The notes under the pieces: generated by a model
The model's database searches: none
Told to the model about the DNA's origin: nothing
The model's input: only the letters and a program-made list of their open reading frames with translations
Made by a program: the position numbers and the translations under genes
DNA from: Terriglobales bacterium
GTDB taxonomy: Bacteria; Acidobacteriota; Terriglobia; Terriglobales; Acidobacteriaceae
Assembly (NCBI GenBank): GCA_035483835.1
Contig: DATHPO010000090.1
Coordinates: 1,924-65,923 of the forward strand
Length of the DNA stretch: 64,000 nt
Direction: 5' to 3'
Part shown: positions 1 through 64,000 of the stretch, piece after piece
How the letters are laid out: each line of letters opens with the position of its first letter
Numbering within the stretch: position 1 is the stretch's first letter

Positions 1-1278
1 GAAGAACATGGAGTGAAGATCCTCCATATCTTTGAAACTCATCTCCACGCCGATTTTGTTTCCGGACACAAAGAACTTGCCGAACGCACCGGAGCCAAGA
101 TTTACATTGGAGCTCGGGCCGGTGCAAAGTTCACCCACATCGATTTGCAGGATGGCTTCGAGTTAGCCGTAGGCAAAGCCGTTCTCAAGGTGCTGGAAAC
201 GCCGGGACACACACCCGAAAGCATCTGCCTTCTAATAACGGACAAAGAAAAATCGGCCAAGCCGTGGGCGGTGCTGACCGGCGACACGCTCTTTCTCGGC
301 GATGTCGGCAGACCGGACCTCTCGAAGGCCCACACGCCCACCGAATTGGCGGGCATGCTCTTTGATAGTTTGCATCACAAACTGCTCGCGCTCCCTGACG
401 ACGTTCTCGTCTATCCGGCACACGGCGCCGGTTCGCTCTGCGGCCGTAACATGCGCGCCGAGCGGTCCTCCGCGATCGGAACCGAGAGGCTCACAAACTA
501 TGCCCTGCAGATCAAGAGTAGAGAAGAATTCATACGGCAACTGACCAGGAACTTGCCTACGCGTCCCGAATACTTTCTGCAGGACGCGGAGATAAATCGG
601 GAGGGAGCGTCCGCGCTTTCTGATCTCCACGAACTGCGCTCGATTTCTGCTCGCGAACTCAAGTCGATGCTGGACGAGGGAGTAGTCGCGCTCGATGTTC
701 GACCCGGCGACCAGTTCGCCAGTGGGCACGTTCCGGACTCGATCAACATTGCTCTGTCGGGCCAGTTTGCGTCCTGGGCAGGAACGGTTCTAGGTCTGTC
801 CGCTCGTCCGGTGCTGATCGCGGACTCTCCCGAACAGTTGTCTGAAGCGCGGCTGCGCTTGGCGCGAGTGGGTATTGAAGACGCACGTGGATATTTGAAC
901 GGTGGCGTCGAAACATGGAAACAAGCGGGATTTGAGCTCGCTGAATTGCCCCAGATTGACGCGCAAACTTTGCTTGATCGCACGCAAGCTGACGCGACTC
1001 AAGTGCTCGATGTGCGCCGCGAATCCGAGTGGCAAGCGGGACACGTCGAGGGCGCGGCCTGGTGGCCTCTCGACAATTTCAAGGTTTCCCCGCCAGAGAT
1101 CGACCGCAACCGGCCAATCGCCGTCCACTGCAAGAGCGGATACCGCAGCATGATCGCCTGTAGCCTTCTGCAACGCGCCGGTTTCCGAAACATCGCAAAC
1201 GTGATCGGCGGCTTTGACGCGTGGCAGCAGGCGAAGCTTCCGGTTCAGAGTGAAAGCGCAGTCGAGGCGCAGCGCTAA
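1..1278 (+). CDS. MBL-fold hydrolase (persulfide-dioxygenase-like) fused to two rhodanese domains; 5' end outside window
   Basis: HLHADFVSGH (HxHxDH) metal motif near the N-terminus. Two rhodanese-like segments, the last with a CKSGYRS active-site loop. The frame is open to base 1. Confidence 0.8.
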   Translation, partial: EEHGVKILHIFETHLHADFVSGHKELAERTGAKIYIGARAGAKFTHIDLQDGFELAVGKAVLKVLETPGHTPESICLLITDKEKSAKPWAVLTGDTLFLGDVGRPDLSKAHTPTELAGMLFDSLHHKLLALPDDVLVYPAHGAGSLCGRNMRAERSSAIGTERLTNYALQIKSREEFIRQLTRNLPTRPEYFLQDAEINREGASALSDLHELRSISARELKSMLDEGVVALDVRPGDQFASGHVPDSINIALSGQFASWAGTVLGLSARPVLIADSPEQLSEARLRLARVGIEDARGYLNGGVETWKQAGFELAELPQIDAQTLLDRTQADATQVLDVRRESEWQAGHVEGAAWWPLDNFKVSPPEIDRNRPIAVHCKSGYRSMIACSLLQRAGFRNIANVIGGFDAWQQAKLPVQSESAVEAQR

Positions 1279-1338
1279 AGCGGTTGCAAAGGCCCAGACG
1301 GTCAATTAAGCTAAACGTCTCCGCACCAGAAATCCCGC

Positions 1339-1377
1339 GCCGGGATGGCGGAACTGGCAGACGCAGCGGACTCAAAA
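1339..1377 (+). repeat. 39-nt copy of the 5' half of tRNA-Leu(CAA), acceptor stem to anticodon loop; identical to 11179-11217
   Basis: gccgggatggcggaactggcagacgcagcggactcaaaa is identical at both loci. Similarity stops in the anticodon loop, and AT-rich DNA follows at 1380-1440. Confidence 0.85.
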
Positions 1378-1507
1378 GCGGATGCTACCTATCTTTTAAG
1401 TATAAGTAAATAAACACGATAGTTGCGTTACAGGCAGACGCATCGGATTTTTAAGCCTTAAGTCGTTGTTAAGACAGGCGCTCCATTGCGACACACATTT
1501 CGGTGCC

Positions 1508-2935
1508 TTATTCAGGGTCTTCGCTGGAGTTGAGGTTTTCAACTTCTAACGGCTGGTCCGCGGCATCCAGACCGAGTTTTCGAATCTTTTCATAAAGCAG
1601 GCGCCGGTGAACGCCGAGACGACGAGCAGCTTCTGCTTTGTTACCGTCGCTTTGCTCCAGAGCCTGAGAAATCCGAAACTTCTCCCACTCTGCTACCGAA
1701 TCGTGTAGAGGAAGATTTGCTAGGGCTTCCATCCACTGTCCGTTTGTTTGAACAGACTGTTGCTCGAATTGCAAATGCTCGGCTAAGATCACACGATCGT
1801 TGGCCTGCAACAAGGCCCGTTCAACAATGTGCTCAAGTTCACGCACGTTTCCAGGGTACGAATACTGTTGCAGCGCGATCAGAGCCTCTTCTGAAAACCC
1901 CGCAGTAGGCCTCTTGCTCTTGCCGGCATAAACTTCGCGGAAGTGCTCCGCCAAAGGAACCACGTCCGAGCGGCGCTCTCGAAGAGGCGGTAGTGCGATC
2001 GTAAAAGCGTTGAGACGATAGTAGAGATCCTTGCGAAACTCGCCAGCTTTAATCAGTTCTCCAAGATCACCGTTGGTAGCGGCGATCGCACGAAAGTCGG
2101 AATGAATCGTGTCATTGCCGCCAACACGCGCGAAGGTTTGTTCCTGCAGGACCCGCAAAAGTTTAGATTGCAGACTAATGGGTAGTTCGCCGATTTCATC
2201 CAAGAAGATCGTGCCCCTATGGGCAACTTCGAACTTCCCCTCCTTCCGTGCGATTGCACCTGTGAATGCGCCGCGCTCATGGCCGAAAAGCTCCGACTCC
2301 AAGAGGTCGTCGGGAAGAGCGGCGCAGTTGACCGTGACGATCGGTCCATTTGCGCGCGAACTATTCTGATGAATCGCTCGGGCAACAAGCTCTTTTCCTG
2401 TCCCCGATTCTCCTCGGATTAGAACCGTCGTGTCGCTGGCGGCCACGCGACCGATATCCTTAAAAACGCCCAGCATCGCACGCGACGAACCGACAATTTC
2501 GCCCTGCTCCTTTCGGGGAGCCTTGAGGAGCCGCTGACGAAGTTCCTCGACTTCCTTCTGCAACCCGATATGTTGTAGGGCGCGTTTCGCAGTCGTGCAG
2601 ATTTCGTCGAGGTCGAAGGGTTTGGAGATGAAATCGTACGCGCCAAGTTGAATGGCTTTTATGGCGTTTCCACTGGTGCCGTACGCTGTCATAATAATGA
2701 CCGGAGGTTTTCGGCTCTCCTCCTGCCGCTGCAGTGCTTGTAGGAGTTCTTCTCCTCCGCCATCAGGCATTTTCCAATCGCAAAACACGAGGTCGAGATT
2801 TTGGTCACGTAGCATAGCCAGAGCATCAAGAGAATTCTCGGCTTCAACGATGTCATAGCCGCGCGAGGCGAGAATTTCCGCCAAGGTGACTCGAAGGTTT
2901 CGCTCGTCGTCAACGATCAGAATTCTGGCTTTCAT
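1508..2935 (-). CDS. sigma54-dependent response regulator (NtrC/ZraR family)
   Basis: Receiver domain (ILIVDDE...DWKMPD). AAA+ domain with GESGTGKE Walker A and the GAFTGA sigma54-contact loop. C-terminal Fis-type HTH. Confidence 0.9.
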   Translation of the reverse strand: MKARILIVDDERNLRVTLAEILASRGYDIVEAENSLDALAMLRDQNLDLVFCDWKMPDGGGEELLQALQRQEESRKPPVIIMTAYGTSGNAIKAIQLGAYDFISKPFDLDEICTTAKRALQHIGLQKEVEELRQRLLKAPRKEQGEIVGSSRAMLGVFKDIGRVAASDTTVLIRGESGTGKELVARAIHQNSSRANGPIVTVNCAALPDDLLESELFGHERGAFTGAIARKEGKFEVAHRGTIFLDEIGELPISLQSKLLRVLQEQTFARVGGNDTIHSDFRAIAATNGDLGELIKAGEFRKDLYYRLNAFTIALPPLRERRSDVVPLAEHFREVYAGKSKRPTAGFSEEALIALQQYSYPGNVRELEHIVERALLQANDRVILAEHLQFEQQSVQTNGQWMEALANLPLHDSVAEWEKFRISQALEQSDGNKAEAARRLGVHRRLLYEKIRKLGLDAADQPLEVENLNSSEDPE

Positions 2936-4512
2936 GCGTTCTCAATCTGCGTCGCCGCCATGCCGGCACCCGGAGTAGCGGGACCTGATGCGGGCAGCCG
3001 CACCGTAACAATCGTCCCCTTGGTCGGAGAAGAGCTGATCTCGGTTGTTCCTTCGTGAGCGTGGACGATTTCGTAAGTTATGGACAGTCCCAGCCCAATC
3101 CCCTTCGGCCGAGTTGTGAAAAAGGGATCAAATAACTTGTCGCGGATTTCTTCTGGGATGCCATGACCGTCGTCGCGACATTCGACTGTGACATACCCGT
3201 TTTGATCAAGAACACTGAGTTCGACCGTCCCCACCGGCTCCAGTGCGTCAATTGCGTTCGAAAGGATGTTGTCGAATACCTGAAACAGCTTCGAACGATC
3301 TCCCCGAATGATCACTGACGCGGTAGTGGCATCAAAGAGGAATCGTATCGTCTCGCTGCGAATCAGCGTTGCTTTCGCCTCGACACAATCGCGTAGCAGT
3401 AAGACCAGATCAAATGACTCGACCTCCAAGTTCAGAGGCCGGGAGAAGTAAAGAAGGCGTTCGACGATTCTATTCAGGCGATCAATTTCCTCCAACACCA
3501 TCGAACAACTCTGCTGCACTGCGCTGTCCGAAACCGCGCGTTGGTTCATCTGAGTGCGCAAGCGGATGGTCGCCAGGGGGTTTCGAAGTTCGTGGGCAAC
3601 GCCGGCAGCGACTTGTCCGAGGGCCGCAAGGCGCTCTTTATGGCGGAGTTGCTCACGAAGATCCCGCTCCTGCTCGATCTTCTGGCGCAGCGACTCGGCA
3701 AGCTGATTCACTCCTTGATAGATGCGCGCCAGTTCAGCGAGTCCCGAAAAGGGTTTCGCTGGCGAAGAGAAATCCCGATCCAACTCGTGCAATCGTTCTT
3801 CGATCTGGCTGACGCCCGATCCCAGATCACGGGCCACTAGAAAAGCCAAAAGCACACAAAGCAGAGACAGCGCGACAAAGGCAGCGGCACCGAGGCTGAG
3901 CGTCCGACCCTGCTGAGAACGCAAACTAGGCAGCCGCTTCATCACCCACGCGCTGCCGATGGGATTGCCCTTTACGACGATAGGGGCCGACTCGAAAACG
4001 ATTACGGTGCGGGCTCCTCTATATGTGTACGAAACCTCCTGATCTTGGCTGGCTGCGCGGCGGGCCACATCCTCGATCATTGGTCGTTCGATCGGGGGAA
4101 TGTCCCTCTTCACGCCAGGGCCCTCGTGCGTCGGGTACGCATACCCTAAAAGCCGATCAGAAGCCTTCGAGTAGAATCCGCCTTCGGTTCCCTGTTCATT
4201 CTTGAGCACTACGGTCGTCATCAAGGAAAGCACATCATCTGAACCTGAGGCATCAGGATTCTCAAGAGGGGGGAACTCCTGATGCTGTGTCTGAAAGTCC
4301 TCATGACTGCTGTAATCGCGAGCTATCGTAACGGCCAGAGCAGAGAGGCGCCGCTGAGTATCTCCGGTGACGGCACTTTGCCTGTTTTGCAATATCAAGA
4401 CAAACGCGAACCCGCAGCCGATCAATAAGGCAATTACTAACGACGCAAGGATTGCCACGCGCGTTCGTACGCTGGCCAGCCACCAGATTCGTTGTGTCTG
4501 CCAATTCGTCAT
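2932..4512 (-). CDS. sensor histidine kinase (two TM segments, periplasmic domain, HAMP, HisKA, HATPase)
   Basis: H-box HELRNPLATI and C-terminal ATPase G-boxes. 4-nt ATGA overlap with the downstream regulator. Confidence 0.85.
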   Translation of the reverse strand: MTNWQTQRIWWLASVRTRVAILASLVIALLIGCGFAFVLILQNRQSAVTGDTQRRLSALAVTIARDYSSHEDFQTQHQEFPPLENPDASGSDDVLSLMTTVVLKNEQGTEGGFYSKASDRLLGYAYPTHEGPGVKRDIPPIERPMIEDVARRAASQDQEVSYTYRGARTVIVFESAPIVVKGNPIGSAWVMKRLPSLRSQQGRTLSLGAAAFVALSLLCVLLAFLVARDLGSGVSQIEERLHELDRDFSSPAKPFSGLAELARIYQGVNQLAESLRQKIEQERDLREQLRHKERLAALGQVAAGVAHELRNPLATIRLRTQMNQRAVSDSAVQQSCSMVLEEIDRLNRIVERLLYFSRPLNLEVESFDLVLLLRDCVEAKATLIRSETIRFLFDATTASVIIRGDRSKLFQVFDNILSNAIDALEPVGTVELSVLDQNGYVTVECRDDGHGIPEEIRDKLFDPFFTTRPKGIGLGLSITYEIVHAHEGTTEISSSPTKGTIVTVRLPASGPATPGAGMAATQIENA

Positions 4513-4616
4513 TCGTAGCTGGACCGTCCGTGCCCCGGTTTGGAGGCTCGCCGCGCCAGTTAGATGCTGGAAGAAGATTCACGAGGTCCGAAAGAATCGG
4601 CCGCGCGGCTTTGTCC

Positions 4617-4940
4617 TCAGACCCCTGGTACATTCTCATGCCGGTCCAGATCGTTTGCAATGCGAAGATATTCCTCTCGCGAAATCTGCCCCTTCGCGTA
4701 ACGCTCCCGGAGAATCTCGAAGGCCTGAGACCGGCTTTTGTCGTATGTGTGGAAGAAAGCCGCAAACTTGGAGCGGCTGAGCCACCCTCCAGCGGCGACA
4801 ATAATAGCGAAAAGAGCAATCCACTCAAATCCCGGACCTAAACCCGGCAGAGGCGGTCCCGGAGCGAGAAGACTGGGACCGCAGTTCGCGACCGTCAGCA
4901 TTAACAACACGATTGTCAGGTAGGTCAAAGTGCGTCTCAT
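4617..4940 (-). CDS. small membrane or lipoprotein-like protein with C-terminal SHOCT domain
   Basis: Signal/TM segment with LTVANC. C-terminal RERYAKGQISREEYLRIANDL matches the SHOCT short oligomerisation motif. Confidence 0.6.
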   Translation of the reverse strand: MRRTLTYLTIVLLMLTVANCGPSLLAPGPPLPGLGPGFEWIALFAIIVAAGGWLSRSKFAAFFHTYDKSRSQAFEILRERYAKGQISREEYLRIANDLDRHENVPGV

Positions 4941-4981
4941 AATGTGCTCCCGCGGTTTCCTACTAACAGGAACGCCATTCT

Positions 4982-5812
4982 TTACGGACTATTTCCTCCA
5001 GGGCCGGGCGGTGGTGGTGGCGCGGCTCCGTTATCCGCGTCAGGAGGCGGCGGAGGCGCTCCGGGTCCACCCGGCGGTGGAGGTGGCGGCCCAGGTCTGC
5101 CCGCGGGGCCGGCGGGAACTATGCCGGAGGCGATCAGATAGCGATTCTGAAGGTGGTCTGCAGCGTGTGCGATCGCATCGGATGCACGAGCAGCGGAGGA
5201 GGCTTCACGGGGACTTTGCGATAGCGAGGCTTGCGCTCGCTGTTGGAGCTGCTGGCTCAGAGTCAACAAGTCGCGTACGCGGCGTGTGGTTTCAGCGGGT
5301 ATCACGTTCGCGTAACTACTTGCATTTTGCACTTGCAAGATCGTGCCTCCAGCGCGGGCGATTTCGTCATTCGCACGAAAAGCATCTTCGGCTACACCTT
5401 GCTGGCGTGGCGGTGCAGTGATTCCGGCGGCATTGCTAGAACCGATGCTGCTCATCGCCATCGTCTCTGCCGCGTGAGCCATATCATCGGCCGCTGCCGC
5501 CAGTTCGCGGGCTCCGATGTAATCGAACGCTTGATAACGGCTCAGAGCTTCTTGGTAGAAGGCTTTGCCGTCCGCAATGACACGGTTTAGAGAGATGCCG
5601 CTCGCGGTTCCTTTCGCTGCTTCCACAAGCGCGGTTGAGCGGTTGAGTCCGTCATAAGCACGCTGCATCGCATCTTGCACGTCAATCTGAGCGTCTTGTG
5701 CAGCCATACCGGGCCCGCGCGGTCCCCCGCCTCTCGGACCACGTTGTGCGAATCCGGTCACGCATCCAGCCATGATCACGAACATAATCAGTTGTGCTAG
5801 TCGTTGTCTCAC
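4982..5812 (-). CDS. secreted helical protein with Pro/Gly-rich C-terminal tail (function unknown; possible ZraP/CpxP-like accessory)
   Basis: GTG start 6 nt after AAGGAG, and a signal-like N-terminus. One LTxxQ motif (LTLSQ). Tail is GPPPPPPGGPGAPPPPP...PPPPPGPGG. Confidence 0.55.
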   Translation of the reverse strand: MRQRLAQLIMFVIMAGCVTGFAQRGPRGGGPRGPGMAAQDAQIDVQDAMQRAYDGLNRSTALVEAAKGTASGISLNRVIADGKAFYQEALSRYQAFDYIGARELAAAADDMAHAAETMAMSSIGSSNAAGITAPPRQQGVAEDAFRANDEIARAGGTILQVQNASSYANVIPAETTRRVRDLLTLSQQLQQRAQASLSQSPREASSAARASDAIAHAADHLQNRYLIASGIVPAGPAGRPGPPPPPPGGPGAPPPPPDADNGAAPPPPPGPGGNSP

Positions 5813-5859
5813 AATGAACTCCTTACGTCCCGTAGTTGATATTGCCTGTCTTCCTTAAG

Positions 5860-5876
5860 AGCACGGAGAGTGCCAG
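5860..5876 (-). promoter_or_regulatory. sigma54 (-24/-12) promoter CTGGCACTCTCCGTGCT upstream of the 4982-5812 operon
   Basis: On the minus strand, TGGCAC-N5-GTGCT has the canonical GG-N10-GC spacing. It lies about 45 nt upstream of the GTG start, in an operon that encodes a sigma54 activator. Confidence 0.6.
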
Positions 5877-6131
5877 AACTGGAAATCCTCAGATGGTGAG
5901 TAGAATCAGGTATTTGCGCACGCTGTTGTCGCTTTTTTCTTCTGCGAGTGATCCCAACGCGGACGTCTGAATGAGCGGAAGACGCACGCACAGACGCTGT
6001 TGACCAGTGTGAAATGTGACCGGAGATTGGCCTTGCCATGAGAAAGGGAGAGAATTGCAGAGGAAATCAAGCAGCCTAGAACTTCGCGATGAGGGTGACT
6101 CCGCCAACGAGCAGCAGGCCTCCGACGATTC

Positions 6132-6521
6132 TCAGATGTTTAGCGGGTGATAAGCCATCCTGAACCAGCCGAAATGATCGATCACCAACGACATGATGAG
6201 GGCAGCGGTCACGGTCAAGCCCACGAATGGGCCGGCTCCCACCTTCGTGACAAGCGTAAGTCCCGCGTAAACTTGTACGGCTCCAACCAATCCTCCGATG
6301 ACGGCCCACCACGGAAGTGATGCGAGGTCTTTCGACGTGGGCAGAGGATGGGGCATGATCAGGGTCGCTCCGGCAAAGAAAAAAGTGGTGAGCGCAAACG
6401 ATACTGCTGAAGCCAGCCAAGGATTCATAATGTACTTGTTAAACTGACCGTTCATCGCAGCTCCACAGGATTGCAGAGCTCCGCCCAAAATGATGAATGG
6501 AATTATCCAGCTAGCGTTCAT
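6132..6521 (-). CDS. small DMT-superfamily membrane protein (DUF606/YdcZ-like)
   Basis: About 130 aa with four to five hydrophobic helices. ATG at 6521 is preceded by GGGGAGGATAAAGGA. Confidence 0.55.
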   Translation of the reverse strand: MNASWIIPFIILGGALQSCGAAMNGQFNKYIMNPWLASAVSFALTTFFFAGATLIMPHPLPTSKDLASLPWWAVIGGLVGAVQVYAGLTLVTKVGAGPFVGLTVTAALIMSLVIDHFGWFRMAYHPLNI

Positions 6522-6561
6522 TCCTTTATCCTCCCCGCGCACTTCGTTAGTGAACCGACGA

Positions 6562-7842
6562 CTAAGAACTGTGGAAAAACATCTGCATCAAGATCGCTCC
6601 GCCCAGTGACGCCAATAGAGCGACCGGCATCGCCACCACTCCAACCTTGAGAAAATCCCAGAAACTCACGTCGAGCTTTTCCTTACGCAAGGCGATCAGC
6701 CATAAGATCGTCGCGAGCGAACCTGTAATGGAAAGATTCGGTCCCAGGTCGACACCGATGAGTACGACGTCGGCGATCAGACCCTTGGCGTGCGCCGCCT
6801 GCAGTGTGCTCCCAGCGATCAGGCCAAGCGGCAGATTGTTAACCAAGTTGTTCGCTACACCAACGGCAAATCCCGTAATCAATGTGCCCGTCGTCGATCC
6901 CAGCGTTTGGGCCCGGGTCAGCCACTCCCGAGTCTGTTGCATTGCGCCGACGCTTTCCATCGCGTCGACGATTACGAAGAGACCTGCTACGAGGGCCAGG
7001 GTTGCCCAACTGATCTCGCGTGCAAGTCCCAAGGGATTCGATCGCGTCTTGATGGAGACCACCGCTGTGATCACGAGAGCAGCTAAGCAGGTTGGTAGTC
7101 CCAGATCCTTACCCAGCGAGGAGGTTGTTAACAGGACAGCTACCATACCGGCCAATCCGCCCAGCACCAGAAGGCCCTCACTTCTCAGTGGCTTTGCTTC
7201 CACCTCGCCTTCAATGGCGTCGCAGAGTTCTTTTCGAAAGAGCCAGCGCATTGTGATGAATGTGGCAGCGATCGAGAGAAGAGACGGAACGCCATAGGAC
7301 AAGAGCCATCGCCCAAGCGGCGGCATTTGATTGTGAAACACAACCAGGTTCGCTGGATTGGAAATTGGCAGAAGGAACGACGCCGCATTCGCGATAAAGG
7401 CGCAAACGAATAGATGAGGCAAGGGCTCGACCTTGGCCTTCCGCACTGCTGTCAAAATTGCCGGGGTCAGAACCACTGCCGTCGCGTCATTCGACATGAA
7501 GATAGTGACGATTGTGCCGACGCCATAGACCAGCGCGAACAGTCTTGAGCAAGAACCACGGGCGCCCCGCACGGCCACCGATGAAAGCCAGTCGAAGACT
7601 CCATGCTCGCGTGCGAGTTCAGAAAGTAACATCATGCCGATGAGAAAGAGGCACACATCCAATGCTTTCGCGGCAGCTCGGGCCGCGAGTTGCAGAGGCA
7701 CTAGTCGGAGGAAGAGTAATAGGAGCACTCCGCCCGCAATCCAGTACACTTCCGAAATATTGCGCGGCCGGATTAACATCAGCAAGATGCTAACGCCGAC
7801 GATGAGCGACAGGAGAATGTGCGCAAGCGGGGGCGAGTTCAT
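6562..7842 (-). CDS. ArsB/NhaD-superfamily anion permease
   Basis: 426-aa polytopic protein with the repeated-half architecture typical of ArsB/CitMHS-like permeases. Abuts the upstream gene's stop codon. Confidence 0.65.
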   Translation of the reverse strand: MNSPPLAHILLSLIVGVSILLMLIRPRNISEVYWIAGGVLLLLFLRLVPLQLAARAAAKALDVCLFLIGMMLLSELAREHGVFDWLSSVAVRGARGSCSRLFALVYGVGTIVTIFMSNDATAVVLTPAILTAVRKAKVEPLPHLFVCAFIANAASFLLPISNPANLVVFHNQMPPLGRWLLSYGVPSLLSIAATFITMRWLFRKELCDAIEGEVEAKPLRSEGLLVLGGLAGMVAVLLTTSSLGKDLGLPTCLAALVITAVVSIKTRSNPLGLAREISWATLALVAGLFVIVDAMESVGAMQQTREWLTRAQTLGSTTGTLITGFAVGVANNLVNNLPLGLIAGSTLQAAHAKGLIADVVLIGVDLGPNLSITGSLATILWLIALRKEKLDVSFWDFLKVGVVAMPVALLASLGGAILMQMFFHSS

Positions 7843-9005
7843 CTACCACTTTCTCCCGTTTTTATTCGGCCCCAATTGCGTGCCTAAGATCCCGTGCACC
7901 GGCCACGCTCCGATTGCGTTCTCGTTGTCAACGGGGTTTCTATTGGGTGGTTTCCACCGTCCGGACGAAGGGTTGGTGACCACTCGGATGGTATCCTCGG
8001 CTGATTTTCCGTAGTCATCCTCGAAGCGCGCGGTTAATAGATTGATCCCGTAGGGAAGTCGGTCAGTTTGTATGGTCGCCTGCCAAACGGCGGAATTTTC
8101 AATCTGTTCAAGATCAACTCTGTGGTCACCAATCTCCGCATAACCGCGCAGCAACTTTCTGTCGCTCCAAGCTTTAACGCGGACTGGCATCTTGACCACA
8201 GTTCGTGGCGTCACCTGTGGGTTCGTAAGGAGTCTTTCGTCACCTGGAGAGGTGATCATCACGAAAGGCCATTCGCCGAGGGGCTTGAAGCGCCAGCTCA
8301 CAACGTCGTGGTCGAGATTGGTGATCGAGAATCCGACAGGACCCTCCTCGATTTGTCCCGTCGAGCACGTGGCCGTGTACAAAGTGTGCCCATCATTCGC
8401 AATCTCGTTATAGTGTGTGTGTCCCATGTCGACGAGAAGCGCGGCGTACTTTTTCATAAGATTGCGCAGCGGAGAAGAAAATTTGCCAAGCTCGCTCGGG
8501 TAGCAGTGAAGGAACAGTACGCTGCGCTTTGGGCAGCAGCAATTGCTTCCAGTTCCTGCTCCAGCCAGTAAAGTTGCTCCTCGGAAATGTCAAATATTTT
8601 CGGGGCTTCGGAAGCGAAGGCATCGAGCGCCAGAAAACTGTAAGAGCCGAGATCGAACCGATAGAAAGCCGCCGACATCATGTAGCGTTTGAAATTGTCG
8701 TGGCTCTTCAAATGAACGTCGTGATCTCCTACGATCGCGAACCAGGGCAAGTTGAGTTGGTCCAGTCCTTGGCGCACAAGTTCATATTCTTCAACCCCTC
8801 CATGATCCGCGTTGTCCCCCGGCAGATACGCAAAGTTCAGAGAATCGGCCATGACTCGATTCACTTCCTCGATCAAGGACACAAAATCACGATAGTTTTG
8901 TTCATGTCGAGTGGTCATGTGCAAATCACCGAAATGAACCCACGAAACAATTTCGGATCGGCCGCTCAACCTAGGCGCGCGGCGTTCTATTGAGGCGGAT
9001 GTCAT
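7843..9005 (-). pseudogene. metallophosphoesterase split by a 1-nt frameshift near 8528-8533
   Basis: ORF 8454-9005 carries the GDLH, GDNADHG and GDHD motifs. ORF 7843-8457 carries GHTHYNE. The second frame, read upstream of its ATG, gives KRSVLFLHCYPSELG, which continues the first ORF. Confidence 0.7.
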
Positions 9006-10273
9006 TGGGCGAAAGCTTCCTTCGGCGATGTTGGATCAATTTCGAGACCAGATGTTGGGGTAGCGGAAGTCATGGAGAGGGTTTCAGGGATCGCGAACCA
9101 AAGCACGCCAAAGGCGAGCAACGCGATCCCAGATAATCCAAGAAAGGATGATCGGTACCCGAGATGCTCGATCAATACGCCACCGATTGTTGTACTCAAG
9201 GCCGCCCCGATGCCAACCATCGTCGCGAGGCATCCAGCAGCCACATTGAAGCGTCCCGTGCCTTGGGTCCTGTCTTTGACAACCAGGATCGAGACAATGC
9301 CGAATATGGCATTCGCCACTCCGTCTAGGGTCTGAATCGCGATCAGCGCTCCGACAGCGTGTGTAAGGGTATAGAGAACTCCGCGAATGGGAAGCACACC
9401 GAAGCCGAGCAGTAATAGAGTTTTTCGTCCCTTCGCAGCAGCCCGCCTTCCGATCCACGCAGCAGAGATTGCTATTACAACCTGTGTCACGATAATGCAG
9501 GCGGACATAAATGGAGCCGCCGCCTTCAGATTGTCTTTCGAAAGCATCTCTCCCAGTTCCGGTAACATCGCCGCGTTCGCTAAATGGAAAAGAAAGGCCG
9601 TCGCCAGGAAATAAACGAGAATGCGGTCCTTGAGAAGAGCAGACCATCCTTCGGCGTTAATCTTGCCTTCCTTTTGGATTGCCCCGCGAGCGCGGGCATA
9701 GTCGATCTGTTTGGCATCGATGCCAAACAGAGACGCGGCAGCAGGAATGGCGAGCAAGGCAGCTACGGCGAATATCGCGCGGTATCCGAATTGGTAGCTC
9801 ACGTAGGCGACAAGCAACGCGGTGAAGACATTCCCGGCGGCATTGAAGGATTGATTCTTGCCGAACTGCTTGTCAAAAGCCGCAGCCCCAACGATCCCGA
9901 GTGTGATCGCTGCGACTGTGGGTCCCAAGAACGGACCTGAAGCACCGATTAGGAACTGCGCGGAATAGGCCCTCCAAGGGCTCAGATGCCCCATGAGCAA
10001 CAAGGCCCCAGCAACTAAGAAACTAAGGTTTACCGCGAGCAACGTCCGTTTGCGATGTACCGTGTCGATGACCGCGCCGGCTGGAGTCTGCATCGCGACC
10101 CCGACCAACCCACCGAAAGTCAGCGCGTAGCCCACGCTGCTGGGATTCCATCCACTAGAAGCAAGATAGGCAGCCAAGAAGGGACCGAGACCGGTCTGCA
10201 CGTCAGCGAGAAAGAAGTTCAGCCATTCGAGGGCCCGCATACTTCGCTGTTTGCCTGGTGCCTTATTGCTCAC
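9002..10273 (-). CDS. MFS transporter
   Basis: 423 aa, 12 predicted helices, MFS-like loop motifs. ATGA overlap with the downstream phosphoesterase. Confidence 0.8.
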   Translation of the reverse strand: MSNKAPGKQRSMRALEWLNFFLADVQTGLGPFLAAYLASSGWNPSSVGYALTFGGLVGVAMQTPAGAVIDTVHRKRTLLAVNLSFLVAGALLLMGHLSPWRAYSAQFLIGASGPFLGPTVAAITLGIVGAAAFDKQFGKNQSFNAAGNVFTALLVAYVSYQFGYRAIFAVAALLAIPAAASLFGIDAKQIDYARARGAIQKEGKINAEGWSALLKDRILVYFLATAFLFHLANAAMLPELGEMLSKDNLKAAAPFMSACIIVTQVVIAISAAWIGRRAAAKGRKTLLLLGFGVLPIRGVLYTLTHAVGALIAIQTLDGVANAIFGIVSILVVKDRTQGTGRFNVAAGCLATMVGIGAALSTTIGGVLIEHLGYRSSFLGLSGIALLAFGVLWFAIPETLSMTSATPTSGLEIDPTSPKEAFAQ

Positions 10274-10570
10274 AGAAGCCTCTCGTCATCTCTTTCCAGT
10301 GCGTCTCTCTCAATCGAGGAAGCACGACAGTCGCCATTTACAAAGAGCTGATAATTCAACAAATCTGATCAAGACGTTGTTACCAAAGCACTCACCTTCC
10401 GTTCGCTTTGTGATCTTTACGCATCGGAGAGTGTGCTAAGGAAGGGCTCCACATCCAGTCGTGAATCGTACAATGTGAGCGTAGAGTCAATTCACAGCAT
10501 TCTGCCGAGCCTTGAGAAGCGACGGTCTCTTGTGATTGGGCAGCTTTGATTACAAGGAGCCGATACGGAA

Positions 10571-10735
10571 ATGGCGGATACCTCGCGGAAGTCCCAACTG
10601 ACAGCAGAACTCCTCCAACTAACTCAACAGCAGCAGAAAGACTTGGAAGATGCGACGCTCCTTGGATGGCGGCCAGGTCAACTTGAGGCTTATCAGGAAC
10701 GCGGTGAAGAGTCTCCTTTCTGCGCCCACAGTTGA
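10571..10735 (+). CDS. possible 54-aa small ORF (helical, Gln-rich)
   Basis: ATG is 12 nt after AAGGAG. It lies in an otherwise ORF-free 900-bp gap. A +1 frame continues plausibly past the stop, so it may itself be frameshifted. Confidence 0.25.
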   Translation: MADTSRKSQLTAELLQLTQQQQKDLEDATLLGWRPGQLEAYQERGEESPFCAHS

Positions 10736-11178
10736 CTGTAGCCGTTGTTGAGGAAAAGCGCGAAACTTTACCAGGTACCTTGCCTGTTACTCTCGACTTC
10801 GATGTGGATCAGGCGGTTCTAGCCTGAATCACCTCACGCACGACTGCCGCAAGCCTTGGGCGCGACTGTCCCGCTTCGCGGAAATAAACACGATATTCGT
10901 TCGCTCACAGACGCCAAGTCGTCCGCTTCCCATGAAATCAAACGATGGCAGCTGCTCTTAATGAAATGGTAGAATCTCCTGCGGGTGCTGTCTTATGACT
11001 TGGCAATGGACTCTTAGCACGAGAATCGCCTGCAGAGCGCTTCGCGGGCAAAATGGCGCCGAATTGTGGAAATCCGGAAAAACCGACACACTTTCTTACA
11101 CAGTTGCACATTCGTCATTTTTGGATGAGACGAAAAATAGCCATAAGCTAGTCGTAAAATAAGGCACTTGCAAGTAGA

Positions 11179-11265
11179 GCCGGGATGGCGGAACTGGCAG
11201 ACGCAGCGGACTCAAAATCCGCCGGGCTTCGGCCCTTGGGGGTTCGACTCCCCCTCCCGGCACCA
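11179..11265 (+). tRNA. tRNA-Leu (anticodon CAA), 87 nt including encoded CCA
   Basis: Acceptor stem gccggga/tcccggc, anticodon loop ctCAAaa, long variable arm, T-arm ggggttcgactcccc, terminal acca. Confidence 0.9.
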
Positions 11266-11343
11266 GCACCTTTGGTGTCAATTCGTTACCTAGTACTCCA
11301 ATAGTATTCCGGGATACGTTCCAAGGGCGGAAAGGATTCGCCC

Positions 11344-11900
11344 GTGAACAGACGCGTGTCCGTCTGGAAGTACGTCCGTATCGGAAAGAAGTGGCCGCTA
11401 CTGCAAACCTGCCGTTGGAAAAAACGGAAAAGTCAAACCCGATTGGGTAATCGTGCGTGGCAAGGAAGAGCACCATCCAGAAGGGAACTTCTATCTTCAC
11501 CGCTACCATGGCAATAAGGAAATCTGGAAGAGGATTGGGCCCAATGCTCAAGAGGCGGTGAATGCGGCCGATTTTGAATCTACGTACTTGGCTGCGCGCG
11601 AGCCAAAGGCATACCTGTTAACCAATAGATACACCGGTTCTTTCGATCAAAGCGGCTGCGCATGGCTGTTTGGAAGACGTGAAACTTTCAAATCGGCCCG
11701 AGACCTACGAACTTTACGAGCACACTATTCGGCAATTCCAAGAATGGAACTTGAATGGTGGGCCGCATCGGATCAATCTCATCGATCTGGACCGGAAGGA
11801 CTTTCTTGAGTATCGACATTCATATGTCCGGCAGCTCCGCGATATGAAGTGGCCTCTCTTGACGAGTACGATTCTCGATTTTTCGCCAACTACCCTTTGA
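11344..11900 (+). pseudogene. tyrosine integrase N-terminal remnant (two frameshifts, catalytic domain missing)
   Basis: Three frames join to VNRRVSVWKYVRIGKKW / YCKPAVGKNGKVKPDWVIVRGKEEHHPEGNFYLH...AVNAADFES / EDVKLSNRPETYELYEHTIRQF. It sits directly downstream of the tRNA and ends after about 185 codons. Confidence 0.75.
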
Positions 11901-12119
11901 ACCTCGCAACTCACGGCTCTCGTTGACGGGTAGATGTATAGCGACGGCAAAAGTGCTACACCCCGACTTTCGTTGACTTGCCAGTTTCACAGACGTAAGA
12001 TCCCGAGAATCGGCGTTGCGACCATCGGATCTCCAAGGAAGACTTGTCAAAGTTGATATTCTTCCTTATCAGCCGAAACTCCCCGCGTACGCCGGTGAGC
12101 ATAGCGACCCTTGATTAAC

Positions 12120-13349
12120 ATGGCCACTACCGGCAGTCTGGAGGCCCGCCACCCACCTAAGGTGGCCTATGGCGAGATTTCCAGCTTCGCCTACGACACG
12201 TTCTGCAGCGATAAAGTGCGGTTTGCTCTCACCGCATTAGGGATGGTCGTCGGGACGGCTTCGCTGATTCTCGTAGTCACAATCGCCATGACGGGAAAGA
12301 AGTACGTTTTGGATCAGATTCAGGGTATCGGCGTGAACATGATCGTGGTTGAATACCAAGGCGGAGACCGCGGGAGCGATTTCTTGACCATCGATGATAT
12401 GCACGCTGTATTACTGCAAGTGCCAGGCATCCTGGCCGCTTCTCCGGTGGTTCCGCTCGCTGACAGGATCCCTATCGGCCTTCATCAGGAGCGTGATCTC
12501 GACGTCCTGGGCGTGTTCCCCGAATACCGCACTGTGCGTAATTTGGTGGTTCTTTCCGGAAGATTTTTCGATGGCCAGGACGAGCAGGCACACAACAAAG
12601 TTGGCGTAATCACGCAAAAACTCGCCGAGCAAGTCTACGGGTCGGCGGATGATGCGGTGGGGAAGATTGTGAACCTCAGTGGTTTGCCTTTCACGATCAT
12701 CGGTACTTTCAGAGAACGGGTGGACACCTTCGGGCGGTCAGAGGTGACCAACAACACCATGGTGATTCCCTACACCGTCACGCGGTATTTCACGAACTCG
12801 CCTGAGGTGCGACAGCTCTATTTCTCAGCCGCCGAGCCGTCGATTGTGATCCCGGTCACCGAAAAAATTCAGAAACTTATCAAGTCTCGCCATCGGCCGG
12901 AGTCAGCCTACTTCGTGCAGAATCTTACAGAGGTGGTCGCAATGGCGGAGCGGACCGCGAACGCACTTACCTTAGTCTTGCTGCTCATCGCAGCGGTGAC
13001 GCTCCTAGTGAGTGGCATAGGAATCATGAATATAATGTTGGCGACGGTAAGTTCACGCATTACCGAGATCGGCCTACGCAAAGCAATTGGTGCGACCAAT
13101 CGTGACATCCGTTTTCAATTCTTGTCAGAAGCGATCCTGATCTCTCTCATTGGAGGCTCTGCTGGAGTAATCTTCGGACTGGCATTGCCGTTATCGGTGC
13201 GCATTTTTACCGAATACCGGCTCCCCATTTCGGTACTGTCTGTTGTTGTTGCGATCGTAGTCTCTTGCTCAGTAGGTGTTCTTTTCGGAACCGCTCCGGC
13301 TACGTTTGCGGCCGGGTTGGATCCAGTGGAGAGCATGCGCCATGAATAA
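12120..13349 (+). CDS. ABC transporter permease, MacB/FtsX type (no adjacent ATPase)
   Basis: N-terminal TM, large periplasmic MacB-like core, C-terminal FtsX four-helix bundle (EIGLRKAIGAT motif). Confidence 0.8.
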   Translation: MATTGSLEARHPPKVAYGEISSFAYDTFCSDKVRFALTALGMVVGTASLILVVTIAMTGKKYVLDQIQGIGVNMIVVEYQGGDRGSDFLTIDDMHAVLLQVPGILAASPVVPLADRIPIGLHQERDLDVLGVFPEYRTVRNLVVLSGRFFDGQDEQAHNKVGVITQKLAEQVYGSADDAVGKIVNLSGLPFTIIGTFRERVDTFGRSEVTNNTMVIPYTVTRYFTNSPEVRQLYFSAAEPSIVIPVTEKIQKLIKSRHRPESAYFVQNLTEVVAMAERTANALTLVLLLIAAVTLLVSGIGIMNIMLATVSSRITEIGLRKAIGATNRDIRFQFLSEAILISLIGGSAGVIFGLALPLSVRIFTEYRLPISVLSVVVAIVVSCSVGVLFGTAPATFAAGLDPVESMRHE

Positions 13350-13366
13350 TTCTTAGCTGCCTGCAG

Positions 13367-14146
13367 GTGGTCTGCAACCGAGGAGAACCGGCGATTCCGA
13401 ACGCACGAGCCATAGCACTTTCGCTAACGTTTCTGATCCTATTCGTTCATCCGCCAACTTGGTCCCAGGACCATCCCGCGGATGATCAACACGCCGGCAT
13501 GTCCATGTCGATGCCGATGCCCGCAGACGGACCGACGCCAGCTCTATTCTTAAAGTGGAAGCTTGAGAGCGAGGGCAATCACCACCTTATCGGACTTTTC
13601 GTTGCGCTGGGTGGCGTTTTCCTCCTGGCTCAGGATGTCTGGAAGAAGAGGTTGCCCGCTGTGCGTTACGTTTGGCCGGTCTGTTTCTTGCTTTCGGGCT
13701 TATTTGTCCTTGTCTACAGCGATACGGAACTCTGGCCCTTTGGTCCGAAGCCATGGATCCAGGGCACCATAACGAACCCGGAAGTTATCCAGCACAAGAT
13801 CTTCGCCGTCTTGCTTCTTGGTTTGGGACTGGTCGAAATGGAGAGAGAGCGTGAGCGTCTCAAAGCGGTTTGGGCTGCGTGGGTTTTTCCCGTGCTCGCG
13901 GTGGCGGGTTCGGTTCTGTTGCTGCTCCATTCGCACCATGCGGGAATGAGAGGCGCAAACCACATGGCGATCCAGGCACGTATTCACGCGCAGCATCTCA
14001 GCTACGCGGCCACCGGTTTCGGCATTGGCCTAACTAAAGGTTTGGCCGAAGTCAGGACAAGGTGGCAGACCGTCTTCGCGAAGCTCTGGCCCACGTTGAT
14101 GATTGTTCTGGGTGTCCTTCTAATGTTCTATACGGAGTCGCCGTGA
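13367..14146 (+). CDS. polytopic membrane protein with Met/His-rich N-terminal segment (function unknown)
   Basis: Signal-like start, HPADDQHAGMSMSMPMPADG, six hydrophobic helices, His cluster LLHSHHAGM. Confidence 0.5.
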   Translation: MVCNRGEPAIPNARAIALSLTFLILFVHPPTWSQDHPADDQHAGMSMSMPMPADGPTPALFLKWKLESEGNHHLIGLFVALGGVFLLAQDVWKKRLPAVRYVWPVCFLLSGLFVLVYSDTELWPFGPKPWIQGTITNPEVIQHKIFAVLLLGLGLVEMERERERLKAVWAAWVFPVLAVAGSVLLLLHSHHAGMRGANHMAIQARIHAQHLSYAATGFGIGLTKGLAEVRTRWQTVFAKLWPTLMIVLGVLLMFYTESP

Positions 14147-14286
14147 TCCTACTGTTTTCACACTCTGGCGTAAAACTAAGTTGGTGATGTATCTTCTAAG
14201 GTATTGTGATCTTTTGCGTCTTCGGCATCGTGAAGTTCAAGAATCTCGTAGGTCGTCTCCGCCCGTCTGTGATGAATCGCCCGACG

Positions 14287-16650
14287 TTATCTCCTTCGGC
14301 CACCGCCCATGCGGGCGCCTCCCATGCCGCCGCCTCCGTAGCTGCGCATTGAGTTGAAGTTCTGGGTTCGCTGCGTTCCTTGCGTGCGGGCCTGTTGTTG
14401 CCGTTGCAGGCTGGTTTCGGGTCGGTTCGTGTTCTGCCAGCCGCTGCCGCTGTTGGAAGACCAGTCGCCGTTCTGCCGGTTATAGCGATAGACCGTTCCA
14501 TCTTTGCCGGCGTAGATGTTGTCCTTGCCCGCAGCGACCCCTGCTCCCGTATTGGTATTGTAGGCAAATCCGCCGCGCCCGGCCGTGCCCTGACCGCTGT
14601 AAATGTTTCCCGCGTAACCGGCTCCGCCGCCTGCGACGATGCCGGTATTCGGATTGTAAGTCGCACCGCCGCGATAGCCGGCCGTGTTGCCCGTGTAGAT
14701 ATTCGTATTGCTGCCGCGCCCGGCGACCGTGGACCGACCGGTCTGGTTATTGTGGTAGGCGCCACGCGTCGCCGCTCCGTAGTTGCCGGTATACGGATTC
14801 GCCCAAGCTGCGCCGGTACGAGAGTAAGCCGTGCTGCCCCAAACTCCGTACACGTTGGCAACGGCTGCACCGCCCCACGCTCCCCAGCCGTAATAGGGAT
14901 ACCACCCATAACCGTAATATCCCATTGGTCCCCACCAAGGGTAATACCAAGGATAGTAGGAATATCCGTAGCCAAACCCGAAGCTCCATCCGGAATCGCT
15001 AGTGTAGGTGAATCCTGCTCCCACACCGTAAGTGTAAGGCCAGCCATACCAAATAGTGGGACCAACGTACGAGGCGTAATGCCAACCAGTCCCGTAAACT
15101 ACGGTCGTGGAACTCGACGAGACGACCGTTCCGTAGTAGCCGGGCGTGTAGCCCACGTAAACCACATCCGGTGTTGAACCGTAGATCTTCACGTAGGTTA
15201 CGTAGTAGATAGGCGAGCTGGGCGGGATGGTATATATCTCATCGGGGACCGAATCTGCAACGCGCCACGGCCCATGTGGCGTCGAAGCTTTGAACCACAC
15301 GCCAGCTTCAACGCCGTAATAGTTGTTATCGGAAACCTTGATAACCGGCGACGACGTATTCTGTGCATAGCTCATCGAAGTGCCTTGAATCGGTACGAAC
15401 ACTGCTTCCCCGTCATACTTCACATCGAGCTCCGCCTCCGATCGAGTAATGCTGGCGGTCTGGGGAATTGAGTTTGCGATCAGCGCCTCCTGGGCTTGCG
15501 GCGTGCCGGGCACGGACGCGAGAACTGTTGACTTGGGGTCCGCCAAAGGAATCTTCGCAAAGTCGGTCGGAAGATCGCTGCCGGAGACGAACGTCCACGG
15601 ACCCTGTAGTGAAGCTGCACCAAACCAGCGCCCTGAGATCAGGATGTAATACCGGCCGCTGAGACGGAACACGTTGCCGTTGGTGTTCTCTGCATATTCC
15701 AGTTGAGTCCCGGGAATAGGCTTGTATTGAGGCTCTCCCTTGGTCTCGATCAGTTCCGCCGGGCCGAACTCTACATATACAACCGGGATCTCCGCCTTCT
15801 TGCCGGAATCTTTCAATGAAAGCGGTTTCGAACCCTGATTGCTCTGCGGCGTCTGCGTTGCGGCCTGCTTGACAACGTACTCCTCAGCTTTCTTCATGTC
15901 GTCAGGCAGCTTTTCGGCATAGGACCACGTGCTTTCCAGATCCTCGGCCTGCAACCACCAGTCTTGCACTCGCAGGAAATAGGTCTTCTTGTCGTTGTCG
16001 AACAAGAGAACCGCACGAGTGTTAATTACGCGCTGCAGCTTCGTGTCTTGGATCTCTCGCAACTGCGGTTTGCCATCGATGAGCACGAGCAAGGACGGCT
16101 TGCTCGCAACGATGACTTTCGGAGGATCGTTCTTGACCTCTACTCCTTTTATTTCCTCGCCAGCCGCTGTTAGCGCCGCTTGTAGCCGGTCAAGAGAAAT
16201 AGTTTTGGTTGCGCTCGGTAGTTTCTTCTGCAGCAAGGCGGTCAGGGCAGCCTCCTTCTCTGTTGCCGCCGGGAATGTAACCTTGGTTAGCTGCATCTGG
16301 TCGAGAGTCACGAGTCGGTTGATCTTGTCCACCTCAGTGCGCGCGTTGAACCAGACAACTCCATACTTGGCCGCGGCGTCCTTGCCGGTTTTCAGCTCGA
16401 CTGCAGAATACAAGTAGATCCGGTTGGCTTCCCACTTCTCCACCTGCGGCTGGTAGATGAGGAATGTGTCTGACCCACTCGTCATGATTCGAGGCCAACT
16501 AGCTTCGGACGCCTGCGCCTTTTTCACAATGGCTTTCTGCGCACTCGGGGCGTTGGGCAGGTCTTGAGCCAGACCTGGAGAGTGGACCATGAGGCAAATA
16601 AGAATGACCACCAACAATGACGCACAGACTTCAGCATTCTTCAGACACAT
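14287..16650 (-). CDS. large secreted protein with Gly/Tyr/Trp-rich C-terminal low-complexity region ending GGGRRR
   Basis: ATG at 16650 is 5 nt after GGAG and starts a signal peptide (MCLKNAEVCASLLVVILICLMVHSPGLAQ). The long upstream extension in the ORF track is probably not translated. Confidence 0.6.
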   Translation of the reverse strand: MCLKNAEVCASLLVVILICLMVHSPGLAQDLPNAPSAQKAIVKKAQASEASWPRIMTSGSDTFLIYQPQVEKWEANRIYLYSAVELKTGKDAAAKYGVVWFNARTEVDKINRLVTLDQMQLTKVTFPAATEKEAALTALLQKKLPSATKTISLDRLQAALTAAGEEIKGVEVKNDPPKVIVASKPSLLVLIDGKPQLREIQDTKLQRVINTRAVLLFDNDKKTYFLRVQDWWLQAEDLESTWSYAEKLPDDMKKAEEYVVKQAATQTPQSNQGSKPLSLKDSGKKAEIPVVYVEFGPAELIETKGEPQYKPIPGTQLEYAENTNGNVFRLSGRYYILISGRWFGAASLQGPWTFVSGSDLPTDFAKIPLADPKSTVLASVPGTPQAQEALIANSIPQTASITRSEAELDVKYDGEAVFVPIQGTSMSYAQNTSSPVIKVSDNNYYGVEAGVWFKASTPHGPWRVADSVPDEIYTIPPSSPIYYVTYVKIYGSTPDVVYVGYTPGYYGTVVSSSSTTVVYGTGWHYASYVGPTIWYGWPYTYGVGAGFTYTSDSGWSFGFGYGYSYYPWYYPWWGPMGYYGYGWYPYYGWGAWGGAAVANVYGVWGSTAYSRTGAAWANPYTGNYGAATRGAYHNNQTGRSTVAGRGSNTNIYTGNTAGYRGGATYNPNTGIVAGGGAGYAGNIYSGQGTAGRGGFAYNTNTGAGVAAGKDNIYAGKDGTVYRYNRQNGDWSSNSGSGWQNTNRPETSLQRQQQARTQGTQRTQNFNSMRSYGGGGMGGARMGGGRRR

Positions 16651-16778
16651 GGATCTCCAAACATCTGGCCTTAAACCGTCCGTGATCGGAGCGAACTGTT
16701 GAAACTTGATACTTGCTGCTTCGGGCCACGACTTCTTCCGGTTAAGCAACATGGCTATTGGTTGATGGTTCGGTTTGA

Positions 16779-16823
16779 ATGCTAGCAATCTAAGTCCTAC
16801 TCCACACCTGGGGATTAGGCAGT
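16779..16823 (-). promoter_or_regulatory. right-half copy of the palindrome motif (..TAATCCCCAG) with GTGTGG-N17-TAGCAT
   Basis: Only the promoter-proximal half TCCCCAG is conserved. It lies about 130 nt upstream of the 16650 start. Confidence 0.3.
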
Positions 16824-16910
16824 GCCTTTGTGTCACAAGCACCCAACAACGGAGAAAGTTTTCTCAATCAGCTTGTTCTGTCTCGTACCTATTGAGCTAG
16901 TCTCTAAGCA

Positions 16911-17561
16911 TCAATATGCGCTAATCAGGTGGTTCTTGACCGCGTATTGCACCAGGTCGGCATCGTTCTTCGCATGTAATATTTCCCGGATCCGGAGCTT
17001 ATGAAAAGCAACCGTGGAAGTTGCAAGGTTCAACACACGCGCGACTTCCTTCATCGACTTTCCTTCGCTCACCAACTGCAAAACCTCGCGCTGCCGTTCG
17101 CTGAGTTGCTGCCCTTCATCGACAGATGCTTTGTCCTGGCGCAACAAAACATCGACGGTTTCTTTGACGATTGCTGGGGAGAGATAGAACTTGCCATTCA
17201 GAACCTCCCGCACGGCTAGTATGAGATCCGACGCTGAACAACTCTTCAGCACATACCCTGAGGCTCCGCGTCGGAAAGCCTCGGCGGCCAACGCAGGATC
17301 TGTATTCATCGTCAAGAACACGAACTTTACCGAACCGAGCAGTTCCTTCACCTGACATGCGGCGTCGAGACCGTTCAAGAGCGGCATGCCGACGTCCACA
17401 ATAATCAGCTGGGGCTTCAGAGTGGCAGCAATTCGTACGAGTGCACGCCCGTTATTCACCGTAGCGACCACATCGAATTCCGGCTCGAGCAGCTTTTTGC
17501 ATACATCGGCCACGAACGTGTGGTCGTCAGCGATCATGATTTGAGAACGATTCCCCGCCAT
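16911..17561 (-). CDS. NarL/LuxR-family response regulator
   Basis: Receiver (IMIADDH...DVGMPLLNG) plus C-terminal LuxR HTH (SERQREVLQLVSEGKSMKEVA). ATG at 17561 follows GAGG. Confidence 0.85.
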   Translation of the reverse strand: MAGNRSQIMIADDHTFVADVCKKLLEPEFDVVATVNNGRALVRIAATLKPQLIIVDVGMPLLNGLDAACQVKELLGSVKFVFLTMNTDPALAAEAFRRGASGYVLKSCSASDLILAVREVLNGKFYLSPAIVKETVDVLLRQDKASVDEGQQLSERQREVLQLVSEGKSMKEVARVLNLATSTVAFHKLRIREILHAKNDADLVQYAVKNHLISAY

Positions 17562-17706
17562 TTGTGCCTCATCCGCTTTCGTGGAGCCTCGATCAAGTGT
17601 GCAATATAACTCTGGACCTATTGCCACTGTCGCTACCGACATTAGCCCGCGCTACCTTCGGGCAGAAAGTAGCGCGTGAGCACCGAAGCCGCCTGCCACT
17701 GGAAAC

Positions 17707-18642
17707 CTAGCTGCCGGCGATGCCCTTGTTGACCAGGACCTTGACTTCAACCCGACGATTCTCGGCCCGCCCTGCCTTGGTCTCGTTCGACGCCGCAGAT
17801 CCGTATTCGCCCATCGCGCCCGGCGCCACGATATGCCGTACCGGTATGTTCCCCTGCTGGACCAGGTAATTGATCACCGCTTGGGCACGATTTTCGCTCA
17901 GTTCCGTGTTCATCGCAGCGCTGCCTGTCGAATCGGTATAGCCCGTCACTTCGATGATGTATCCAGTCAGTCCGGTTGCGGATTGCGCCAACTTACTGAG
18001 CTCTTCCTTGTCCTTCGCGGAGACACTCGAACTGCCGACATTGAAGTTCACCGTGGCTTGGCCCTTCACGTCATACTCGCTTAACGCGGTAAAGCGATTC
18101 GTGTTCTCCTCGATATCCTTCATGTTCTGGGCAATCTTCTGTTGGTTGGCCGCGATGTTCTGTTGGTTGGTGTCGATCTCCTGCTTTTGGGACGCCAGTT
18201 GCACCTTGTTCGACGCGATATTCTTCTGGTTGGCCGCGATCGCCTGCACATTGGCCTGCACTTGTTGTGCGGTGGGATGCAAGCCGGCCTGAATCATTTC
18301 GGCGGTTTCCAGATCGTCACCATCGGTGGTGATGGTATTTGCTACAACCCGGCCCTGGCCGTCGGAGGTTCCTTTCACCTCGACCTTGAGCCCGGGAATC
18401 AGCACCACGCTGGACAAGTGCTGTTTATCCAGACCAAAGAGGCCCTTGTCATCTTTCGTTACCGTGTCATCAGTGAGGACCACGGTCACGCTTCCCTGAC
18501 CGGAGTTCACGATCAACGTTTCTCCAGTCCGAGCAGTGATCATTCCTTTGACTTCGGTTTTGTCGTCGCTGGCCAATAGGACAGATGCGGATGCCAGAAA
18601 AAGCAGCGCCGTGAGACTCACTACAATTGTTCGTCGATTCAT
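17707..18642 (-). CDS. OmpA-family protein with signal peptide, beta-rich N-domain, heptad coiled coil and C-terminal OmpA peptidoglycan-binding domain
   Basis: ATG at 18642 follows AAGGAG. C-terminus reads TGYTDSTGSAAMNTELSENRAQAV...NRRVEVKV. Confidence 0.85.
   Translation of the reverse strand: MNRRTIVVSLTALLFLASASVLLASDDKTEVKGMITARTGETLIVNSGQGSVTVVLTDDTVTKDDKGLFGLDKQHLSSVVLIPGLKVEVKGTSDGQGRVVANTITTDGDDLETAEMIQAGLHPTAQQVQANVQAIAANQKNIASNKVQLASQKQEIDTNQQNIAANQQKIAQNMKDIEENTNRFTALSEYDVKGQATVNFNVGSSSVSAKDKEELSKLAQSATGLTGYIIEVTGYTDSTGSAAMNTELSENRAQAVINYLVQQGNIPVRHIVAPGAMGEYGSAASNETKAGRAENRRVEVKVLVNKGIAGS
18136..18241 (-). repeat. imperfect 21-bp (heptad) tandem repeats encoding the NQQNIAA-type coiled coil of the OmpA-family protein
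   Basis: ttctgttggttggccgcgatg / ttctgttggttggtgtcgatc / ttcttctggttggccgcgatc recur in phase. Confidence 0.5.
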
Positions 18643-18716
18643 CGGTATCTCCTTTATCGCAGTTCTTGAAGTCCAGACAAAAATGTCTGCAGCTAATGCC
18701 TGGTTTCTGAGACCGA

Positions 18717-18761
18717 ACCTTAGGTCTGATGCAATGTCCGCACAACTAGGGAAATCCCTAA
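18717..18761 (-). promoter_or_regulatory. palindrome motif TTAGGGATTTCCCTAG + TTGTGC-N17-TAAGGT, upstream of ompA-like gene
   Basis: Read on the minus strand. The predicted TSS leaves a leader of about 68 nt containing the RBS. Confidence 0.5.
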
Positions 18762-18798
18762 AAGAGCCGGAAGAAGGTCCAGCGACCAAGTTGCCCAA

Positions 18799-18843
18799 CT
18801 AGGGATTTCCCCAGTTGCGGAACCAGGGGTGTAACGTCACAAT
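18799..18843 (+). promoter_or_regulatory. palindrome motif CTAGGGATTTCCCCAG + TTGCGG-N17-CACAAT, upstream of yceI-like gene
   Basis: Divergent from the 18717-18761 copy. The predicted TSS is about 22 nt before the ATG at 18872, upstream of the GGAGAG RBS. Confidence 0.5.
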
Positions 18844-18871
18844 CTGGACGAAAAATGGAGAGCACTCCCAG

Positions 18872-19486
18872 ATGAGGCAGAGCCGGTTTACCTTTGGCTT
18901 TTCCTTTCGATTGGTTGTCCTCTGTTGTCTAACGTCCGCTGTGTTTCCGTCGCTCAGTCGAGCGCAAGCTCCGGTTTTCGAGATCGAGCCGGCACAGAGC
19001 TCGATCAAGTTCCATGTGAAGGCGTCAGTAAATATCGCTGGCAAATTCGACAAGTGGGATGCGTCCTTAACATTTACTTCTCCTGACGAAACGACAGGCG
19101 ATTTAGAGATCACGATTCAAGCAGCCAGCGTGGATACTGGAAGCGGCATGAAGAACGGCAAGCTGAGGAGCAAAGACTTCTTCGACGTCGAGCAGAATCC
19201 GGTGATAACGTTTAAGTCAACGAAATTTGTGCAGACCGGTCCCGGCAGCTACGAGGTGGATGGCGACTTTAGAATACGCGGAGTGTCAAACCCCGAGAAG
19301 CTGACGCTAGTAGTTTCTGGCAAGGGGACAGGCTCTGGCGAGATTAAAGGAAAAATGGTTTTTAACCGTAAGGATTACGGGATGAACAAGGGAATTCCAT
19401 TCATCAGGATCGCCGACCATGTCGACGTAAGTTTCCACCTCAGGGAAAAGCAAATCAGCGGGCCTCCCCTGGTTTTTAAGCAATAA
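18872..19486 (+). CDS. YceI-family periplasmic protein
   Basis: Signal peptide, then SSIKFHVKASVNIAGKFDKWDASLTF...VDTGSGMKNGKLRSKDFFDVEQNPVITFKS, typical of the YceI fold. Confidence 0.85.
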   Translation: MRQSRFTFGFSFRLVVLCCLTSAVFPSLSRAQAPVFEIEPAQSSIKFHVKASVNIAGKFDKWDASLTFTSPDETTGDLEITIQAASVDTGSGMKNGKLRSKDFFDVEQNPVITFKSTKFVQTGPGSYEVDGDFRIRGVSNPEKLTLVVSGKGTGSGEIKGKMVFNRKDYGMNKGIPFIRIADHVDVSFHLREKQISGPPLVFKQ

Positions 19487-19549
19487 GGCGAGCCATGCGA
19501 AAAATCTGCATACCGCCCATAGATCAACTTTTCAGAACGTGGGAGGCGA

Positions 19550-20230
19550 ATGAAGCTGGCGCCTAGCGAAACACTGCCAAATCTCGTCATTCCGCTATTT
19601 CTCGGCTTGCTACCATCGGAGGTGGAGAGCGTCTTGGCTCAGGGGCGAGTTTTAGAGGTCGCGCCGAAAACTCGCCTTTGTACTGAGGGCGATACGGCGG
19701 AACACCTCTTCGTCGTGCTGCGCGGAAGGGTCAAGTACAGCCGGCTAACAGCCAAGGGAGACGAACTGATCCTTCGGCTGTTCACGCCGGGTGAAACCTT
19801 CGGGCTCGCCACTCTTCTGCCCAACCCACTGAACTACTTAGGCACAGGCGAGGCACATTTTGGTGGTGTGTTGCACGTGTGGCATCACGACGAAATTTCT
19901 CCACTTTCTGATCGCTATCACCAAATCAAGACGAATGGGTTGAGCATTGCTCTTCGCCTGATGGAGACACTGTCTGACAGACACGCCAGTCTGTTCGAAG
20001 GCAACGCGAGTTTTCGAGTGGCGCGGGCTCTGCTTGACGTCGGCCGCCGAAGCGGCGAGATCCATCCTGAAGGAATCGATGTCCACATCACTAACGAACA
20101 ACTGGGATCCTTGGCGGATGTAAGCCGGTTCACTGCCAGCCGCGTGTTAAGCGATTGGAACAGGGCGGGTGTCGTCACCAAGGAACGTGAGACAGTCCGT
20201 ATTCATTCCCCCGAAAGCCTCCTCTCCTGA
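19550..20230 (+). CDS. Crp/Fnr-family transcriptional regulator (no N-terminal Cys cluster)
   Basis: cNMP-binding-like beta-roll (FVVLRGRVKYSRL...GETFG) and a C-terminal HTH (LGSLADVSRFTASRVLSDW). Confidence 0.85.
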   Translation: MKLAPSETLPNLVIPLFLGLLPSEVESVLAQGRVLEVAPKTRLCTEGDTAEHLFVVLRGRVKYSRLTAKGDELILRLFTPGETFGLATLLPNPLNYLGTGEAHFGGVLHVWHHDEISPLSDRYHQIKTNGLSIALRLMETLSDRHASLFEGNASFRVARALLDVGRRSGEIHPEGIDVHITNEQLGSLADVSRFTASRVLSDWNRAGVVTKERETVRIHSPESLLS

Positions 20231-20333
20231 CTCGCACATCTGCGACTGATAATCCGCCACAGTGCGCTATCGCAACGACGGCCTTAAGCGTAACGCCTAT
20301 CCTGACTTAAGCCCTAAATTCTTTGGGAGGTAA

Positions 20334-20786
20334 ATGGATAGCCCCGATATTAGTTCTTCAATACTTGTGCGCATTCTTCTTGTAGAGGACTTCGAGCCCT
20401 TCCGGATGAAAGTTCGGTGCTTAATTACAAAGCGGGCGGAATTTACGGTCCTCTGCGAGGAGTCTGATGGATTAGCAGCAGTGCAAAAAGCCGAAGAACT
20501 GCGCCCAGACCTGATTCTGATGGATATCGGCCTTCCCTCGATAGATGGAATCGAAGCCGCCCGGAAAATACTCCGTAGCAATCCCCAGGCAAGAATCCTA
20601 TTCTTGACTCAGGAATCTTCTTCTGACGTCGTGAGCGAAGCTTTTAATCTGGGCGCACGAGGTTACATAGTAAAAATGGACGCGAGAAAAGATCTGCTGT
20701 TGGGCATAGATGCTGTCATGAAGGGCGAGAAATTCGTCAGTGCTAGTTTGAAGAGGCCTGGCTCTCCGAGCTTTCACGATGCGTAA
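20334..20786 (+). CDS. single-domain response regulator (receiver only)
   Basis: ILLVEDFEPF...DLILMDIGLPSIDG...GYIVK. No output domain. GGGAGG RBS. Confidence 0.85.
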   Translation: MDSPDISSSILVRILLVEDFEPFRMKVRCLITKRAEFTVLCEESDGLAAVQKAEELRPDLILMDIGLPSIDGIEAARKILRSNPQARILFLTQESSSDVVSEAFNLGARGYIVKMDARKDLLLGIDAVMKGEKFVSASLKRPGSPSFHDA

Positions 20787-20890
20787 CCGCCGCCTAGTTC
20801 CCCATTTAGGCACCGCGGCCAATCCATTGACCCGAGACTAGGAGATCAAGGCGACACATACCCGACAACGAAGCGACACCCTGACCTCTT

Positions 20891-20935
20891 CTAGGGATTT
20901 CCCTAGTTGCCCGCAGAACAAACCTGACCTACGTT
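20891..20935 (+). promoter_or_regulatory. palindrome motif CTAGGGATTTCCCTAG + TTGCCC-N17-TACGTT, upstream of yidE/ybjL-like gene
   Basis: Perfect 16-mer. The predicted leader to the ATG at 21153 is about 210 nt. Confidence 0.5.
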
Positions 20936-21152
20936 AGTTCCTGGAAACTTGGCTTCAGCCGCGCAGACATCTTTTTCGAAAAAGTGCTGAGCAGAGCTGA
21001 TCCTTGAAAACGGCATTTCCCGTTGCGTTCCGGAAACTGGTTCCCGACCGGAGTTACACGCGCGAAGGCCAGCGCTTTTCACGGCACTATTACTTCAACC
21101 ATCAGACTCTCGGGTCGGCGGAGTCTACAGTTCGTCAATTCGGAGAGAGCGC

Positions 21153-22832
21153 ATGATTGCGAGTCTTGTCGCGTCGCTAAGACAACATCCTGAGCTCGCA
21201 GTCTTCCTGACGCTTGCGCTCGGATTCCTGCTGGGGCGTGTGCGGGTCGGAACCTTCAAGCTTGGAAATGTCGTCGGCACGCTGCTTGCGGGAGTCATCA
21301 TTGGCCAACTAGCCATCAGGGTTCATCCGCTCGTCGAGATTGTGTTTTTCGATCTGTTCCTCTTCGCGACCGGTTACAAGGTGGGTCCGCAATTCTTCCG
21401 TGGGCTCAAGAAGAACGCGGTGCCGCAACTCTCGCTGACCGTGGTCTTGTGTGTGACCAGCCTCGTGGTGACGGTCGTGGCGGCGAAGGCGCTCGGGTAT
21501 GACTGCGGCACCGCTGCCGGCCTCATGGCTGGCGCCTTCACTGAGAGTACGGTCATCGGCACGGCGGGTGATACGATTGCCCGGCTTAATCTGCCAGATG
21601 CCGAAAAGCAGAGGCTGCTGAACAACATCCCTGTCGCGTACGCGGTGAGCTATCTCGTTGGGACGGGCTTCGTAGTCTGGTTTCTCTCGAGTCTCGCGCC
21701 GAGGCTGCTCGGGGTCGACCTCAAAGAGGAAAGCAAGAAGCTGGAAGCGAAGATGTCCGCGATCCCCACCGAAGAGTCTGGCAGGCGTTCGGGCTACCGC
21801 GAATGGGACCTCCGGGCGTATCGGCTTGCCGACGTTTTTGTCAGTCGTCGGATCGCCGATCTGGAGAAGTCCTTTGTTCCGGAGCGCGTGTTTATTGAGC
21901 GAATCCGCCGCGACTCCAAGTGTGTCGAGGCGACTCCCGATACGGTGCTGCAAGCCGGGGACGTCGTTGTCGTTGTGGCCCGTCGCCACGTGCTGCTCAG
22001 CGGGGGCTCGGCGATTGGTGTAGAGCTCGAGGATCGCGAGCTGCTGGACTTCCCTGTGACCACGGCTGATGTCGTCGTCACTAACCGTGCTGTTGTGGAC
22101 GAGAGGCTTCCAGTACTTGCCGAGCAGGTCGGCCGCGGCGTTGCCCTCCAGAAGCTCGTCCGAGGTGGGGAAGAAATCCCATTCACTTTGGAAACGACCG
22201 TGCAGCGCGGCGACCTCCTGCGGATCGTCGGCGCCACAAAGCATGTGGAGCGCGTAGGCAAGATCCTCGGCTACATAGAGCGGCCATCGAGCGAGACGGA
22301 TGTTGTCTTCGTCGGCCTTGGTATCTTCGTGGGAGGGTTGGTCGGCTTGCTCTCCGTCAGTGTAGGTGGTGTGCCGCTCAGCCTCACGGCCAGCGGCGGT
22401 GCGCTGATCATGGGTCTCGTCTTCGGGTGGCTGCGATCCGTCCGCCCAACCTTCGGTCGTATCCCCGAGCCAGCACTGTGGGTCTTCGACACCATCGGCC
22501 TCGCGGTCTTCATCGGCGTCGTTGGCTTGAACGCCGGGCCCGGCTTCATCACGGGTCTGCGCGTCACGGGGCCAAGCCTTCTCCTGGTGGGTTTCCTCGT
22601 CGCCTTGACGCCCCACGTGGTCGCGGTTTTCTTCGGGCGCTACGTGTTGAATATAAACCCGGTGATTCTCCTCGGAGCGTGCGCGGGCGCTGGAACGGCA
22701 ACGGCGGCGCTGCGGGCGGTTCAGGATGAATCCGCGAGCAAGCTACCGGCACTGGGATACACGGTGCCGTATGCGGTCGGCAACATCCTGCTGACCGCAT
22801 GGGGCCCAATTATCGTGATATTGACCAGATAG
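21153..22832 (+). CDS. YidE/YbjL-family putative transporter (two membrane halves flanking two TrkA-C/RCK_C domains)
   Basis: 559 aa. The N- and C-terminal hydrophobic halves are separated by two about 80-aa soluble repeats (VLQAGDVVVVVA.., VQRGDLLRIVG..). Confidence 0.8.
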   Translation: MIASLVASLRQHPELAVFLTLALGFLLGRVRVGTFKLGNVVGTLLAGVIIGQLAIRVHPLVEIVFFDLFLFATGYKVGPQFFRGLKKNAVPQLSLTVVLCVTSLVVTVVAAKALGYDCGTAAGLMAGAFTESTVIGTAGDTIARLNLPDAEKQRLLNNIPVAYAVSYLVGTGFVVWFLSSLAPRLLGVDLKEESKKLEAKMSAIPTEESGRRSGYREWDLRAYRLADVFVSRRIADLEKSFVPERVFIERIRRDSKCVEATPDTVLQAGDVVVVVARRHVLLSGGSAIGVELEDRELLDFPVTTADVVVTNRAVVDERLPVLAEQVGRGVALQKLVRGGEEIPFTLETTVQRGDLLRIVGATKHVERVGKILGYIERPSSETDVVFVGLGIFVGGLVGLLSVSVGGVPLSLTASGGALIMGLVFGWLRSVRPTFGRIPEPALWVFDTIGLAVFIGVVGLNAGPGFITGLRVTGPSLLLVGFLVALTPHVVAVFFGRYVLNINPVILLGACAGAGTATAALRAVQDESASKLPALGYTVPYAVGNILLTAWGPIIVILTR

Positions 22833-22863
22833 TTATGGCCCAACTAGAGGTGGGGGAGCTGGT

Positions 22864-23256
22864 ATGCGCCGATTCAAAAGTTTGTGGTTCGCTATTCTCT
22901 TCCTGAGCCTATTTACACTCTGTGGCTGTCAGGATCTTGTTCCGCATGATACCTCTAGCCTATTCATCCCCAGGTTCCAAAGGTCTGAGATTTTTGGTTT
23001 TGTAGCCGGCCTTGGAACGACTTTTGCCGCTGTACCCGACTTGGTCGCTATGCTCAGGCGTCGGTCCAGCGCTGGAATGAACCCGAGGATGGCCGCAATC
23101 ATGGGGGTCTTTCAGATCCTGTGGGTTTACTACGGCTTGTTGATTGCGTCGCGGCCCGTAATCGCATGGAACGTGATTGCAGTCTTGATCAATTTTCTTA
23201 GCGTGGGTGCGTACCGTTACTTCGTTCGCAAGGAAAAAAGGCAAGCAACAACGTAA
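22864..23256 (+). CDS. small membrane protein, possibly PQ-loop/SemiSWEET-like, with lipoprotein-type signal
   Basis: LFTLCGC lipobox-like start followed by three helices. The family call is tentative. Confidence 0.4.
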   Translation: MRRFKSLWFAILFLSLFTLCGCQDLVPHDTSSLFIPRFQRSEIFGFVAGLGTTFAAVPDLVAMLRRRSSAGMNPRMAAIMGVFQILWVYYGLLIASRPVIAWNVIAVLINFLSVGAYRYFVRKEKRQATT

Positions 23257-23303
23257 CAATTTATCGACCCATTGTCAGGAAGACACTCGTCGGAAGCGCT
23301 AAT

Positions 23304-26300
23304 CTAAAATGTAAGCTTTAGCGCCAACTGTCCAACCCGCGCGTTTACAGCGGTGTTACTTATGACACCGAAGGTCGGGGATGTGAAATTGCTGTCGGGA
23401 TTCCCAAATTGCGGATGATTCAACGCGTTGTAAAACTCCGCACGAAATTGAAGATTGTTCTACTCATGAAGCCAGTTAAAGATCACACTCTTTGATAAGG
23501 CGAGATCCAGGTTCGCTTGTCCGGGACCGTCGACGATTCCTGTCGCGCTGTCCCCAAACGCCGTTCCGATGCCGTCCGCGCCGATTACCGGCGGAGTTGT
23601 AAAGCAGGACGCGTTGAAATAGCTGTTTAGTTTGGACTCGACCGGCCCTCCCTTCACCAGTTGATTTTTCGAGCACACGCCGCTTAGCTGGGCGCGATCT
23701 TCGCTGATTCCGAAAACGTTCGTGGGATTAGTTTCTGCGATTGTGAGAGCACTGCCGGACTGGATGGTTGCGATTGCGTCCAAAGACCAGTTGCCCAGGA
23801 CGGCGCGTGGCACGCCGCGGGATGGGCCGGGAAGGTTCCAGGTGGTGCTGAAAACAAATCGATGAGTGCGGTCGAAACTGGCTCGTCCCCATCGCTGTGA
23901 AGGGGAGTTTTGGTCCCCTAGTGTCAGCGCGTTTCCTGAAGAGGTTGAGTTAATGTCTGCGCCATCGGTATCCAAGACCTTAGAAAAAGTGTATGAGGCC
24001 AGAAATTGAAAGCCATGACTTAGCCGTTTGGTCAGACTTACTTCAAGCGCGTTGTACCAGGAGCTGCCCTCGGACTCCATTTCCTGAAGCGAGTCCGCCG
24101 GTACGCCGAGAATCGGAACTCGCAGCGGTACGTTTGCTAGGGTATTGTCGGTAACCCCTCTGATTGGATCGTCGGTCGAAGCAGACAGCGCCTGATTCAG
24201 AGAACGTTGGCGTACCAAGTGCATTCCCGAGGTACCCACGTATCCAACTTCCAACAGATAACCTCGGTGCAACTCGGCTTGAACATTCAATGAATACTCT
24301 TGAACCATCGCGTTCCGAAACCCGGGCGCAATGGAATATATGGTTGTTGTGGTCGTGGGAGAATATGCCGGGAACATCGGAAAAGACTCTGGCGTGGGAA
24401 ACGGCTGCGCGAACGGCTCTTGAAATGTGGCATGTGCGTTTGCGGTTCCGGCATTCAGTCGGAATACCGAGAAGGGAGCACCGAAGAGGTTTTGGTAGAA
24501 GGCTTGGCCAGTGGGTCGGGAATAGTACACTCCATACCCTCCTCTAAGCACAACCGCTGAGGGGGAGATCTGCCAGGCGAAGCCGATTCGTGGTGCGAGG
24601 GTATTTTGCCCCACGCCGTCGTTGCCAAATGTGTTACTCGCGCGCTGGACGCCTGCTGGAGACACGCCTGGAAAGTTGGAAGCCACGACATAGCCCGCCA
24701 CACTCCCGCCTGGAGGAGGGGTGGCATCAGCTTTGCTGATGTCGAAGCTTGAATTCCTGCCCAGCTTATCGCCGAATTGGCCGAGTCGCTCGTAACGCAA
24801 GCCGATGTTCAGCATGAGCGACTTGCCGATTCTATAGTCGTCCTGGACGAACCCCGTACCTTCCCACACTCTGTATTCTCGTTGCGTCAGACCGAAGTCA
24901 TCGAAGGACGCAAAGACATTGCTGAATTGGGTGCCGTTGTTGGCCGCGCTGCTGCCGAGTAAGAAATCGGGCCAACTTAGAAACTCTACGAGGGATCCCA
25001 GTCCTACGAGGTTGACGTTGTCCTGCAGGCGCGTGATTCCCCCTCCGAGCCGAAGGGCGTGACGCCCGCGAACGAAGCTGAGGGTATCACTGAAGACGAA
25101 ACTGTTTTGCGTAATCGTTCGTGGAAATCCCGATGCAATGCTGACGGAACCGAGAATTTTCAAGCTGGGGAGCTCGTTGTTATCGCTCATTTCCCCTTCC
25201 GCAACCCCGACATCCGACCAGTTAAACCCAGTTCTAGCCTGTGTATCGGTTCGTGTGCGGACGTAGCCAACGCGGGCATCATTCAGCCAGGAGTTTCGGA
25301 AATTATAAGTATGATCAATCGAGAAGACTCTGAAGCCAGAATTGGCCGGACTCGGGAAGCCACCGATGTTACCTGAAGGGTTGAGGCCGTTACCGGGAAA
25401 GGTTACAGTCTGGGCATCGTTGGCGACGAACAAACGCGCCTCGAATTTGCTGGCCGACGATGCGAGGTAATCAAAATTGCCCACGTACTGGTCTTCGCTG
25501 AAATGGCAGGGATCGGTGAACACTGAGAAGCCCTGCTGGGAAAGTGGCTTTGTCGGGTCTACTGTTTGCGGCGTCGGAATAAGGAAAGATCCGTCTGGCA
25601 ACTTGAAATTCAACAGCGCCAGTGCAACTGGATTGATGTTGGACCCGTCAGGCTTGATCGCGGTTCCCCCCTGCGCCCCGGCCATTCCGCCAAAGATCTT
25701 TCCGAGAGCAGCGGGGGAACGATCATTCGTCAGAGGCGGCTCACTCAAACTGGCGGTACAAGCGGTCCGGGACTGTCCGGCGGCGAGGCCATTCACCTGG
25801 CGAGTTCCCTGATACGAACCGAAGAAAAAAAGCTTCTCCTTCTTTATAGGCCCACCCAATGCGAACCCAAACTGATTTTGATTGAGAACAGGGCGAGGTT
25901 GATTGGTCTGGTTCAGGAAATAATCGTTGGCATTAAGATCCGTGTTACGGAAAAACTCGAAAACCGTACCGTGAAGGTCATTGCCGCCAGTCTTGGTAAT
26001 CAAACTGACGTTGGCGCCGGCATAACGTCCATAGGCTGCATCGTAGAGTCCTGTCTGGACCTTGAACTCCTGAATGCTGTCGGGGTTGGGAATTGGAATT
26101 CCGCCACTACCCGCCGCGCTGCCTTGCACATCGCTCACGCTGATTCCGTCGAGCTGAAAGTTATTGTCATAAGAACGGGCTCCGTGCACGAAGATCCCAT
26201 CGTTAGACTCGGCGATCTGCGACAACGCGGTTCCACCCAGGCCGAGTTCTCCTGCGTTGTAAACTCCCGTCATAACTCCGGGTGCGAGACTAGTGATTTG

Positions 26301-26801
26301 AGCGAAGTTCCTGGTCACGAGCGGCAAATTACTCACCGCGGTTTCATCCACCACTTTACCCAGTGAAGAACTGTCAGTCTGGAGCATCGTCGGTTGCGCC
26401 GTTATCTGCATGCTCTGTACAACGGTCGCGAGCTGGACATGTAAATCCAAGTGCGCCGTTTCTGTGACCCTGACGCTTGCAATTGCGCTGGCGATTAGAG
26501 GAACCGATCCGGTCTTGCTGGCTTGCACCGCGTAGTGGCCGGGGGGCAGCAGGAGAAAACTAAAACTGCCCTGTCCGTCGGAAGTAGCAGAATCAGTTGC
26601 TCCAGTGTCCTGGTTGGTGAGACGGACAACGGCTCCCGGCAAAACAGCTCCGGATGGGTCAAGCACCAACCCGGTCAAAGCGCCGGTGGAAGCTGTTTGG
26701 CCGCGAATGTGGATGGAAAACAGCACCAAAATCGCCACCATCAGCAGGAGCGCCGAGCGTCTGCAAGGCTGTAAGCCGTCCGCTTGCGAAGCGTTCCTCA
26801 T
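23304..26801 (-). pseudogene. TonB-dependent receptor with CarboxypepD_reg N-domain, interrupted by an in-frame TAG at 23460-23462
   Basis: After the TAG the same frame continues for 51 codons (NNLQFRAEFYNALNHPQFGNPDSNFTSPTFGVISNTAVNARVGQLALKLTF). This is the canonical terminal beta-strand ending in Phe, followed by a stop at 23304-23306. Confidence 0.75.
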
Positions 26802-26969
26802 CTCTGGCCTCCGCCGCGACGGCAACGTGCTTCCCAAGCTTAATGTTCCCACGTGTCCGCGGGCGTGTTGCCGGGTATTATATGCTGCGGGTTCAAAGTG
26901 TGTTGGGAGTCGCTAGCCAGGGCATTGGGCGCTAGGGCGTTTTGGGCGAGAAGTTCCTCTGGAGGTCTC

Positions 26970-29261
26970 GTGCCGGTCGCGATCGAACGAAGTGTTTTGC
27001 GAAGATGTCAGTGCCTTGGACAGCGGGGCTGCGGACACGATCGTCGATCTACGCATCTGCTAGCCGTAAGGTTTGCTGTCGCTATGGCTACAGCAGTCTT
27101 TGTTCTTCTTCTGCTTTTTGTGCCGGAAATTACGGCGGCCGCGTCGGCAAAGGAGGTCCGGCGGGTCCTCGTTTTCAATGACCTTGGATCAATCTCGTCG
27201 CCCGGCTTTGCGGCCATGGATCAAGCCATTTTTGCGGGTCTGGAGAAATCGGCTTACCAGATCGAGTTCTATAACGAAAATCTGGAGACAACCTTGTTTT
27301 CAGATGCGGATTCCCAGAGCAGACTTCGGGAGTGGTACTTTCAGAAGTATCGCGATCGCAAGCCAGACGTGATCATCGCCGTGGGTCAGGGTTCTCTCAA
27401 CTTCATGATCGAATCGCACGAGACGGCTTTCCCAAACATCCCGATCATATTCTGCGGAAGCACTGAGGAGATGGTGGACGAGTTGAAGCCAGACTCGCAT
27501 TTTACAGGTGTTTGGGCAGTCGCGGACCCGGAAAAGACCCTGAACGCAGCACTGCGATTGCAGCCTGGCACTAAGCAAGTAGTTGTCGTCGGCGGTGTGG
27601 GAGCATTTGACAGGTACCTCGAAGCCATCGTCAAGAAGAGTCTGCGCAATTACGAGTCAAAGCTTGAGTTCACATACCTTACGGACTCGGAAATGCCCGC
27701 GCTGCTCGAGCGCCTGAAGCATCTGCCAGAACAGACGATCGTTTTTCACACGTCGATCATGCAGGACACGGCGGGAGCACACTTCATTGATGCTAGTCAG
27801 TCGGTTCCCATGGTTGCCAGTGCCGCGAATGCACCGGTCTTTATTGTGGACGATGTGGACCTCGGTAGCGGAACGGTAGGCGGCAATCTGTTGAGTTGGG
27901 CCAACACTGGACAGGTTGCCGCCAGCATGGCGCTGAGAGTTCTCAACGGCGAAAAGCCGCAGGACATCCCCGTCGTGAAGAGCCCAAACGTTTACATGTT
28001 TGATTGGCGAGCGTTGCAGCACTGGGGATTTAAAGAGAGCGACCTTCCACCTGGTAGTTTGGTTCTCTACAGGCAACCAACTTTCTGGCAACTCTACAAA
28101 CGATACATCGTAGCCGGCATCTGTCTGCTCGTGATGCAAGCACTGATCATTATTGGGCTCCTCTGGCAACGGGCGCAGAGGAAGAAAATACAAACCGAGT
28201 TGGTTTTATCCAATAACAGCCTTCGCGAGAGCGAGGAACGCTTTCGTCTGGTCGCCAATACTGCCCCGGTTTTGATCTGGATGTCCGGTCCGGACAAGCT
28301 GTGCACCTACTTCAACCAGCCTTGGCTGGACTTCACCGGTCGGTCCATTGAAGCGGAGCTAGGTAATGGCTGGGCAGAAGGCGTACATCCTGAAGACCTG
28401 ACCAATTGCCTGGATATCTACACCAGCGCGTTCGATCGGCGTGAATCTTTCAAGATGCAATATCGGCTCCGTCGGAATGACGGAGAATATCGTTGGGTCT
28501 TCGATATCGGAGTGGCGCGATTCAATCCGGACAGCTCGTTTGCCGGCTATATAGGCTCTTGCATCGATGTCACCGAGCGCAAGATGGCGGAGGAGGCTCT
28601 AGCCAGTTTGAGCGGTCGCTTAATAGACGCCCAGGAGGAGGAGCGCAAACGGATCGCCCGTGAGATCCACGACGACTACAATCAACGGCTGGCGGTGCTG
28701 GCGATGGACTTGGAAGAGCTAGCCGAACAGATCGGAGATTCTCCTGCGGAAGCGGGCCAACAGTTCCAACGAATTTGGAATCAGATTGGCGAGCTCGGCG
28801 CAGACCTGCACTCTCTGTCACACAGCTTGCATTCTTCCACGCTGGAGAGTCTGGGTCTGGTTGCGGGAGCGAAAGCGTTCTGCGAGGAGTTCTCAGAACA
28901 ACAGGAAATACAGGTTGAGTTTGCTCACGAAAATGTTCCGCGTGGTGTGCCCGGAGATGTGGCGCTCTGTTTTTTTCGGATCACTCAGGAAGGCCTTAGA
29001 AACATTAAACGGCATAGCGGCGCTAACCGGGCTGAAGTTCGTCTCGAGCTCTTGGGAGAGAAACTCCACTTGTCAGTCGCAGATGGAGGCAGGGGGTTTG
29101 ATGTGAACAAACACTCATCGCACGATGGCATCGGAATTCGGAGCATGGAGGAACGCCTGCGATCGCTGGGAGGGCAATTAGAGATTAGCTCGCGTCCCCT
29201 GAAGGGGACTAGAATCGACGCGTGGCTTCCGTTAAAAGTCGATAGCCAATATGTGGCTTAG
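26970..29261 (+). CDS. sensor histidine kinase: periplasmic ABC-substrate-binding-like domain, TM, PAS, HisKA_3, HATPase
   Basis: GTG at 26970 is 4 nt after GGAGG. PAS segment (FRLVANTAPVLIWMS...). H-box REIHDDYNQRL, typical of NarL-partner kinases. Confidence 0.8.
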   Translation: MPVAIERSVLRRCQCLGQRGCGHDRRSTHLLAVRFAVAMATAVFVLLLLFVPEITAAASAKEVRRVLVFNDLGSISSPGFAAMDQAIFAGLEKSAYQIEFYNENLETTLFSDADSQSRLREWYFQKYRDRKPDVIIAVGQGSLNFMIESHETAFPNIPIIFCGSTEEMVDELKPDSHFTGVWAVADPEKTLNAALRLQPGTKQVVVVGGVGAFDRYLEAIVKKSLRNYESKLEFTYLTDSEMPALLERLKHLPEQTIVFHTSIMQDTAGAHFIDASQSVPMVASAANAPVFIVDDVDLGSGTVGGNLLSWANTGQVAASMALRVLNGEKPQDIPVVKSPNVYMFDWRALQHWGFKESDLPPGSLVLYRQPTFWQLYKRYIVAGICLLVMQALIIIGLLWQRAQRKKIQTELVLSNNSLRESEERFRLVANTAPVLIWMSGPDKLCTYFNQPWLDFTGRSIEAELGNGWAEGVHPEDLTNCLDIYTSAFDRRESFKMQYRLRRNDGEYRWVFDIGVARFNPDSSFAGYIGSCIDVTERKMAEEALASLSGRLIDAQEEERKRIAREIHDDYNQRLAVLAMDLEELAEQIGDSPAEAGQQFQRIWNQIGELGADLHSLSHSLHSSTLESLGLVAGAKAFCEEFSEQQEIQVEFAHENVPRGVPGDVALCFFRITQEGLRNIKRHSGANRAEVRLELLGEKLHLSVADGGRGFDVNKHSSHDGIGIRSMEERLRSLGGQLEISSRPLKGTRIDAWLPLKVDSQYVA

Positions 29262-29295
29262 TCCTGCGGACTGTTGTGCGCGGTCCGACATAATC

Positions 29296-29949
29296 ATGCA
29301 GACTCTCGGCACTTCTACGATACGTCCCCGCGTACTCATCGCAGATGATCACAGCATCGTTGCGGATGGTCTTCGCTCAATATTGGAGAAGAGCTGCGAC
29401 GTAATCGGAATTGTGCAGGACGGCCGACAATTGCTGATCGAGGCCCCAAAGCTTAAGCCGGACGTCATCGTCCTGGATATTGGGATGCCGTTTCTTAACG
29501 GTCTCGATGCCGCGGAAAGATTAAAGCCTCTCCTGCCCAAGGTAAGGTTTGTCTTCTTGACGATGAAGGACGACCCCAACCTTGCCGCTGCTGCTCTCAA
29601 TTTAGGGGCTGTAGGATACGTTCTCAAGCACTCGGCGGTCTCGGAGTTACTGAAGGCGGTCTCCGAAGTTCTTCAGGGTAAACCGTACGTGACGGCTAAG
29701 CTCCAGGCGGAAAATTGGGCGGACCGAGAGGCTCGCGCGCAACAACTCTCCAAGGCACTGACGCCCCGCCAGAAGGAAGTGCTCCAATTGCTCGCCGAAG
29801 GTCGTCGGACCAAGGAGATAGCAGACATTTTAAGTGTCAGCGAGAGAACGGTTATGTTCCACAAGTATCACATGATGAAGGCGTTCAATCTCAAGAGCAA
29901 CTCAGACTTGGTCTTGCTCGCGCTCAAGCACCACTTGATTTCCGCATAA
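29296..29949 (+). CDS. NarL/LuxR-family response regulator
   Basis: VLIADDH...DIGMPFLNG receiver plus LuxR HTH (TPRQKEVLQLLAEGRRTKEIA). Confidence 0.85.
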   Translation: MQTLGTSTIRPRVLIADDHSIVADGLRSILEKSCDVIGIVQDGRQLLIEAPKLKPDVIVLDIGMPFLNGLDAAERLKPLLPKVRFVFLTMKDDPNLAAAALNLGAVGYVLKHSAVSELLKAVSEVLQGKPYVTAKLQAENWADREARAQQLSKALTPRQKEVLQLLAEGRRTKEIADILSVSERTVMFHKYHMMKAFNLKSNSDLVLLALKHHLISA

Positions 29950-30180
29950 TTCATGATATTGAAGCCTACCTGTCAATTCTGACAGTTGCGCAAACAAACT
30001 CAAGGCAGCTAGCGTTGACGCCGAACTGCTGATCGGGGCGTTAAACGACCCAGTCTCACCCCCGAAAAGCGGAAGTAAAAGCAAAGGAGGCGCCACTTGC
30101 TTACATCCGCCAAGAGTTGTGCATCACCGACGCAGTCCCCGTATCCCGAGATGTCCGCAGGCTGTAAACCAGGAGCGAAC

Positions 30181-30867
30181 GTGGAGAGAACAGAAAACAG
30201 GTCTCGGCCGCACCTTCTCATCGCTGACGATCACGCCATCTTTGCGGAAGCGCTCCGCGGGTTACTGGAGAAGACCTATTTCGTGGTTGGAATCGTGGCG
30301 GACGGCCGTGCGCTGGTATCGGAAGCGACGCGGCTCAAGCCCGATGTTGTGGTGGTAGATGTCGGAATGCCGTTACTAAATGGTCTGGATGCTGCTCGAC
30401 GAGTCAGAGAACAAGCTCCAAACATCAAACTTGTTTTCTTGACCATGAAGGACGACCCGAATCTTGCGGCAGCGGCCTTGGAATTGAAAAAGGTAGGATT
30501 CGTCCTCAAGCATTCGGCGGCGCGGGAGTTGCTGACGGCAATCGAGCATGTGCTGCGGAATGAGTCCTACGTCACCCCCCGGCTCAGAGCTGAGGATTGG
30601 GCCGTGCGGCAGACTCGCGCGCAGCAGTTTTCCAAGGCATTAACGGAACGGCAGCGCGATGTTGTCCAGTTGTTCGCAGAGGGCTGCTCCATGAAGCAAA
30701 TCGCCGGTCATCTGAATCTGAGCGAAAAGACTGTCGAATTCCACAAGCACCATATCATGCAGTCGTTCAATCTTAGGAGCAATGCGGACCTGGTGTTGTT
30801 TGCCCTCCAGCACGGACTGATCTCGATTCCTCGCGAGACTGCGCAGTTCCATAAGAAAGCATCCTGA
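30181..30867 (+). CDS. NarL/LuxR-family response regulator (tandem paralogue of 29296-29949)
   Basis: GTG at 30181 is 5 nt after AGGAG. LLIADDH...DVGMPLLNG receiver plus LuxR HTH (TERQRDVVQLFAEGCSMKQIA). Confidence 0.85.
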   Translation: MERTENRSRPHLLIADDHAIFAEALRGLLEKTYFVVGIVADGRALVSEATRLKPDVVVVDVGMPLLNGLDAARRVREQAPNIKLVFLTMKDDPNLAAAALELKKVGFVLKHSAARELLTAIEHVLRNESYVTPRLRAEDWAVRQTRAQQFSKALTERQRDVVQLFAEGCSMKQIAGHLNLSEKTVEFHKHHIMQSFNLRSNADLVLFALQHGLISIPRETAQFHKKAS

Positions 30868-30891
30868 AGACGGGCTGGCGGCGTCGTGCTC

Positions 30892-30936
30892 TTAGGGGTT
30901 TCCCCAGTTGCGGAGACCGCGTGGACCGCTTAGCCT
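30892..30936 (+). promoter_or_regulatory. palindrome motif TTAGGGGTTTCCCCAG + TTGCGG-N17-TAGCCT, upstream of receiver-only gene
   Basis: Lies in the 250-nt gap between the second LuxR regulator and the HTH-less receiver. Confidence 0.5.
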
Positions 30937-31121
30937 TGCTCCGGTAAAGAAGGGCCACCGAGATTTCGGATGGAATGGTCTGAACAGGTGGTAACTGAGT
31001 TCGCGGCGCGTAGTCAATGCTCCGCGGGATCTGGGTTGGTATCCAGTGCAGCCATAATTCGTTGGCTTGCAGAGCCGTGGGAATCGCATTCTACCGTGCT
31101 GGAAATTTCTCCCTGCGGTGT

Positions 31122-31529
31122 ATGGAGATACCGTTGAATCGTGCGCGCGTGCTCTTGGCGGACGACCACTCAGTCGTGCTTGACCGAGTGGGAGTCCTTT
31201 TAAGCTCAAGCTTCGAAATCGTAGGAGCTGTCACCAACGGGCAGGAACTGATATCCGCAGGGTTACGTCTTGATCCCGATGTGATCGTAGCAGACGTGAC
31301 CATGCCAGTGGTGGGCGGTATTGAGGCTGTCCACCAACTCCGCGAAGCGGGCTCCAGAGCCAAGTTTGTCTTTCTAACGATTCACATCGAGCATGAATTT
31401 GTCGATGCGTGCGTGGCGGAGGGAGCACTGGGCTATGTGGTGAAATCCCATATGAAGACAGATCTGATCCCCGCCATTCAAGCGGCTCTCGTTGGTCGCA
31501 CATTCATATCTTCCCTGGTTTCCCGGTGA
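31122..31529 (+). CDS. single-domain response regulator related to the NarL-type receivers but lacking the HTH
   Basis: VLLADDH...DVTMPVVGG...GYVVKSHM. Ends 20 aa after the receiver. Paralogue of 61724-62119. Confidence 0.8.
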   Translation: MEIPLNRARVLLADDHSVVLDRVGVLLSSSFEIVGAVTNGQELISAGLRLDPDVIVADVTMPVVGGIEAVHQLREAGSRAKFVFLTIHIEHEFVDACVAEGALGYVVKSHMKTDLIPAIQAALVGRTFISSLVSR

Positions 31530-31660
31530 TGCCTCACGAGTCAGTCCGGTTTGCCTCGCTCGGCTCAAAAGATGCAAAACGGAGATTTCTCCGAAGCTGT
31601 TTGTAGCTGCACTCAAACATTCTGACCCGGGTTGAAAACAGATTAGGTATAGGAGTCTCC

Positions 31661-32716
31661 ATGAGCATTCGGGCCCTCATTCTTAGTTCTTGCCTCCTTC
31701 TCACCGCGCCCCTTCTTGCACGGGACAAGACTGACGTATTGGTCATGAAGAACGGCGACCGCATGACCTGCGAGATCAAAGGACTCGACGCGGGAATACT
31801 GTATGTGAGCTTCGACTATATCGACGGCACGGCCCTGGTGGATTGGTCGAAAGTGGCCCGACTGGAAAGCACGCAGTTGTTTATCGTGAAAACGCAGGAC
31901 GGCTCAATGTATACGGGAGAGCTCGGTACGGCGGAAACGCCTGCTGACCGGCCCTTGAAGATTCAGGTGCTAGAGACTGGCGAGAATGAAGTAGCGGTCG
32001 ACAGGTCCGAGGTTGTCCAGATGGTCCAAACATCCGAGAACTTCTGGCAGCGATTCAACGGCGAGATAGGCTTGGGGGTTATCTATTCCAAAGGTAATCA
32101 ATCAACACAGTACAACCTGAGTTCGGAGACCGCATACTTGCGGGAACGCTGGAACGCCAAGGCTAACCTCAGTTCTACGCTTTCCTCCAGCACCGGCACC
32201 AATGCTTCCACTCGAAATTCGCTTGGTCTCAGTGCCCAACGCTTGCTACCTTGGAACAATTGGTTCTACTCGGGCCTCGGGATCTTCCTGCAGAGCTCGG
32301 AGCAGGGAATCAATCTGCAAAGCACTCTCGGCGGTGGCATCGGGCGTTACTTGAAGAATACAAACCGAGCCAGCATCTCGGTGCTCGGAGGAGTCGCCTG
32401 GCTGGAGACAAACTACAAACCATCCATCGTCCCCCTGGGCAAGCAAAACGTTGCCTCTGCCTTGATCGCAGCAGACGTGAGGCTCTTCAAGTTTGACCGG
32501 ACGAACTTGAGCGCAACCGCCACTGTTTTGCCGGCCCTTTCTGAGCCGGGACGCGTCCGTATCGATACGAACGCATCCTATTACGTCAAGCTCTTCAGCA
32601 ACCTGTCGTGGAATATTTCGTTCTACGGCAACTGGGACAACCAGCCTCCGCCCGGTTTTTCCGGGAGCGACTACGGCACTAGCTCGGGGCTGAGCTGGAC
32701 TTTTGGCATTAAGTGA
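31661..32716 (+). CDS. outer-membrane beta-barrel protein (DUF481-like, tentative)
   Basis: Signal peptide, small N-terminal domain, then alternating-hydrophobicity strands ending ..GLSWTFGIK. Confidence 0.5.
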   Translation: MSIRALILSSCLLLTAPLLARDKTDVLVMKNGDRMTCEIKGLDAGILYVSFDYIDGTALVDWSKVARLESTQLFIVKTQDGSMYTGELGTAETPADRPLKIQVLETGENEVAVDRSEVVQMVQTSENFWQRFNGEIGLGVIYSKGNQSTQYNLSSETAYLRERWNAKANLSSTLSSSTGTNASTRNSLGLSAQRLLPWNNWFYSGLGIFLQSSEQGINLQSTLGGGIGRYLKNTNRASISVLGGVAWLETNYKPSIVPLGKQNVASALIAADVRLFKFDRTNLSATATVLPALSEPGRVRIDTNASYYVKLFSNLSWNISFYGNWDNQPPPGFSGSDYGTSSGLSWTFGIK

Positions 32717-32906
32717 CGGGGAGTGGAGAAAGAAAGATACGTGCCAACCACGTCTGCTTGAACGGGATATTCTGCACGTTACGCGATCAACACCTGGGTG
32801 TGACTTTCTGACCAACAACAGATTCATGGAAAAAGTTGACTAAGTTCGGACCTTGCCCGGAACGTAGCGCTACGGCTAACAGTGGCTCGCGATCGGCAGC
32901 GAATCG

Positions 32907-34241
32907 TTACTGGGATGCGCCAGTCGCTGGGAGACCCTTCAGTTTGGTCAATTCATCGAGTACATTTTGCCAAGCCTTCGGGTCTTTCTTGGTCGCAAAC
33001 GGAGCCCCGAGATCCACGTAATAAACGAGGATGTCAGTACGCAACGCATCCGAAACTGGTTCCCCATTCACCTTGGCCAGTAACTTCGCGTAGGCTTCGT
33101 CAGAGAACGGATAGACCGTTGGTTCAGTAAGCTCTCCTGTGTCAAGGTTCTCATTCGGCAATTCGAGGCGGCCTTCCTGCTGGGCAATCAGCATCCCCCG
33201 ATAGTGTTCCAGAGTCTCGTTGAAACTATGCATGTACATCTGTTCCACGGTGGGCGTGGGTGGATGAAATGCCATGGTGCTGAAGGGTCCCACCTTTGGC
33301 ACGAGGCGCCAAAAAAAGGCTTTCATTCGGGCTGAGATCCCTGGTTTTTCATAGACCGTTCCCCAATCCGTGCGGTATTCAGAATGTGAAACGTTATAAA
33401 TGAATTCGCTACGGATTTCGCTGGGATGGCTGTTCTGGATCTCGTGCCGCTTCATATGCCATGCCACCTTCGTTGTTCTAGGAATAACCGATGAAACCGC
33501 GTGGCGATAGCTGCCGATCGCCAGATCAACACTGACAAACACGCTCGAAAGGTTGACGCAGTAGGTTCTGGCGAACGCCCTTTCCAAAACTGGCTTGGAT
33601 ACTTCAAAACCGATGAAGTCGTGGTAAGCGTGCGGCGCGTAGTTCCCTTCAGCGACCTGATCGACATCAAAGCCAAATTCGACCTGCGCGTGTGCGGACG
33701 GCTTTTGATCATAGGTGACGACCGGCCCGTACTTCTTCGCAAGCTTGGGATACATCAGTGCAACCGAGAGGTTGGTTGCCAAAGGATGCCCTTCAGTATC
33801 GGCAGCATAGTGAGACAGCGCACCCAGCGCAAACGCATATTCGTTCAGATTTTGTGACTCGGCGATGAGCGCGAGAACGAAATCACCGCTCCGAACATAG
33901 TGCGTGAGATCACTAAAGAATCGGCTGCCGAAAGGGTAATAGCCCATGTCTTGAATAATTGCCCCCCCATAGGCGTAGGCATGCGCCTGCTGCAATTCTT
34001 CTGGAGTGGCGTTTGGGAAACGCTGCAACAGGACCGGCCGGATTCCATCATTCCACGCTGCATCGACGATGGCTTCATGGGTGAGGACAGAGTAGCCCCC
34101 ACAACGAGGAACGAGGTTCGCACCGAAGAGGATCGCCAGCACGGAAAGCACGCAGGCTGAACCACGCCTACGACGCTGGAATCCGAACCGCCGCTGGTAC
34201 ACAGACTGGTTCGCCAGCGCGTATTTGCGTCCTTCTTCCAT
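32907..34241 (-). CDS. zinc-dependent phospholipase C-like family protein (tentative)
   Basis: Signal/TM start, then GYSVLTHEAIVDAAW... and SHYAADTEGHP His-rich motifs, as in the Zn-PLC superfamily. Confidence 0.55.
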   Translation of the reverse strand: MEEGRKYALANQSVYQRRFGFQRRRRGSACVLSVLAILFGANLVPRCGGYSVLTHEAIVDAAWNDGIRPVLLQRFPNATPEELQQAHAYAYGGAIIQDMGYYPFGSRFFSDLTHYVRSGDFVLALIAESQNLNEYAFALGALSHYAADTEGHPLATNLSVALMYPKLAKKYGPVVTYDQKPSAHAQVEFGFDVDQVAEGNYAPHAYHDFIGFEVSKPVLERAFARTYCVNLSSVFVSVDLAIGSYRHAVSSVIPRTTKVAWHMKRHEIQNSHPSEIRSEFIYNVSHSEYRTDWGTVYEKPGISARMKAFFWRLVPKVGPFSTMAFHPPTPTVEQMYMHSFNETLEHYRGMLIAQQEGRLELPNENLDTGELTEPTVYPFSDEAYAKLLAKVNGEPVSDALRTDILVYYVDLGAPFATKKDPKAWQNVLDELTKLKGLPATGASQ

Positions 34242-34298
34242 CGCGTCGATTTGGTTCTGCTTGGTTCAAATGTTAACAATCTACACCCTGTTCCACAC

Positions 34299-34314
34299 CT
34301 AGGGATTTACCTAG
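34299..34314 (+). promoter_or_regulatory. palindrome motif copy CTAGGGATTTACCTAG (followed by TAGCAC; no convincing -10)
   Basis: One mismatch to the consensus. Points rightward toward the copy at 34527-34542. Confidence 0.4.
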
Positions 34315-34526
34315 TAGCACGCTGCGGCGGCCTGGATCAACAACCTTAACACCTCCAAATATCAAAACAATGTGCAGGTCAGGACTGGGCCGGTTCTCCA
34401 AAGGGGGGTGTTAAAAGGGGGACCGTGCAACCATCCCGTCGACGGGGCACCAGTGGGCAACGAACTCAACCGCGCCGGACGGAAATTAAGTGAGGTAGCC
34501 GCTCGACCCGCCCTCGGATGGATCAC

Positions 34527-34542
34527 CTAGGGAAATCCCTAG
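34527..34542 (-). promoter_or_regulatory. palindrome motif copy CTAGGGATTTCCCTAG (minus orientation; followed by GTGATC; no convincing -10)
   Basis: Perfect 16-mer. Points leftward, convergent with the 34299 copy. Confidence 0.4.
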
Positions 34543-34734
34543 GCTCCGGAGAGGGCTTGTCCGGTTTATTGTTTGACCATCAAGACGACTCTCGCTCGAA
34601 TGGATAACTCGAACGCCGTTTCTGTTTTAGGACGCAAACCGAATTTTGACGGCTGAGTCATGGATGTGCGGAGTCAGAAGCGGGTTCGGTCTTTTCTGTC
34701 GCGCTGAGCCCGACCCGAAACCGGAGGTGACGAG

Positions 34735-35077
34735 TTGCTGCTAACCGGTTTGACGGTCACATTTCTTAAGGAGTTTGGCCTGGGCCTGTGGCTGAGCTTG
34801 CCCCTCTCGTTGAGCCTTGCGACAACCGTCGCACTGCTGGGACAAGTCGCTGGAAGAAAAGGAAGGGTGGTCACGATTCGACGGCATTTACTGGTCGTTT
34901 ATCACGGCGACCACCGTTGGCTACGGTGATATCCGGCCGGTGAAAAGAGCTTCGAGGGTTATTGCCATTGTGATTGCGCTGTTGGGGCTCACGCTGACCG
35001 GCATCTTGATTGCGGTAGGCGTGCATGCCGCCACGTTAGCCCTCGCTGTGCACGATGGCGCAGAGAAAGTCAGGTAA
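34735..35077 (+). pseudogene. small two-TM potassium channel (KcsA-like) with a 1-nt frameshift near 34855-34862
   Basis: TM1 is in the frame of 34735 (TTG after GGAGG). The pore helix, TTVGYGD filter and TM2 are in the frame of 34817. The frames join at the run agaaaagg. Confidence 0.6.
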
Positions 35078-35104
35078 GGAATAAGGGTTCCCAAGGAATT
35101 ACGC

Positions 35105-36187
35105 ATGACCGTTGAAGGACCCACCAAGGACAGAGTTCAAGTAAACCAAGCTCTCGAAGTGTTTATCCAAATCGGTTTGGCTGCTTTGCTGGTTGTCGGT
35201 TGTCTGTTGATCCTGCGTCCCTTCATACCCTTGATCATGTGGGGCGTAATTATCGCGATAGCTTCTTACCCGACCTTCCAAAAACTGCAACGCGTTCTAG
35301 GCGGACGTGGAGGACTCGCTGCTGTTTTTTGGACGCTTCTGCTCCTCGCAGTTCTCATTCTTCCGATTTTCTTGCTGGCCCAAAGCCTAGTCGAAGGCAT
35401 CCGGCCACTGGCGATGCGGCTAAGAGACGGAACCTTGACCATTCCGCCTCCGCCCGGCAGGATCCCCCAATGGCCAATCATCGGGGCTCCTCTGGCGCGA
35501 GCGTGGAGCATGGCTTCCACCAATTTTACCGATGCAGTAATGAGGCTCACTCCGCAAATCAAATCCGTCCTTCCTGGGATACTCTCGGCTTCGGCCGGAA
35601 TTGGATTCACCGTGCTGCAATTCTTTCTGTCGGTCTTGGTTTCCGGAGTTCTTCTGGCAAACGCCCGAGCAGCTGCCGAGGTCACTCGCTCACTGGCTAA
35701 CCGCCTTTTCAGCGATCGCGGACCCGAGTTCGAGCAGCTCGTAGGAGCCACCATCCGCAGCGTCACTTTTGGAATTCTCGGCGTTGTCCTCATTCAAACG
35801 GTCCTCGCCGTCATTGGCTTCCTGGTGATGGGACTGCCCGGAGCAAGCGTGTGGGGCGCAGTCTTTCTTTTCGGAGCTGTTCTTCAAGTTGGGGGCCTTG
35901 TTCTCATTCCCGCAGTCATTTACGCCTTTGCCATCGCAACTACCACCAAGGCTGTGATTTTCATGGTTTGGTGCATCTTTGTGGGGTTGATCGACAACGT
36001 GCTGAAGCCTCTGCTGCTGGGCCGCGGGGTTGCCGTTCCGGTCGCCGTCGTCTTCCTCGGTGCCATTGGTGGATTCGTCGCGATGGGCATCATCGGACTA
36101 TTCGTGGGCGCGATCGTCTTGTCGGTAGGCTACAAGTTGTTTCTGGCCTGGATCGAGGGAAGTGTCACCGCCCATACGACGTCGTAA
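35105..36187 (+). CDS. AI-2E family transporter (PerM/UPF0118)
   Basis: 360 aa, eight helices, with the family-typical topology and conserved central loop. Confidence 0.8.
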   Translation: MTVEGPTKDRVQVNQALEVFIQIGLAALLVVGCLLILRPFIPLIMWGVIIAIASYPTFQKLQRVLGGRGGLAAVFWTLLLLAVLILPIFLLAQSLVEGIRPLAMRLRDGTLTIPPPPGRIPQWPIIGAPLARAWSMASTNFTDAVMRLTPQIKSVLPGILSASAGIGFTVLQFFLSVLVSGVLLANARAAAEVTRSLANRLFSDRGPEFEQLVGATIRSVTFGILGVVLIQTVLAVIGFLVMGLPGASVWGAVFLFGAVLQVGGLVLIPAVIYAFAIATTTKAVIFMVWCIFVGLIDNVLKPLLLGRGVAVPVAVVFLGAIGGFVAMGIIGLFVGAIVLSVGYKLFLAWIEGSVTAHTTS

Positions 36188-36233
36188 TCTCCTAGTTTAC
36201 TCCGCACCAGCTCGATTCGCACCTTGTTCCCCG

Positions 36234-37013
36234 TCATTTCATGCTTTGGCGAAGGTGGACGAGCAATTGGTCGGCGGTCTCAAGGCGGATCAGACCCGTG
36301 CGTGGGTACTCGACGTCGAGGATGACATAGACGATGACCACCGTAATGACCGTGAAACCGAGGATGTGAAGCCAACTCCGGTGTTGGCCGGCTGCCATCC
36401 GGTAACCAGCCAACAAGGAACAGATGAGCCCAAGCCCGAACAGAAGGCCATAGATGATTCTAGGCGGGTGGATCTGCAGTGCCATCGTGCGGGTGGTGGC
36501 GATGTCGATCATGTTGTTTAGCGCCGGAAGCAGTAACTTGCCTCCGTCGGGATGAGCGGTGGACAGGCGCGTGGCCTCCACGGATTGTGCCCAAATTTCT
36601 TCCTGGAGTTCCTTGGATTTCGCCATCTCCTCTTCGGCTGCCTGCATATTAGGCAACCTGTGATAGGTCTCCAGTCGTGAGTCCACATACCGGCGAAAGA
36701 GGTCTTGAAGTTTAAGCTCTGTCTCCCTCGGTACTAACTGCAAGCGCAGATACGCGGTTTCAATGCAATTGACTTCCTCGGCAATCATCATTCTTTTCTC
36801 GTTAAAGCGCACTGCCGCTCCCGAAAAAGTGAACGCCATCAGCAAGCCAAACAGGGCGAAAACCGCACCCTCGACCGTACCCAGACTGCTCCGCTCCCCT
36901 TCCGATTCTTTCGAGCGACGCCTAATAGCAAGACGACGGCCAGTCTCCAGCAGGATCAGCATGCCGAGGAAGAGCAGCAGAGCAAAAAGCAGAGGTGAAA
37001 TGGGAGGTTCCAT
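36234..37013 (-). CDS. membrane protein, DUF4239/bestrophin-like (tentative)
   Basis: Two N-terminal helices, a long helical soluble segment and two C-terminal helices. Confidence 0.45.
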   Translation of the reverse strand: MEPPISPLLFALLLFLGMLILLETGRRLAIRRRSKESEGERSSLGTVEGAVFALFGLLMAFTFSGAAVRFNEKRMMIAEEVNCIETAYLRLQLVPRETELKLQDLFRRYVDSRLETYHRLPNMQAAEEEMAKSKELQEEIWAQSVEATRLSTAHPDGGKLLLPALNNMIDIATTRTMALQIHPPRIIYGLLFGLGLICSLLAGYRMAAGQHRSWLHILGFTVITVVIVYVILDVEYPRTGLIRLETADQLLVHLRQSMK

Positions 37014-37109
37014 GAGTTTTGCCCCTGTTGCGGGATTCCTAAGGAGATGACTGCCAATCCTAAGCTCGGCCGACGAGGCGATCGCGTGCGTTCTCTAAGC
37101 GTATAAGGA

Positions 37110-37451
37110 TCACAGCCCGCGCGCTACCTTCGGGCAGGTGATGGTATTTGCTACAACCCGGCCCTGGCCGTCGGAGGTTCCTTTCACCTCGACCTCGAGC
37201 CCGGGAATCAGCACCACGCTGGACAAATGCTGTTTATCCAGACCAAAGAGGCCCTTGTCATCTTTCGTTACCGTGTCATCGGTGAGGACCACGGTCACGC
37301 TTCCCTGACCGGAGTTCACGATCAACGTTTCTCCAGTCCGAGCAGTGATCATTCCTTTGACTTCGGTTTTGTCGTCGCTTGCCTGTACGACAGATGCGGA
37401 TGCCAGAAAAAGCAGCGCCGTGAGACTCACTACAATTGTTCGTCGATTCAT
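37110..37451 (-). pseudogene. truncated paralogue of the ompA-like gene (signal peptide plus beta-rich N-domain only, 113 codons)
   Basis: 37138-37577 aligns without gaps to 18329-18768, roughly 95% identical by eye. The coiled coil and OmpA domain are deleted. Confidence 0.7.
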
Positions 37452-37525
37452 CGGTATCTCCTTTATCGCGGTTGTTGAAGTCCAGACAAAAATGTCTGCA
37501 GCTAATGCCTGGTTTCTGAGACCGA

Positions 37526-37570
37526 ACCTTAGGGCTGACGCGATGTCTGCACAACTAGGGAAATCCCTAA
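37526..37570 (-). promoter_or_regulatory. palindrome motif TTAGGGATTTCCCTAG + TTGTGC-N17-TAAGGT (duplicated with the ompA 5' region)
   Basis: Part of the 440-nt duplication. Both the -35 and -10 boxes are conserved. Confidence 0.45.
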
Positions 37571-37681
37571 AAGAGCCCCTCTTTCTTGACGATTCACGAT
37601 GGGCACGAACCAACCTCCCTTCCGTTCTTTTCACGTTTCTGCATGCATGAGCAGAGCGAGTTAGGAAACTGTTATGCGAGG

Positions 37682-37726
37682 TTAGGGTTTTCCCTAGTTG
37701 CCGCAAGAGTTCCGCTGATCTAGAAA
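37682..37726 (+). promoter_or_regulatory. palindrome motif TTAGGGTTTTCCCTAG + TTGCCG-N17-TAGAAA
   Basis: Followed only by a short OMP-like gene fragment, so it is possibly an orphaned promoter. Confidence 0.4.
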
Positions 37727-37749
37727 CCTGGAAGAGTTGCGATTCCAAC

Positions 37750-37850
37750 CCCGGCCAAAACTTCGACCTCGACTATTCGCTAACACAGGCCTTCTCGGTG
37801 AAAAGTGACTTGCGCCTGCAACTGGGACTGGTCGGCTATGGGCCGGTCAG
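37750..37850 (+). pseudogene. short fragment resembling an outer-membrane beta-barrel gene
   Basis: Translates to GQNFDLDYSLTQAFSVKSDLRLQLGLVGYG (alternating-strand pattern) with no start or stop context. Confidence 0.3.
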
Positions 37851-37851
37851 G

Positions 37852-37896
37852 TTAGGGATTTCCCTAGTTGTTGGTCTTACGCCACCCGCCTATAAG
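37852..37896 (+). promoter_or_regulatory. palindrome motif TTAGGGATTTCCCTAG + TTGTTG-N17-TATAAG, upstream of the MFS-pta-ackA-pfl operon
   Basis: Best -10 of all copies. Located about 210 nt before the MFS start. Confidence 0.55.
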
Positions 37897-37924
37897 GGAG
37901 GTGTGATGCGGTTTTTCTTTTGCC

Positions 37925-38062
37925 AGTGGGGAGAACCCCGAAGAACGCCGGTTTGATCTTGATACCACGATTGCCGCAATGGCATTGATGGCGAAGGAAA
38001 TGAACTCGAAATACAAAGAAACCTCGGAAGGCGGTCTGGCGGTATCCGAAGTGCTTTGCTAG
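37925..38062 (+). pseudogene. 3'-terminal relic of an L-serine dehydratase gene
   Basis: Translates to ..ENPEERRFDLDTTIAAMALMAKEMNSKYKETSEGGLAVSEVLC*. This resembles the conserved SdaA C-terminus (..GKDMNAKYRETSRGGLA..). No upstream body is present. Confidence 0.5.
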
Positions 38063-38109
38063 TTCAGGGACCGCGAGAACAGGGCACGCAAGCCAGTGAT
38101 GGTGCGCCG

Positions 38110-39387
38110 ATGGTATCCGTAACTTCAGCTCTCCGTGGCGACACCGGTGCCCACAGGAGGATACGGCTGGCAAGTGTCTCCTGGATTCTCGTGGCGGTTT
38201 ATTACTTCTATCAGTACGCGCTTCGCTCAGCGCCGTCCGTCATGATGCCTCAGCTGACGGATGCCTTTGGGCTCAGCGCACTCGGCGTGGCTTCACTCGT
38301 GGGGCTCTTCTACTACGGATATTCCCCGTTCAGTCTCGTGGCGGGCGTCGCCATGGACCGCTTAGGACCGAGCAAGGTCCTTCCGCTGTCCGCCGCTCTG
38401 GTCGGCATTGGGGCTCTGTTATTTGGATCGGGCAACACAGCCGCGGCAAGTGTGGGAAGGCTGTTGCAAGGAGCAGGCGGAGTGTTCGCGCTGGTCGGGG
38501 CGGTCTACATCGCTACGAAGAACTTCCCCGCGTCTCGAGCCGCCACTTTGATTGGTGCAACGCAGATGTTCGGCATGGCCGGCGGATCGGCTGGACAATT
38601 TGCCGTCGGCCCGTTGATCAGCAGCGGCATGTCCTGGAAAGTGTTTTGGATTGGAATGGGCTTGATTGGCTTGGCAATCGGCGCCGTTCTTTTTTTTCTG
38701 TTGCCGGGGGAATCGAAGGCAGAGGAGGGCGTCGGCAGCTTGAAAGCCACGACGCAAGCTCTTCTCATCGTGTTCAAAAATCCGCAATCAATCTTGTGTG
38801 GATTGATCGCGGGGTTTCTCTTCATGCCGACAACCATCTTCGACATGATTTGGGGCGTGCGTTATCTGCAGGAAGCGCACGGGTTCGATTTTGCTTCCGC
38901 AGTCATGCGATCGGCCACCGTTCCACTCGGATGGATTATCGGATGCCCATTGCTGGGATTTATTTCGGACCGGATTGGAAGACGAAAACCAGTAATCATC
39001 GGAGGCGCAGTGGTGCTTCTAGCCTGCTTAGGATGGATCCTCTTCGGCCCGGTCGATATTTTTCCCCCTTATCTACTTGGCCTGGTGGCTGGAGTGGCAT
39101 CGGGCGCTGCAATGCTGCCGTACACGGTGATCAAGGAAGTGAACCCGCCGCAGTTCGGTGGCACGGCAACAGGTGTGATCAACTTTCTCAATTTTACCTT
39201 CAGTGCTTTGTTGGCCCCGGTTTTTGGCGGCCTTCTTCAACGAATATCTGGTGGCGCTCAGCCCAAGCTGGCACATTACCAGGCGGCTTTTCTGCCGCTT
39301 CTGTTTGGCGTTGCGGCCGCGATTGTTTTCTCTTTTTTTCTCAAAGAGACCGGACCTGCGATACGACCCAGCGTGGCAAAGTCATGA
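38110..39387 (+). CDS. MFS transporter (first gene of the fermentation operon)
   Basis: 12-helix MFS pattern. Start chosen at MVSVTSALRG. A 10-nt gap precedes pta. Confidence 0.75.
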   Translation: MVSVTSALRGDTGAHRRIRLASVSWILVAVYYFYQYALRSAPSVMMPQLTDAFGLSALGVASLVGLFYYGYSPFSLVAGVAMDRLGPSKVLPLSAALVGIGALLFGSGNTAAASVGRLLQGAGGVFALVGAVYIATKNFPASRAATLIGATQMFGMAGGSAGQFAVGPLISSGMSWKVFWIGMGLIGLAIGAVLFFLLPGESKAEEGVGSLKATTQALLIVFKNPQSILCGLIAGFLFMPTTIFDMIWGVRYLQEAHGFDFASAVMRSATVPLGWIIGCPLLGFISDRIGRRKPVIIGGAVVLLACLGWILFGPVDIFPPYLLGLVAGVASGAAMLPYTVIKEVNPPQFGGTATGVINFLNFTFSALLAPVFGGLLQRISGGAQPKLAHYQAAFLPLLFGVAAAIVFSFFLKETGPAIRPSVAKS

Positions 39388-39396
39388 GGTGACGCG

Positions 39397-40353
39397 ATGA
39401 GTGTGCAAACGGCAAGCGCAACCCCTTTGGAAACTGGAACGGGAAAATACGAGGAATTGCTGGACCGGTGCAAAAGCCTGGACCCGGTCCCAACGGCAGT
39501 GGCCCACCCTTGTGATGCATCTTCCCTTAGCGGAGCGATCGAAGCAGCGGAACACGGATTGATTGTGCCAATTCTGGTTGGTCCTTTAGACAAAATAATC
39601 GCGATTGCGAAAGCTTCAGGAATCGATCTCAGCAAGGTTCAAATCGTCGATGCTCCTCACAGTCACGCCTCCGCAGCAAAGGCCGTAGAGCTTATTCGCG
39701 AAGGTGCCGCGGAAGTTCTGATGAAAGGGAGCTTGCATACTGACGAACTGATGTCGGCGATTGTTGCCCGCGATGGCGGCTTGCGCACGAGTCGCCGGAT
39801 CAGTCACGCATTCCTCATGGATATTCCCACCTATCACAAGGTTTTAATCGTCACAGACGGCGCGATCAATATTGCCCCTACGTTGGAAGATAAAGTTAAC
39901 ATCTGCCAGAACGCGATTGATCTGGCGATCGTGCTGGGTTGCGAAAAGCCCAAGGTGGCCATCCTGGCGGCAGTCGAAACAGTAACTTCGAAAATGCCCG
40001 CCACGATTGACGCTGCCGCACTTTGCAAGATGGCAGAGCGCGGCCAGATCACTGGAGGCATCCTCGATGGGCCGCTCGCTTTCGATAACGCAATCAGCAA
40101 GCAGGCTGCTATCACGAAAGGTATCCGCTCCGACGTAGCCGGTGATCCAGACATACTCTTGGTGCCCGATCTCGAGGCAGGCAACATTCTGGCGAAGCAA
40201 CTCAGTTTCCTTGCCAAGGCGGATAGCGCGGGCATGGTGCTGGGCGCAAGAGTACCAATCATTCTGACCAGTCGGGCGGATAGTGTGCGGTCCCGAATCG
40301 CCAGTTGCGCGGTCGCCACGTTGGTGGCTCACGCCCGGCGAATAGGAAGGTGA
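39397..40353 (+). CDS. pta: phosphate acetyl/butyryl-transferase (short Pta/Ptb type)
   Basis: 318 aa with a PTA_PTB-like sequence (..VLMKGSLHTDELM..ITDGAINIAP..DLEAGNILAKQ..). Located directly upstream of ackA. Confidence 0.8.
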   Translation: MSVQTASATPLETGTGKYEELLDRCKSLDPVPTAVAHPCDASSLSGAIEAAEHGLIVPILVGPLDKIIAIAKASGIDLSKVQIVDAPHSHASAAKAVELIREGAAEVLMKGSLHTDELMSAIVARDGGLRTSRRISHAFLMDIPTYHKVLIVTDGAINIAPTLEDKVNICQNAIDLAIVLGCEKPKVAILAAVETVTSKMPATIDAAALCKMAERGQITGGILDGPLAFDNAISKQAAITKGIRSDVAGDPDILLVPDLEAGNILAKQLSFLAKADSAGMVLGARVPIILTSRADSVRSRIASCAVATLVAHARRIGR

Positions 40354-40362
40354 GGACAACTC

Positions 40363-41550
40363 GTGACTTCCGACTTTGCTCTCGTGCTCAACGCCGGGTC
40401 ATCCAGTCTGAAGTTTTGCGTGTTCCGACGGCCAGAAACTCGGCAATGGCAACTGGATGCGAAAGGACAGATTGAGGGTATCGGGACGTCGCCACGGTTA
40501 TCGGTAAAAGATGGTGCCGGCGCACGGATCGCGGATGACAGTTTGGACACAACGGTGAGCGATGGTCGCAAGGCCGTCGACGCGTTGGCCGCCTGGCTCC
40601 ACGCCAAATATAGCGGGGGTAAAGTGTTGGGAGTCGGCCACCGCGTCGTTCACGGTGGCTCGCGTTTCGTAAGCCCAACGATCGTGAATCAGGAGACGCT
40701 GGCTCAATTACGTGAACTGATTCCTTTTGCACCCTTACATCAACCCTACAATCTGGCCGCGATCGAGGAAGTCTTTGAACGGCTGCCAGGCGTCCCGCAA
40801 GTTGCTTGCTTCGATACGAGCTTTCATTGCGGCCATTCGGCAGTTGCAGCACTCGTACCTTTGCCTAGAGACCTTTGCCGATCGGGTCTGCAGCGCTATG
40901 GATTTCACGGCTTGTCTTACGAATATATAGCTTCTATCTTGCCGGAAGTGGCGCCGGAGACTGCGCGGGGACGCGTCATCGTTGCCCATCTCGGGAGTGG
41001 CGCCAGTCTCTGCGCATTAAAAGAGGGGAAGAGTGTTGACAACAGTTTGGGCTTCACGGCGCTGGATGGACTTTGCATGGGTACCCGGCCGGGCGCTGTT
41101 GATCCTGGCGTCGTCTTGTATTTGTTTCAGGGCCTGGGACTCTCCGCTAAAGAGGTTGAAACCATCCTCTACAAGAAATCAGGGTTGCTCGGAATTTCCG
41201 GCATCAGCAACGACATGCGTGACCTGGTGGACCGGAAGGAACCGGAAGCGCGATTGGCAGTGGATTATTTCGTGTACCGCGCCGCCAAAGAGATCGGTGC
41301 GCTAGCCGCGGTGCTGGGTGGTGTTGATGGACTGGTGTTTACCGCCGGCATTGGAGAGAACTCGGTAGAAATTCGGCGGCGAATCTGCGAATCGTGTGCT
41401 TGGCTTGGCCTGAAACTCGACGCGGCAGCCAACGCTAGCCGAGGTCCGCGCATTTCCACTTCGCAGAGTAAGGTCTCGACGTGGGTAATCCCCACTAACG
41501 AGGAAATCATGATCGCGCGGCATACCGGAACTTTACTCGGAATCAGATAA
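40363..41550 (+). CDS. ackA: acetate kinase
   Basis: LVLNAGSSSLKF N-terminal signature, HRVVHGG, and length of 395 aa. Confidence 0.9.
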   Translation: MTSDFALVLNAGSSSLKFCVFRRPETRQWQLDAKGQIEGIGTSPRLSVKDGAGARIADDSLDTTVSDGRKAVDALAAWLHAKYSGGKVLGVGHRVVHGGSRFVSPTIVNQETLAQLRELIPFAPLHQPYNLAAIEEVFERLPGVPQVACFDTSFHCGHSAVAALVPLPRDLCRSGLQRYGFHGLSYEYIASILPEVAPETARGRVIVAHLGSGASLCALKEGKSVDNSLGFTALDGLCMGTRPGAVDPGVVLYLFQGLGLSAKEVETILYKKSGLLGISGISNDMRDLVDRKEPEARLAVDYFVYRAAKEIGALAAVLGGVDGLVFTAGIGENSVEIRRRICESCAWLGLKLDAAANASRGPRISTSQSKVSTWVIPTNEEIMIARHTGTLLGIR

Positions 41551-41583
41551 GCCTGCACCGTTGAGCACCAAAGGAGGATCGCC

Positions 41584-43854
41584 ATGGCTGCTACCGCATC
41601 GGAGAATATGGTCCAAGTGAACACGACTTCTGCGTGGGCGGGATTTACGTCGGGACTTTGGCACAAAGAAATCAACGTTCGTGATTTCATCCAGCAAAAC
41701 TATGAGCCATACGAGGGCGACGGCTCCTTCCTGGCACATGCAACAGAGCGCACAAAAAAACTGTGGGCGGGGTTAAACGAACTCTTTGTGGAGGAGCGCA
41801 AGAAAGGCGTGCTCGACATCTCTCAAGTTCCCAGTTCGATCACGTCGCATGCGCCGGGTTACATCGATCGCGAGAATGAAATCGTTGTTGGCCTTCAGAC
41901 TGAGGCGCCTTTGAAGCGCGCCATTATGCCGAACGGCGGTTTTCGAATGGTTCTCAGCGCCCTGAAGGCATATGGGTACGATCCGGACCCGCAGGTTGTC
42001 GAGACTTTCACGAAGTATCGAAAGACGCACAATCAGGCCGTATTCGATGCCTACACCGCGGACGTGAGGCGATGCCGCAGCTCTCACATCCTGACCGGTC
42101 TTCCCGACTCCTACGGACGCGGCCGCATTATCGGCGACTACCGCCGGGTTGCACTATATGGGGTCTCCCGGCTCATCGAGCAAAAGCAGGTAGAGAAGCG
42201 CCGCCTTGATGCGGCAATGTCGACTGAAGATATTATTCGTGACCGTGAAGAGCTGAGTGAACAGATTCGCTCTCTCCAGGAGCTGCAGCTGATGGCCTCT
42301 ACTTACGGGTTCGACATCTCGGGCCCGGCTCGTGATGCGCGGGAGGCTGTGCAGTGGCTTTATCTCGCCTACCTGGGGGCGGTTAAAGAACAAAACGGTG
42401 CTGCGATGTCCCTCGGGCGGACGTCGACATTTCTTGATATTTACTTCGCACGTGATCTTAAGGCTGGAGCGATTACCGAGCAACAGGCGCAAGAGACCAT
42501 CGATGATTTCGTCATCAAGCTGAGGATCGTTCGATTCTTGCGAACACCGGAATACGACGAGCTCTTCGCTGGTGATCCCACCTGGATTACTGAATCGATT
42601 GCCGGGGTTGGAGACGACGGGCGGCCTCTGGTAACGAAGACGAGCTTTCGGTTTCTTCAAACCCTCTACAACCTTGGTCCTGCGCCGGAACCGAATCTAA
42701 CGATCTGGTATTCGCCCCGGCTGCCCGACGGATTTCGCGATTTTGCTACGAAGGTTGCGATCGACACGAGTTCCATTCAATTTGAAAGCGACGAAATCAT
42801 GCGGAGTGCGTTGGGAGATGACGGAGCCATTGCGTGTTGCGTATCGCCGATGCTCTTAGGCAAACAGATGCAGTTCTTTGGAGCACGCGCCAATCTCGCT
42901 AAGTGCCTCCTCTATGCCATCAACGGCGGTCGCGACGAGATCACCGGAGACCAGGTAGGCCCGACAGGTGCCGTCAAAGATGAATACCTGGATTTCAACG
43001 AGGTGATCGACAAGTTCGAAAAAATGATGGAGTGGCTCGCAGGCGTCTATGTCAACGCCATGAACATCATTCACTATATGCACGACAAGTACGCTTACGA
43101 GCGTCTTGAGATGGCACTACACGACTACGCGCCTTTAAGGACGATGGCTTTTGGCATGGCGGGGATGTCCGTAGTTGCCGACAGCCTATCAGCAATACGC
43201 TACGCGAAAGTTCGGGCGATACGCGATGACACCGGGCTTGTGATCGATTATCAGACCGAAGGCGATTTCCCACGGTTTGGCAACAACGATAATCGGGTTG
43301 ACCACCTCGCCTCCTGGGTCGTCAGCACGTTCATGGGCAAGCTGAGAAAATATCCTACTTATCGCAAAGCGGTTCACACCCAATCGATTCTGACAATCAC
43401 TTCGAACGTGGTCTACGGCAAGAGCACCGGCAACACTCCCGACGGAAGGCGTCGCGGGGAGCCATTTGCTCCTGGCGCCAACCCAATGCACGGCCGCGAC
43501 ACGCACGGTATCCATGCCTCGGCTGCTTCCGTCGCCAAGATTCCGTATCGCGATGCGGCCGACGGCATTTCGCTGACGGCCACGTTTCTTCCTGAAGGCC
43601 TTGGAAGAGTCGCAGAAGATCGCATCAAAAACCTGCGAAGTATGCTTGACGCATTCTTCAGTGTCACCGGTTATCACATGAATGTAAATGTGCTAAATCG
43701 CGAAACGCTTCTGGATGCGATGGACCATCCGGAAAAATACCCCCACCTGACGATTCGTGTCTCCGGGTATGCAGTCAACTTCGTGCGGCTGACTCGCGAG
43801 CAGCAGATGGATGTGATCAACCGCACGTTCCACGGAGAGCAGGTAACGCTGTGA
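41584..43854 (+). CDS. pflB: formate C-acetyltransferase (pyruvate formate-lyase)
   Basis: 756 aa, active-site CC (GAIACCVSP), C-terminal glycyl-radical motif RVSGYAVNF. Confidence 0.95.
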
Positions 43855-44690
43855 ATCAAACACAACACGCCATTCCGTTGGAGGCGAAAAGCCCTTTTGA
43901 ACTACGCGTCAATTTGAGCGCGGGCATGCCGGAAACGGATGTGCGGACTGCCCTGGCCACGGGAGAAATGGGATTCCTTCACTCCTTTACTACTGGCTCG
44001 ACGGTCGATGGACCAGGAGTGCGTGTGGTTGGTTGGACGACCGGCTGCCAGTTCCGATGCCTCTATTGTCATAACCCCGACACTTGGAATATGAGCAACG
44101 GCATCCCCGTAACTTTAGCTCGCGCAACCGAGGAGCTGCGGAAGTATCGTCAAGGGTTGAAAGTCATGTCGGGTGGCTTCACGTTGAGTGGCGGAGAACC
44201 ACTCCTACAGGATCGGTTTGTCGTCAAACTGCTAGCCACCGCGAAAAAGATGGGTATCCATACCGCGCTAGATACCAACGGTGCTCTTGGGGCGCGGCTT
44301 TCTGATGCGGACTTGGAGCACGTTGATCTCGTGCTGCTCGATCTCAAAAGCTGGGAGCCAGAACTTCACCGCAGGCTTACTGGCATGGAGGTTGGCCCCG
44401 TCCTGGATTTCGCCCGCCGATTGGCGGCTGACAGAATACCAATCTGGATACGCTTCGTACTCGTTCCTGGATTTACGGATGGAAGTGAGAACATTGCCCA
44501 GATTGCAAGGTTTTCCGCCGACCTGGGAAACGTGCAACGAGTCGACGTTCTGCCCTTCCATCAAATGGGCCGATTCAAATGGAAGGAGCTTAAACTCGAC
44601 TACACCCTTGAAGATGTCCAACCTCCGGGTACCCAAGCGGTCGAACAAGCCTGCGCGCAGTTTCGTGCGGTTGGGCTTAAGGCGTTCTGA
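43851..44690 (+). CDS. pflA: pyruvate formate-lyase activating enzyme (radical SAM)
   Basis: [12 protein letters not shown] CxxxCxxC cluster. 4-nt overlap with pflB. Confidence 0.9.
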
Positions 44691-44797
44691 CCAACGCCGC
44701 AGGGAGTCCTCAATCTCTCGCAGATATGAGTGTCGTCGCCGTACCTATCCGCAACCGTTCGCGGGCACACGCGCCATGACTACGGGCCTTCCTAGCT

Positions 44798-45616
44798 TTA
44801 CGAAGATCGGTACTTCTCGGGAACGAAGTGTTTACCCTTCAGGGGTGCCTGATCATCGTATTGACCATGCTTCTTTCGTGGTGGCAGTTTAACCTTCTCT
44901 TGCGGAACTTTTCGGTAAGGGATCAGGCTCAAGAAGTGCGAAATGCAGTTGAGCCTCGCGGTCTTCTTATCGTCAGAGCGCACGATAAACCAGGGAGCGT
45001 ACTTGGTGTCGGTCGCCTTCATCATCAGGTCTCGCGCTCTGGAGTATTCGTACCAGCGGTCGTAAGATTCCAAGTCCATCGGGCTCAGCTTCCACTGTCG
45101 GACAGGGTCTTTAATGCGTGACTCGAAACGTCGTTCTTGCTCTTTCTGGCCCACTTCCAACCAGTACTTGATGAGAATTGTGCCACCATCCACAATGTAC
45201 TTTTCCATTAACGGGCAAAGCTCGAGGAAACGGCGATGCTCTTCCTTGCTGCAGAAACCCATCACATATTCCACTCCTGCCCGGTTGTACCAGCTGCGAT
45301 CGAAAATCACGGTCTCACCGGCTGCGGGAAAAGTTTGAATGTAACGCTGAATGTACATCTGAGTTTTTTCCCGGTCGGAAGGAGCGGGCAAAGCCACAAC
45401 ACGGAAGACACGTGGGCTCACGCGTTCCGTAAGTGCACGGATGGTACCGCCCTTGCCAGCGGCGTCGCGCCCTTCGAAAACGACAATGATGCGCAAGCCC
45501 CGGTATTTCACCCAAGCCTGAAGTTTGCACAATTCTGCCTGAAGTCGACGAAGTTCCGCTTCGTACTGCTTGCGACCCAGCCCCTTCTTCTGGTCTTTGC
45601 CATGTTTCTTGGCCAT
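44798..45616 (-). CDS. ppk2: polyphosphate kinase 2
   Basis: FEGRDAAGKGG Walker A-like motif and DRSWYNR lid motif. Start chosen at MAKKHGK after GGAGGAG. Confidence 0.9.
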   Translation of the reverse strand: MAKKHGKDQKKGLGRKQYEAELRRLQAELCKLQAWVKYRGLRIIVVFEGRDAAGKGGTIRALTERVSPRVFRVVALPAPSDREKTQMYIQRYIQTFPAAGETVIFDRSWYNRAGVEYVMGFCSKEEHRRFLELCPLMEKYIVDGGTILIKYWLEVGQKEQERRFESRIKDPVRQWKLSPMDLESYDRWYEYSRARDLMMKATDTKYAPWFIVRSDDKKTARLNCISHFLSLIPYRKVPQEKVKLPPRKKHGQYDDQAPLKGKHFVPEKYRSS

Positions 45617-45636
45617 TAAAAGTCGCTCCTCCATCT

Positions 45637-45681
45637 ATCTTTGCTCTTCGCTTTCGCTTCCTCAACTGGGGAAATCCCTAG
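45637..45681 (-). promoter_or_regulatory. palindrome motif CTAGGGATTTCCCCAG + TTGAGG-N17-AAAGAT, upstream of ppk2
   Basis: The motif is clear. The -10 is weak, and the predicted TSS would fall on the RBS, so promoter geometry is uncertain here. Confidence 0.35.
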
Positions 45682-45737
45682 TGTTACGGCGATCTCAAAC
45701 TCTAACCGTCGCTGACGACGCCCGCGACTCGGTACTT

Positions 45738-46925
45738 TCAAAATACGACCTTGATGATACGCATGATGAGTTCTTCCGGAGAGAAAATCGTGAGCAGGAG
45801 AGGCAAGAGCGGGGCCGCGGTAGCGGCGGCCAATCGGGCGATGTCCTCGAGTCCGAAGGGGACCGGGCGCATCTCGCGCACCATGGCGTAGCTGTTGCCA
45901 AGATCAGCGAGCGACTGGATATCGCCAGATCCGAGGAGTTCGTCAGAAGGGGCAGGATCGCGCACGACCCATTTCTGTTCGAAGGTCTCGACATAGCGCT
46001 GAGCGAGCAGGCCGTAGCCGGCCAGTCCCTTTCTTTTTGTGCGAGCCATTCGCGGAGTGAACATCAAGAGCGGGCCGAGAAGGGCGAGGACAAAAAAGGC
46101 TATAAAGCCTCCGGCCTGTAACTTGAAGGACAGCAGGCTCTCCCCTCGGTAAAGGACTCGACTGGCAACCAAGCCGGCGAGCATGGCACCTTGAGCAAAA
46201 AGTATCGGGCCGAAGGCGTAGGCACTTTTGCCCAGGAAGGCGAGACCGGCGCAGCGATCTGGATGAGTCGAAATGAGGTTCAGATTGATTCTGGAGACCC
46301 GCCACAGAAAACGAAACCAAATGAAAAGCCTCATGTACCAGCGCAGAAGGATGAACTGCAGGATGGGGATGCTGACGAAGACATACCAAAAACCAGCAGG
46401 TGTAAGGTGCCAGCGCCCGCCGGGATTGGCATACCAGGTTGAAACCTCGACCGGGATCCGAATGTGCCACAGCCACAGGCCAATCGTGTAAACAAGAATC
46501 AAAAGCCCGATCTCCGCGAGGACGGAATTTCGCAACCTCATGGCTGCGCGGATAGCATTGTCAAAGCGGCTCCGGTCTTGGGGCAAAACTATTCGCCGCT
46601 CGACGAAGGTGCGCACAACGGGGCGCGTTCGGGCATGAACCAGCAGTTCAGCGGCGATGAGGACGGGAAGTGCTATGAGAAATCGGACATGTACTTCAAC
46701 GTCGTGAAGGAAGGAGAGCCGACGGGCGCTTCCCGCCGAGAAACCTTGGGCGGTGGTGAGGAGCAACAATGGCAACCATGCGACCGCGGTAATAATAAGC
46801 AGCCGGCGATGCAAGAGTTCTAAGCCATCTCCAGTGAGATGGGATTTCCGAAAGAGCTGAAAGATCGGCCCGCCCAGCACCAAGGAAAAATCGAGCGGTT
46901 CCTCGAGGATATCGGGTTGCGTCAT
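45738..46925 (-). CDS. polytopic membrane protein of unknown function
   Basis: Start chosen at MTQPDILEEP. About eight hydrophobic helices and no motif I recognise. Confidence 0.5.
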   Translation of the reverse strand: MTQPDILEEPLDFSLVLGGPIFQLFRKSHLTGDGLELLHRRLLIITAVAWLPLLLLTTAQGFSAGSARRLSFLHDVEVHVRFLIALPVLIAAELLVHARTRPVVRTFVERRIVLPQDRSRFDNAIRAAMRLRNSVLAEIGLLILVYTIGLWLWHIRIPVEVSTWYANPGGRWHLTPAGFWYVFVSIPILQFILLRWYMRLFIWFRFLWRVSRINLNLISTHPDRCAGLAFLGKSAYAFGPILFAQGAMLAGLVASRVLYRGESLLSFKLQAGGFIAFFVLALLGPLLMFTPRMARTKRKGLAGYGLLAQRYVETFEQKWVVRDPAPSDELLGSGDIQSLADLGNSYAMVREMRPVPFGLEDIARLAAATAAPLLPLLLTIFSPEELIMRIIKVVF

Positions 46926-46974
46926 TGTGGCTAGGTTTTGCTCCGCGGATTTTCTCCGGTCGTTACCTGAAACA

Positions 46975-47019
46975 ACCCTAGGTCTGGCTCGATGTCTGAG
47001 CAACTAGGACAAAGTACGG
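46975..47019 (-). promoter_or_regulatory. right-half motif copy (..TTTGTCCTAG) + TTGCTC-N17-TAGGGT
   Basis: Only the promoter-proximal half is retained. Located about 50 nt upstream of the ATG at 46925. Confidence 0.35.
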
Positions 47020-47124
47020 CTGAAAATTGATTAAGGGAGTGGAGCATTCGCACACCACCCCAGAACTCAACTAGCTCTTCCGGAACGCGCGCGTCCTCAG
47101 AGCAGGTGCCCTACGTCCCAGCCG

Positions 47125-49563
47125 CTAATACGGCCACACCCATGCCGCCACATCCGGCTTGTCGATACCGTGCTCATGCGCGTAGTTGCGGCACTCGATC
47201 TGCTGATTGAGGAATCGCTCTTTCGAGTGCGCGCCGATTCCCTGCAGCCGCGGCACGCGGTCGATTACGTCCATCGCAAGGCTGAAGCGGTCGATGTTGT
47301 TGTTGATTGCCAGCTCTAGGGGTGTGTTTATATTGCCTTTCTCTTTGTAACCACGGACGTGCAGATTGGCGTGATTGTGCCGCCGGTACGCCAGACGGTG
47401 AATCAGCGAGGGATACCCGTGGAAGTTAAAGATGATTGGCCTATCCTTCGTAAACAGGGAGTCGAAATCCTTGTCGGTTAGCCCGTGCGGATGTTCGCTG
47501 TTGGGCTGGAGCTTGAACAGGTCGATCACATTGACAAACCGAATTTTGATATCCGGGAATTCCTGCCGCAGCATTGCTGTTGCCGCGAGGGCCTCCTGCG
47601 TGGGGATGTCGCCCGCGGAGGCCACTACTACGTCGGGCTCTGCTCCTTGATCGTTGCTTGCCTTTTCCCATATTCCAATGCCTTTGCTGCAGTGCGTGAT
47701 AGCTTCCTCCATCGTCATGTATTGCAGGTGCATCTGCTTGTCGCACACGATCACGTTGATATAGTTCTGACTCCGCAGACAGTGATCGACGACAGACAAC
47801 AGCGAGTTCACGTCTGGCGGCAGATAAATGCGCGTCACGTTGGCGCTCTTGTTCACCACTACATCAAGGAATCCTGGGTCCTGGTGCGTAAAGCCGTTAT
47901 GGTCCTGCCGCCACACTGTTGAAGTGATCAGCAAATTCAGGGAGGCAATCGACTCCCGCCACGACAGATGGTTGCAAATGTCGAGCCACTTTGCATGCTG
48001 GTTGAACATCGAGTCGATCACGTGCACAAAGGATTCATAGGTTGAGAAGAATCCGTGCCGCCCGGTCAGCAAATATCCCTCGAGCATACCCTCCATCGTG
48101 TGCTCACTCAGCATTTCCATGACGCGCCCGTCGGTCGAGAGCTCGCCGCCATCGAGATCCTCCGGAAAAGACTCCTCAATCCAGAACTTTTTGCTCACCG
48201 CGTAAATCGCATCGAGCTTGTTCGATGTGTTCTCGTCCGGGCCGAAGACGCGGAAGTTGCTCATATTCAGGTTCATGACGTCCCGCAGAAAATTGCCCGA
48301 GGGACGCGTGTTTTCGGCTTGAAGTTGGCCGGGCTTGTCGAACCTTACGCCATACTCGCGAAAATCTGGTAGCCGAAGGTCCTTCTTCAATCTTCCGCCG
48401 TTAGCATGCGGATTGGCGCTCATGCGCCTGTGAGCGATCGGCGCAAGCCCGCGGAATTCTGCCACAAATTTGCCCTGGGCATCGAACAGCTCTTCCGGAT
48501 GCAGCGACCGCATCCAGCCTTCCAGAATCCGCAACTGGTCTGGATCCTTCTTTACACTGGACAATGGCACCTGGTGTGCGCGCCAGGACCCCTCCAACCT
48601 GTGCCCGTCCACTTCCACTGGAGCCGTCCATCCTTTGGGCGAACGAAGGACGACCATCGGCCACCGCGGACGACAGACTTCCGTCTTCGCATGGGCTTCC
48701 TGCTTGTGACTCCTGATCTCCAGTACGCAGTGCTCCATCGTGGCCGCCATCGCCTGATGCATGCTGTCATGGTCCGAGCCTTCCACGAAGTAAGGTTCCC
48801 AGCCGTAGCCCCGCAGCAAGCTCTCCAGTTCCTCGTGCGAGATGCGTGCCAGTAGAGTCGGGTTGTTGATCTTGTAGCCATTCAAGTGAAGGATGGGTAA
48901 TACGGCGCCGTCGCGGCCTGGATTGAGAAACTTGTTGACGTGCCATGACGTCGCCAGCGGACCGGTCTCCGATTCACCATCGCCGACGACTGCTGCCACA
49001 ATCAATTCGGGATTGTCGAAAGCCGCACCGCACGCGTGGGATAGCACATAACCAAGCTCTCCCCCTTCATGGATCGACCCTGGCGTCTCCGGCGTGCAAT
49101 GACTGCCGATGCCGCCTGGAAAGGAGAACTGCTTGAAGAACTCACGCAACCCTTCAAGGTCCTCGCTCTTGGCGGGATACAATTCCGAATAGGTCCCCTC
49201 CAAATATGCGGGGCCTAATACCCCCGGAGCCCCGTGTCCGGGACCGGCCAGAAAGATCATGTCCAGGTCGTATTTCTTGATCAGCCGGTTCAAGTGCACA
49301 TATACAAAGGACAGGCCCGGACTCGATCCCCAATGGCCGAGCAACCGGTTCTTGATATGCTCCGGCCGCAGTGGTTCCATCAGCAGCGGATTGTCCATCA
49401 GATAGATCATTCCCAAGCTAAGGAAATTGCACGCCCGCCAGTACGCGTGAGTTTTGCGTAACTCGGCTGGATCCAACGGCGCTCCGGTTATAGTCGATCG
49501 AGCCTTTCCGTACGCGCTGAGAGAAAGTAAGTCGGCAACAAGTGGGGAAGCGACGGTACCCAT
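47125..49563 (-). CDS. xfp: phosphoketolase (xylulose-5-P/fructose-6-P)
   Basis: 812 aa with N-terminal [25 protein letters not shown] and EGGELGY signatures. Confidence 0.95.
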
Positions 49564-49657
49564 AAACTCATCTCCTCTGTTGTCCGGGATAGCGGCTGTG
49601 CCGCCAAACCTCGGACTTGGCTGTGTGCACGATCAACTCTTTATCGAAAGCTATCCG

Positions 49658-50683
49658 TCATTCTTCACGAGGTGGACCGATGACGCTTGGCGGCCACTCG
49701 TCATTCGTCAGCTTCCAGGTTGGATCCGGATTGTAGAGGTCGATCTTCTCGACAATTTTCAGAGAATCAGGACCCAGGTCTTTTTGATAAACGATTCCGT
49801 CGTTGTTCACGAGGAAAGTCTTTACACCTGTAACCCGGTATTCGGCGGGCACGGCGACAAGGGCGAAGCCGCCGATCATGATTCCCTCAATGACGTAGTC
49901 GAGCCTGCCCAACGGCGCCGCCGGACCTTGCCCCTTCAGGATTTTGAAGTAGTACCCATGGAATCCTGACTTACCGATGGAGTAGCCCTCGTCTAACGCC
50001 TTTGCGACTGCATCACCAATCGGTCCACCAGATGTTCCGTCCGGATTCTGCCAATACAAGCCGTCCTGTTTCCCCGGAGTGCTGAAGATTCGCTGTGCAT
50101 ACTGATTTACCCCGGAATCATCGTGAATCTGCAAAGCGTATTCCTTTTGCGCTTCCACAAAACCACGGCAGACTTGAATGGCGTCCAGTTCGTTGGCTCC
50201 AATTCGTCGAAATAGAATTTCCTGCCTACCTGACTTGGCCTCGAAATACCATTTGCCATTCCTCTTAATCAGAGGCACCGGCATGGGCCACTCTTCCTCG
50301 CCAACAATGATGAGTGCCCGATTTGGTTTTGTGGCGTCGATCGATATGGAGTTCTTGACACGGGCTTCTGCCGCAAATGCAGCAGCATTGTTCTTGTCTG
50401 CGACGGGATCGGCAGAGGAGACGAAGTCCTCACCGTCTGGCCCGAAGATCGCCATCAACTCCGGTACGTCATAAGCTCCCGCCGCGTTGATCAACGCTTC
50501 AGCAGCCTGCTGTGGCGTGTCAAACGCCTTCGGTGCCGCGGCTGCGGTTTTCGTCTCGGATTGCACTTGGGCTGCCGCGAGACTTGGCAGGATGGACCAC
50601 GGAGCAACCAGGATGATGACGAAGATGCCAATTGGCATGCGGAATCTGGATAGTCGTGATTTCATAACTCCCTCTGTGATCAT
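49658..50683 (-). CDS. DUF2950-family secreted protein
   Basis: Signal peptide. FHGYYFKILKGQGPAAP...GGFALVAVPAEYRVTGVKTFLVNNDGIVYQKDLG is the family core as I remember it. Confidence 0.75.
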   Translation of the reverse strand: MITEGVMKSRLSRFRMPIGIFVIILVAPWSILPSLAAAQVQSETKTAAAAPKAFDTPQQAAEALINAAGAYDVPELMAIFGPDGEDFVSSADPVADKNNAAAFAAEARVKNSISIDATKPNRALIIVGEEEWPMPVPLIKRNGKWYFEAKSGRQEILFRRIGANELDAIQVCRGFVEAQKEYALQIHDDSGVNQYAQRIFSTPGKQDGLYWQNPDGTSGGPIGDAVAKALDEGYSIGKSGFHGYYFKILKGQGPAAPLGRLDYVIEGIMIGGFALVAVPAEYRVTGVKTFLVNNDGIVYQKDLGPDSLKIVEKIDLYNPDPTWKLTNDEWPPSVIGPPREE

Positions 50684-50692
50684 GATTCTTGC

Positions 50693-52030
50693 CTACCTCC
50701 GCCGACCGCCACCGCCACGGGAACCTCCACCACGGGAGCCTCCCATGCTGGAAGAACCGCGCGAACTGCTGGCGCGTGCTCCGCCGCCGCTCATGCCGGA
50801 GGATGCTCCGCCAAAAGCGCTACGGTTTGTCGAGCTCGGGGATTTCGGGACTTGTCGATTGCCAACGCGGTCCCCTCCACCTCCTCGGTTAGCAGCGCCA
50901 GCGCCACGGTTGGACATGTCTCGACTACCAGCGCCGCGATCACCCCCGCCGGGCTGCCGGTTTCCCATCCCTCCGCGGTTACCGCCCGCAGGTTGCTGTC
51001 TGGCTTGATTCTGGCGTGCATTTGCCTGCCGGTTCGAGAGGGAATCGCCTCGAGTAGTACCGCCGAACCTGTTCGCTGTAGACCTGTCGGAATATGGTGC
51101 GCCCCCGCGGTGCCGCGGGTTATGCTGCCAATTGCTGTTGCCTCTCGCGGGCAGGGTGGATGCACGATTGCCTCGGTTCGCGTTGTTGAAGTTCTGGCGG
51201 TTGCTGTTGTTGACGAAGGTGTTGTTGCGGTTGACTGTGATGTTGTTGTTCCCGCCCCATCCGCATCCCCAACCGGCGCCTCCACCCCAGAAAGCTCCCA
51301 TCGCGACGCCAACACCAAAGGATATGGCCAGGCCCGCCGCATAATAGCCAGGCGGCGGATACGCGATGGGAGGATACGGATAAACTGGAGCCCCATACAC
51401 GACGGTTGGGTTGTAGCTAGGGACGTAAACAACCTCTGGGCTGGCTTGTTCGATGATGACAACCTGCTTGTTTTCGACGACCTTGGTTTCGACTTTCTGC
51501 TGTTCGGTGGACTTCAGATTCCCTGCATCCTCGGCTTTCTTACGCATGCGCTGCACCGCGTCCATGACGTCGCTCTGCTGCGCGAGAAAAGCATTTCCGA
51601 GATCGGTAGTCCACTTGATATTGTCAGCTAGTTGCTTGACTAGATCGGGCAAACCAGCCAGAGCCTGGATACTTGGATCCCAGTCTTGCTTCAGCGCTGC
51701 GTCCGCGAGGGCCTTCCCCTTCAAGTCCTTGTGCTGGTCCAGCCACTGTTTGAGCTGAACGACCTCCAGAGGATAGGTGGAAGCCACCAGAGTTTGGCTG
51801 AGCAACGCGTCGGGGTAGAGCGCGATCGGCGCGACCAGAGAGTCTAACTGGTCCGCAGGAAGCTTGACCGCATCCTGCTCGGATGCGGGTGCCGGCGCGG
51901 CCCCGGGTTGCTGGTCCTGGGCTGCGAGCACTACTGCGTTTCCGGAAAGCAGCGCTGCCACGCAGAGAATCGCTGTGCATTCTCGAATAGTCTCTAGGAA
52001 ACTGCCCCGGGAAAGTCGTCTTGAGTTCAT
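50693..52030 (-). CDS. DUF3300-family secreted protein with Gly/Arg/Asn-rich tail ending GGGGRRR
   Basis: LDSLVAPIALYPDALLSQTLVASTYPLEVVQLKQWL core. Start chosen at MNSRRLS, before the signal peptide. Confidence 0.75.
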   Translation of the reverse strand: MNSRRLSRGSFLETIRECTAILCVAALLSGNAVVLAAQDQQPGAAPAPASEQDAVKLPADQLDSLVAPIALYPDALLSQTLVASTYPLEVVQLKQWLDQHKDLKGKALADAALKQDWDPSIQALAGLPDLVKQLADNIKWTTDLGNAFLAQQSDVMDAVQRMRKKAEDAGNLKSTEQQKVETKVVENKQVVIIEQASPEVVYVPSYNPTVVYGAPVYPYPPIAYPPPGYYAAGLAISFGVGVAMGAFWGGGAGWGCGWGGNNNITVNRNNTFVNNSNRQNFNNANRGNRASTLPARGNSNWQHNPRHRGGAPYSDRSTANRFGGTTRGDSLSNRQANARQNQARQQPAGGNRGGMGNRQPGGGDRGAGSRDMSNRGAGAANRGGGGDRVGNRQVPKSPSSTNRSAFGGASSGMSGGGARASSSRGSSSMGGSRGGGSRGGGGRRR

Positions 52031-52185
52031 ACCGAGAGTCCTTGTACGCCGTTTGCAACTCGAGTGAAGAGCTGGGCGGGTTCTACGAAACACAGCAGAC
52101 GCCGATTCGGATACAGTCAAATGCCAAGATCGATCCAGACTCCGAGTCGATGTTGACCTGCTTCTGCCGCAACCGCTTCACAAGT

Positions 52186-52230
52186 TTTGTACTGCAGCGC
52201 AGAGCGCACCGCCACTAGGGAAACCCCTAA
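52186..52230 (-). promoter_or_regulatory. palindrome motif TTAGGGGTTTCCCTAG + TGGCGG-N17-TACAAA, upstream of the DUF3300 gene
   Basis: Divergent partner of the 52304 copy. Confidence 0.45.
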
Positions 52231-52303
52231 GTGCAGGGTTGAGCTTCAATCTGAAGTGATCGGCCTCAATTTCGGCTGCTCACCGAGTTCCGATTGCTGT
52301 GAA

Positions 52304-52349
52304 CTAGTGATTTCCCCAGTTGAGAGGTATGGGGGCCAAGACGTAGCAT
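52304..52349 (+). promoter_or_regulatory. palindrome motif CTAGTGATTTCCCCAG + TTGAGA-N18-TAGCAT, upstream of 52511 OMP gene
   Basis: One mismatch in the left half. The predicted leader is about 155 nt. Confidence 0.45.
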
Positions 52350-52510
52350 CTTCGCGAAGGGAGATATATCGCGCTCTTAGCACCGAGAGGGTTACGGGAC
52401 TCCGGCCTATCCGAAGGAAGGGATGCAACGGGCATCCTGGTGCGAAGAACCGACGACGGTGAAAGCCGCACGCATCTCATGCCTCGTTTATAAAAAAAGA
52501 GCGAGGGAGG

Positions 52511-53164
52511 ATGAAAACCACGTCGCATTCCGCGATGCTCGCGCTAGTCTTTGTTCTCGCTGGCCAAGTCTTGGCCCAGACTCCGACACGCCAGACGCCG
52601 AGCGCAGATGACGCCGATGCAAATCAGTGGGAGTTCTCCCTAGCGACATCTGGCTATCTGGTTCCAGATGACCAATCTTACGGTTCTCCGATCTTTACCG
52701 CCGATCATCAATGGCTTCACTTTGAAGCCCGTTACAACGAGGAGTATCTACAGACTGGATCATTGTGGGCGGGCTATAACTTCAGCATCGGTCACAAGCT
52801 CGTGTTCGAAGCCACGCCAATGTTCGGCGTCGTGTTTGGAAGTACGACAGGGGTTGCGCCAGGCTACGAACTCTCGCTCACCTACAAGCGGGTTGAGCTT
52901 TCGGCTCAGGGAGAGTACGTATTTAATGCGGACGATCGGAAGGCCAGCTATTTCTACACCTGGGACGAACTGGTCTACTCGCCGACGGACTGGTTCCACG
53001 CCGGTCTCGTGTCCCAACGAACCAGAGACTACCACACCAATCTCAACGTGCAGCGTGGATTCTCAGTCGGGGTTACACACAAGAAAGTGGATTTCACGAC
53101 CTTTGTATTCGATGCCGGCTGGACCGACCCCACGGTGGTCCTCGCCCTTACCTTCAGGTTTTGA
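52511..53164 (+). CDS. small outer-membrane beta-barrel protein (unknown family)
   Basis: Signal peptide (..VLAGQVLAQ), alternating strands, C-terminal ..LALTFRF aromatic terminus. Confidence 0.5.
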   Translation: MKTTSHSAMLALVFVLAGQVLAQTPTRQTPSADDADANQWEFSLATSGYLVPDDQSYGSPIFTADHQWLHFEARYNEEYLQTGSLWAGYNFSIGHKLVFEATPMFGVVFGSTTGVAPGYELSLTYKRVELSAQGEYVFNADDRKASYFYTWDELVYSPTDWFHAGLVSQRTRDYHTNLNVQRGFSVGVTHKKVDFTTFVFDAGWTDPTVVLALTFRF

Positions 53165-53185
53165 GCAAGACCATCTTATGGTTAG

Positions 53186-53231
53186 CTAGGGGTTTCCCTA
53201 GTCGACCAACTCCAGCTACGAGAATTAGAAT
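53186..53231 (+). promoter_or_regulatory. palindrome motif CTAGGGGTTTCCCTAG + TCGACC-N18-TAGAAT, upstream of 53270 gene
   Basis: The predicted TSS is about 32 nt before the ATG, upstream of the GGAGAAGGAG RBS. Confidence 0.5.
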
Positions 53232-53269
53232 TTCACCTACGGGCCTGCACGGAGAAGGAGAAAACGAAG

Positions 53270-53884
53270 ATGCGCACAAATGCAAACAAATCCACCATTC
53301 GCAAATCCATGTACGGCGGATTCCTATTCATCATCCTGCTACTGATAACCACGCTCGCCTTTTCCCAGGATGACAGAAAAATAGAAACCATCGATTCCAC
53401 CGCAATGGGCACCAGCACGCAGATGGGTAGCATAATTGGTGTGAAGGTGACCATCTATCAGTACTCTACGGACGAAGATAGACAACTTCTCGTTGATGCC
53501 TTCAAGAAGGGCCAGAATCAGGGCTTGGTCGATGCACTTAGCAAGATGAAGTCCGTCGGCCGCATCGCCATCACCGGCACAGTGGGCTACGACCTCAGTT
53601 ACATTCGCCTTATCCCCACTCCGACGGGTCGCAAGATACGCTTTGTCACCAACCGATTGATCAGATTCGGCGAGGCCTATTACAACACCCGAACTATGGC
53701 ATACAACTTGACAGTGGGCGAATTCGACATTGTCGATGCTGACACGGATAAAAGCTCCGGTGTTCTTTATCCGGCTTCCCAGCTAATTATTAATAAAGAT
53801 GGGCAGCTGGAGTTCCAACTCAATAGAAATCCCTGGAAGCTTGTCAACATTATCGATTGGCACAAGGCGGGTACGGCCAAGTAG
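53270..53884 (+). CDS. secreted protein of unknown function, AT-rich relative to neighbours
   Basis: TM/signal segment FLFIILLLITTLAFSQ and a strong RBS. No recognisable motif. Confidence 0.45.
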   Translation: MRTNANKSTIRKSMYGGFLFIILLLITTLAFSQDDRKIETIDSTAMGTSTQMGSIIGVKVTIYQYSTDEDRQLLVDAFKKGQNQGLVDALSKMKSVGRIAITGTVGYDLSYIRLIPTPTGRKIRFVTNRLIRFGEAYYNTRTMAYNLTVGEFDIVDADTDKSSGVLYPASQLIINKDGQLEFQLNRNPWKLVNIIDWHKAGTAK

Positions 53885-53977
53885 AGATGGTTGAAAACTA
53901 ACTGGGCTGACATTTGCATCTGTTTTCAACGACCAAGAAAGCAAGGCATCACGAGTTGTCCATGTGCTGTTCTAAGC

Positions 53978-55093
53978 TCACTCGGTGTTCCGTGTGGGAC
54001 CCAGGCCCTGAGCCGTTTCCCACGCCCTCACTTTCTGTCGAGCCTCATCGAAGAGTCGCTCATAGTTCCCCTTCTGCACTTTTTCGCGCGCTTTCTCATC
54101 CAGAAGTTTCCACAACGGCTCATATTCGTAAAAGACCCTCAGGTACTGCTCCTGCGTTGATGGCGCTACCTCGTCGGTGCCGAAAAGGAAGCGGTCGGGG
54201 TAGCGATTCAGGAGGTCGGCAGTCACACTGGTCGCCTCCGGGCTCGACACCACATACTTGGCCACCTCGTCCCAGGAAATATCAAAGTAGATATGACTGA
54301 ACTGTGGGTCGGCCAGTATCTCTGCCAACTGAGCGGCGTGGTTCTTTATCGGTCGAACCACCCTGCCCATGCCAGTGTGGGCCCAGATGATGGTCGTGTG
54401 GGGGTGCCTCCTGAAAAGGGCTTTCATCTGATCCAGGTAAACCGGCGGCGATCCTTCCTTCGCGAAAGGCACATCCATATCGCTGTGTAGCAACACGACC
54501 AGTCCGACCGTCTGGGCAAAATCGAGAATCCGATCGAGCGCCGGGTTTTGCAGACTCGCAACTTCGCCCGCCACTTTGGCCGATACAAACTCCTTGTGAA
54601 TCGTAAACTCGCCGATGCCCGAGAACACGCTCGGAAAAGTCTGAAGCACCCGACGAATGTGATCGGCGGCGTACATGTCAGCCGGATTGAAGCCGGTGAT
54701 CATGGGGTCAAAACGCGCCCGCTGTTCCTTCGGCAGCGATCGGTATGCCATCGCAATGTATGCGTCGGTGAAGGAGTAGTAATAGAGTGGTGCGTCCGTC
54801 TGTAGGTAGTAGGTTGGGGCAAAGTCCCCAGAATTCTGGTAGGACCATTCCTGTTGAAGAGGAATCCCAAATAGCGCCACGCGTCCGACTTTAGTGCCCA
54901 TGATCTTCAGAAAGTCATGAATATCCGTGCCTTCCTGAATGTAATTGGTCAAATGGAAGTGAACATCGTTCAGCTCGGGTTGATCTGGTTGGGCCTGTGC
55001 AGCTGCAAGACTGCACCATAGCATTAAAGAAATGACCGAGCCGGAAACGAATCTCATCATTCTGGGACGGCGAAACTGAGAGTGATGTTTCAT
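53978..55093 (-). CDS. amidohydrolase-2 (TIM-barrel metal hydrolase) family protein with signal peptide
   Basis: DVHFHL near the N-terminus, LLHSDMD, IWAHTGMG and FGTD motifs. Signal ..CSLAAAQAQ. Confidence 0.65.
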   Translation of the reverse strand: MKHHSQFRRPRMMRFVSGSVISLMLWCSLAAAQAQPDQPELNDVHFHLTNYIQEGTDIHDFLKIMGTKVGRVALFGIPLQQEWSYQNSGDFAPTYYLQTDAPLYYYSFTDAYIAMAYRSLPKEQRARFDPMITGFNPADMYAADHIRRVLQTFPSVFSGIGEFTIHKEFVSAKVAGEVASLQNPALDRILDFAQTVGLVVLLHSDMDVPFAKEGSPPVYLDQMKALFRRHPHTTIIWAHTGMGRVVRPIKNHAAQLAEILADPQFSHIYFDISWDEVAKYVVSSPEATSVTADLLNRYPDRFLFGTDEVAPSTQEQYLRVFYEYEPLWKLLDEKAREKVQKGNYERLFDEARQKVRAWETAQGLGPTRNTE

Positions 55094-55172
55094 CGATAGG
55101 CTCCCTTATTTGAGGAGTTGTGTCATCGAGCGTTTACACATCTTTTATTTATTCCGAAAAAATACTCGCCGC

Positions 55173-56750
55173 TCAGAAAGCTAACTCGAGAGTGGAAGCA
55201 AAGACCGGTCCGGTTCCTCCGAGCGCGAAGGGAACGGCGGTATAGCCCACGGGAGATCTGTACAGGTAAAGGAATTCATTGTTCCACCGGATGACTTTGT
55301 TGTGATAGGGAAAATAGTTGAGCCCGGCCCGAAAGTCCCAAGGATTGCCATACTTTGCCCGGTACGCGTCCAGCGCGGCAGCGTTGCCGGTGAGTGTCGA
55401 TCCTCCGAGATAAACCTGCAAAGTCTTAGGCAGAACCATCGCCGAAGTTTGCAATTGGAAGCCGTGAGAGAAGACCGTGGGAAGTCCGGTCGTGCCGAGT
55501 CCGTGAAAATCATCGAGCCAGCGCAAAAAGTACTCCCCATCCAACGAAAACCCGTGGTACTTGACGCCGCCATCAAACGCGGCCATCTTGTAGGTCACAT
55601 CGTTGACGGTAATGCCGGGACCGAGAAGATTGGGTGTGAAGATGACACTCCCATCTTCGAGCCGAATCTGCGTGTTCTCGAATTGGTCACTGTTTGGCTG
55701 TTCCTGCCTGTCCTCATTGCTCCGGGTGAAGTGGCCCGCGAGACGCGTCGCCAATTTTTGATGGTCTTCAAAGTCGCCAAAGCCTTGGCCAAATTCGCCT
55801 GTGCTGGGCATCCAGACGAGCGAGGTAGACACCGTGTTTAACCCATTGTTGAGCTGCGCCGCGCTTACGCCCAGGGTACTCAGGTTGTTGCCGACCATGG
55901 CTATGTAGTCCAGCCGGCTTCCGATTTTGCCCCAGGCCCAAACGCCTGAAGTATAGGAAGGACGAAAGAACTCGTCGGCTATAAGGCGGGTATCGACACC
56001 AAGCCAGAAGGGGAAGTTGCCCTCTACGCTCCGCGTACCCGGCAAGGACCTGATCCCTGCGCCCACATTAAAATGCTTGTCAAAAAGGTAACTCAGGTTG
56101 CCGGCGAGCACTACCTGAGCGCCTAAGCCTTGCGAAGCATTGGAGGACCACGCGTACAGAAAATAGCGAAACTTCGGGTGAAGGATCCACCCGAGGAACT
56201 TTATCTGTACTTTGTTGAGTTGGATATCCTGGCGTTGCTGGACACTCTTGACATTGCCCAATGCGTCTGTAAACGTTGAATCCAGACCTCGTTGGTTCAG
56301 GTAGCGGACGTAGGTGTATATGCTGATACTCAGGTCGCCGTACTCTGTATTGGCCACCTTGTACCCTTGATTGGGCGTGTACGTTCCCCAGGTTTTTTTG
56401 TCTCCCTGATCCGAGTAGATATCCGCGGTCAGCGGTTTCGATTCTTGTGCAGTGTCGGCCTGCGTCGCTGGGCCGGTCTCAGTTGATATCGCGGCTGAGC
56501 CGGACTGTTGCGCAAGCACGCCACGCAGAGATTCGATCTCCGTCATCAGTTCTCGGTTTTGGTTTTCCAGTTGCTTGTTTTGCTCAATCAGCCGGTCAAG
56601 CTTTTTTAATTCGTCCGTCGTGTCTTGCGTACCATGGTTCGGAGGTTCCTGTTGGGGATCTTCGCCTTGGGCCATTCCGTAACTAGCCAACCCAAGGGCG
56701 AGAGCCAACAGTAGTAATCGCGCTCCTATTCTCCGGATAGTGTTTGCCAT
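55173..56750 (-). CDS. outer-membrane porin with N-terminal coiled coil (family tentative)
   Basis: Signal peptide, heptad segment (LKKLDRLIEQNKQLENQNRELMTEIESL), long beta-strand region, terminal ..STLELAF. Confidence 0.55.
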   Translation of the reverse strand: MANTIRRIGARLLLLALALGLASYGMAQGEDPQQEPPNHGTQDTTDELKKLDRLIEQNKQLENQNRELMTEIESLRGVLAQQSGSAAISTETGPATQADTAQESKPLTADIYSDQGDKKTWGTYTPNQGYKVANTEYGDLSISIYTYVRYLNQRGLDSTFTDALGNVKSVQQRQDIQLNKVQIKFLGWILHPKFRYFLYAWSSNASQGLGAQVVLAGNLSYLFDKHFNVGAGIRSLPGTRSVEGNFPFWLGVDTRLIADEFFRPSYTSGVWAWGKIGSRLDYIAMVGNNLSTLGVSAAQLNNGLNTVSTSLVWMPSTGEFGQGFGDFEDHQKLATRLAGHFTRSNEDRQEQPNSDQFENTQIRLEDGSVIFTPNLLGPGITVNDVTYKMAAFDGGVKYHGFSLDGEYFLRWLDDFHGLGTTGLPTVFSHGFQLQTSAMVLPKTLQVYLGGSTLTGNAAALDAYRAKYGNPWDFRAGLNYFPYHNKVIRWNNEFLYLYRSPVGYTAVPFALGGTGPVFASTLELAF

Positions 56751-56791
56751 TGGTAATGCAACCGCTCCTTCTCAGTTCTTCGTGACTACCG

Positions 56792-57847
56792 CTATTTCCA
56801 ACCCACCGATGCCGGAGAAAACAGGTTGTAGTGCAGCTTGTCGCTGACGTAGTCGATCACCTCTTGCGCCTTGACGCTGTTTCCAGCGTCATCCAGCGGT
56901 GGTGCAAAGACGACAATTGCTCCTTTTCCAGGGACGATTGCTACAATCCCGCCGCCGACTCCACTCTTCGCAGGGAGTCCCACATCCCACGCCCAACCAC
57001 CAGAACCGTCGTAAAGACCGGCCATCATCATGGTGCTGAGGATGTGAGGAACGTCTTCCGATTTGATCACCTGTTCTCCTGTGGCAGGGTTGATCCCGTT
57101 ATTTGCGAGCGTTGCGCCCATCCGCGCGAGCTGGGTGGCGTTTACGCCAACCGAACACTGCTTGGTGTAGATATCGACCGACTCAAATGGATCAGCGTAA
57201 ATCCGCTCATATTTGGCCAAGAGCATGGAGAGCGCTTTGTTGCCGGTGTTGGTGGCGGCTTCGGATTTGTAGACCTCGTCAATCAACGTCAACTTTTCTC
57301 CGGCCGCGCGGCTGTAGAAATCCAGGATCTTAGTCCATTTTTCATCCGCATCCTTGCCGGAGATCAGGCTAGTTGTGGCGATGGCACCTGCATTAACGAA
57401 AGGGTTGCCGGTGTGTGTCGGCATGTCCACGACCGCCACTGGAGAGTTAAAGGGGCGTCCCGTAGGCTCGGAGCCTATTTTTTGGAAGACCTTCTCGGCT
57501 CCCAGCGCTTCCATTGCAAGCGCCAACGTGTAAACCTTGGAAATCGACTGGATGGAGAATGAATATTTCACGTCCCCCAGTGTGACAACCTGGTTGTCGG
57601 TGGTGACAATCGCGATCCCGAAAAGCTTGGAATCCACTTGTGCGAGATAGGGAATATAATCAGCGTTCTTCCCGCGGGTTTCATTCTTGAACTTGTCATA
57701 GGCCTCTTGAACCACCGCCGCCACGACCTCCCGGCGAGGCGCCACAGGGCTTCGCGATCCTTGTGCCAGCGCCGGTATCGGAAGCAAAGACGGAACAATG
57801 ATTGTTGCGACAAGAAGTAACTTTACAGCCCAGTTCCTATTGAACAT
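56792..57847 (-). CDS. glsA: glutaminase A with signal peptide
   Basis: ADYIPYLAQVD...FSIQSISKVYTLALAME serine-dependent glutaminase core. N-terminal ..LLPIPALAQG. Confidence 0.9.
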   Translation of the reverse strand: MFNRNWAVKLLLVATIIVPSLLPIPALAQGSRSPVAPRREVVAAVVQEAYDKFKNETRGKNADYIPYLAQVDSKLFGIAIVTTDNQVVTLGDVKYSFSIQSISKVYTLALAMEALGAEKVFQKIGSEPTGRPFNSPVAVVDMPTHTGNPFVNAGAIATTSLISGKDADEKWTKILDFYSRAAGEKLTLIDEVYKSEAATNTGNKALSMLLAKYERIYADPFESVDIYTKQCSVGVNATQLARMGATLANNGINPATGEQVIKSEDVPHILSTMMMAGLYDGSGGWAWDVGLPAKSGVGGGIVAIVPGKGAIVVFAPPLDDAGNSVKAQEVIDYVSDKLHYNLFSPASVGWK

Positions 57848-57879
57848 TGACGCTTTCCTCTCTTTCCGCCAAGCCAGAG

Positions 57880-59352
57880 TTATAGAGTTGGGGATTTGAA
57901 ACTCTTATCCCAGTCAAACTTGAACGAGAACTGCATCCGATAATCGTTGGCATTGAATCCGTTGCTGAAGTTCACCCGGCGGCCGAACTGAAACTCACCA
58001 CCCATCGTGACCCTTGGGATCGGATGGTAGAGCAGGTTCCCGACCGCGTAGTCACCCTGGTGATAGTCCGACGGAAGCTGTGCGTTTGAGTTCTGAATGT
58101 CAACCAGCGAGTAACCGGCTGAACTGGTGAAGTGCTCGCTCCAGGTGTGATCGATGAATGCCACGACGCCTAACACCGGTAAAGTAACGCCTTTGATGGG
58201 CACGCGCGAGCCCGGAGGATTGTTCTGGATACCGATGTCCACCGGCGCATCGTTCATGTAATTCTCAATGCCGGAGCCGTAAACAAATGCCAGCTTTGCA
58301 ACATTCTTTTTTGACAACTTGAGATTGGAAGTCAGGTTGAAGCCCCAGCCCACAGCACTGCCACCGAGATTGATCGGGTTGCCGCTGGTGTCAACCCACC
58401 CGATTTTCCGAACAATGCCGGCCATCTGTACATAGCCCCAGTCTCTGTCGATCCGCGCATTCCCCGAGAGATCCGGGAAATTGAACCGCGGCCGTATGTT
58501 GCTCAGCTCGATACGGTCGGCATAAACGCCTTGGTCACCGCTGGCGCCGGGTCTTTCCAGGGCAATCGTGACGCCGCCTCTCTTGCTTCGGATCGGCATC
58601 CAACGAATCTGCACATTGCGGAAGAACACCATCCCGTTCGGGCCCCAGTACTCCAGCGTGTTCGGGAAGACGCCTATGTCCATGAACGGGCTCCAGGTCT
58701 GTCCCGCTCCAAACTGGCCCAGCTCTCCGTAAGCATGCCGCAGGCGGAAAGTCGTTTGGCCGGCATCAACTCCGGTCCCAAATAGTTCGAATTCGAATAC
58801 CGTGTTCAGATCGCCGTACGGGGTAGGCGTGGAGGACTTCACCCCGAAGCGGGTTTGTCGCACGCTGGCATAGACATTTCCACTCGGCGCAAACTCATTG
58901 TGGAAGGACGGCAACTGGGTGGGACGGACAACGTCGAACCAGTTCGGATTCACCTGCCCGAAGTCATATCCGGAGTCGAGCATCACGAACCCGTAAAAGT
59001 TGACGCTGTTCTGCCGCTCTGTGATTTCACCTTCCAGCGGTACGGTTCCAGCCTGGGGCTGAGCGATAATCGCCTCCGAGGGAACTGCGATCATTGGCTC
59101 CTGCGGGGCAGGCGTCTGTTGTCCTTCGGCCTGGCCTTGCCCAACGAGGGGGGCCGCAGGAGGAGCCGGCGTCCCCTCAAGCGCTTTGATCTCGCCCTTG
59201 ACCTCGGTCATCATCTGATCCAACTGCTGCAGCTTGTTCTTCAGTTGTTCGATATCTGCATTGCGCTGATCCTGGGATTGGGCTGCAGCAGACTGAATCC
59301 AGATGGCGGAAAGAGCGAACAGCAGTAGTGCAATGAAGCTATTTTTTTTCAT
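57880..59352 (-). CDS. outer-membrane porin with N-terminal coiled coil (DcaP-like architecture, tentative)
   Basis: Signal peptide, IEQLKNKLQQLDQMMTEVKGEIKAL heptads, Pro-rich linker, beta-barrel region. Confidence 0.55.
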   Translation of the reverse strand: MKKNSFIALLLFALSAIWIQSAAAQSQDQRNADIEQLKNKLQQLDQMMTEVKGEIKALEGTPAPPAAPLVGQGQAEGQQTPAPQEPMIAVPSEAIIAQPQAGTVPLEGEITERQNSVNFYGFVMLDSGYDFGQVNPNWFDVVRPTQLPSFHNEFAPSGNVYASVRQTRFGVKSSTPTPYGDLNTVFEFELFGTGVDAGQTTFRLRHAYGELGQFGAGQTWSPFMDIGVFPNTLEYWGPNGMVFFRNVQIRWMPIRSKRGGVTIALERPGASGDQGVYADRIELSNIRPRFNFPDLSGNARIDRDWGYVQMAGIVRKIGWVDTSGNPINLGGSAVGWGFNLTSNLKLSKKNVAKLAFVYGSGIENYMNDAPVDIGIQNNPPGSRVPIKGVTLPVLGVVAFIDHTWSEHFTSSAGYSLVDIQNSNAQLPSDYHQGDYAVGNLLYHPIPRVTMGGEFQFGRRVNFSNGFNANDYRMQFSFKFDWDKSFKSPTL

Positions 59353-59418
59353 AAGGACTCCTGCTTGCCAGGGCTTATTCGCATACCGCTGCCAGTAGAC
59401 GTCGGGTCAGCTACGGGT

Positions 59419-59463
59419 ACTCTTATGCATGAGGAGAGTGGAAGCAATTAGGGAAATCCCTAA
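59419..59463 (-). promoter_or_regulatory. palindrome motif TTAGGGATTTCCCTAA + TTGCTT-N16/17-TAAGAGT, upstream of porin-glsA-porin operon
   Basis: Located about 100 nt upstream of the ATG at 59352. Confidence 0.45.
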
Positions 59464-59627
59464 GTATTGAAACCAAACCTCTGGGCGCTGGCGCCGGTCC
59501 TCGAATGGATTCCAGGACGCGTCAACGTTGTCACGAAAAGTGTCAGATTGCGTTTGTGCTAGTTGGCTTTGGAGGGATACAATCTGGAGCACAAGTTTGC
59601 TCACAAAGGGACGAGGCCCTCGGCGAC

Positions 59628-61517
59628 ATGCTTACCCTCTTCCGTCGCTGCCTTTTGGGGCAGGCTGCGACGAAGAATCCTCGAGTTGTCGGTTATGCCA
59701 TCCGACGGAGTGCGCTAATCCGTGTGGCGCTTCGGTCGGTAAAAATGATTCTCGTCCTCTTCACGTTGTGTGTCCTGTTTCAACCTAGAGCCAATCCTCA
59801 AGTCAAGGAAGTGAAGAGAGTTTTGGTTTTCTACGAATTGGGTCTTTCTTCTCCGGCCGTCACGCTGATTGATCACGAAATGCTGGCGACGCTGGAAGAT
59901 TCACGCTACCAGATCGAGTTATATCGCGAGCACCTCGAGACGACCCTTTTCGACGATGCAGCGGCTCAGGAGTCGTTACGGCAGTGGTATATTCACAAAT
60001 ATCAAGATCACATACCAGACCTGATCATCGCGCTTGGACCTTCGCCACTTCACTTCATGGTCGACGCGCACGAAATTTTTTTTTCAGGCATTCCGATTGT
60101 CTTTGGTGGCACCAGTGAACCACAGGCGGACAACCCAACGCTCGATTCCCACTTCACCGGCTGCTGGGAGTCGTTTGAGCCGGCCAAGACTCTGGACGTG
60201 GCCTTGCGACTCCAGCCTGGCACGAATCACGTAGTGGTGGTCGGCGGGATTTTGTCTTACGACAAACATCTGGAAGCAATTTATCGAGAGCAGCTTCATG
60301 GCTACGAATCCAGCCTGGAGTTTACCTATCTGACTGATCTCGACATGCCCAGCCTGCTCGAGCGATTGAAGCGCCTGCCCCCTCACACGATCGTGCTTTA
60401 CACTCACATCGGCATGGACGCAAAAGGGACCAAGTACGTCAGTGCATCCCAGGCAGGTCCGATGGTTGCTGGCGCCGCGAACGCCCCGGTCTTCGGTCCG
60501 TCGGATGTGGACCTGGGTCACGGGCAGGTCGGAGGCTATCTCCAGAGTTTCGCAATGGAAGGTAAGATCATCGGTGGTATTGCGGTAAGGATTCTCAATG
60601 GGGTAAGGCCCCAGGATGTGCCGATTGTTCGAGGCACAAATGCATACATGTTTGATTGGCGAGCGTTGCGGCGCTGGGGATTCAACGAAAACGATCTTCC
60701 AACCGGTAGCGTGGTGCTTTTCCGTTCGCCGTCGTTCTGGCAGCGCACCAAATGGATGTGGGTCGCTGCGTCACTCGCCACTCTCTTTCTAGGTCTCTGC
60801 GGCTTCTACCTCCGTTTCAGTTGGAGACAGTTGAAGCTGGCGAAAGACCGGCAACTGGGGCTCAGCGGCATGTTGATAACCGCTCAGGAAAAAGAGCGCA
60901 GTCGGCTGGCATCGGAAATCCATGACGATTTTAGTCAGCGTTTAGCGTTACTTGCACTCGGATTGGAGAATGCGGAAGAATCGATCGGCACTTCGCCGGG
61001 AGAGGCTGTCCAACAAGTACACGATCTCCTGAATTCAGCCAGCGAAATCGGCGCTGATCTCCACACGCTTTCGCACCGTCTGCATTCGTCCACGCTGGAG
61101 GCGTTGGGGCTTGTGCCCGGTTTGAGTGCTCTATGCAAGGAATTCGGCAGCCAACAGCGTATTGAAGTTGATTTTCTTCCTGAAGACATCCCTCGTTCCG
61201 TTCATCCAGATGTAGCGTTGTGCTTATTTCGCATCGTGCAGGAAGGTCTTCGTAATTTAAAGAAGCACAGCGGGGCCACCAAAGCACAAGTACGTCTGCG
61301 CAGGAGTGGCAACAAGCTAGTCGTGTCTGTAAACGACGAAGGTTTCGGGTTCGATGCCCGAGAGCTTGGGAAAAAGGAGGGTCTGGGCATCCGCAGCATG
61401 GAAGAGCGCGTTTACTTGTTGGGCGGACGATTCGAGATTCGTTCCAGACCTGGCAGGGGGACTAAGGTCGAAGCTTGGGTTCCCATTCAGCCGAAATCAG
61501 AGCGGGCGGCGGGATGA
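59628..61517 (+). CDS. sensor histidine kinase paralogue: periplasmic ABC-substrate-binding-like domain, TM, HisKA_3, HATPase (no PAS)
   Basis: Collinear with 26970-29261 (KEVKRVLVFYELG.., MFDWRALRRWGF.., H-box SEIHDDFSQRL). The start is uncertain (59628 or 59745). Confidence 0.8.
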   Translation: MLTLFRRCLLGQAATKNPRVVGYAIRRSALIRVALRSVKMILVLFTLCVLFQPRANPQVKEVKRVLVFYELGLSSPAVTLIDHEMLATLEDSRYQIELYREHLETTLFDDAAAQESLRQWYIHKYQDHIPDLIIALGPSPLHFMVDAHEIFFSGIPIVFGGTSEPQADNPTLDSHFTGCWESFEPAKTLDVALRLQPGTNHVVVVGGILSYDKHLEAIYREQLHGYESSLEFTYLTDLDMPSLLERLKRLPPHTIVLYTHIGMDAKGTKYVSASQAGPMVAGAANAPVFGPSDVDLGHGQVGGYLQSFAMEGKIIGGIAVRILNGVRPQDVPIVRGTNAYMFDWRALRRWGFNENDLPTGSVVLFRSPSFWQRTKWMWVAASLATLFLGLCGFYLRFSWRQLKLAKDRQLGLSGMLITAQEKERSRLASEIHDDFSQRLALLALGLENAEESIGTSPGEAVQQVHDLLNSASEIGADLHTLSHRLHSSTLEALGLVPGLSALCKEFGSQQRIEVDFLPEDIPRSVHPDVALCLFRIVQEGLRNLKKHSGATKAQVRLRRSGNKLVVSVNDEGFGFDARELGKKEGLGIRSMEERVYLLGGRFEIRSRPGRGTKVEAWVPIQPKSERAAG

Positions 61518-61596
61518 GCTCGCATCCGATGGATTGCGGCCCTAATCGCCGCAGGTCGAGGGGTCATTCCGAATCTCACCAGCGGGTCTTTGCAGC

Positions 61597-61641
61597 CTAG
61601 GGATTTCCCCAGTAGCAAGACCCCGCGCACTGCCTTAAGAA
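61597..61641 (+). promoter_or_regulatory. palindrome motif CTAGGGATTTCCCCAG + TAGCAA-N17-TAAGAA, upstream of receiver-only gene
   Basis: Occupies the same position relative to kinase and receiver as the 30892 copy. Confidence 0.5.
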
Positions 61642-61723
61642 TATTCCGAGCTTTGAAAACTGCGCCTTTGGGGTCCAACACCACGACAACGGGTTGTCTC
61701 TCTGCTGCGAACGGAGGCGAACA

Positions 61724-62119
61724 TTGATCCGACCACGCGTTTTGCTGGCGGATGACCATCCGGCCTTACTTGAAGCCACAACTGCGCTTTTGAATCGTCA
61801 GTTTGATGTCGTCGGAACCGCAACCGATGGTGCCACATTAGTCTCGGAGGCTCTCCGCCTTTGTCCCGACGTAATTGTGGCCGATATCACCATGCCGGTT
61901 TTGAGTGGAATCGACGCTGCCCATCGACTCCACGAGTCCGCCCCAACAGCCAAAATAGTGTTCCTGACCGTCCATTCGGAGGAGCAGTTCATGAAGGCAT
62001 GCATGGCAGAAGGCGCACTTGGATATGTCCTCAAGTCCCACATGAAGGCCCACTTGATTCCGGCAATACAAGCGGCCCTTGTCGGAGAGTCTTACATTTG
62101 TCCATTTGTGCCAAGGTAA
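61724..62119 (+). CDS. single-domain response regulator lacking HTH (paralogue of 31122-31529)
   Basis: TTG at 61724 is 6 nt after GGAGG (the ORF track starts at 61694). VLLADDH...DITMPVLSG...GYVLKSHM. Confidence 0.8.
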   Translation: MIRPRVLLADDHPALLEATTALLNRQFDVVGTATDGATLVSEALRLCPDVIVADITMPVLSGIDAAHRLHESAPTAKIVFLTVHSEEQFMKACMAEGALGYVLKSHMKAHLIPAIQAALVGESYICPFVPR

Positions 62120-62138
62120 TAGTCGCGTCGTCGTTCGT

Positions 62139-63470
62139 TTAGAAGACCACCTTGGCAAGCAAGAAACCAATAGACACGGATGAAACTGTAGCCACCATGC
62201 CTGGGAGCATGAAGCTATGATTCAGAACATACTTGCCAATACGCGTGGTGCCGGTCTGGTCGAAAGAAATGGCCGCCAACATTGTGGCGTAAGTCGGTAA
62301 AAAGAAATATCCGTTGACCGCTGGAAACATCGCGATCAAGGCCGGAGCGCCCAAACCTAGTCCCAAGGCAACCGGCATCAACGTGACCACGGTTGCTGCC
62401 TGGCTTGCCAGCAGGATGGACAACGCGAAGAGTCCCAAGGCGAAAACCCAAGGATGCTGTTGGACGACTCCGGAAATGCTTCCAACAATCAATTGCTTGT
62501 TGCCTTCGAAGAAAGATGATCCCAGCCAGCCTAGGCCGGCAATCGAAATGAGAGCAACCATGCCTGCACTCATGATGCTGGTCTTGATGGTTTCCGCGGC
62601 TGACGCGCGAAACAGCAACATATTTACGCCAGCCGCGGCAAACATCATCATCATGATCGCCGGAGCCATGTCCAACTGCTCGATGCTTTCTTGTCCACCG
62701 CTGACTGCTGTATACGTTGGCCGAAGTGAGGGCAAAAAGCCAAGAACGACCACGAGGACCGCCGCTAGAAGGAACACGATGACGGAGCCACGTGCGCGGC
62801 TTAGTTGCTGGCCCGTCAAGCTCACTGGAGAAATATCAAAACTGATCAATCCTTGTGCCAGGCGTTGCTTATAAATAGGATCGTCCTCTAATTCAGGCCC
62901 CTTCCGCAAAACCGCAAGCGCGCCAATTAAGCTGCCCAGTAGAGTTGCGGGTACACAAATCAGAAGAATCTGCTTCAGCTGTACGCCTTGTGGCGTGAGC
63001 AGTGCCAGCAAGGCCACAGTTGCAGCTGAGATGGGAGAGGCCGTGACCGCCTGTTGGGCTGCGATGGTTGCGATCGACAGAGGGCGTTCGGGGCGGACCC
63101 CCGCCTTGCGCGACACTTCAGCGATTACCGGCAGCAGCGCATAAACAATGTGAACTGTGCCTGCCGCGAAAGTGACGACGTAGGTGACCAGGGGAGCAAT
63201 GATCGTGATTCCACCGGGCCAGACACGAAGCGCACGGTCCGCCACGGCAGCCAGGTAATTCAAGCCTCCGGCGGCCTGCATGGTTGCAGCGGCGGTCACC
63301 ACGGCAACGATCATCCCAAGTACTGTCCGCGGGGGCATGCCGGGCGGAAGACCAAAGATGAATACCAAAACAACGAGACCAAGTCCCGCGACAGTGCCGA
63401 GCGCAATTCCTCCCACGCGTGCTCCCACGAGGATGCACGCCAGCAGGACACATAGCTCAATCCACACCAT
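62139..63470 (-). CDS. anaerobic C4-dicarboxylate transporter (DcuA/DcuB family)
   Basis: 443 aa, MVWIELCVLLACILVGARVGGIALG.. N-terminus and overall hydrophobic pattern typical of Dcu carriers. Downstream of ansB. Confidence 0.85.
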   Translation of the reverse strand: MVWIELCVLLACILVGARVGGIALGTVAGLGLVVLVFIFGLPPGMPPRTVLGMIVAVVTAAATMQAAGGLNYLAAVADRALRVWPGGITIIAPLVTYVVTFAAGTVHIVYALLPVIAEVSRKAGVRPERPLSIATIAAQQAVTASPISAATVALLALLTPQGVQLKQILLICVPATLLGSLIGALAVLRKGPELEDDPIYKQRLAQGLISFDISPVSLTGQQLSRARGSVIVFLLAAVLVVVLGFLPSLRPTYTAVSGGQESIEQLDMAPAIMMMMFAAAGVNMLLFRASAAETIKTSIMSAGMVALISIAGLGWLGSSFFEGNKQLIVGSISGVVQQHPWVFALGLFALSILLASQAATVVTLMPVALGLGLGAPALIAMFPAVNGYFFLPTYATMLAAISFDQTGTTRIGKYVLNHSFMLPGMVATVSSVSIGFLLAKVVF

Positions 63471-63523
63471 AATCTGCCACCTTTAGCGAGCTGCACCTTT
63501 CAAGTCTGCCCGAGGCGGCGAGA

Positions 63524-64000
63524 TCAGTACGCTTGGAACAGCTTCTGAATTTCCGTCGTTGTTCGCGGCTTGAGCAGCGCCAGCATCAACAAGATTCTCG
63601 ACTTTTGCGGATTGAGCTCATCGGAAGCGACGAAACCCAGTTCATCGTCGTTCACTTCAACATTACGCCCTACGGTGCCGGTTGCCACGCGGCTGCTCCT
63701 GACTATCACGACGCCTTGCTTCGCAACTTGCGCCGCAGCCTCGAGTGAGGCCTTGTTTACGTTGCCGTTGCCTACCCCGGCCAGAACAATGCCTTTCGCG
63801 CCATGATGTGCTGAATCCTCGATCAGATCGGGCGACATGTCGGCGCACGCAAAGAGAATGTCGACGCGAGGCAGTTTGGTCACGTTTGTGATATCGAATT
63901 CACTACCAACCGTGTGCTTCCATTGCGGATTGTTGTAGAAATCGTTCTTGCCGTAGGTAGCTACGCCCACCACGCCTCGTAAAGGAGACATGAACGTCTG
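63524..64000 (-). CDS. ansB: L-asparaginase type II, C-terminal part (5' end outside window)
   Basis: ..GIVLAGVGNGN...GVVIVRSSRVATGTV..ELNPQKSRILLMLAL.. asparaginase C-domain motifs. The frame is open to the window edge. Confidence 0.85.
   Translation of the reverse strand, partial: QTFMSPLRGVVGVATYGKNDFYNNPQWKHTVGSEFDITNVTKLPRVDILFACADMSPDLIEDSAHHGAKGIVLAGVGNGNVNKASLEAAAQVAKQGVVIVRSSRVATGTVGRNVEVNDDELGFVASDELNPQKSRILLMLALLKPRTTTEIQKLFQAY

Follow-up and report, generated by a model that had tools for sequence, protein, structure and literature searches.

What is the 16-base palindrome that directly abuts the −35 at about 15 promoters of this region from a soil acidobacterium, and which protein acts through it? 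In the window (the whole stretch of DNA analysed, 64,000 nt), a search for YTAGGGNTTTCCCYAG with at most two mismatches found 15 distinct sites, compared with a shuffle expectation of 0.28 and a shuffle maximum of 2, and thereby recovered every full copy claimed in an earlier note, with coordinates and strands exactly as given there. Allowing three mismatches added just two matches, at 14957 and 33410, both coding; as the chance level was 0.83, the list of 15 sites is complete. The box consensus is the 16-bp inverted repeat CTAGGGA-TT-TCCCTAG. Once start codons were placed by the Shine-Dalgarno sequence, 15/15 full sites were intergenic, as claimed. The sites reach a density of 15 per 45 kb, whereas the first 16.7 kb of the window holds no copy and many other window promoters also lack one. 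Neither Rfam nor such literature as could be searched contained the motif, in keeping with the earlier note, which had not recognised it as a described motif. The sites are given below with their predicted promoters and putative targets.

18746-18761, minus strand: box TTAGGGATTTCCCTAG; predicted −35 TTGTGC (18740-18745), −10 TAAGGT (18717-18722); OmpA/DUF5666 gene (ATG about 18642), then GerE response regulator (16911-17642).
18799-18814, plus strand: box CTAGGGATTTCCCCAG; predicted −35 TTGCGG (18815-18820), weak −10 CACAAT (18838-18843); YceI (ATG 18872), CRP-like gene (19550-20230), stand-alone receiver (20334-20786).
20891-20906, plus strand: box CTAGGGATTTCCCTAG; predicted −35 TTGCCC (20907-20912), −10 TACGTT (20930-20935); after a 246-nt leader, Asp-Al_Ex permease (21153-22832) and SWEET-like gene (22864-23256).
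30892-30907, plus strand: box TTAGGGGTTTCCCCAG; predicted −35 TTGCGG (30908-30913), −10 TAGCCT (30931-30936); stand-alone receiver (ORF 31017-31529), then DUF481 (31661-32716).
34299-34314, minus strand as re-read (orientation inferred): box (CTAGGGATTTACCTAG on the plus strand); GTGTGG (34293-34298), 17 nt, TAACAT (34270-34275), minus strand; Zn-phospholipase C gene (ATG 34241).
34527-34542, plus strand as re-read: box (CTAGGGAAATCCCTAG on the plus strand); GCTCCG, 18 nt, TATTGT (34567-34572), plus strand; K+ channel (34817-35077), AI-2E transporter (35105-36187).
37555-37570, minus strand: box TTAGGGATTTCCCTAG; predicted −35 TTGTGC (37549-37554), −10 TAAGGT (37526-37531); DUF5666 paralog (ATG about 37451), then bestrophin-like gene (36234-37013).
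37682-37697, plus strand: box TTAGGGTTTTCCCTAG; predicted −35 TTGCCG (37698-37703), −10 TAGAAA (37721-37726); no ORF lies between it and the next box, so the fermentation operon probably has a second promoter here, farther upstream.
37852-37867, plus strand: box TTAGGGATTTCCCTAG; predicted −35 TTGTTG (37868-37873), −10 TATAAG (37891-37896); MFS (38056-39387), pta (39397-40353), ackA (40363-41550), pflB (41584-43854), pflA (43851-44690).
45666-45681, minus strand: box CTAGGGATTTCCCCAG; predicted −35 TTGAGG (45660-45665); PPK2 (ATG about 45616, stop 44798).
52215-52230, minus strand: box TTAGGGGTTTCCCTAG; predicted −35 TGGCGG (52209-52214), −10 TACAAA (52186-52191); DUF3300 (50693-52030), DUF2950 (49658-50683), phosphoketolase (47125-49563).
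52304-52319, plus strand: box CTAGTGATTTCCCCAG; predicted −35 TTGAGA (52320-52325), 18 nt, −10 TAGCAT (52344-52349); unknown 217-aa protein (52511-53164).
53186-53201, plus strand: box CTAGGGGTTTCCCTAG; predicted −35 TCGACC (53202-53207), 18 nt, −10 TAGAAT (53226-53231); unknown 204-aa protein (53270-53884).
59448-59463, minus strand: box TTAGGGATTTCCCTAA; predicted −35 TTGCTT (59442-59447); DcaP-like porin (57880-59352), then on the same strand glutaminase (56792-57847), unknown gene (55173-56750), amidohydrolase (53978-55093).
61597-61612, plus strand: box CTAGGGATTTCCCCAG; predicted −35 TAGCAA (61613-61618), −10 TAAGAA (61636-61641); stand-alone receiver (TTG about 61724, stop 62119).

The TTG-like bases reported right after the palindrome were confirmed, with TTG following 10 of the 15 full sites and T.G following 13, leaving two without T.G. 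At 9/15 full sites and at both half copies described below, TAnnn[T/A] followed with a 17-18-nt spacer, about one such case being expected by chance; several predicted −10 hexamers were poor (CACAAT, AAAGAT). Across 243 sites from other genomes, TAnnnT peaked 23 nt (64 sites) and 24 nt (19 sites) past the box over a background of 1-2 per offset, which bears out the proposed −10 spacing. Among 91 sites whose selection had not involved TTG, the box was followed by TTG in 45, TAG in 17 and TGG in 10; the upstream flank of the box was not conserved and T.G was conserved on the downstream side only, indicating that T.G belongs to the promoter rather than extending the palindrome. Footprinting of 11 orthologous or paralogous promoters likewise left only the box, T.G and TAACAT conserved. 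If the −10 takes its usual position, the box would span about −51 to −36; the resulting centre of about −43.5, which depends on the predicted −10, agrees with the dyad near −43/−44 suggested earlier, as for class II activators.

Placement and direction were examined at 203 further sites in other genomes, of which 90% were intergenic though the loci were 82% coding, and a gene start lay ahead of the box in 83%, versus 49% for a gene behind it. Neither random orientation nor coding or 3′ placement, which the earlier note had named as grounds for abandoning its reading, was thus observed. In the window, all five co-directional intergenic cases pointed the right way. The claim that the central asymmetry points at the gene start holds for about 80-90% of cases but not always, the −10 lying on the "wrong" side in about 10-20% of sites elsewhere. 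The sites at 34299 and 34527, previously described as convergent exceptions, are better read back-to-back, as promoters for their nearest genes. The 34299 arrangement recurs in the relative loci L126 and L129, and no −10 was found for 34527 on the strand first assigned; the re-reading of 34527 is the weaker of the two. Taken together, register, placement and orientation in other genomes support a short directional protein site fused to a −35-like TTG, and, judged from sequence, the box is very probably a transcription-factor site fused to a promoter. Of note, a symmetric dimer alone gives no explanation for the directional ATTT centre.

Two half copies had also been claimed.

16808-16823, minus strand: promoter-proximal half box (ACTGCCTAATCCCCAG), not significant alone as a pattern; predicted promoter GTGTGG (16802-16807), 17 nt, TAGCAT (16779-16784); 851-aa protein (14287-16842).
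47004-47019, minus strand: degenerate half box (CCGTACTTTGTCCTAG); predicted promoter TTGCTC (46998-47003), 17 nt, TAGGGT (46975-46980); 421-aa protein (45738-47003).

The half-site pattern CCCYAGKTG alone occurred twice in the window, at 16805 and 60852 (the latter intragenic), which is about chance, so the half copies are supported by context and not by statistics. This context comprises the TAnnn[T/A] at 17-18 nt, a full box at the ortholog of the 16808 target gene in relative locus L022, and homology: 34 nt are shared between the 16808 promoter and the 34299 minus-strand promoter, and the 47004 half copy is a diverged relative of the 18746/37555 promoter. The 18746 and 37555 copies themselves lie within duplicated sequence that is nearly identical over at least 230 nt and spans promoter, leader and 5′ coding sequence, so that this pair is a gene duplication; the statement that no homology extends past about 22 nt is wrong here.

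Among the matches listed for TAGGGATTTCCCYAGTTG, 119 of 120 genomic stretches belonged to Acidobacteriota (Terriglobia). The 144 downstream ORFs examined in other genomes included 23 receiver proteins, 17 DUF3300, 11 Ysc84, 4 DcaP and 5 each of carbonic anhydrase, sortase and OmpA, and 83 of 202 downstream ORFs elsewhere had homologs among the window proteins. These recurring families, together with the box-free first 16.7 kb, indicate that the box marks a specific regulon and not a general promoter element. In the window, we infer that about 15 promoters and roughly 35 genes would be box-controlled. They cover envelope and transport functions (OmpA-like, YceI, DUF3300/DUF2950, DcaP porin, DUF481, AI-2E transporter, K+ channel), energy genes typical of oxygen limitation (MFS-pta-ackA-pflBA, phosphoketolase, PPK2), and stand-alone receiver proteins, which probably have a feedback role. 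The anaerobic-type genes present in the window are pflBA, dcuA/B and asparaginase.

The candidate regulatory proteins are the following.

26853-29949, plus strand: paralogous two-component pair.
30097-30867, plus strand: candidate regulator, NarL/FixJ-type response regulator (receiver and GerE HTH).
59505-61517, plus strand: candidate cognate sensor kinase (HisKA_3 and HATPase).

One box (30892) starts 25 nt past the stop of the candidate regulator gene and another (61597) 80 nt past the kinase stop. In other genomes, kinase orthologs lie directly upstream of the regulator, and the order kinase, regulator, box, stand-alone receiver, box was seen in at least 12 genomes; unlike in most relatives, the two genes are 29 kb apart in the window. 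Among the matches listed, an ortholog of the GerE regulator occurred in 21 of 120 motif-selected loci, at 67% identity, and its recognition helix SEKTVEFHKHHIM is conserved in orthologs. In a reciprocal test on 75 metagenomic loci picked by the regulator protein alone, a box lay within 250 nt past the regulator stop in 53 (median, 36 nt) and within 250 nt on either side in 59. By this gene linkage, the box binder, for which the earlier note named no protein, is fairly likely to be the response regulator 30097-30867. The paralogous pair might share the box: its regulator (29251-29949) matches the candidate at 58% identity, has a similar recognition helix and could bind the same site, and its kinase (26853-29261) has the same sensor-domain type at 55% identity, plus a PAS domain. 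The binder might also be a factor encoded elsewhere.

We consider it quite likely that the box is the site at which the phosphorylated 30097-30867 regulator, with the 59505-61517 kinase, activates the abutting promoters. A signal would be perceived at the kinase periplasmic domain, which spans about 330 aa between two transmembrane segments and resembles PF04392 substrate-binding proteins. The HisKA_3 kinase would partner the NarL/FixJ-family regulator, and the phosphorylated protein would occupy the box as a dimeric LuxR/GerE-type helix-turn-helix activator. As the box abuts the T.G of a weak −35, with the TAnnnT −10 17-18 nt on, the bound dimer could recruit RNA polymerase via sigma region 4 and/or the alpha subunit, class II style, and each box promoter would be switched on. 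If true, an uncharacterised two-component response regulator would, throughout the class Terriglobia, turn on genes for the envelope, for signalling and for fermentation.

Other occupants of the box were also weighed. FNR recognises TTGAT-N4-ATCAA, usually at −41.5. TAGGG-N4-CCCTA shares its 5-4-5 layout, CRP/FNR proteins are classic class II activators, and the gene at 19550-20230, within the operon driven by the 18799 box, encodes cNMP-binding and HTH_Crp_2 domains in a window holding the anaerobic-type genes named above. Nevertheless, binding by this protein is very unlikely: the predicted centre is about −43.5 and not −41.5, and the gene resembles a regulated target more than the regulator itself. 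It is not linked to the motif, a homolog (about 33% identity) occurring in just 3 of 120 motif-selected loci among the matches listed, versus 21 for the GerE ortholog. Furthermore, LuxR/GerE-type sites typically have G/C-rich arms of the GGG...CCC kind (PMC8284805, PMC3177182). A repressor or dual regulator, be it this response regulator or a different dimeric protein, could instead hold the promoters off until a signal arrives. The palindrome and fixed −35 register would equally well fit a protein that blocks sigma region 4 or the C-terminal domain of alpha, and the well-conserved TTG means that the promoters may need no activator. We regard this as unlikely, since the box lies entirely upstream of the −35 and never over the −10 or start, the usual place of repressors, since a −35 unconserved beyond T.G with weak −10 hexamers is the pattern of activator-dependent promoters, and since DosR, whose site at −43.5 offers the nearest parallel in geometry, activates transcription (PMC13486717).

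That the box is a general Terriglobia upstream promoter element read by RNA polymerase or an alternative sigma factor would suit its very high density, its fixed register with −35 and −10, and, among the matches listed, its confinement to one lineage. It is missing, however, from many window promoters, its downstream genes form a narrow recurring set, it is tightly linked to one two-component system, and its two-fold symmetry suggests a dimeric HTH protein over a sigma or alpha contact, leaving this reading improbable. Least credible is a structural hairpin, whether a REP-like repeat, a terminator/attenuator or a processing site. The 16-mer does fold (6-bp stem, 4-nt loop, −8.0 kcal/mol), a simple terminator scan flags the 37852 copy, and some copies lie directly past a stop codon (30892, 61597). 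However, 87 sites carry the arm variant CCCCAG opposite an unchanged TAGGG partner, T/C variation affects 32% of sites in the promoter-proximal arm and 2% in the distal arm, and compensated pairs number 1 versus 1.6 expected; this lack of compensatory changes makes a hairpin role unlikely. Moreover, no T-run follows the stem, Rfam gives no match, copies face gene starts and not gene ends at a fixed distance to the −10, and the box, being upstream of the predicted start, would not be transcribed. Orientation, register and covariation tests have thus already largely refuted the hairpin.

The preferred reading, an activating response regulator, has a counterpart in DosR, whose box is centred at −43.5 beside a suboptimal −35 and which contacts sigma region 4 and alpha (PMC13486717). 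The likeness to DosR at hspX consists of the box centre, predicted here, and the weak −35; spacing, box number and sensor differ, and identity with the DosR system was therefore rejected. The DevR half-site is GGGACT (PMC3177182). The site of VqmA, which has a LuxR-type HTH, is AGGGGGGATTTCCCCCCT (PMC8284805), and the box core GGGATTTCCC is present there too.

A search of the window with YTAGGGNTTTCCCYAG, allowing up to two mismatches, recovered 15 distinct sites, and their coordinates and strands agreed exactly with the 15 full copies of the box reported in the earlier note. Dinucleotide-preserving shuffles of the window gave a mean of 0.28 matches and never more than two. When three mismatches were allowed, only two extra matches appeared, both inside genes; because the relaxed search added only such chance-level genic matches, the list of copies was regarded as complete. 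With start codons set by Shine-Dalgarno sequences, all 15 sites were located between genes, as had been claimed. The box is a 7-2-7 inverted repeat with two-fold symmetry, CTAGGGA-TT-TCCCTAG, and directly 3′ of the palindrome TTG was found at 10 and T.G at 13 of the 15 sites. Nine of the full sites had a TAnnn[T/A] hexamer 17-18 nt past the -35-like hexamer, as did the two promoter-proximal half copies, 16808(-) and 47004(-). Each promoter in the window had a single box; where boxes were paired, they belonged to divergent promoters or to tandem promoters 170 nt apart. The genes downstream of the box are given in the following list.

Genes downstream of the box in the window
OmpA/DUF5666 gene, then a GerE regulator
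YceI, a CRP-like gene and a receiver
Asp-Al_Ex permease
Two stand-alone receivers
DUF481
Zn-phospholipase C
K+ channel and AI-2E transporter
DUF5666 paralog
MFS-pta-ackA-pflB-pflA
PPK2
DUF3300-DUF2950-phosphoketolase
Two unknown proteins
DcaP-like porin, then glutaminase

The window comes from a bacterial chromosome and has a G+C content of 53-57%. Its first 16.7 kb, which encodes a sigma-54 regulator, a kinase and transporters, contained no copy of the box. At gathering thresholds, the sole Rfam match in the window was one tRNA-Leu. This tRNA-Leu(CAA) gene (11179-11265, plus strand) lies within a 1.8-kb ORF-poor stretch, and no integrase or other mobile-element gene was found near it; a genomic island was rejected, since an integrase is absent and G+C is uniform around the tRNA gene. 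Two further features were observed downstream of boxes. Immediately past the -10 predicted for the 37852 promoter, and ahead of MFS-pta-ackA-pflBA, lies a 16-codon ORF, MRFFFCQWGEPRRTPV, at 37906-37956 (plus strand) with a strong Shine-Dalgarno sequence, GGGAGGTG, which may encode a leader peptide. The Asp-Al_Ex permease gene is separated from its predicted promoter by a 246-nt leader (20907-21152, plus strand), which includes the palindromic stretch TCTTTTTCGAAAAAGT and had no Rfam match at gathering thresholds. Furthermore, the box cluster is flanked by genes for DcuA/B (an anaerobic C4-dicarboxylate transporter), an asparaginase (62139-63991, minus strand) and a glutaminase (56792-57847, minus strand); taken with pflBA, pta-ackA and phosphoketolase, these genes lend the region a character of oxygen limitation or acid stress. 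No box was found at the DcuA/asparaginase genes within the window.

The reading of several individual copies had to be revised. The earlier note had stated that no homology extends past the short site, which fails for 18746(-) and 37555(-), as both lie inside a near-identical duplication spanning the promoter, a 100-nt leader and the 5′ ends of two DUF5666 coding regions. This duplication (18560-18790 and 37370-37600, minus strand) is at least 230 nt long and includes the first ~35 codons; one of the two DUF5666 copies is fused to an OmpA domain, and the shared leader carries a perfect hairpin, CAGACA-TTTT-TGTCTG, ~30 nt upstream of the Shine-Dalgarno sequence. The 47004 half copy turned out to be a diverged version of the 18746/37555 promoter. 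For 34299 and 34527, which had been described as a convergent pair, the opposite orientation fits better in both cases. Read on the minus strand, 34299 presents the box, GTGTGG, 17 nt, TAACAT and, ~28 nt further on, the phospholipase C start codon, an arrangement that was also found in L126 and L129, two loci of other genomes. Read on the plus strand, in the direction of the K+ channel, 34527 has TATTGT at a spacing of 18 nt; no -10 was found for it on the strand originally assigned. As a separate observation, the promoters at 16779-16823 and 34270-34314 (both minus strand) are alike over ~34 nt beyond the box, GTGTGGA..AGG..TAGATTG.TA.CATT.AA; their genes encode an 851-aa protein without Pfam domains and the Zn-phospholipase C. 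The half-site pattern of the two half copies alone was at chance level, and it is their context that speaks for them, namely the promoter homology and an ortholog of the 16808 target gene that carries a full box in locus L022. Central asymmetry, proposed as a marker of direction, holds for roughly 80-90% of sites and fails for the rest.

The distribution of the box was then examined by scanning 185,579 species genomes with TAGGGATTTCCCYAGTTG, which yielded at least 120 stretches, taken as 8-kb loci. Among the matches listed, 119 of the 120 stretches came from Acidobacteriota (Acidobacteriaceae, Acidoferrales, Sulfotelmatobacter and Edaphobacter); the remaining one came from an archaeon and is a probable chance hit. 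The cultured strain Edaphobacter sp. HDX4 carries the box. Relaxed copies in the listed loci numbered 230. In the 91 non-seed copies among these matches, the three bases past the box were TTG in 45, TAG in 17 and TGG in 10, and the upstream flank carried no information, so that T.G does not extend the palindrome. Across 243 non-redundant sites from the matches listed, TAnnnT was found at offset 23 past the box in 64 cases and at offset 24 in 19, with 0-5 at any other offset. This peak corresponds, by its spacing, to a predicted -35 hexamer, a 17-18 nt spacer and a -10. Supportively, alignment of 11 orthologous or paralogous promoters before stand-alone receiver genes showed that only the box, T.G, TAACAT and the ribosome-binding site were conserved.

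Placement and orientation favoured the promoter reading as well. On a crude gene map of the other genomes, 182 of 203 sites among the matches listed were intergenic in DNA that is 82% coding, and a gene start lay ahead of the box at 166 of 199 sites, while the gene behind started there in only 49%; the random orientation or coding and 3′ placement that the earlier note had named as evidence against a promoter element was thus not observed. One alternative was an RNA hairpin or a REP-like structural repeat, and the 16-mer could indeed form a hairpin, with a fold energy of -8 kcal/mol. Variation was one-sided, however: of 274 sites, 88 had CCCCAG in place of CCCTAG in the promoter-proximal arm, 5 had the mirror-image change in the distal arm, and both arms were changed together at one site against 1.6 expected if independent, leaving 87 sites with an uncompensated proximal-arm change. 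We rejected this alternative because there was no covariation, 83% of sites were start-directed, and Rfam held no match to the box. By the promoter reading, the box would sit upstream of the predicted transcription start.

The targets formed a narrow and recurring set, which argues against a general promoter element. Among the matches listed, 83 of 202 ORFs downstream of boxes in other genomes had homologs among the window proteins. In a Pfam census of 144 downstream ORFs from the listed matches, Response_reg was found in 23, only three of them with a GerE domain, followed by DUF3300 (17), Ysc84 (11), beta-carbonic anhydrase, sortase and OmpA (5 each), DcaP (4), and fumarase/aspartase-type lyase and AI-2E (3 each). 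The most conserved targets of the box were the stand-alone receivers. The box is a real, strongly conserved and lineage-specific regulatory element.

The window encodes three GerE-type response regulators, two HisKA_3 kinases and one CRP-like protein, and the genes discussed below are as follows.

Candidate and paralogous two-component genes
30097-30867, candidate regulator, Response_reg and GerE domains (Pfam)
59505-61517, candidate kinase
26853-29261, paralogous kinase
29251-29949, paralogous regulator

Among the matches listed, orthologs of regulator 30097-30867 were the commonest neighbours of the motif (21 loci, median 67% identity), and orthologs of kinase 59505-61517 were found at 22 motif-selected loci. 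A recurring order of kinase, regulator, box, stand-alone receiver, box and next gene was present in at least 12 genomes of the matches listed. A CRP/FNR site had been the first idea, given the 5-4-5 layout and the CRP-like gene beside a box, but homologs of this gene were found at only 3 of 120 listed loci, with ~33% identity, and the idea was rejected because the CRP-like gene is unlinked to the motif elsewhere. The reciprocal test was made on metagenomic loci fetched by the regulator protein alone (64-92% identity; 75 distinct loci). In 53 of the 75, a strict box in forward orientation lay within 250 nt past the regulator stop, at a median of 36 nt; six loci had the box just upstream of the regulator, and 59 had it within 250 nt on either side. 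Further boxes around these protein-selected loci occurred at 0.26 per kb. This linkage suggests that the 30097-30867 product, a clear candidate, is the likely binder of the box.

The candidate regulator is an ordinary member of the NarL/FixJ family. Among proteins of solved structure, it is closest to VraR, NarL, StyR, RcsB, FixJ and DevR, and its DNA-binding domain is nearest to those of EL222 and StyR. No NCBIfam equivalog for the regulator, the kinase or the receivers reached its cut-off; MctR/MctS matched best, far below the cut-offs. The recognition helix SEKTVEFHKHHIM is conserved among the orthologs, and since the paralog 29251-29949 is 58% identical and has a similar helix, it may share the box. 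Subgroups of the regulator were also compared for variant boxes: immediately past the regulator gene, some loci carried TAGGGATTTTCCCAG or a box with an AATT centre, the other boxes there being canonical. In one subgroup of orthologs, at ~70-73% identity, this box reads TAGGGATTTTCCCAGTAG, with one extra central T, ~40-70 nt past the regulator gene (L150, L157, L160, L163, L166, L171, L176 and L179, all loci with regulator orthologs); another subgroup has the symmetric AATT centre at the same place. As for the kinase, two transmembrane segments enclose a ~330-residue domain, which shares 55% identity with its PF04392-like (ABC substrate-binding) counterpart in kinase 26853-29261, and the signal of the kinase is therefore probably periplasmic. 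Kinase 26853-29261 additionally has a PAS domain. In relatives, the ortholog of kinase 59505-61517 adjoins the regulator that in the window follows the 26853-29949 pair; this gene order suggests a rearrangement between the paralogous two-component loci.

With the predicted -10 placed at -12 to -7, the box would span -51 to -36 and be centred at -43.5. From this class II-like position, the regulator would bind and activate by recruiting RNA polymerase to the predicted transcription starts, a mechanism we propose because of the geometry of DosR at hspX, the half-sites of DevR and the match to the VqmA core. The induced stand-alone receivers would probably feed back on the phosphorelay. A Terriglobia-wide master-regulon reading, with all its parts taken jointly, is possible but rather doubtful. 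It would have a substrate-binding-protein-like periplasmic sensor kinase and a NarL-type regulator switch abundant "aerobic" soil Acidobacteria to a survival state of fermentation (phosphoketolase, pta-ackA, pyruvate formate-lyase and PPK2) and a remodelled envelope. Such a state would be buffered by the induced stand-alone receiver proteins, and the ATTT centre together with the relaxed promoter-proximal arm would tell a symmetric dimer in which direction to fire.

No bacterial description of the box was found in the searchable literature of 8 million full texts or in Rfam; literature searches with its sequence returned only NF-kB and eukaryotic matches, plus VqmA, and nothing relevant came from searches on DUF3300/DUF2950 or on motifs of acidobacterial promoters or regulons. 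Acidobacteriota are among the most abundant soil phyla, and their gene regulation is almost unstudied. The box yields a sequence-defined regulon of tens of promoters per genome neighbourhood, and it also offers a candidate regulator/kinase pair and a clear promoter architecture. This regulon ties envelope proteins of unknown function (DUF3300/DUF2950, Ysc84 and DUF481) to fermentation and polyphosphate genes, and knowledge of its signal would therefore reveal how these oligotrophs, supposedly aerobic, withstand stress, perhaps a shortage of oxygen. In acidobacterial genetics, the box could also be used as an inducible promoter part.

In mechanism, the box is a further case of a well-known design and introduces no new principle. 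NarL and NarP sites are 16-bp 7-2-7 inverted repeats of a C/G-rich heptamer, TACYYMT-NN-AKRRGTA; they share the protein family and, formally, the same 7-2-7 format, whereas their half-site polarity is opposite, with the C-run at the left in NarL and the G-run at the left in the box, and they vary widely in position and arrangement relative to the promoter, while the box is fused to the -35. At the lux box of LuxR/TraR and at CRP/FNR class II promoters, a dimeric activator binds a palindrome at about -41.5 to -42.5 that touches or overlaps a weak -35. The lux box, however, is 18-20 bp long and different in sequence, and CRP/FNR proteins have a different fold, the CRP-like gene of the window being unlinked to the motif. 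Fixed placement against a sigma-70-type -35, symmetry and regulator linkage are consistent with a class II-like operator of the NarL/FixJ type.

The site of VqmA, a LuxR-type HTH protein, at PvqmR of Vibrio cholerae is AGGGGGGATTTCCCCCCT (PMC8284805). It contains the box core GGGATTTCCC identically, with the asymmetric ATTT centre included (PMC8284805), and it shares the arm polarity and spacing, GG-N6-CC. In contrast, its arms are G6/C6 rather than CTAGGG/CCCTAG, and VqmA, a one-component receptor with a PAS domain, binds a ligand and has one main target, whereas a two-component regulator and a large regulon are predicted here.

The closest likeness in promoter geometry was to DosR/DevR of Mycobacterium tuberculosis. 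At hspX, the DosR box is centred at about -43.5 beside a suboptimal -35; the dimer recruits RNA polymerase by contacting sigma R4 and both the C-terminal and N-terminal domains of alpha (PMC13486717). The DevR half-site is GGGACT (G4G5G6A7C8T9), the proximal box ends 33-34 bp from the transcription start, and every DevR promoter carries two or more boxes in tandem (PMC3177182). Both systems pair a receiver and GerE-HTH regulator with a HisKA_3-type kinase, both use a palindrome with GGGA...TCCC arms, the -43.5 geometry equals that deduced here, and both regulons are cluster-rich sets of stress and energy genes. The differences are equally clear. The Dev box is 20 bp, TTSGGGACTWWAGTCCCSAA, and the arms of the Terriglobia box are 4 bp closer (GGGACT-WW-AGTCCC versus GGGA-TT-TCCC), with different flanks; there is usually one box per promoter here rather than two or more in tandem; DosS and DosT sense through a cytoplasmic GAF-haem domain, whereas the sensor domain of the kinase here is periplasmic and PF04392-like, and this kinase matches DevS weakly and only in the HATPase; the regulator matched VraR and NarL better than DevR, of which it is not an ortholog; and the gene content of the regulons differs. 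On this comparison, the box system would work like DosR, but it is not a DosR system.

What the first reader, a model, noticed from the sequence alone, without database searches (positions are those of the whole stretch)
37682..59463. Genes behind the motif look like one physiological regulon (fermentation, energy reserve, envelope, amide-N scavenging)
These transcription units sit downstream of motif copies:
- MFS-pta-ackA-pflB-pflA (37852 copy).
- ppk2 (45666).
- A membrane protein next to phosphoketolase (47004 half copy).
- DUF3300-DUF2950, possibly reading into xfp (52215).
- Two small secreted/OMP genes (52304, 53186).
- porin-glsA-porin-amidohydrolase (59448).
- Outside this span: the ompA-like gene, yceI-crp-receiver, a YidE-type transporter and two receiver-only proteins.
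In model bacteria, pyruvate formate-lyase, Pta-AckA, Dcu/AnsB-type functions and polyphosphate metabolism respond to oxygen or energy limitation. A shared cis-element would tie them into one programme in a lineage usually regarded as aerobic.
Basis: inference. Interest (0 to 1): 0.7.

Follow-up and report, generated by a model that had tools for sequence, protein, structure and literature searches.

The report
Conserved promoter motif marks acidobacterial fermentation regulon
A 16-base palindrome placed just upstream of about fifteen promoters ties fermentation, amino-acid breakdown, polyphosphate and envelope genes of an uncultured soil acidobacterium into one conserved gene programme, most likely switched on by a two-component regulator that senses a molecule outside the cell rather than oxygen.

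Summary
The near-palindrome YTAGGGATTTCCCYAG occurs 15 times plus one half copy between 18.7 and 61.6 kb (0.3 expected by chance). Every copy is intergenic.

The element is polar. It abuts a -35-like TTG, and a -10-like TAnnnT follows 17 bp later, which puts its centre near -43.5, the position of a class II activator site. The same layout recurs in 245 copies from related soil Acidobacteriota, upstream of the same gene families. Other genomes add aspartase, serine dehydratase, formate dehydrogenase and Dcu. "One regulon with a fermentative/anaerobic-energy theme" is therefore supported.

The regulator is probably not the neighbouring Crp/Fnr-type protein, which looks like a target. The best candidate is the NarL-type response regulator at 30097-30867 with the HisKA_3 kinase at 59505-61517.
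- Six of six kinase homologues chosen blind to the motif are bracketed by motif copies.
- A motif follows the regulator's stop codon in 26 of 34 orthologues, against 1 of 13 for crp.

The kinase sensor is a periplasmic solute-binding fold, so oxygen as the direct signal is unsupported. Binding, activation and the inducing condition are inferred, not shown.

This is a new member of a known kind, in a poorly studied phylum.

The parts
18746..18761 (-). Motif copy. Promoter reads leftward into ompA-like/DUF5666 (18642-17707), probably continuing into NarL-type RR_a (17642-16911) and orf851 (16842-14287).
   Evidence: 34.8 bits; -35 TTGTGC, 17 bp, -10 TAAGGT.
18799..18814 (+). Motif copy. Promoter reads rightward into yceI (18872-19486), crp-family (19550-20230) and REC-only receiver150 (20334-20786).
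   Evidence: 33.8 bits.
20891..20906 (+). Motif copy (perfect consensus). Promoter for the aspartate:alanine antiporter (21153-22832) and a SWEET-like protein (22864-23256).
   Evidence: 35.5 bits. Orthologous YidE/AspT-crp operons carry a motif upstream in L001-L003 and L005.
30892..30907 (+). Motif copy 25 bp after the stop of RR_c. Promoter for REC-only receiver170 (31017-31529) and probably DUF481 (31661-32716).
   Evidence: The RR-motif-receiver arrangement is conserved.
34299..34314 (.). Motif copy, direction ambiguous. Its polarity points right, but the better -35/-10 (GTGTGG, 17 bp, TAACAT) points left to the phospholipase C-like gene (34241-32907).
   Evidence: 25.9 bits.
34527..34542 (.). 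Motif copy, direction ambiguous. A rightward reading would serve the frameshifted K+-channel-like ORF (34735-35077) and the AI-2E-family transporter (35105-36187).
   Evidence: 30.2 bits. AI-2E orthologues are motif-linked in L097 and L154.
37555..37570 (-). Motif copy inside a duplicated promoter segment. Reads leftward into the DUF5666 protein (37451-37110) and probably the bestrophin-like gene (37013-36234).
   Evidence: 34.8 bits. Bestrophin orthologues are motif-linked in L035 and L060.
37682..37697 (+). Motif copy. Upstream member of a tandem promoter pair ahead of the MFS-pta-ackA-pflB-pflA unit.
   Evidence: 31.2 bits.
37852..37867 (+). Motif copy. Proximal promoter (-10 TATAAG) for MFS (38056-39387), pta (39397-40353), ackA (40363-41550), pflB (41584-43854) and pflA (43851-44690).
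   Evidence: 34.8 bits. In L080 and L062 one motif drives sdaA-MFS-pta-ackA-pflB-pflA.
45666..45681 (-). Motif copy. Promoter for ppk2 (45616-44798).
   Evidence: 33.8 bits. The same arrangement occurs in L118. Elsewhere ppk2 is the third gene of a motif-driven DUF3300-DUF2950-ppk2 operon.
47004..47019 (-). Half copy (only the promoter-proximal TCCTAG-TTG half is kept) ahead of the unknown membrane protein (46925-45738).
   Evidence: It scores below 8 bits with the matrix. Orthologues carry a full motif in L009 and L118.
52215..52230 (-). Motif copy. Promoter for DUF3300 (52120-50693) and DUF2950 (50683-49658), possibly reading on into xfp (49563-47125), which has no site of its own.
   Evidence: 28.8 bits. 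DUF3300 orthologues 10/20 with a motif. xfp has its own motif in L114.
52304..52319 (+). Motif copy. Promoter for a secreted protein of unknown family (52511-53164).
   Evidence: 26.8 bits.
53186..53201 (+). Motif copy. Promoter (-10 TAGAAT) for a secreted protein of unknown family (53270-53884).
   Evidence: 27.0 bits. Orthologues 6/7 with a motif.
59448..59463 (-). Motif copy in the divergent region between the DcaP-type porin operon and the sensor kinase. Polarity points to DcaP (59352-57880), glsA (57847-56792), a porin-like orf (56750-55173) and an amidohydrolase (55093-53978).
   Evidence: 30.6 bits. DcaP orthologues 11/12 with a motif. The same divergent layout occurs in 5 of the 6 blind-picked loci (L151-L153, L155 with DcaP; L154 with an AI-2E transporter).
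61597..61612 (+). Motif copy 80 bp after the kinase stop. Promoter for REC-only receiver141 (61694-62119).
   Evidence: 31.1 bits. Orthologues 23/24 with a motif, 7/7 in loci not selected by the motif.
30097..30867 (+). RR_c, a NarL/FixJ-family response regulator (REC + GerE HTH; recognition helix SEKTVEFHKHHIM). Best candidate for the protein that binds the motif.
59505..61517 (+). HK670, a HisKA_3 sensor kinase (true start probably near 59628): TM helix, periplasmic type I solute-binding fold of about 320 aa, TM helix, HisKA_3, HATPase_c. Probable cognate kinase of RR_c.
   Evidence: It is adjacent to an RR_c orthologue in most other genomes.
26853..29949 (+). Paralogous two-component pair directly upstream of RR_c: HK802 (solute-binding domain + PAS + HisKA_3; 26853-29261) and RR_b (29251-29949). 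Possible second input.
   Evidence: The HK802-RR_b-RR_c-motif-receiver170 order is conserved in L074 and L112.
19550..20230 (+). Crp/Fnr-family regulator (no FNR Cys cluster, no cAMP-binding Arg; helix SRFTASR). Read as a regulon member and second-tier regulator; rival candidate for the binder.

Best explanation
The 16-bp near-palindrome CTAGGGA-TT-TCCCTAG is the DNA site of a dimeric transcription activator. It sits directly against a weak -35 (TTG) of an ordinary sigma-70-type promoter and is centred near -43.5.

The most likely binder is the phosphorylated NarL/FixJ-type response regulator RR_c (30097-30867). Its probable kinase is the membrane HisKA_3 kinase HK670 (59505-61517), whose periplasmic domain has a solute-binding (Venus-flytrap) fold. 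The paralogous pair HK802/RR_b may provide a second input.

When the kinase is triggered, RR_c~P would bind and recruit RNA polymerase at about 15 promoters in this window, covering up to 32 of the 37 genes between 14.3 and 62.1 kb.

The proposed outputs are:
- Substrate-level ATP formation: xfp, pta, ackA, pflBA.
- Polyphosphate use: ppk2.
- Amino-acid deamidation and exchange: glsA and the aspartate:alanine antiporter here; aspartase, asparaginase, serine dehydratase and dcu in other genomes.
- Outer-membrane and periplasmic proteins: DcaP-type porins, OmpA-like, YceI, DUF3300/DUF2950.
- Second-tier regulators: the Crp-family protein and RR_a.
- REC-only paralogues of RR_c, which would act as phosphate sinks giving negative feedback.

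Shown: the motif, its polarity and fixed promoter geometry, its conservation upstream of orthologues, and its tight linkage to the HK670/RR_c genes. Inferred: binding, activation rather than repression, the ligand, the physiological trigger, and the role of the REC-only proteins.
For: **The motif is real and intergenic.**
- 15 sites against 0.29 expected.
- All sites are intergenic, P about 1e-15.
- Matrix scores are 26-35 bits with no intermediate class.

**Promoter geometry.**
- Across 245 unique copies the consensus is YTAGGGATTTCCCYAG-TTGyg-17 bp-cCTAaaaT.
- The -10 signal (T 0.73, A 0.71) was not part of the search pattern.
- It persists in the 93 copies that do not match the seed.
- TAnnnT at the correct offset occurs in 95 copies on the polar side against 26 on the other side.

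**Regulon conservation.**

**Regulator assignment.**
- In loci chosen only for carrying the motif, RR_c orthologues (27) and HK670 orthologues (19) are among the commonest neighbours. Close crp orthologues appear 0 times.
- 318 kb of control loci gave 2 weak hits.
- A co-oriented motif follows the RR_c stop in 26/34 orthologues (8/11 in loci not selected by the motif). The figure is 1/13 for crp and 0/24 for three control genes.
- The RR_c recognition helix is nearly invariant across orthologues of 59-89% identity.
- A 16-bp inverted repeat in a 7-2-7 layout is the geometry known for NarL-family dimers (established knowledge).

**Sensor.** Two TM helices flank a domain of about 320 aa. The model has pLDDT 82. 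The best PDB matches are PF04392-family solute-binding proteins: 3LFT with L-Trp, CD0873 and 3LKV.

**REC-only proteins.** They are 34-45% identical to the RR_c receiver domain and keep the DD/D/T/K residues.
Against: - No binding or expression data exist.
- Transcription start sites are unknown, so -43.5 rests on a consensus -10.
- Crp orthologues of 70% identity or more also have the motif nearby in 9 of 10 loci, often upstream of their own operon. Linkage alone therefore does not exclude Crp.
- The copy next to the kinase always points away from it, so autoregulation of the HK-RR operon is not evident.
- In this window RR_c is not adjacent to HK670; it follows HK802-RR_b, so the kinase-regulator pairing here is inferred from other genomes.
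- The strictly conserved, polar central TT is not explained by a symmetric dimer.
- Copies 34299 and 34527 do not fit the polarity rule well.
- One pta-pfl cluster (L151) has no motif.
- Metagenome loci were selected by the motif plus TKG, which biases some counts.
Confidence: 0.6

Rival explanations
1. The Crp/Fnr-family protein encoded at 19550-20230 binds the palindrome, read as a 5-4-5 site TAGGG-N4-CCCTA with FNR-like spacing. It would activate the promoters from a class II position and autoregulate its own yceI-crp-receiver operon.
For: - The 5-N4-5 spacing and the near -41.5/-43.5 position are classic for FNR-type activators (established knowledge).
- crp lies in a motif-driven operon here and in L001-L003, L005, L006 and L008.
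- Its recognition helix (SRFTASR) lacks the Glu that reads the FNR/CRP core, which is compatible with a novel specificity.
Against: - No close crp orthologue appears in 120 motif-selected loci covering 693 kb. Only four 31-33% identical paralogues appear, against 27 RR_c orthologues.
- crp orthologues with the same helix in L010-L012 and L026 have no canonical motif within 10 kb, although regulon-type genes are present.
- A motif directly adjoins crp in only 2/15 upstream cases and 1/13 downstream cases.
- The searches found far fewer crp homologues (112) than HK670 homologues (2598 at E <= 1e-20), while the motif is widespread.
Confidence: 0.15
2. The palindrome is an operator for a repressor, either RR_c or another protein. 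The repressor would keep these promoters off by blocking polymerase access to the -35 region, and induction would be by release.
For: The site abuts the -35 hexamer, a place where a bound protein could also occlude sigma region 4. Sequence alone cannot give the sign of regulation.
Against: - The position is fixed to the base pair relative to -35 and -10 in hundreds of promoters, and the polarity is fixed too. That is typical of activators needing a defined contact with polymerase. Repressor operators usually vary in position.
- Beyond TTG the -35 hexamers are poor, as in activator-dependent promoters.
Confidence: 0.1
3. The 19-bp element is part of the promoter for an alternative sigma factor, acting as an extended -35, and is not a transcription-factor site.
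For: The element is polar and sits at a fixed distance from a downstream hexamer.
Against: - It is a 16-bp inverted repeat, which points to a dimer. ECF-type -35 elements are short and asymmetric (established knowledge).
- The downstream elements look like ordinary TTG and TAnnnT with a 17-bp spacer.
- No sigma-factor gene lies in the window or recurs near the motif.
Confidence: 0.03
4. The copies are a non-regulatory repeat: a REP/MITE-like element, or an RNA hairpin such as a terminator or processing site.
For: - As a palindrome it can fold into a 6-bp stem with a 4-nt loop.
- Two copies (18746 and 37555) were spread by a segmental duplication of about 440 bp.
Against: - Apart from that one duplication the flanks are unrelated.
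- There is no U-tract and no Rfam match.
- The bases themselves are 97-100% conserved. The frequent T13-to-C change is not compensated at its pairing partner A2, so pairing is not what is selected.
- Copies lie upstream of orthologous genes across genomes, with a promoter at fixed spacing.
Confidence: 0.02

Closest known systems
NarX/NarL-type two-component regulation with 7-2-7 heptamer sites (E. coli)
   Same: - A HisKA_3 kinase with a periplasmic sensor between two TM helices.
- A REC + GerE/LuxR-HTH regulator; NarL is among the best PDB matches.
- A high-affinity site of 16 bp, built as two inverted heptamers separated by 2 bp.
- Control of anaerobic energy genes, including formate dehydrogenase.
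   Different: - The heptamer sequence is unrelated: CTAGGGA against TACYYMT.
- The sensor is a solute-binding fold, not the NarX four-helix nitrate sensor.
- Sites sit at one fixed position next to the -35 instead of at variable upstream positions.
- No NCBIfam NarL-family equivalog cut-off is reached.
DosS/DosT-DosR (DevR) hypoxia and dormancy regulon of Mycobacterium tuberculosis
   Same: - A NarL-family regulator with HisKA_3 kinases.
- A GGG...CCC-containing palindrome whose promoter-proximal copy adjoins the -35.
- A few dozen genes for survival without respiration, many of unknown function and clustered near the regulator genes.
   Different: - The Dos box is a 20-bp palindrome (TTSGGGACTWWAGTCCCSAA) with the G and C triplets 4 bp further apart.
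- DosS and DosT sense O2, NO and CO through cytoplasmic haem-GAF domains, whereas HK670 has a periplasmic solute-binding domain.
- DevR ranks only 13th among the PDB matches of RR_c.
FNR/ArcA anaerobic modulon of E. coli (pfl, ackA-pta, dcuB, aspA, ansB, fdn)
   Same: - Nearly the same functional gene set is co-regulated.
- Activator sites are class II-like, with 5-4-5 spacing formally compatible with FNR boxes.
   Different: - There is no FNR-type protein: the Crp-family protein lacks the Cys cluster.
- There are no intergenic TTGAT-N4-ATCAA boxes.
- The linked regulator is a two-component NarL-type protein, and the sensor faces the periplasm.
BvgS/BvgA and EvgS/EvgA (Venus-flytrap sensor kinases with NarL-family regulators)
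   Same: A periplasmic solute-binding (Venus-flytrap) domain serves as the kinase input. The NarL-family output binds inverted heptads next to the promoter and activates by contacting polymerase.
   Different: BvgS and EvgS are hybrid phosphorelay kinases with type II binding-protein domains. HK670 is a plain HisKA_3 kinase with a type I PF04392-like domain. The regulons are unrelated (virulence and acid resistance).

Membership tests
NarL/FixJ (LuxR-type HTH) response regulators - RR_c | N-terminal receiver domain with the conserved phospho-acceptor residues. | tested here: met
   Pfam Response_reg 7.8e-24. The DD, D, T and K positions are aligned.
NarL/FixJ (LuxR-type HTH) response regulators - RR_c | C-terminal GerE/LuxR-type helix-turn-helix domain. 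| tested here: met
   Pfam GerE 7.9e-17. Full-length matches to VraR, NarL, RcsB, FixJ and DevR structures.
NarL/FixJ (LuxR-type HTH) response regulators - RR_c | Membership of a named, characterised orthologue group (NarL, MctR, UvrY/GacA, FixJ and others). | tested here: not met
   Every NCBIfam equivalog hit is far below its cut-off. The best is MctR at 138.6 bits against a cut-off of 300.
HisKA_3 (NarX/DesK/LiaS-type) histidine kinases - HK670 | HisKA_3 dimerisation/phospho-acceptor domain followed by HATPase_c. | tested here: met
   Pfam HisKA_3 3.4e-10 and HATPase_c 2.9e-11. DesK and VraS are the best PDB sequence matches.
Class II (polymerase-contacting) activator site | Site at a fixed position overlapping or abutting the -35, centred near -41.5. 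| tested here: inconclusive
   The spacing to the consensus -35 and -10 is fixed in 245 copies, which puts the centre near -43.5. No transcription start site has been mapped.
Class II (polymerase-contacting) activator site | The bound protein activates transcription. | not testable with these tools
   Needs reporter, in vitro transcription or mutant data.
NarL 7-2-7 binding sites | Two inverted heptamers separated by 2 bp (16 bp in all). | tested here: met
   CTAGGGA-TT-TCCCTAG.
NarL 7-2-7 binding sites | Heptamer consensus TACYYMT. | tested here: not met
   The heptamer is CTAGGGA / TCCCTAG.
DosR (DevR) regulon | 20-bp Dos box, TTSGGGACTWWAGTCCCSAA. | tested here: not met
   The element is 16 bp, with GGG and CCC separated by 4 bp rather than 8. 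The Dos box consensus is taken from memory.
DosR (DevR) regulon | Haem-GAF sensor kinase. | tested here: not met
   The HK670 input is a periplasmic solute-binding fold.
FNR regulon | Crp/Fnr-family regulator with an N-terminal Cys cluster for a [4Fe-4S] centre. | tested here: not met
   The Crp-family protein has a single Cys at position 44 and no Cys cluster.
FNR regulon | TTGAT-N4-ATCAA boxes upstream of target genes. | tested here: not met
   The only two 1-mismatch matches both lie inside genes.
PF04392-type (type I) periplasmic solute-binding domain - HK670 sensor | Two alpha/beta lobes with a hinge, and structural similarity to family members. | tested here: met
   AF2 model pLDDT 82, pTM 0.81. 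Foldseek gives 3LFT, 6HNJ/6HNI and 3LKV at E about 1e-11, TM 0.54-0.70. PF04392 is recorded for some homologues and for HK802.
PF04392-type (type I) periplasmic solute-binding domain - HK670 sensor | Identified ligand. | not testable with these tools
   The amino-acid ligands of the nearest structures are only a lead; sequence identity to them is 12-15%.

The most novel reading that the evidence does not exclude
Terriglobia carry a lineage-wide, DosR-like programme for surviving without respiration. It would be written in an unusually uniform promoter code (palindrome, TTG, 17 bp, TAnnnT). It would be gated not by oxygen itself but by an extracellular small molecule, perhaps an amino acid or a fermentation substrate, read by Venus-flytrap kinases. 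Induced REC-only decoys would provide the feedback. If so, one short motif would let the anaerobic and fermentative activity state of abundant, uncultured soil Acidobacteriota be predicted from MAGs and read out from metatranscriptomes.
Probability: 0.3. Interest if true: 0.7.

Novelty: new member of a known kind. Interest (0 to 1): 0.5.

Why it matters
Acidobacteriota are among the most abundant soil bacteria. Almost nothing is known about their transcriptional regulation, and genetics is scarce.

This analysis yields a sharply defined cis-element, a named candidate regulator and kinase, and a regulon of fermentation, amino-acid deamination, polyphosphate and envelope genes. Together they give a concrete, testable handle on how these organisms switch metabolism in soils and peats with fluctuating redox conditions.

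The analysis also changes the hypothesis in three ways:
- The control is probably two-component and solute-sensing, not FNR-like oxygen sensing.
- The Crp-type gene is a target.
- The proposed negative control gene is unsafe.

The kind of system, a NarL-type activator with promoter-proximal palindromes, is well known. The interest lies in the lineage, the regularity of the code and the regulon content, not in a new mechanism.

Tried and rejected
1. **RNA explanation.** Rfam at gathering thresholds found nothing over 17-64 kb. Hairpin folding is trivial for a palindrome, and base changes are not compensatory.
2. **Canonical FNR/CRP boxes as a second code.** None is intergenic.
3. **A candidate 'Crp box'.** GGAAACTTGTACAATTACCAGTTTCC lies upstream of crp in L010 and L011, but it occurs nowhere else, so it was dropped.
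4. **Weaker motif copies ahead of xfp, the regulator genes or the TonB-type receptor.** The weight matrix finds none.
5. **A co-varying, altered palindrome in distant genomes.** L010-L012 and L026 gave only a half-degenerate variant, CTAGCATTTTTCCTAG-TT, upstream of xfp in L010 and at the matching position in L011. That is too little for a covariation argument.
6. **Literature.** The exact motif string appears in no searchable paper, and no paper describes this regulator or regulon. The A. capsulatum nanoxia transcriptome (PMC11636273) reports pta and xfp up and one sensor kinase, ACP_1638, induced 84-fold. I could not fetch that genome, so I cannot say whether it carries the motif or whether ACP_1638 is an HK670 orthologue.
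7. **Naming the unknown members.** The membrane protein 45738-46925, orf217, orf204 and orf525 gave no Pfam or NCBIfam family.
8. **First ORF picker.** My first downstream-ORF picker was too crude and was replaced.

Full report
**1. What is in the sequence**

The 'motif' of the finding is a 16-bp near-palindrome, consensus CTAGGGATTTCCCTAG.
- Allowing 3 mismatches it occurs at 15 distinct places: 18746, 18799, 20891, 30892, 34299, 34527, 37555, 37682, 37852, 45666, 52215, 52304, 53186, 59448 and 61597. There is also one chance hit inside a gene, against 0.29 expected.
- The 'half copy' at 47004 keeps only one arm.
- A weight matrix built from copies in other genomes recovers the same 15 sites at 26-35 bits, with no intermediate class. 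Shuffled windows never exceed 12 bits.
- All 15 sites lie outside genes in sequence that is 87-90% coding (P about 1e-15).
- None lies in the first 18.7 kb.

Two are sharpened. The YidE-type transporter passes the equivalog cut-off for an aspartate:alanine antiporter, and PPK2 passes that for polyphosphate kinase 2.

**2. The element is polar and part of a promoter**

After orienting each copy, one side is always followed by TTG. About 17 bp further on there is a TAnnnT-like hexamer.

I pooled 245 non-identical copies from related genomes. The consensus is YTAGGGATTTCCCYAG-TTGyg-(17 bp)-cCTAaaaT.
- The -10 signal (T 0.73, A 0.71) was not in any search pattern.
- The 93 copies that do not match the metagenome seed show the same TTG (T 0.89, G 0.85) and the same -10.
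- An exact TAnnnT at the right offset occurs in 95 of 233 copies on the polar side and 26 on the other side. Polarity is therefore strong but not absolute, and a minority of sites may serve divergent promoters.

With the -10 at -12 to -7, the palindrome centre falls at about -43.5 and directly abuts a weak -35. That is the layout of an activator that touches RNA polymerase. This step is inference, because no start site is mapped.

Polarity assigns each copy to a unit (see the parts list). By same-strand adjacency with gaps under 135 bp, up to 32 of the 37 genes between 14287 and 62119 lie in motif-linked units. The exceptions are a TonB-type receptor and the regulator genes themselves.

Copies 34299 and 34527 fit the rule poorly. 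By polarity they would converge. By -35/-10 quality they would diverge, towards the phospholipase C-like gene on one side and a K+-channel-like ORF plus AI-2E transporter on the other.

**3. It is not an RNA element or a mobile repeat**

- Rfam finds nothing.
- The hairpin is only what any palindrome gives. The bases are 97-100% conserved, and the common T13-to-C change is not compensated at A2. Sequence, not pairing, is under selection.
- Flanks are unrelated. The one exception is a duplication of about 440 bp at about 97% identity, which copied the motif, promoter and first ~113 codons of the ompA-like gene (18330-18767) to 37140-37576.

**4. Where it occurs**

Relatives of the window's Crp-family protein come only from Acidobacteriota (Terriglobia/Acidobacteriaceae) MAGs. 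Together with nine genome loci, these hold 240 copies with 2 or fewer mismatches.

**5. The same genes lie behind it elsewhere**

First genes downstream of the motif fall into recurring families:

| Family | Copies |
|---|---|
| REC-only receiver141 type | 18 |
| DUF3300 | 16 |
| REC-only receiver170 type | 11 |
| DcaP porins | 10 |
| OmpA/DUF5666 | 8 |
| orf204 | 5 |

AspT, DUF481, the membrane protein, bestrophin-like, AI-2E, YceI, AckA, Xfp, PPK2 and Dcu also recur.

Families absent from the window also recur:
- Aspartase/fumarase-class lyase (5).
- TAT-signal FdnG-type molybdoenzyme (4).
- L-serine dehydratase (3).
- Carbonic anhydrase (3).
- MscS (3).
- AsmA-like (4).
- DUF4136 (4).
- Sortase (4).
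- ATP synthase subunit a.
- A NapC/NirT multihaem cytochrome.
- A STAS protein.

Orthologues with a co-oriented motif within 400 bp upstream are:

| Gene | All loci | Loci not chosen by the motif |
|---|---|---|
| DcaP | 11/12 | 6/7 |
| receiver141 | 23/24 | 7/7 |
| orf204 | 6/7 | 3/3 |
| DUF3300 | 10/20 | 2/3 |
| receiver170 | 8/13 | 0/1 |

Other genes sit inside motif-driven operons.
- glsA sits about 1.65 kb behind the DcaP promoter in 6 of 8 cases.
- ppk2 is the third gene of a motif-driven DUF3300-DUF2950-ppk2 operon in L039 and L104.
- dcu follows a motif-driven aspartase gene in L099 and L106.
- In L080 and L062 a single motif drives sdaA-MFS-pta-ackA-pflB-pflA.

One pta-pfl cluster (L151) has no site.

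So the claim of one regulon is supported. Its theme is ATP formation without respiration (phosphoketolase, Pta-AckA, PFL, polyphosphate), amino-acid deamidation, deamination and exchange, formate handling, and remodelling of the envelope and periplasm. An acid-stress reading cannot be excluded, given the ammonia-releasing enzymes and the antiporter.

**6. Which protein reads it**

Two regulator types adjoin copies in the window: a Crp/Fnr-family protein (19550-20230) in a motif-driven operon, and NarL-type response regulators with HisKA_3 kinases. The site geometry fits both, as 5-4-5 or as 7-2-7.

Linkage separates them.
- In the 120 loci chosen only for the motif (693 kb), orthologues of RR_c (30097-30867) appear 27 times and of the kinase HK670 (59505-61517) 19 times. 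The usual order is HK-RR-[motif]-receiver-[motif]-DUF3300-DUF2950. Close crp orthologues appear 0 times.
- Forward test: six HK670 homologues of 61-78% identity, chosen only for contig length, all have one motif in the divergent region upstream of the kinase and another right after the RR gene, pointing at a REC-only gene.
- 318 kb of control loci gave 2 weak hits.
- A co-oriented motif follows the RR_c stop in 26/34 orthologues (8/11 in unselected loci). The figure is 1/13 for crp and 0 for three control genes.
- The RR_c recognition helix (LSEKTVEFHKHHIM) is nearly invariant across these orthologues.

Evidence bearing on crp:
- crp orthologues of 70% identity or more do have the motif nearby in 9 of 10 loci, often upstream of a YidE-crp operon.
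- More distant crp orthologues with the same helix have no canonical motif within 10 kb.
- The searches found far fewer crp homologues than HK670 homologues (112 against 2598 at E <= 1e-20).

I therefore read crp as a conserved target and second-tier regulator, and RR_c as the binder. My confidence in that assignment is about 0.6. My confidence that this is a conserved activator-site regulon is about 0.85.

**7. What the system senses**

- HK670 has a TM helix (70-94), a periplasmic domain of about 320 aa, a second TM helix (418-438), then HisKA_3 and HATPase_c.
- The periplasmic domain models with pLDDT 82. It is a type I solute-binding (Venus-flytrap) fold. The nearest structures are PF04392-family proteins solved with L-Trp or another bound ligand: 3LFT, CD0873 and 3LKV (E about 1e-11).
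- HK802, encoded directly upstream of RR_b and RR_c, has the same kind of domain plus a cytoplasmic PAS domain.
- The Crp-family protein has no FNR cysteine cluster and lacks the cAMP-binding Arg.

Nothing here points to direct oxygen sensing. The direct input is more likely an extracytoplasmic small molecule. Redox could enter through the PAS domain or through the second-tier regulators, but that is speculation.

**8. Feedback**

The REC-only proteins are the most conserved targets. They are paralogues of the RR_c receiver domain (45% and 34% identity) and keep the phospho-acceptor residues. They are encoded immediately behind the RR or kinase gene under their own motif. The simplest reading is an induced phosphate sink or competitor that damps the signal. 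This is inference.

**9. Comparison with known systems**

- It works like NarL-family, class II-type activation, and in content it resembles the E. coli FNR/ArcA modulon and the mycobacterial DosR regulon.
- It is not a member of those regulons. The heptamer differs from NarL's, the box is shorter than the Dos box, the sensor is not haem-GAF, there are no FNR boxes, and there is no Fe-S Crp/Fnr protein.
- RR_c and HK670 do meet the domain definitions of the NarL/FixJ and HisKA_3 families, but they reach no named orthologue group.

**10. Literature**

- The motif string and the regulon are not in the searchable literature.
- Trojan et al. 2024 (PMC11636273) show that A. capsulatum shifts to a respiro-fermentative state at 0.1 uM O2, with pta and xfp up and one sensor kinase up 84-fold. 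They describe no cis-element.
- PMC9599518 shows Acidobacteriaceae dominating anoxic peat as predicted fermenters.

Fermentation genes in this lineage are therefore not a surprise. The regulatory code is what is new.

**11. Verdict**

- Observation: confirmed.
- Interpretation: partly supported. One conserved regulon with a fermentative, anaerobic-energy theme is supported. Oxygen as the signal and FNR-like logic are not.
- Novelty: new member of a known kind.
- Interest: 0.5.

Noticed in passing
window 18330-18767 and 37140-37576 (minus strand): A segmental duplication of about 440 bp at about 97% identity. It begins a few bp upstream of the motif and copies the promoter, 5'UTR and first ~113 codons (signal peptide plus DUF5666 domain) of the ompA-like gene. 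The result is a short stand-alone DUF5666 gene ahead of the bestrophin-like gene.
   Followed up: partly
window 34735-35077: A K+-channel-like gene (TVGYGD selectivity filter) is split over two reading frames, 34735-34929 and 34817-35077. This is either a frameshifted pseudogene or an assembly error. It lies between motif 34527 and the AI-2E transporter.
   Followed up: no
window 14287-62119: The region is a 'regulon island'. Up to 32 of its 37 genes lie in motif-linked units, and the exceptions are the regulator genes and one TonB-type receptor. No copy occurs in 1-18700. Similar clustering around the HK-RR pair is seen in L151-L156.
   Followed up: partly
window, all 15 sites: Site strength is bimodal: 26-35 bits or nothing. 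This is unusual for a transcription-factor regulon, which normally shows a graded tail of weak sites. The strictly conserved, non-palindromic central TT, which points at the promoter, is also unexplained.
   Followed up: partly
L054 (about 8211 on the minus strand) and L068 (1597-): FdnG-type molybdoenzyme ORFs with a TAT signal lie behind the motif and stop at about 220 aa. This is as expected if an in-frame TGA encodes selenocysteine.
   Followed up: no
L010 9865 and L011 9868; L010 11433 and L011 11424: These two more distant genomes share an inverted repeat, GGAAACTTGTACAATTACCAGTTTCC, upstream of crp that is found nowhere else. They also share a half-degenerate motif variant, CTAGCATTTTTCCTAG-TT, which lies upstream of xfp in L010.
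   Followed up: partly
window 26852/26853: The longest ORFs of the TonB-type receptor (minus strand) and of kinase HK802 (plus strand) start on adjacent bases. At least one start must be mis-set, and the real divergent promoter region is hidden inside these ORFs.
   Followed up: no
window 62139-64000 (minus strand): The dcuA/B and asparaginase genes run off the window end, so their promoter is not visible. In other genomes dcu and ansB lie in motif-driven operons behind an aspartase gene (L099, L106, L155). They probably belong to the regulon too.
   Followed up: partly
L156 7771-8915 and 21234-22301: Transposase genes (rve, IS110 type) are inserted inside the regulon cluster next to the HK-RR pair of one genome.
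   Followed up: no
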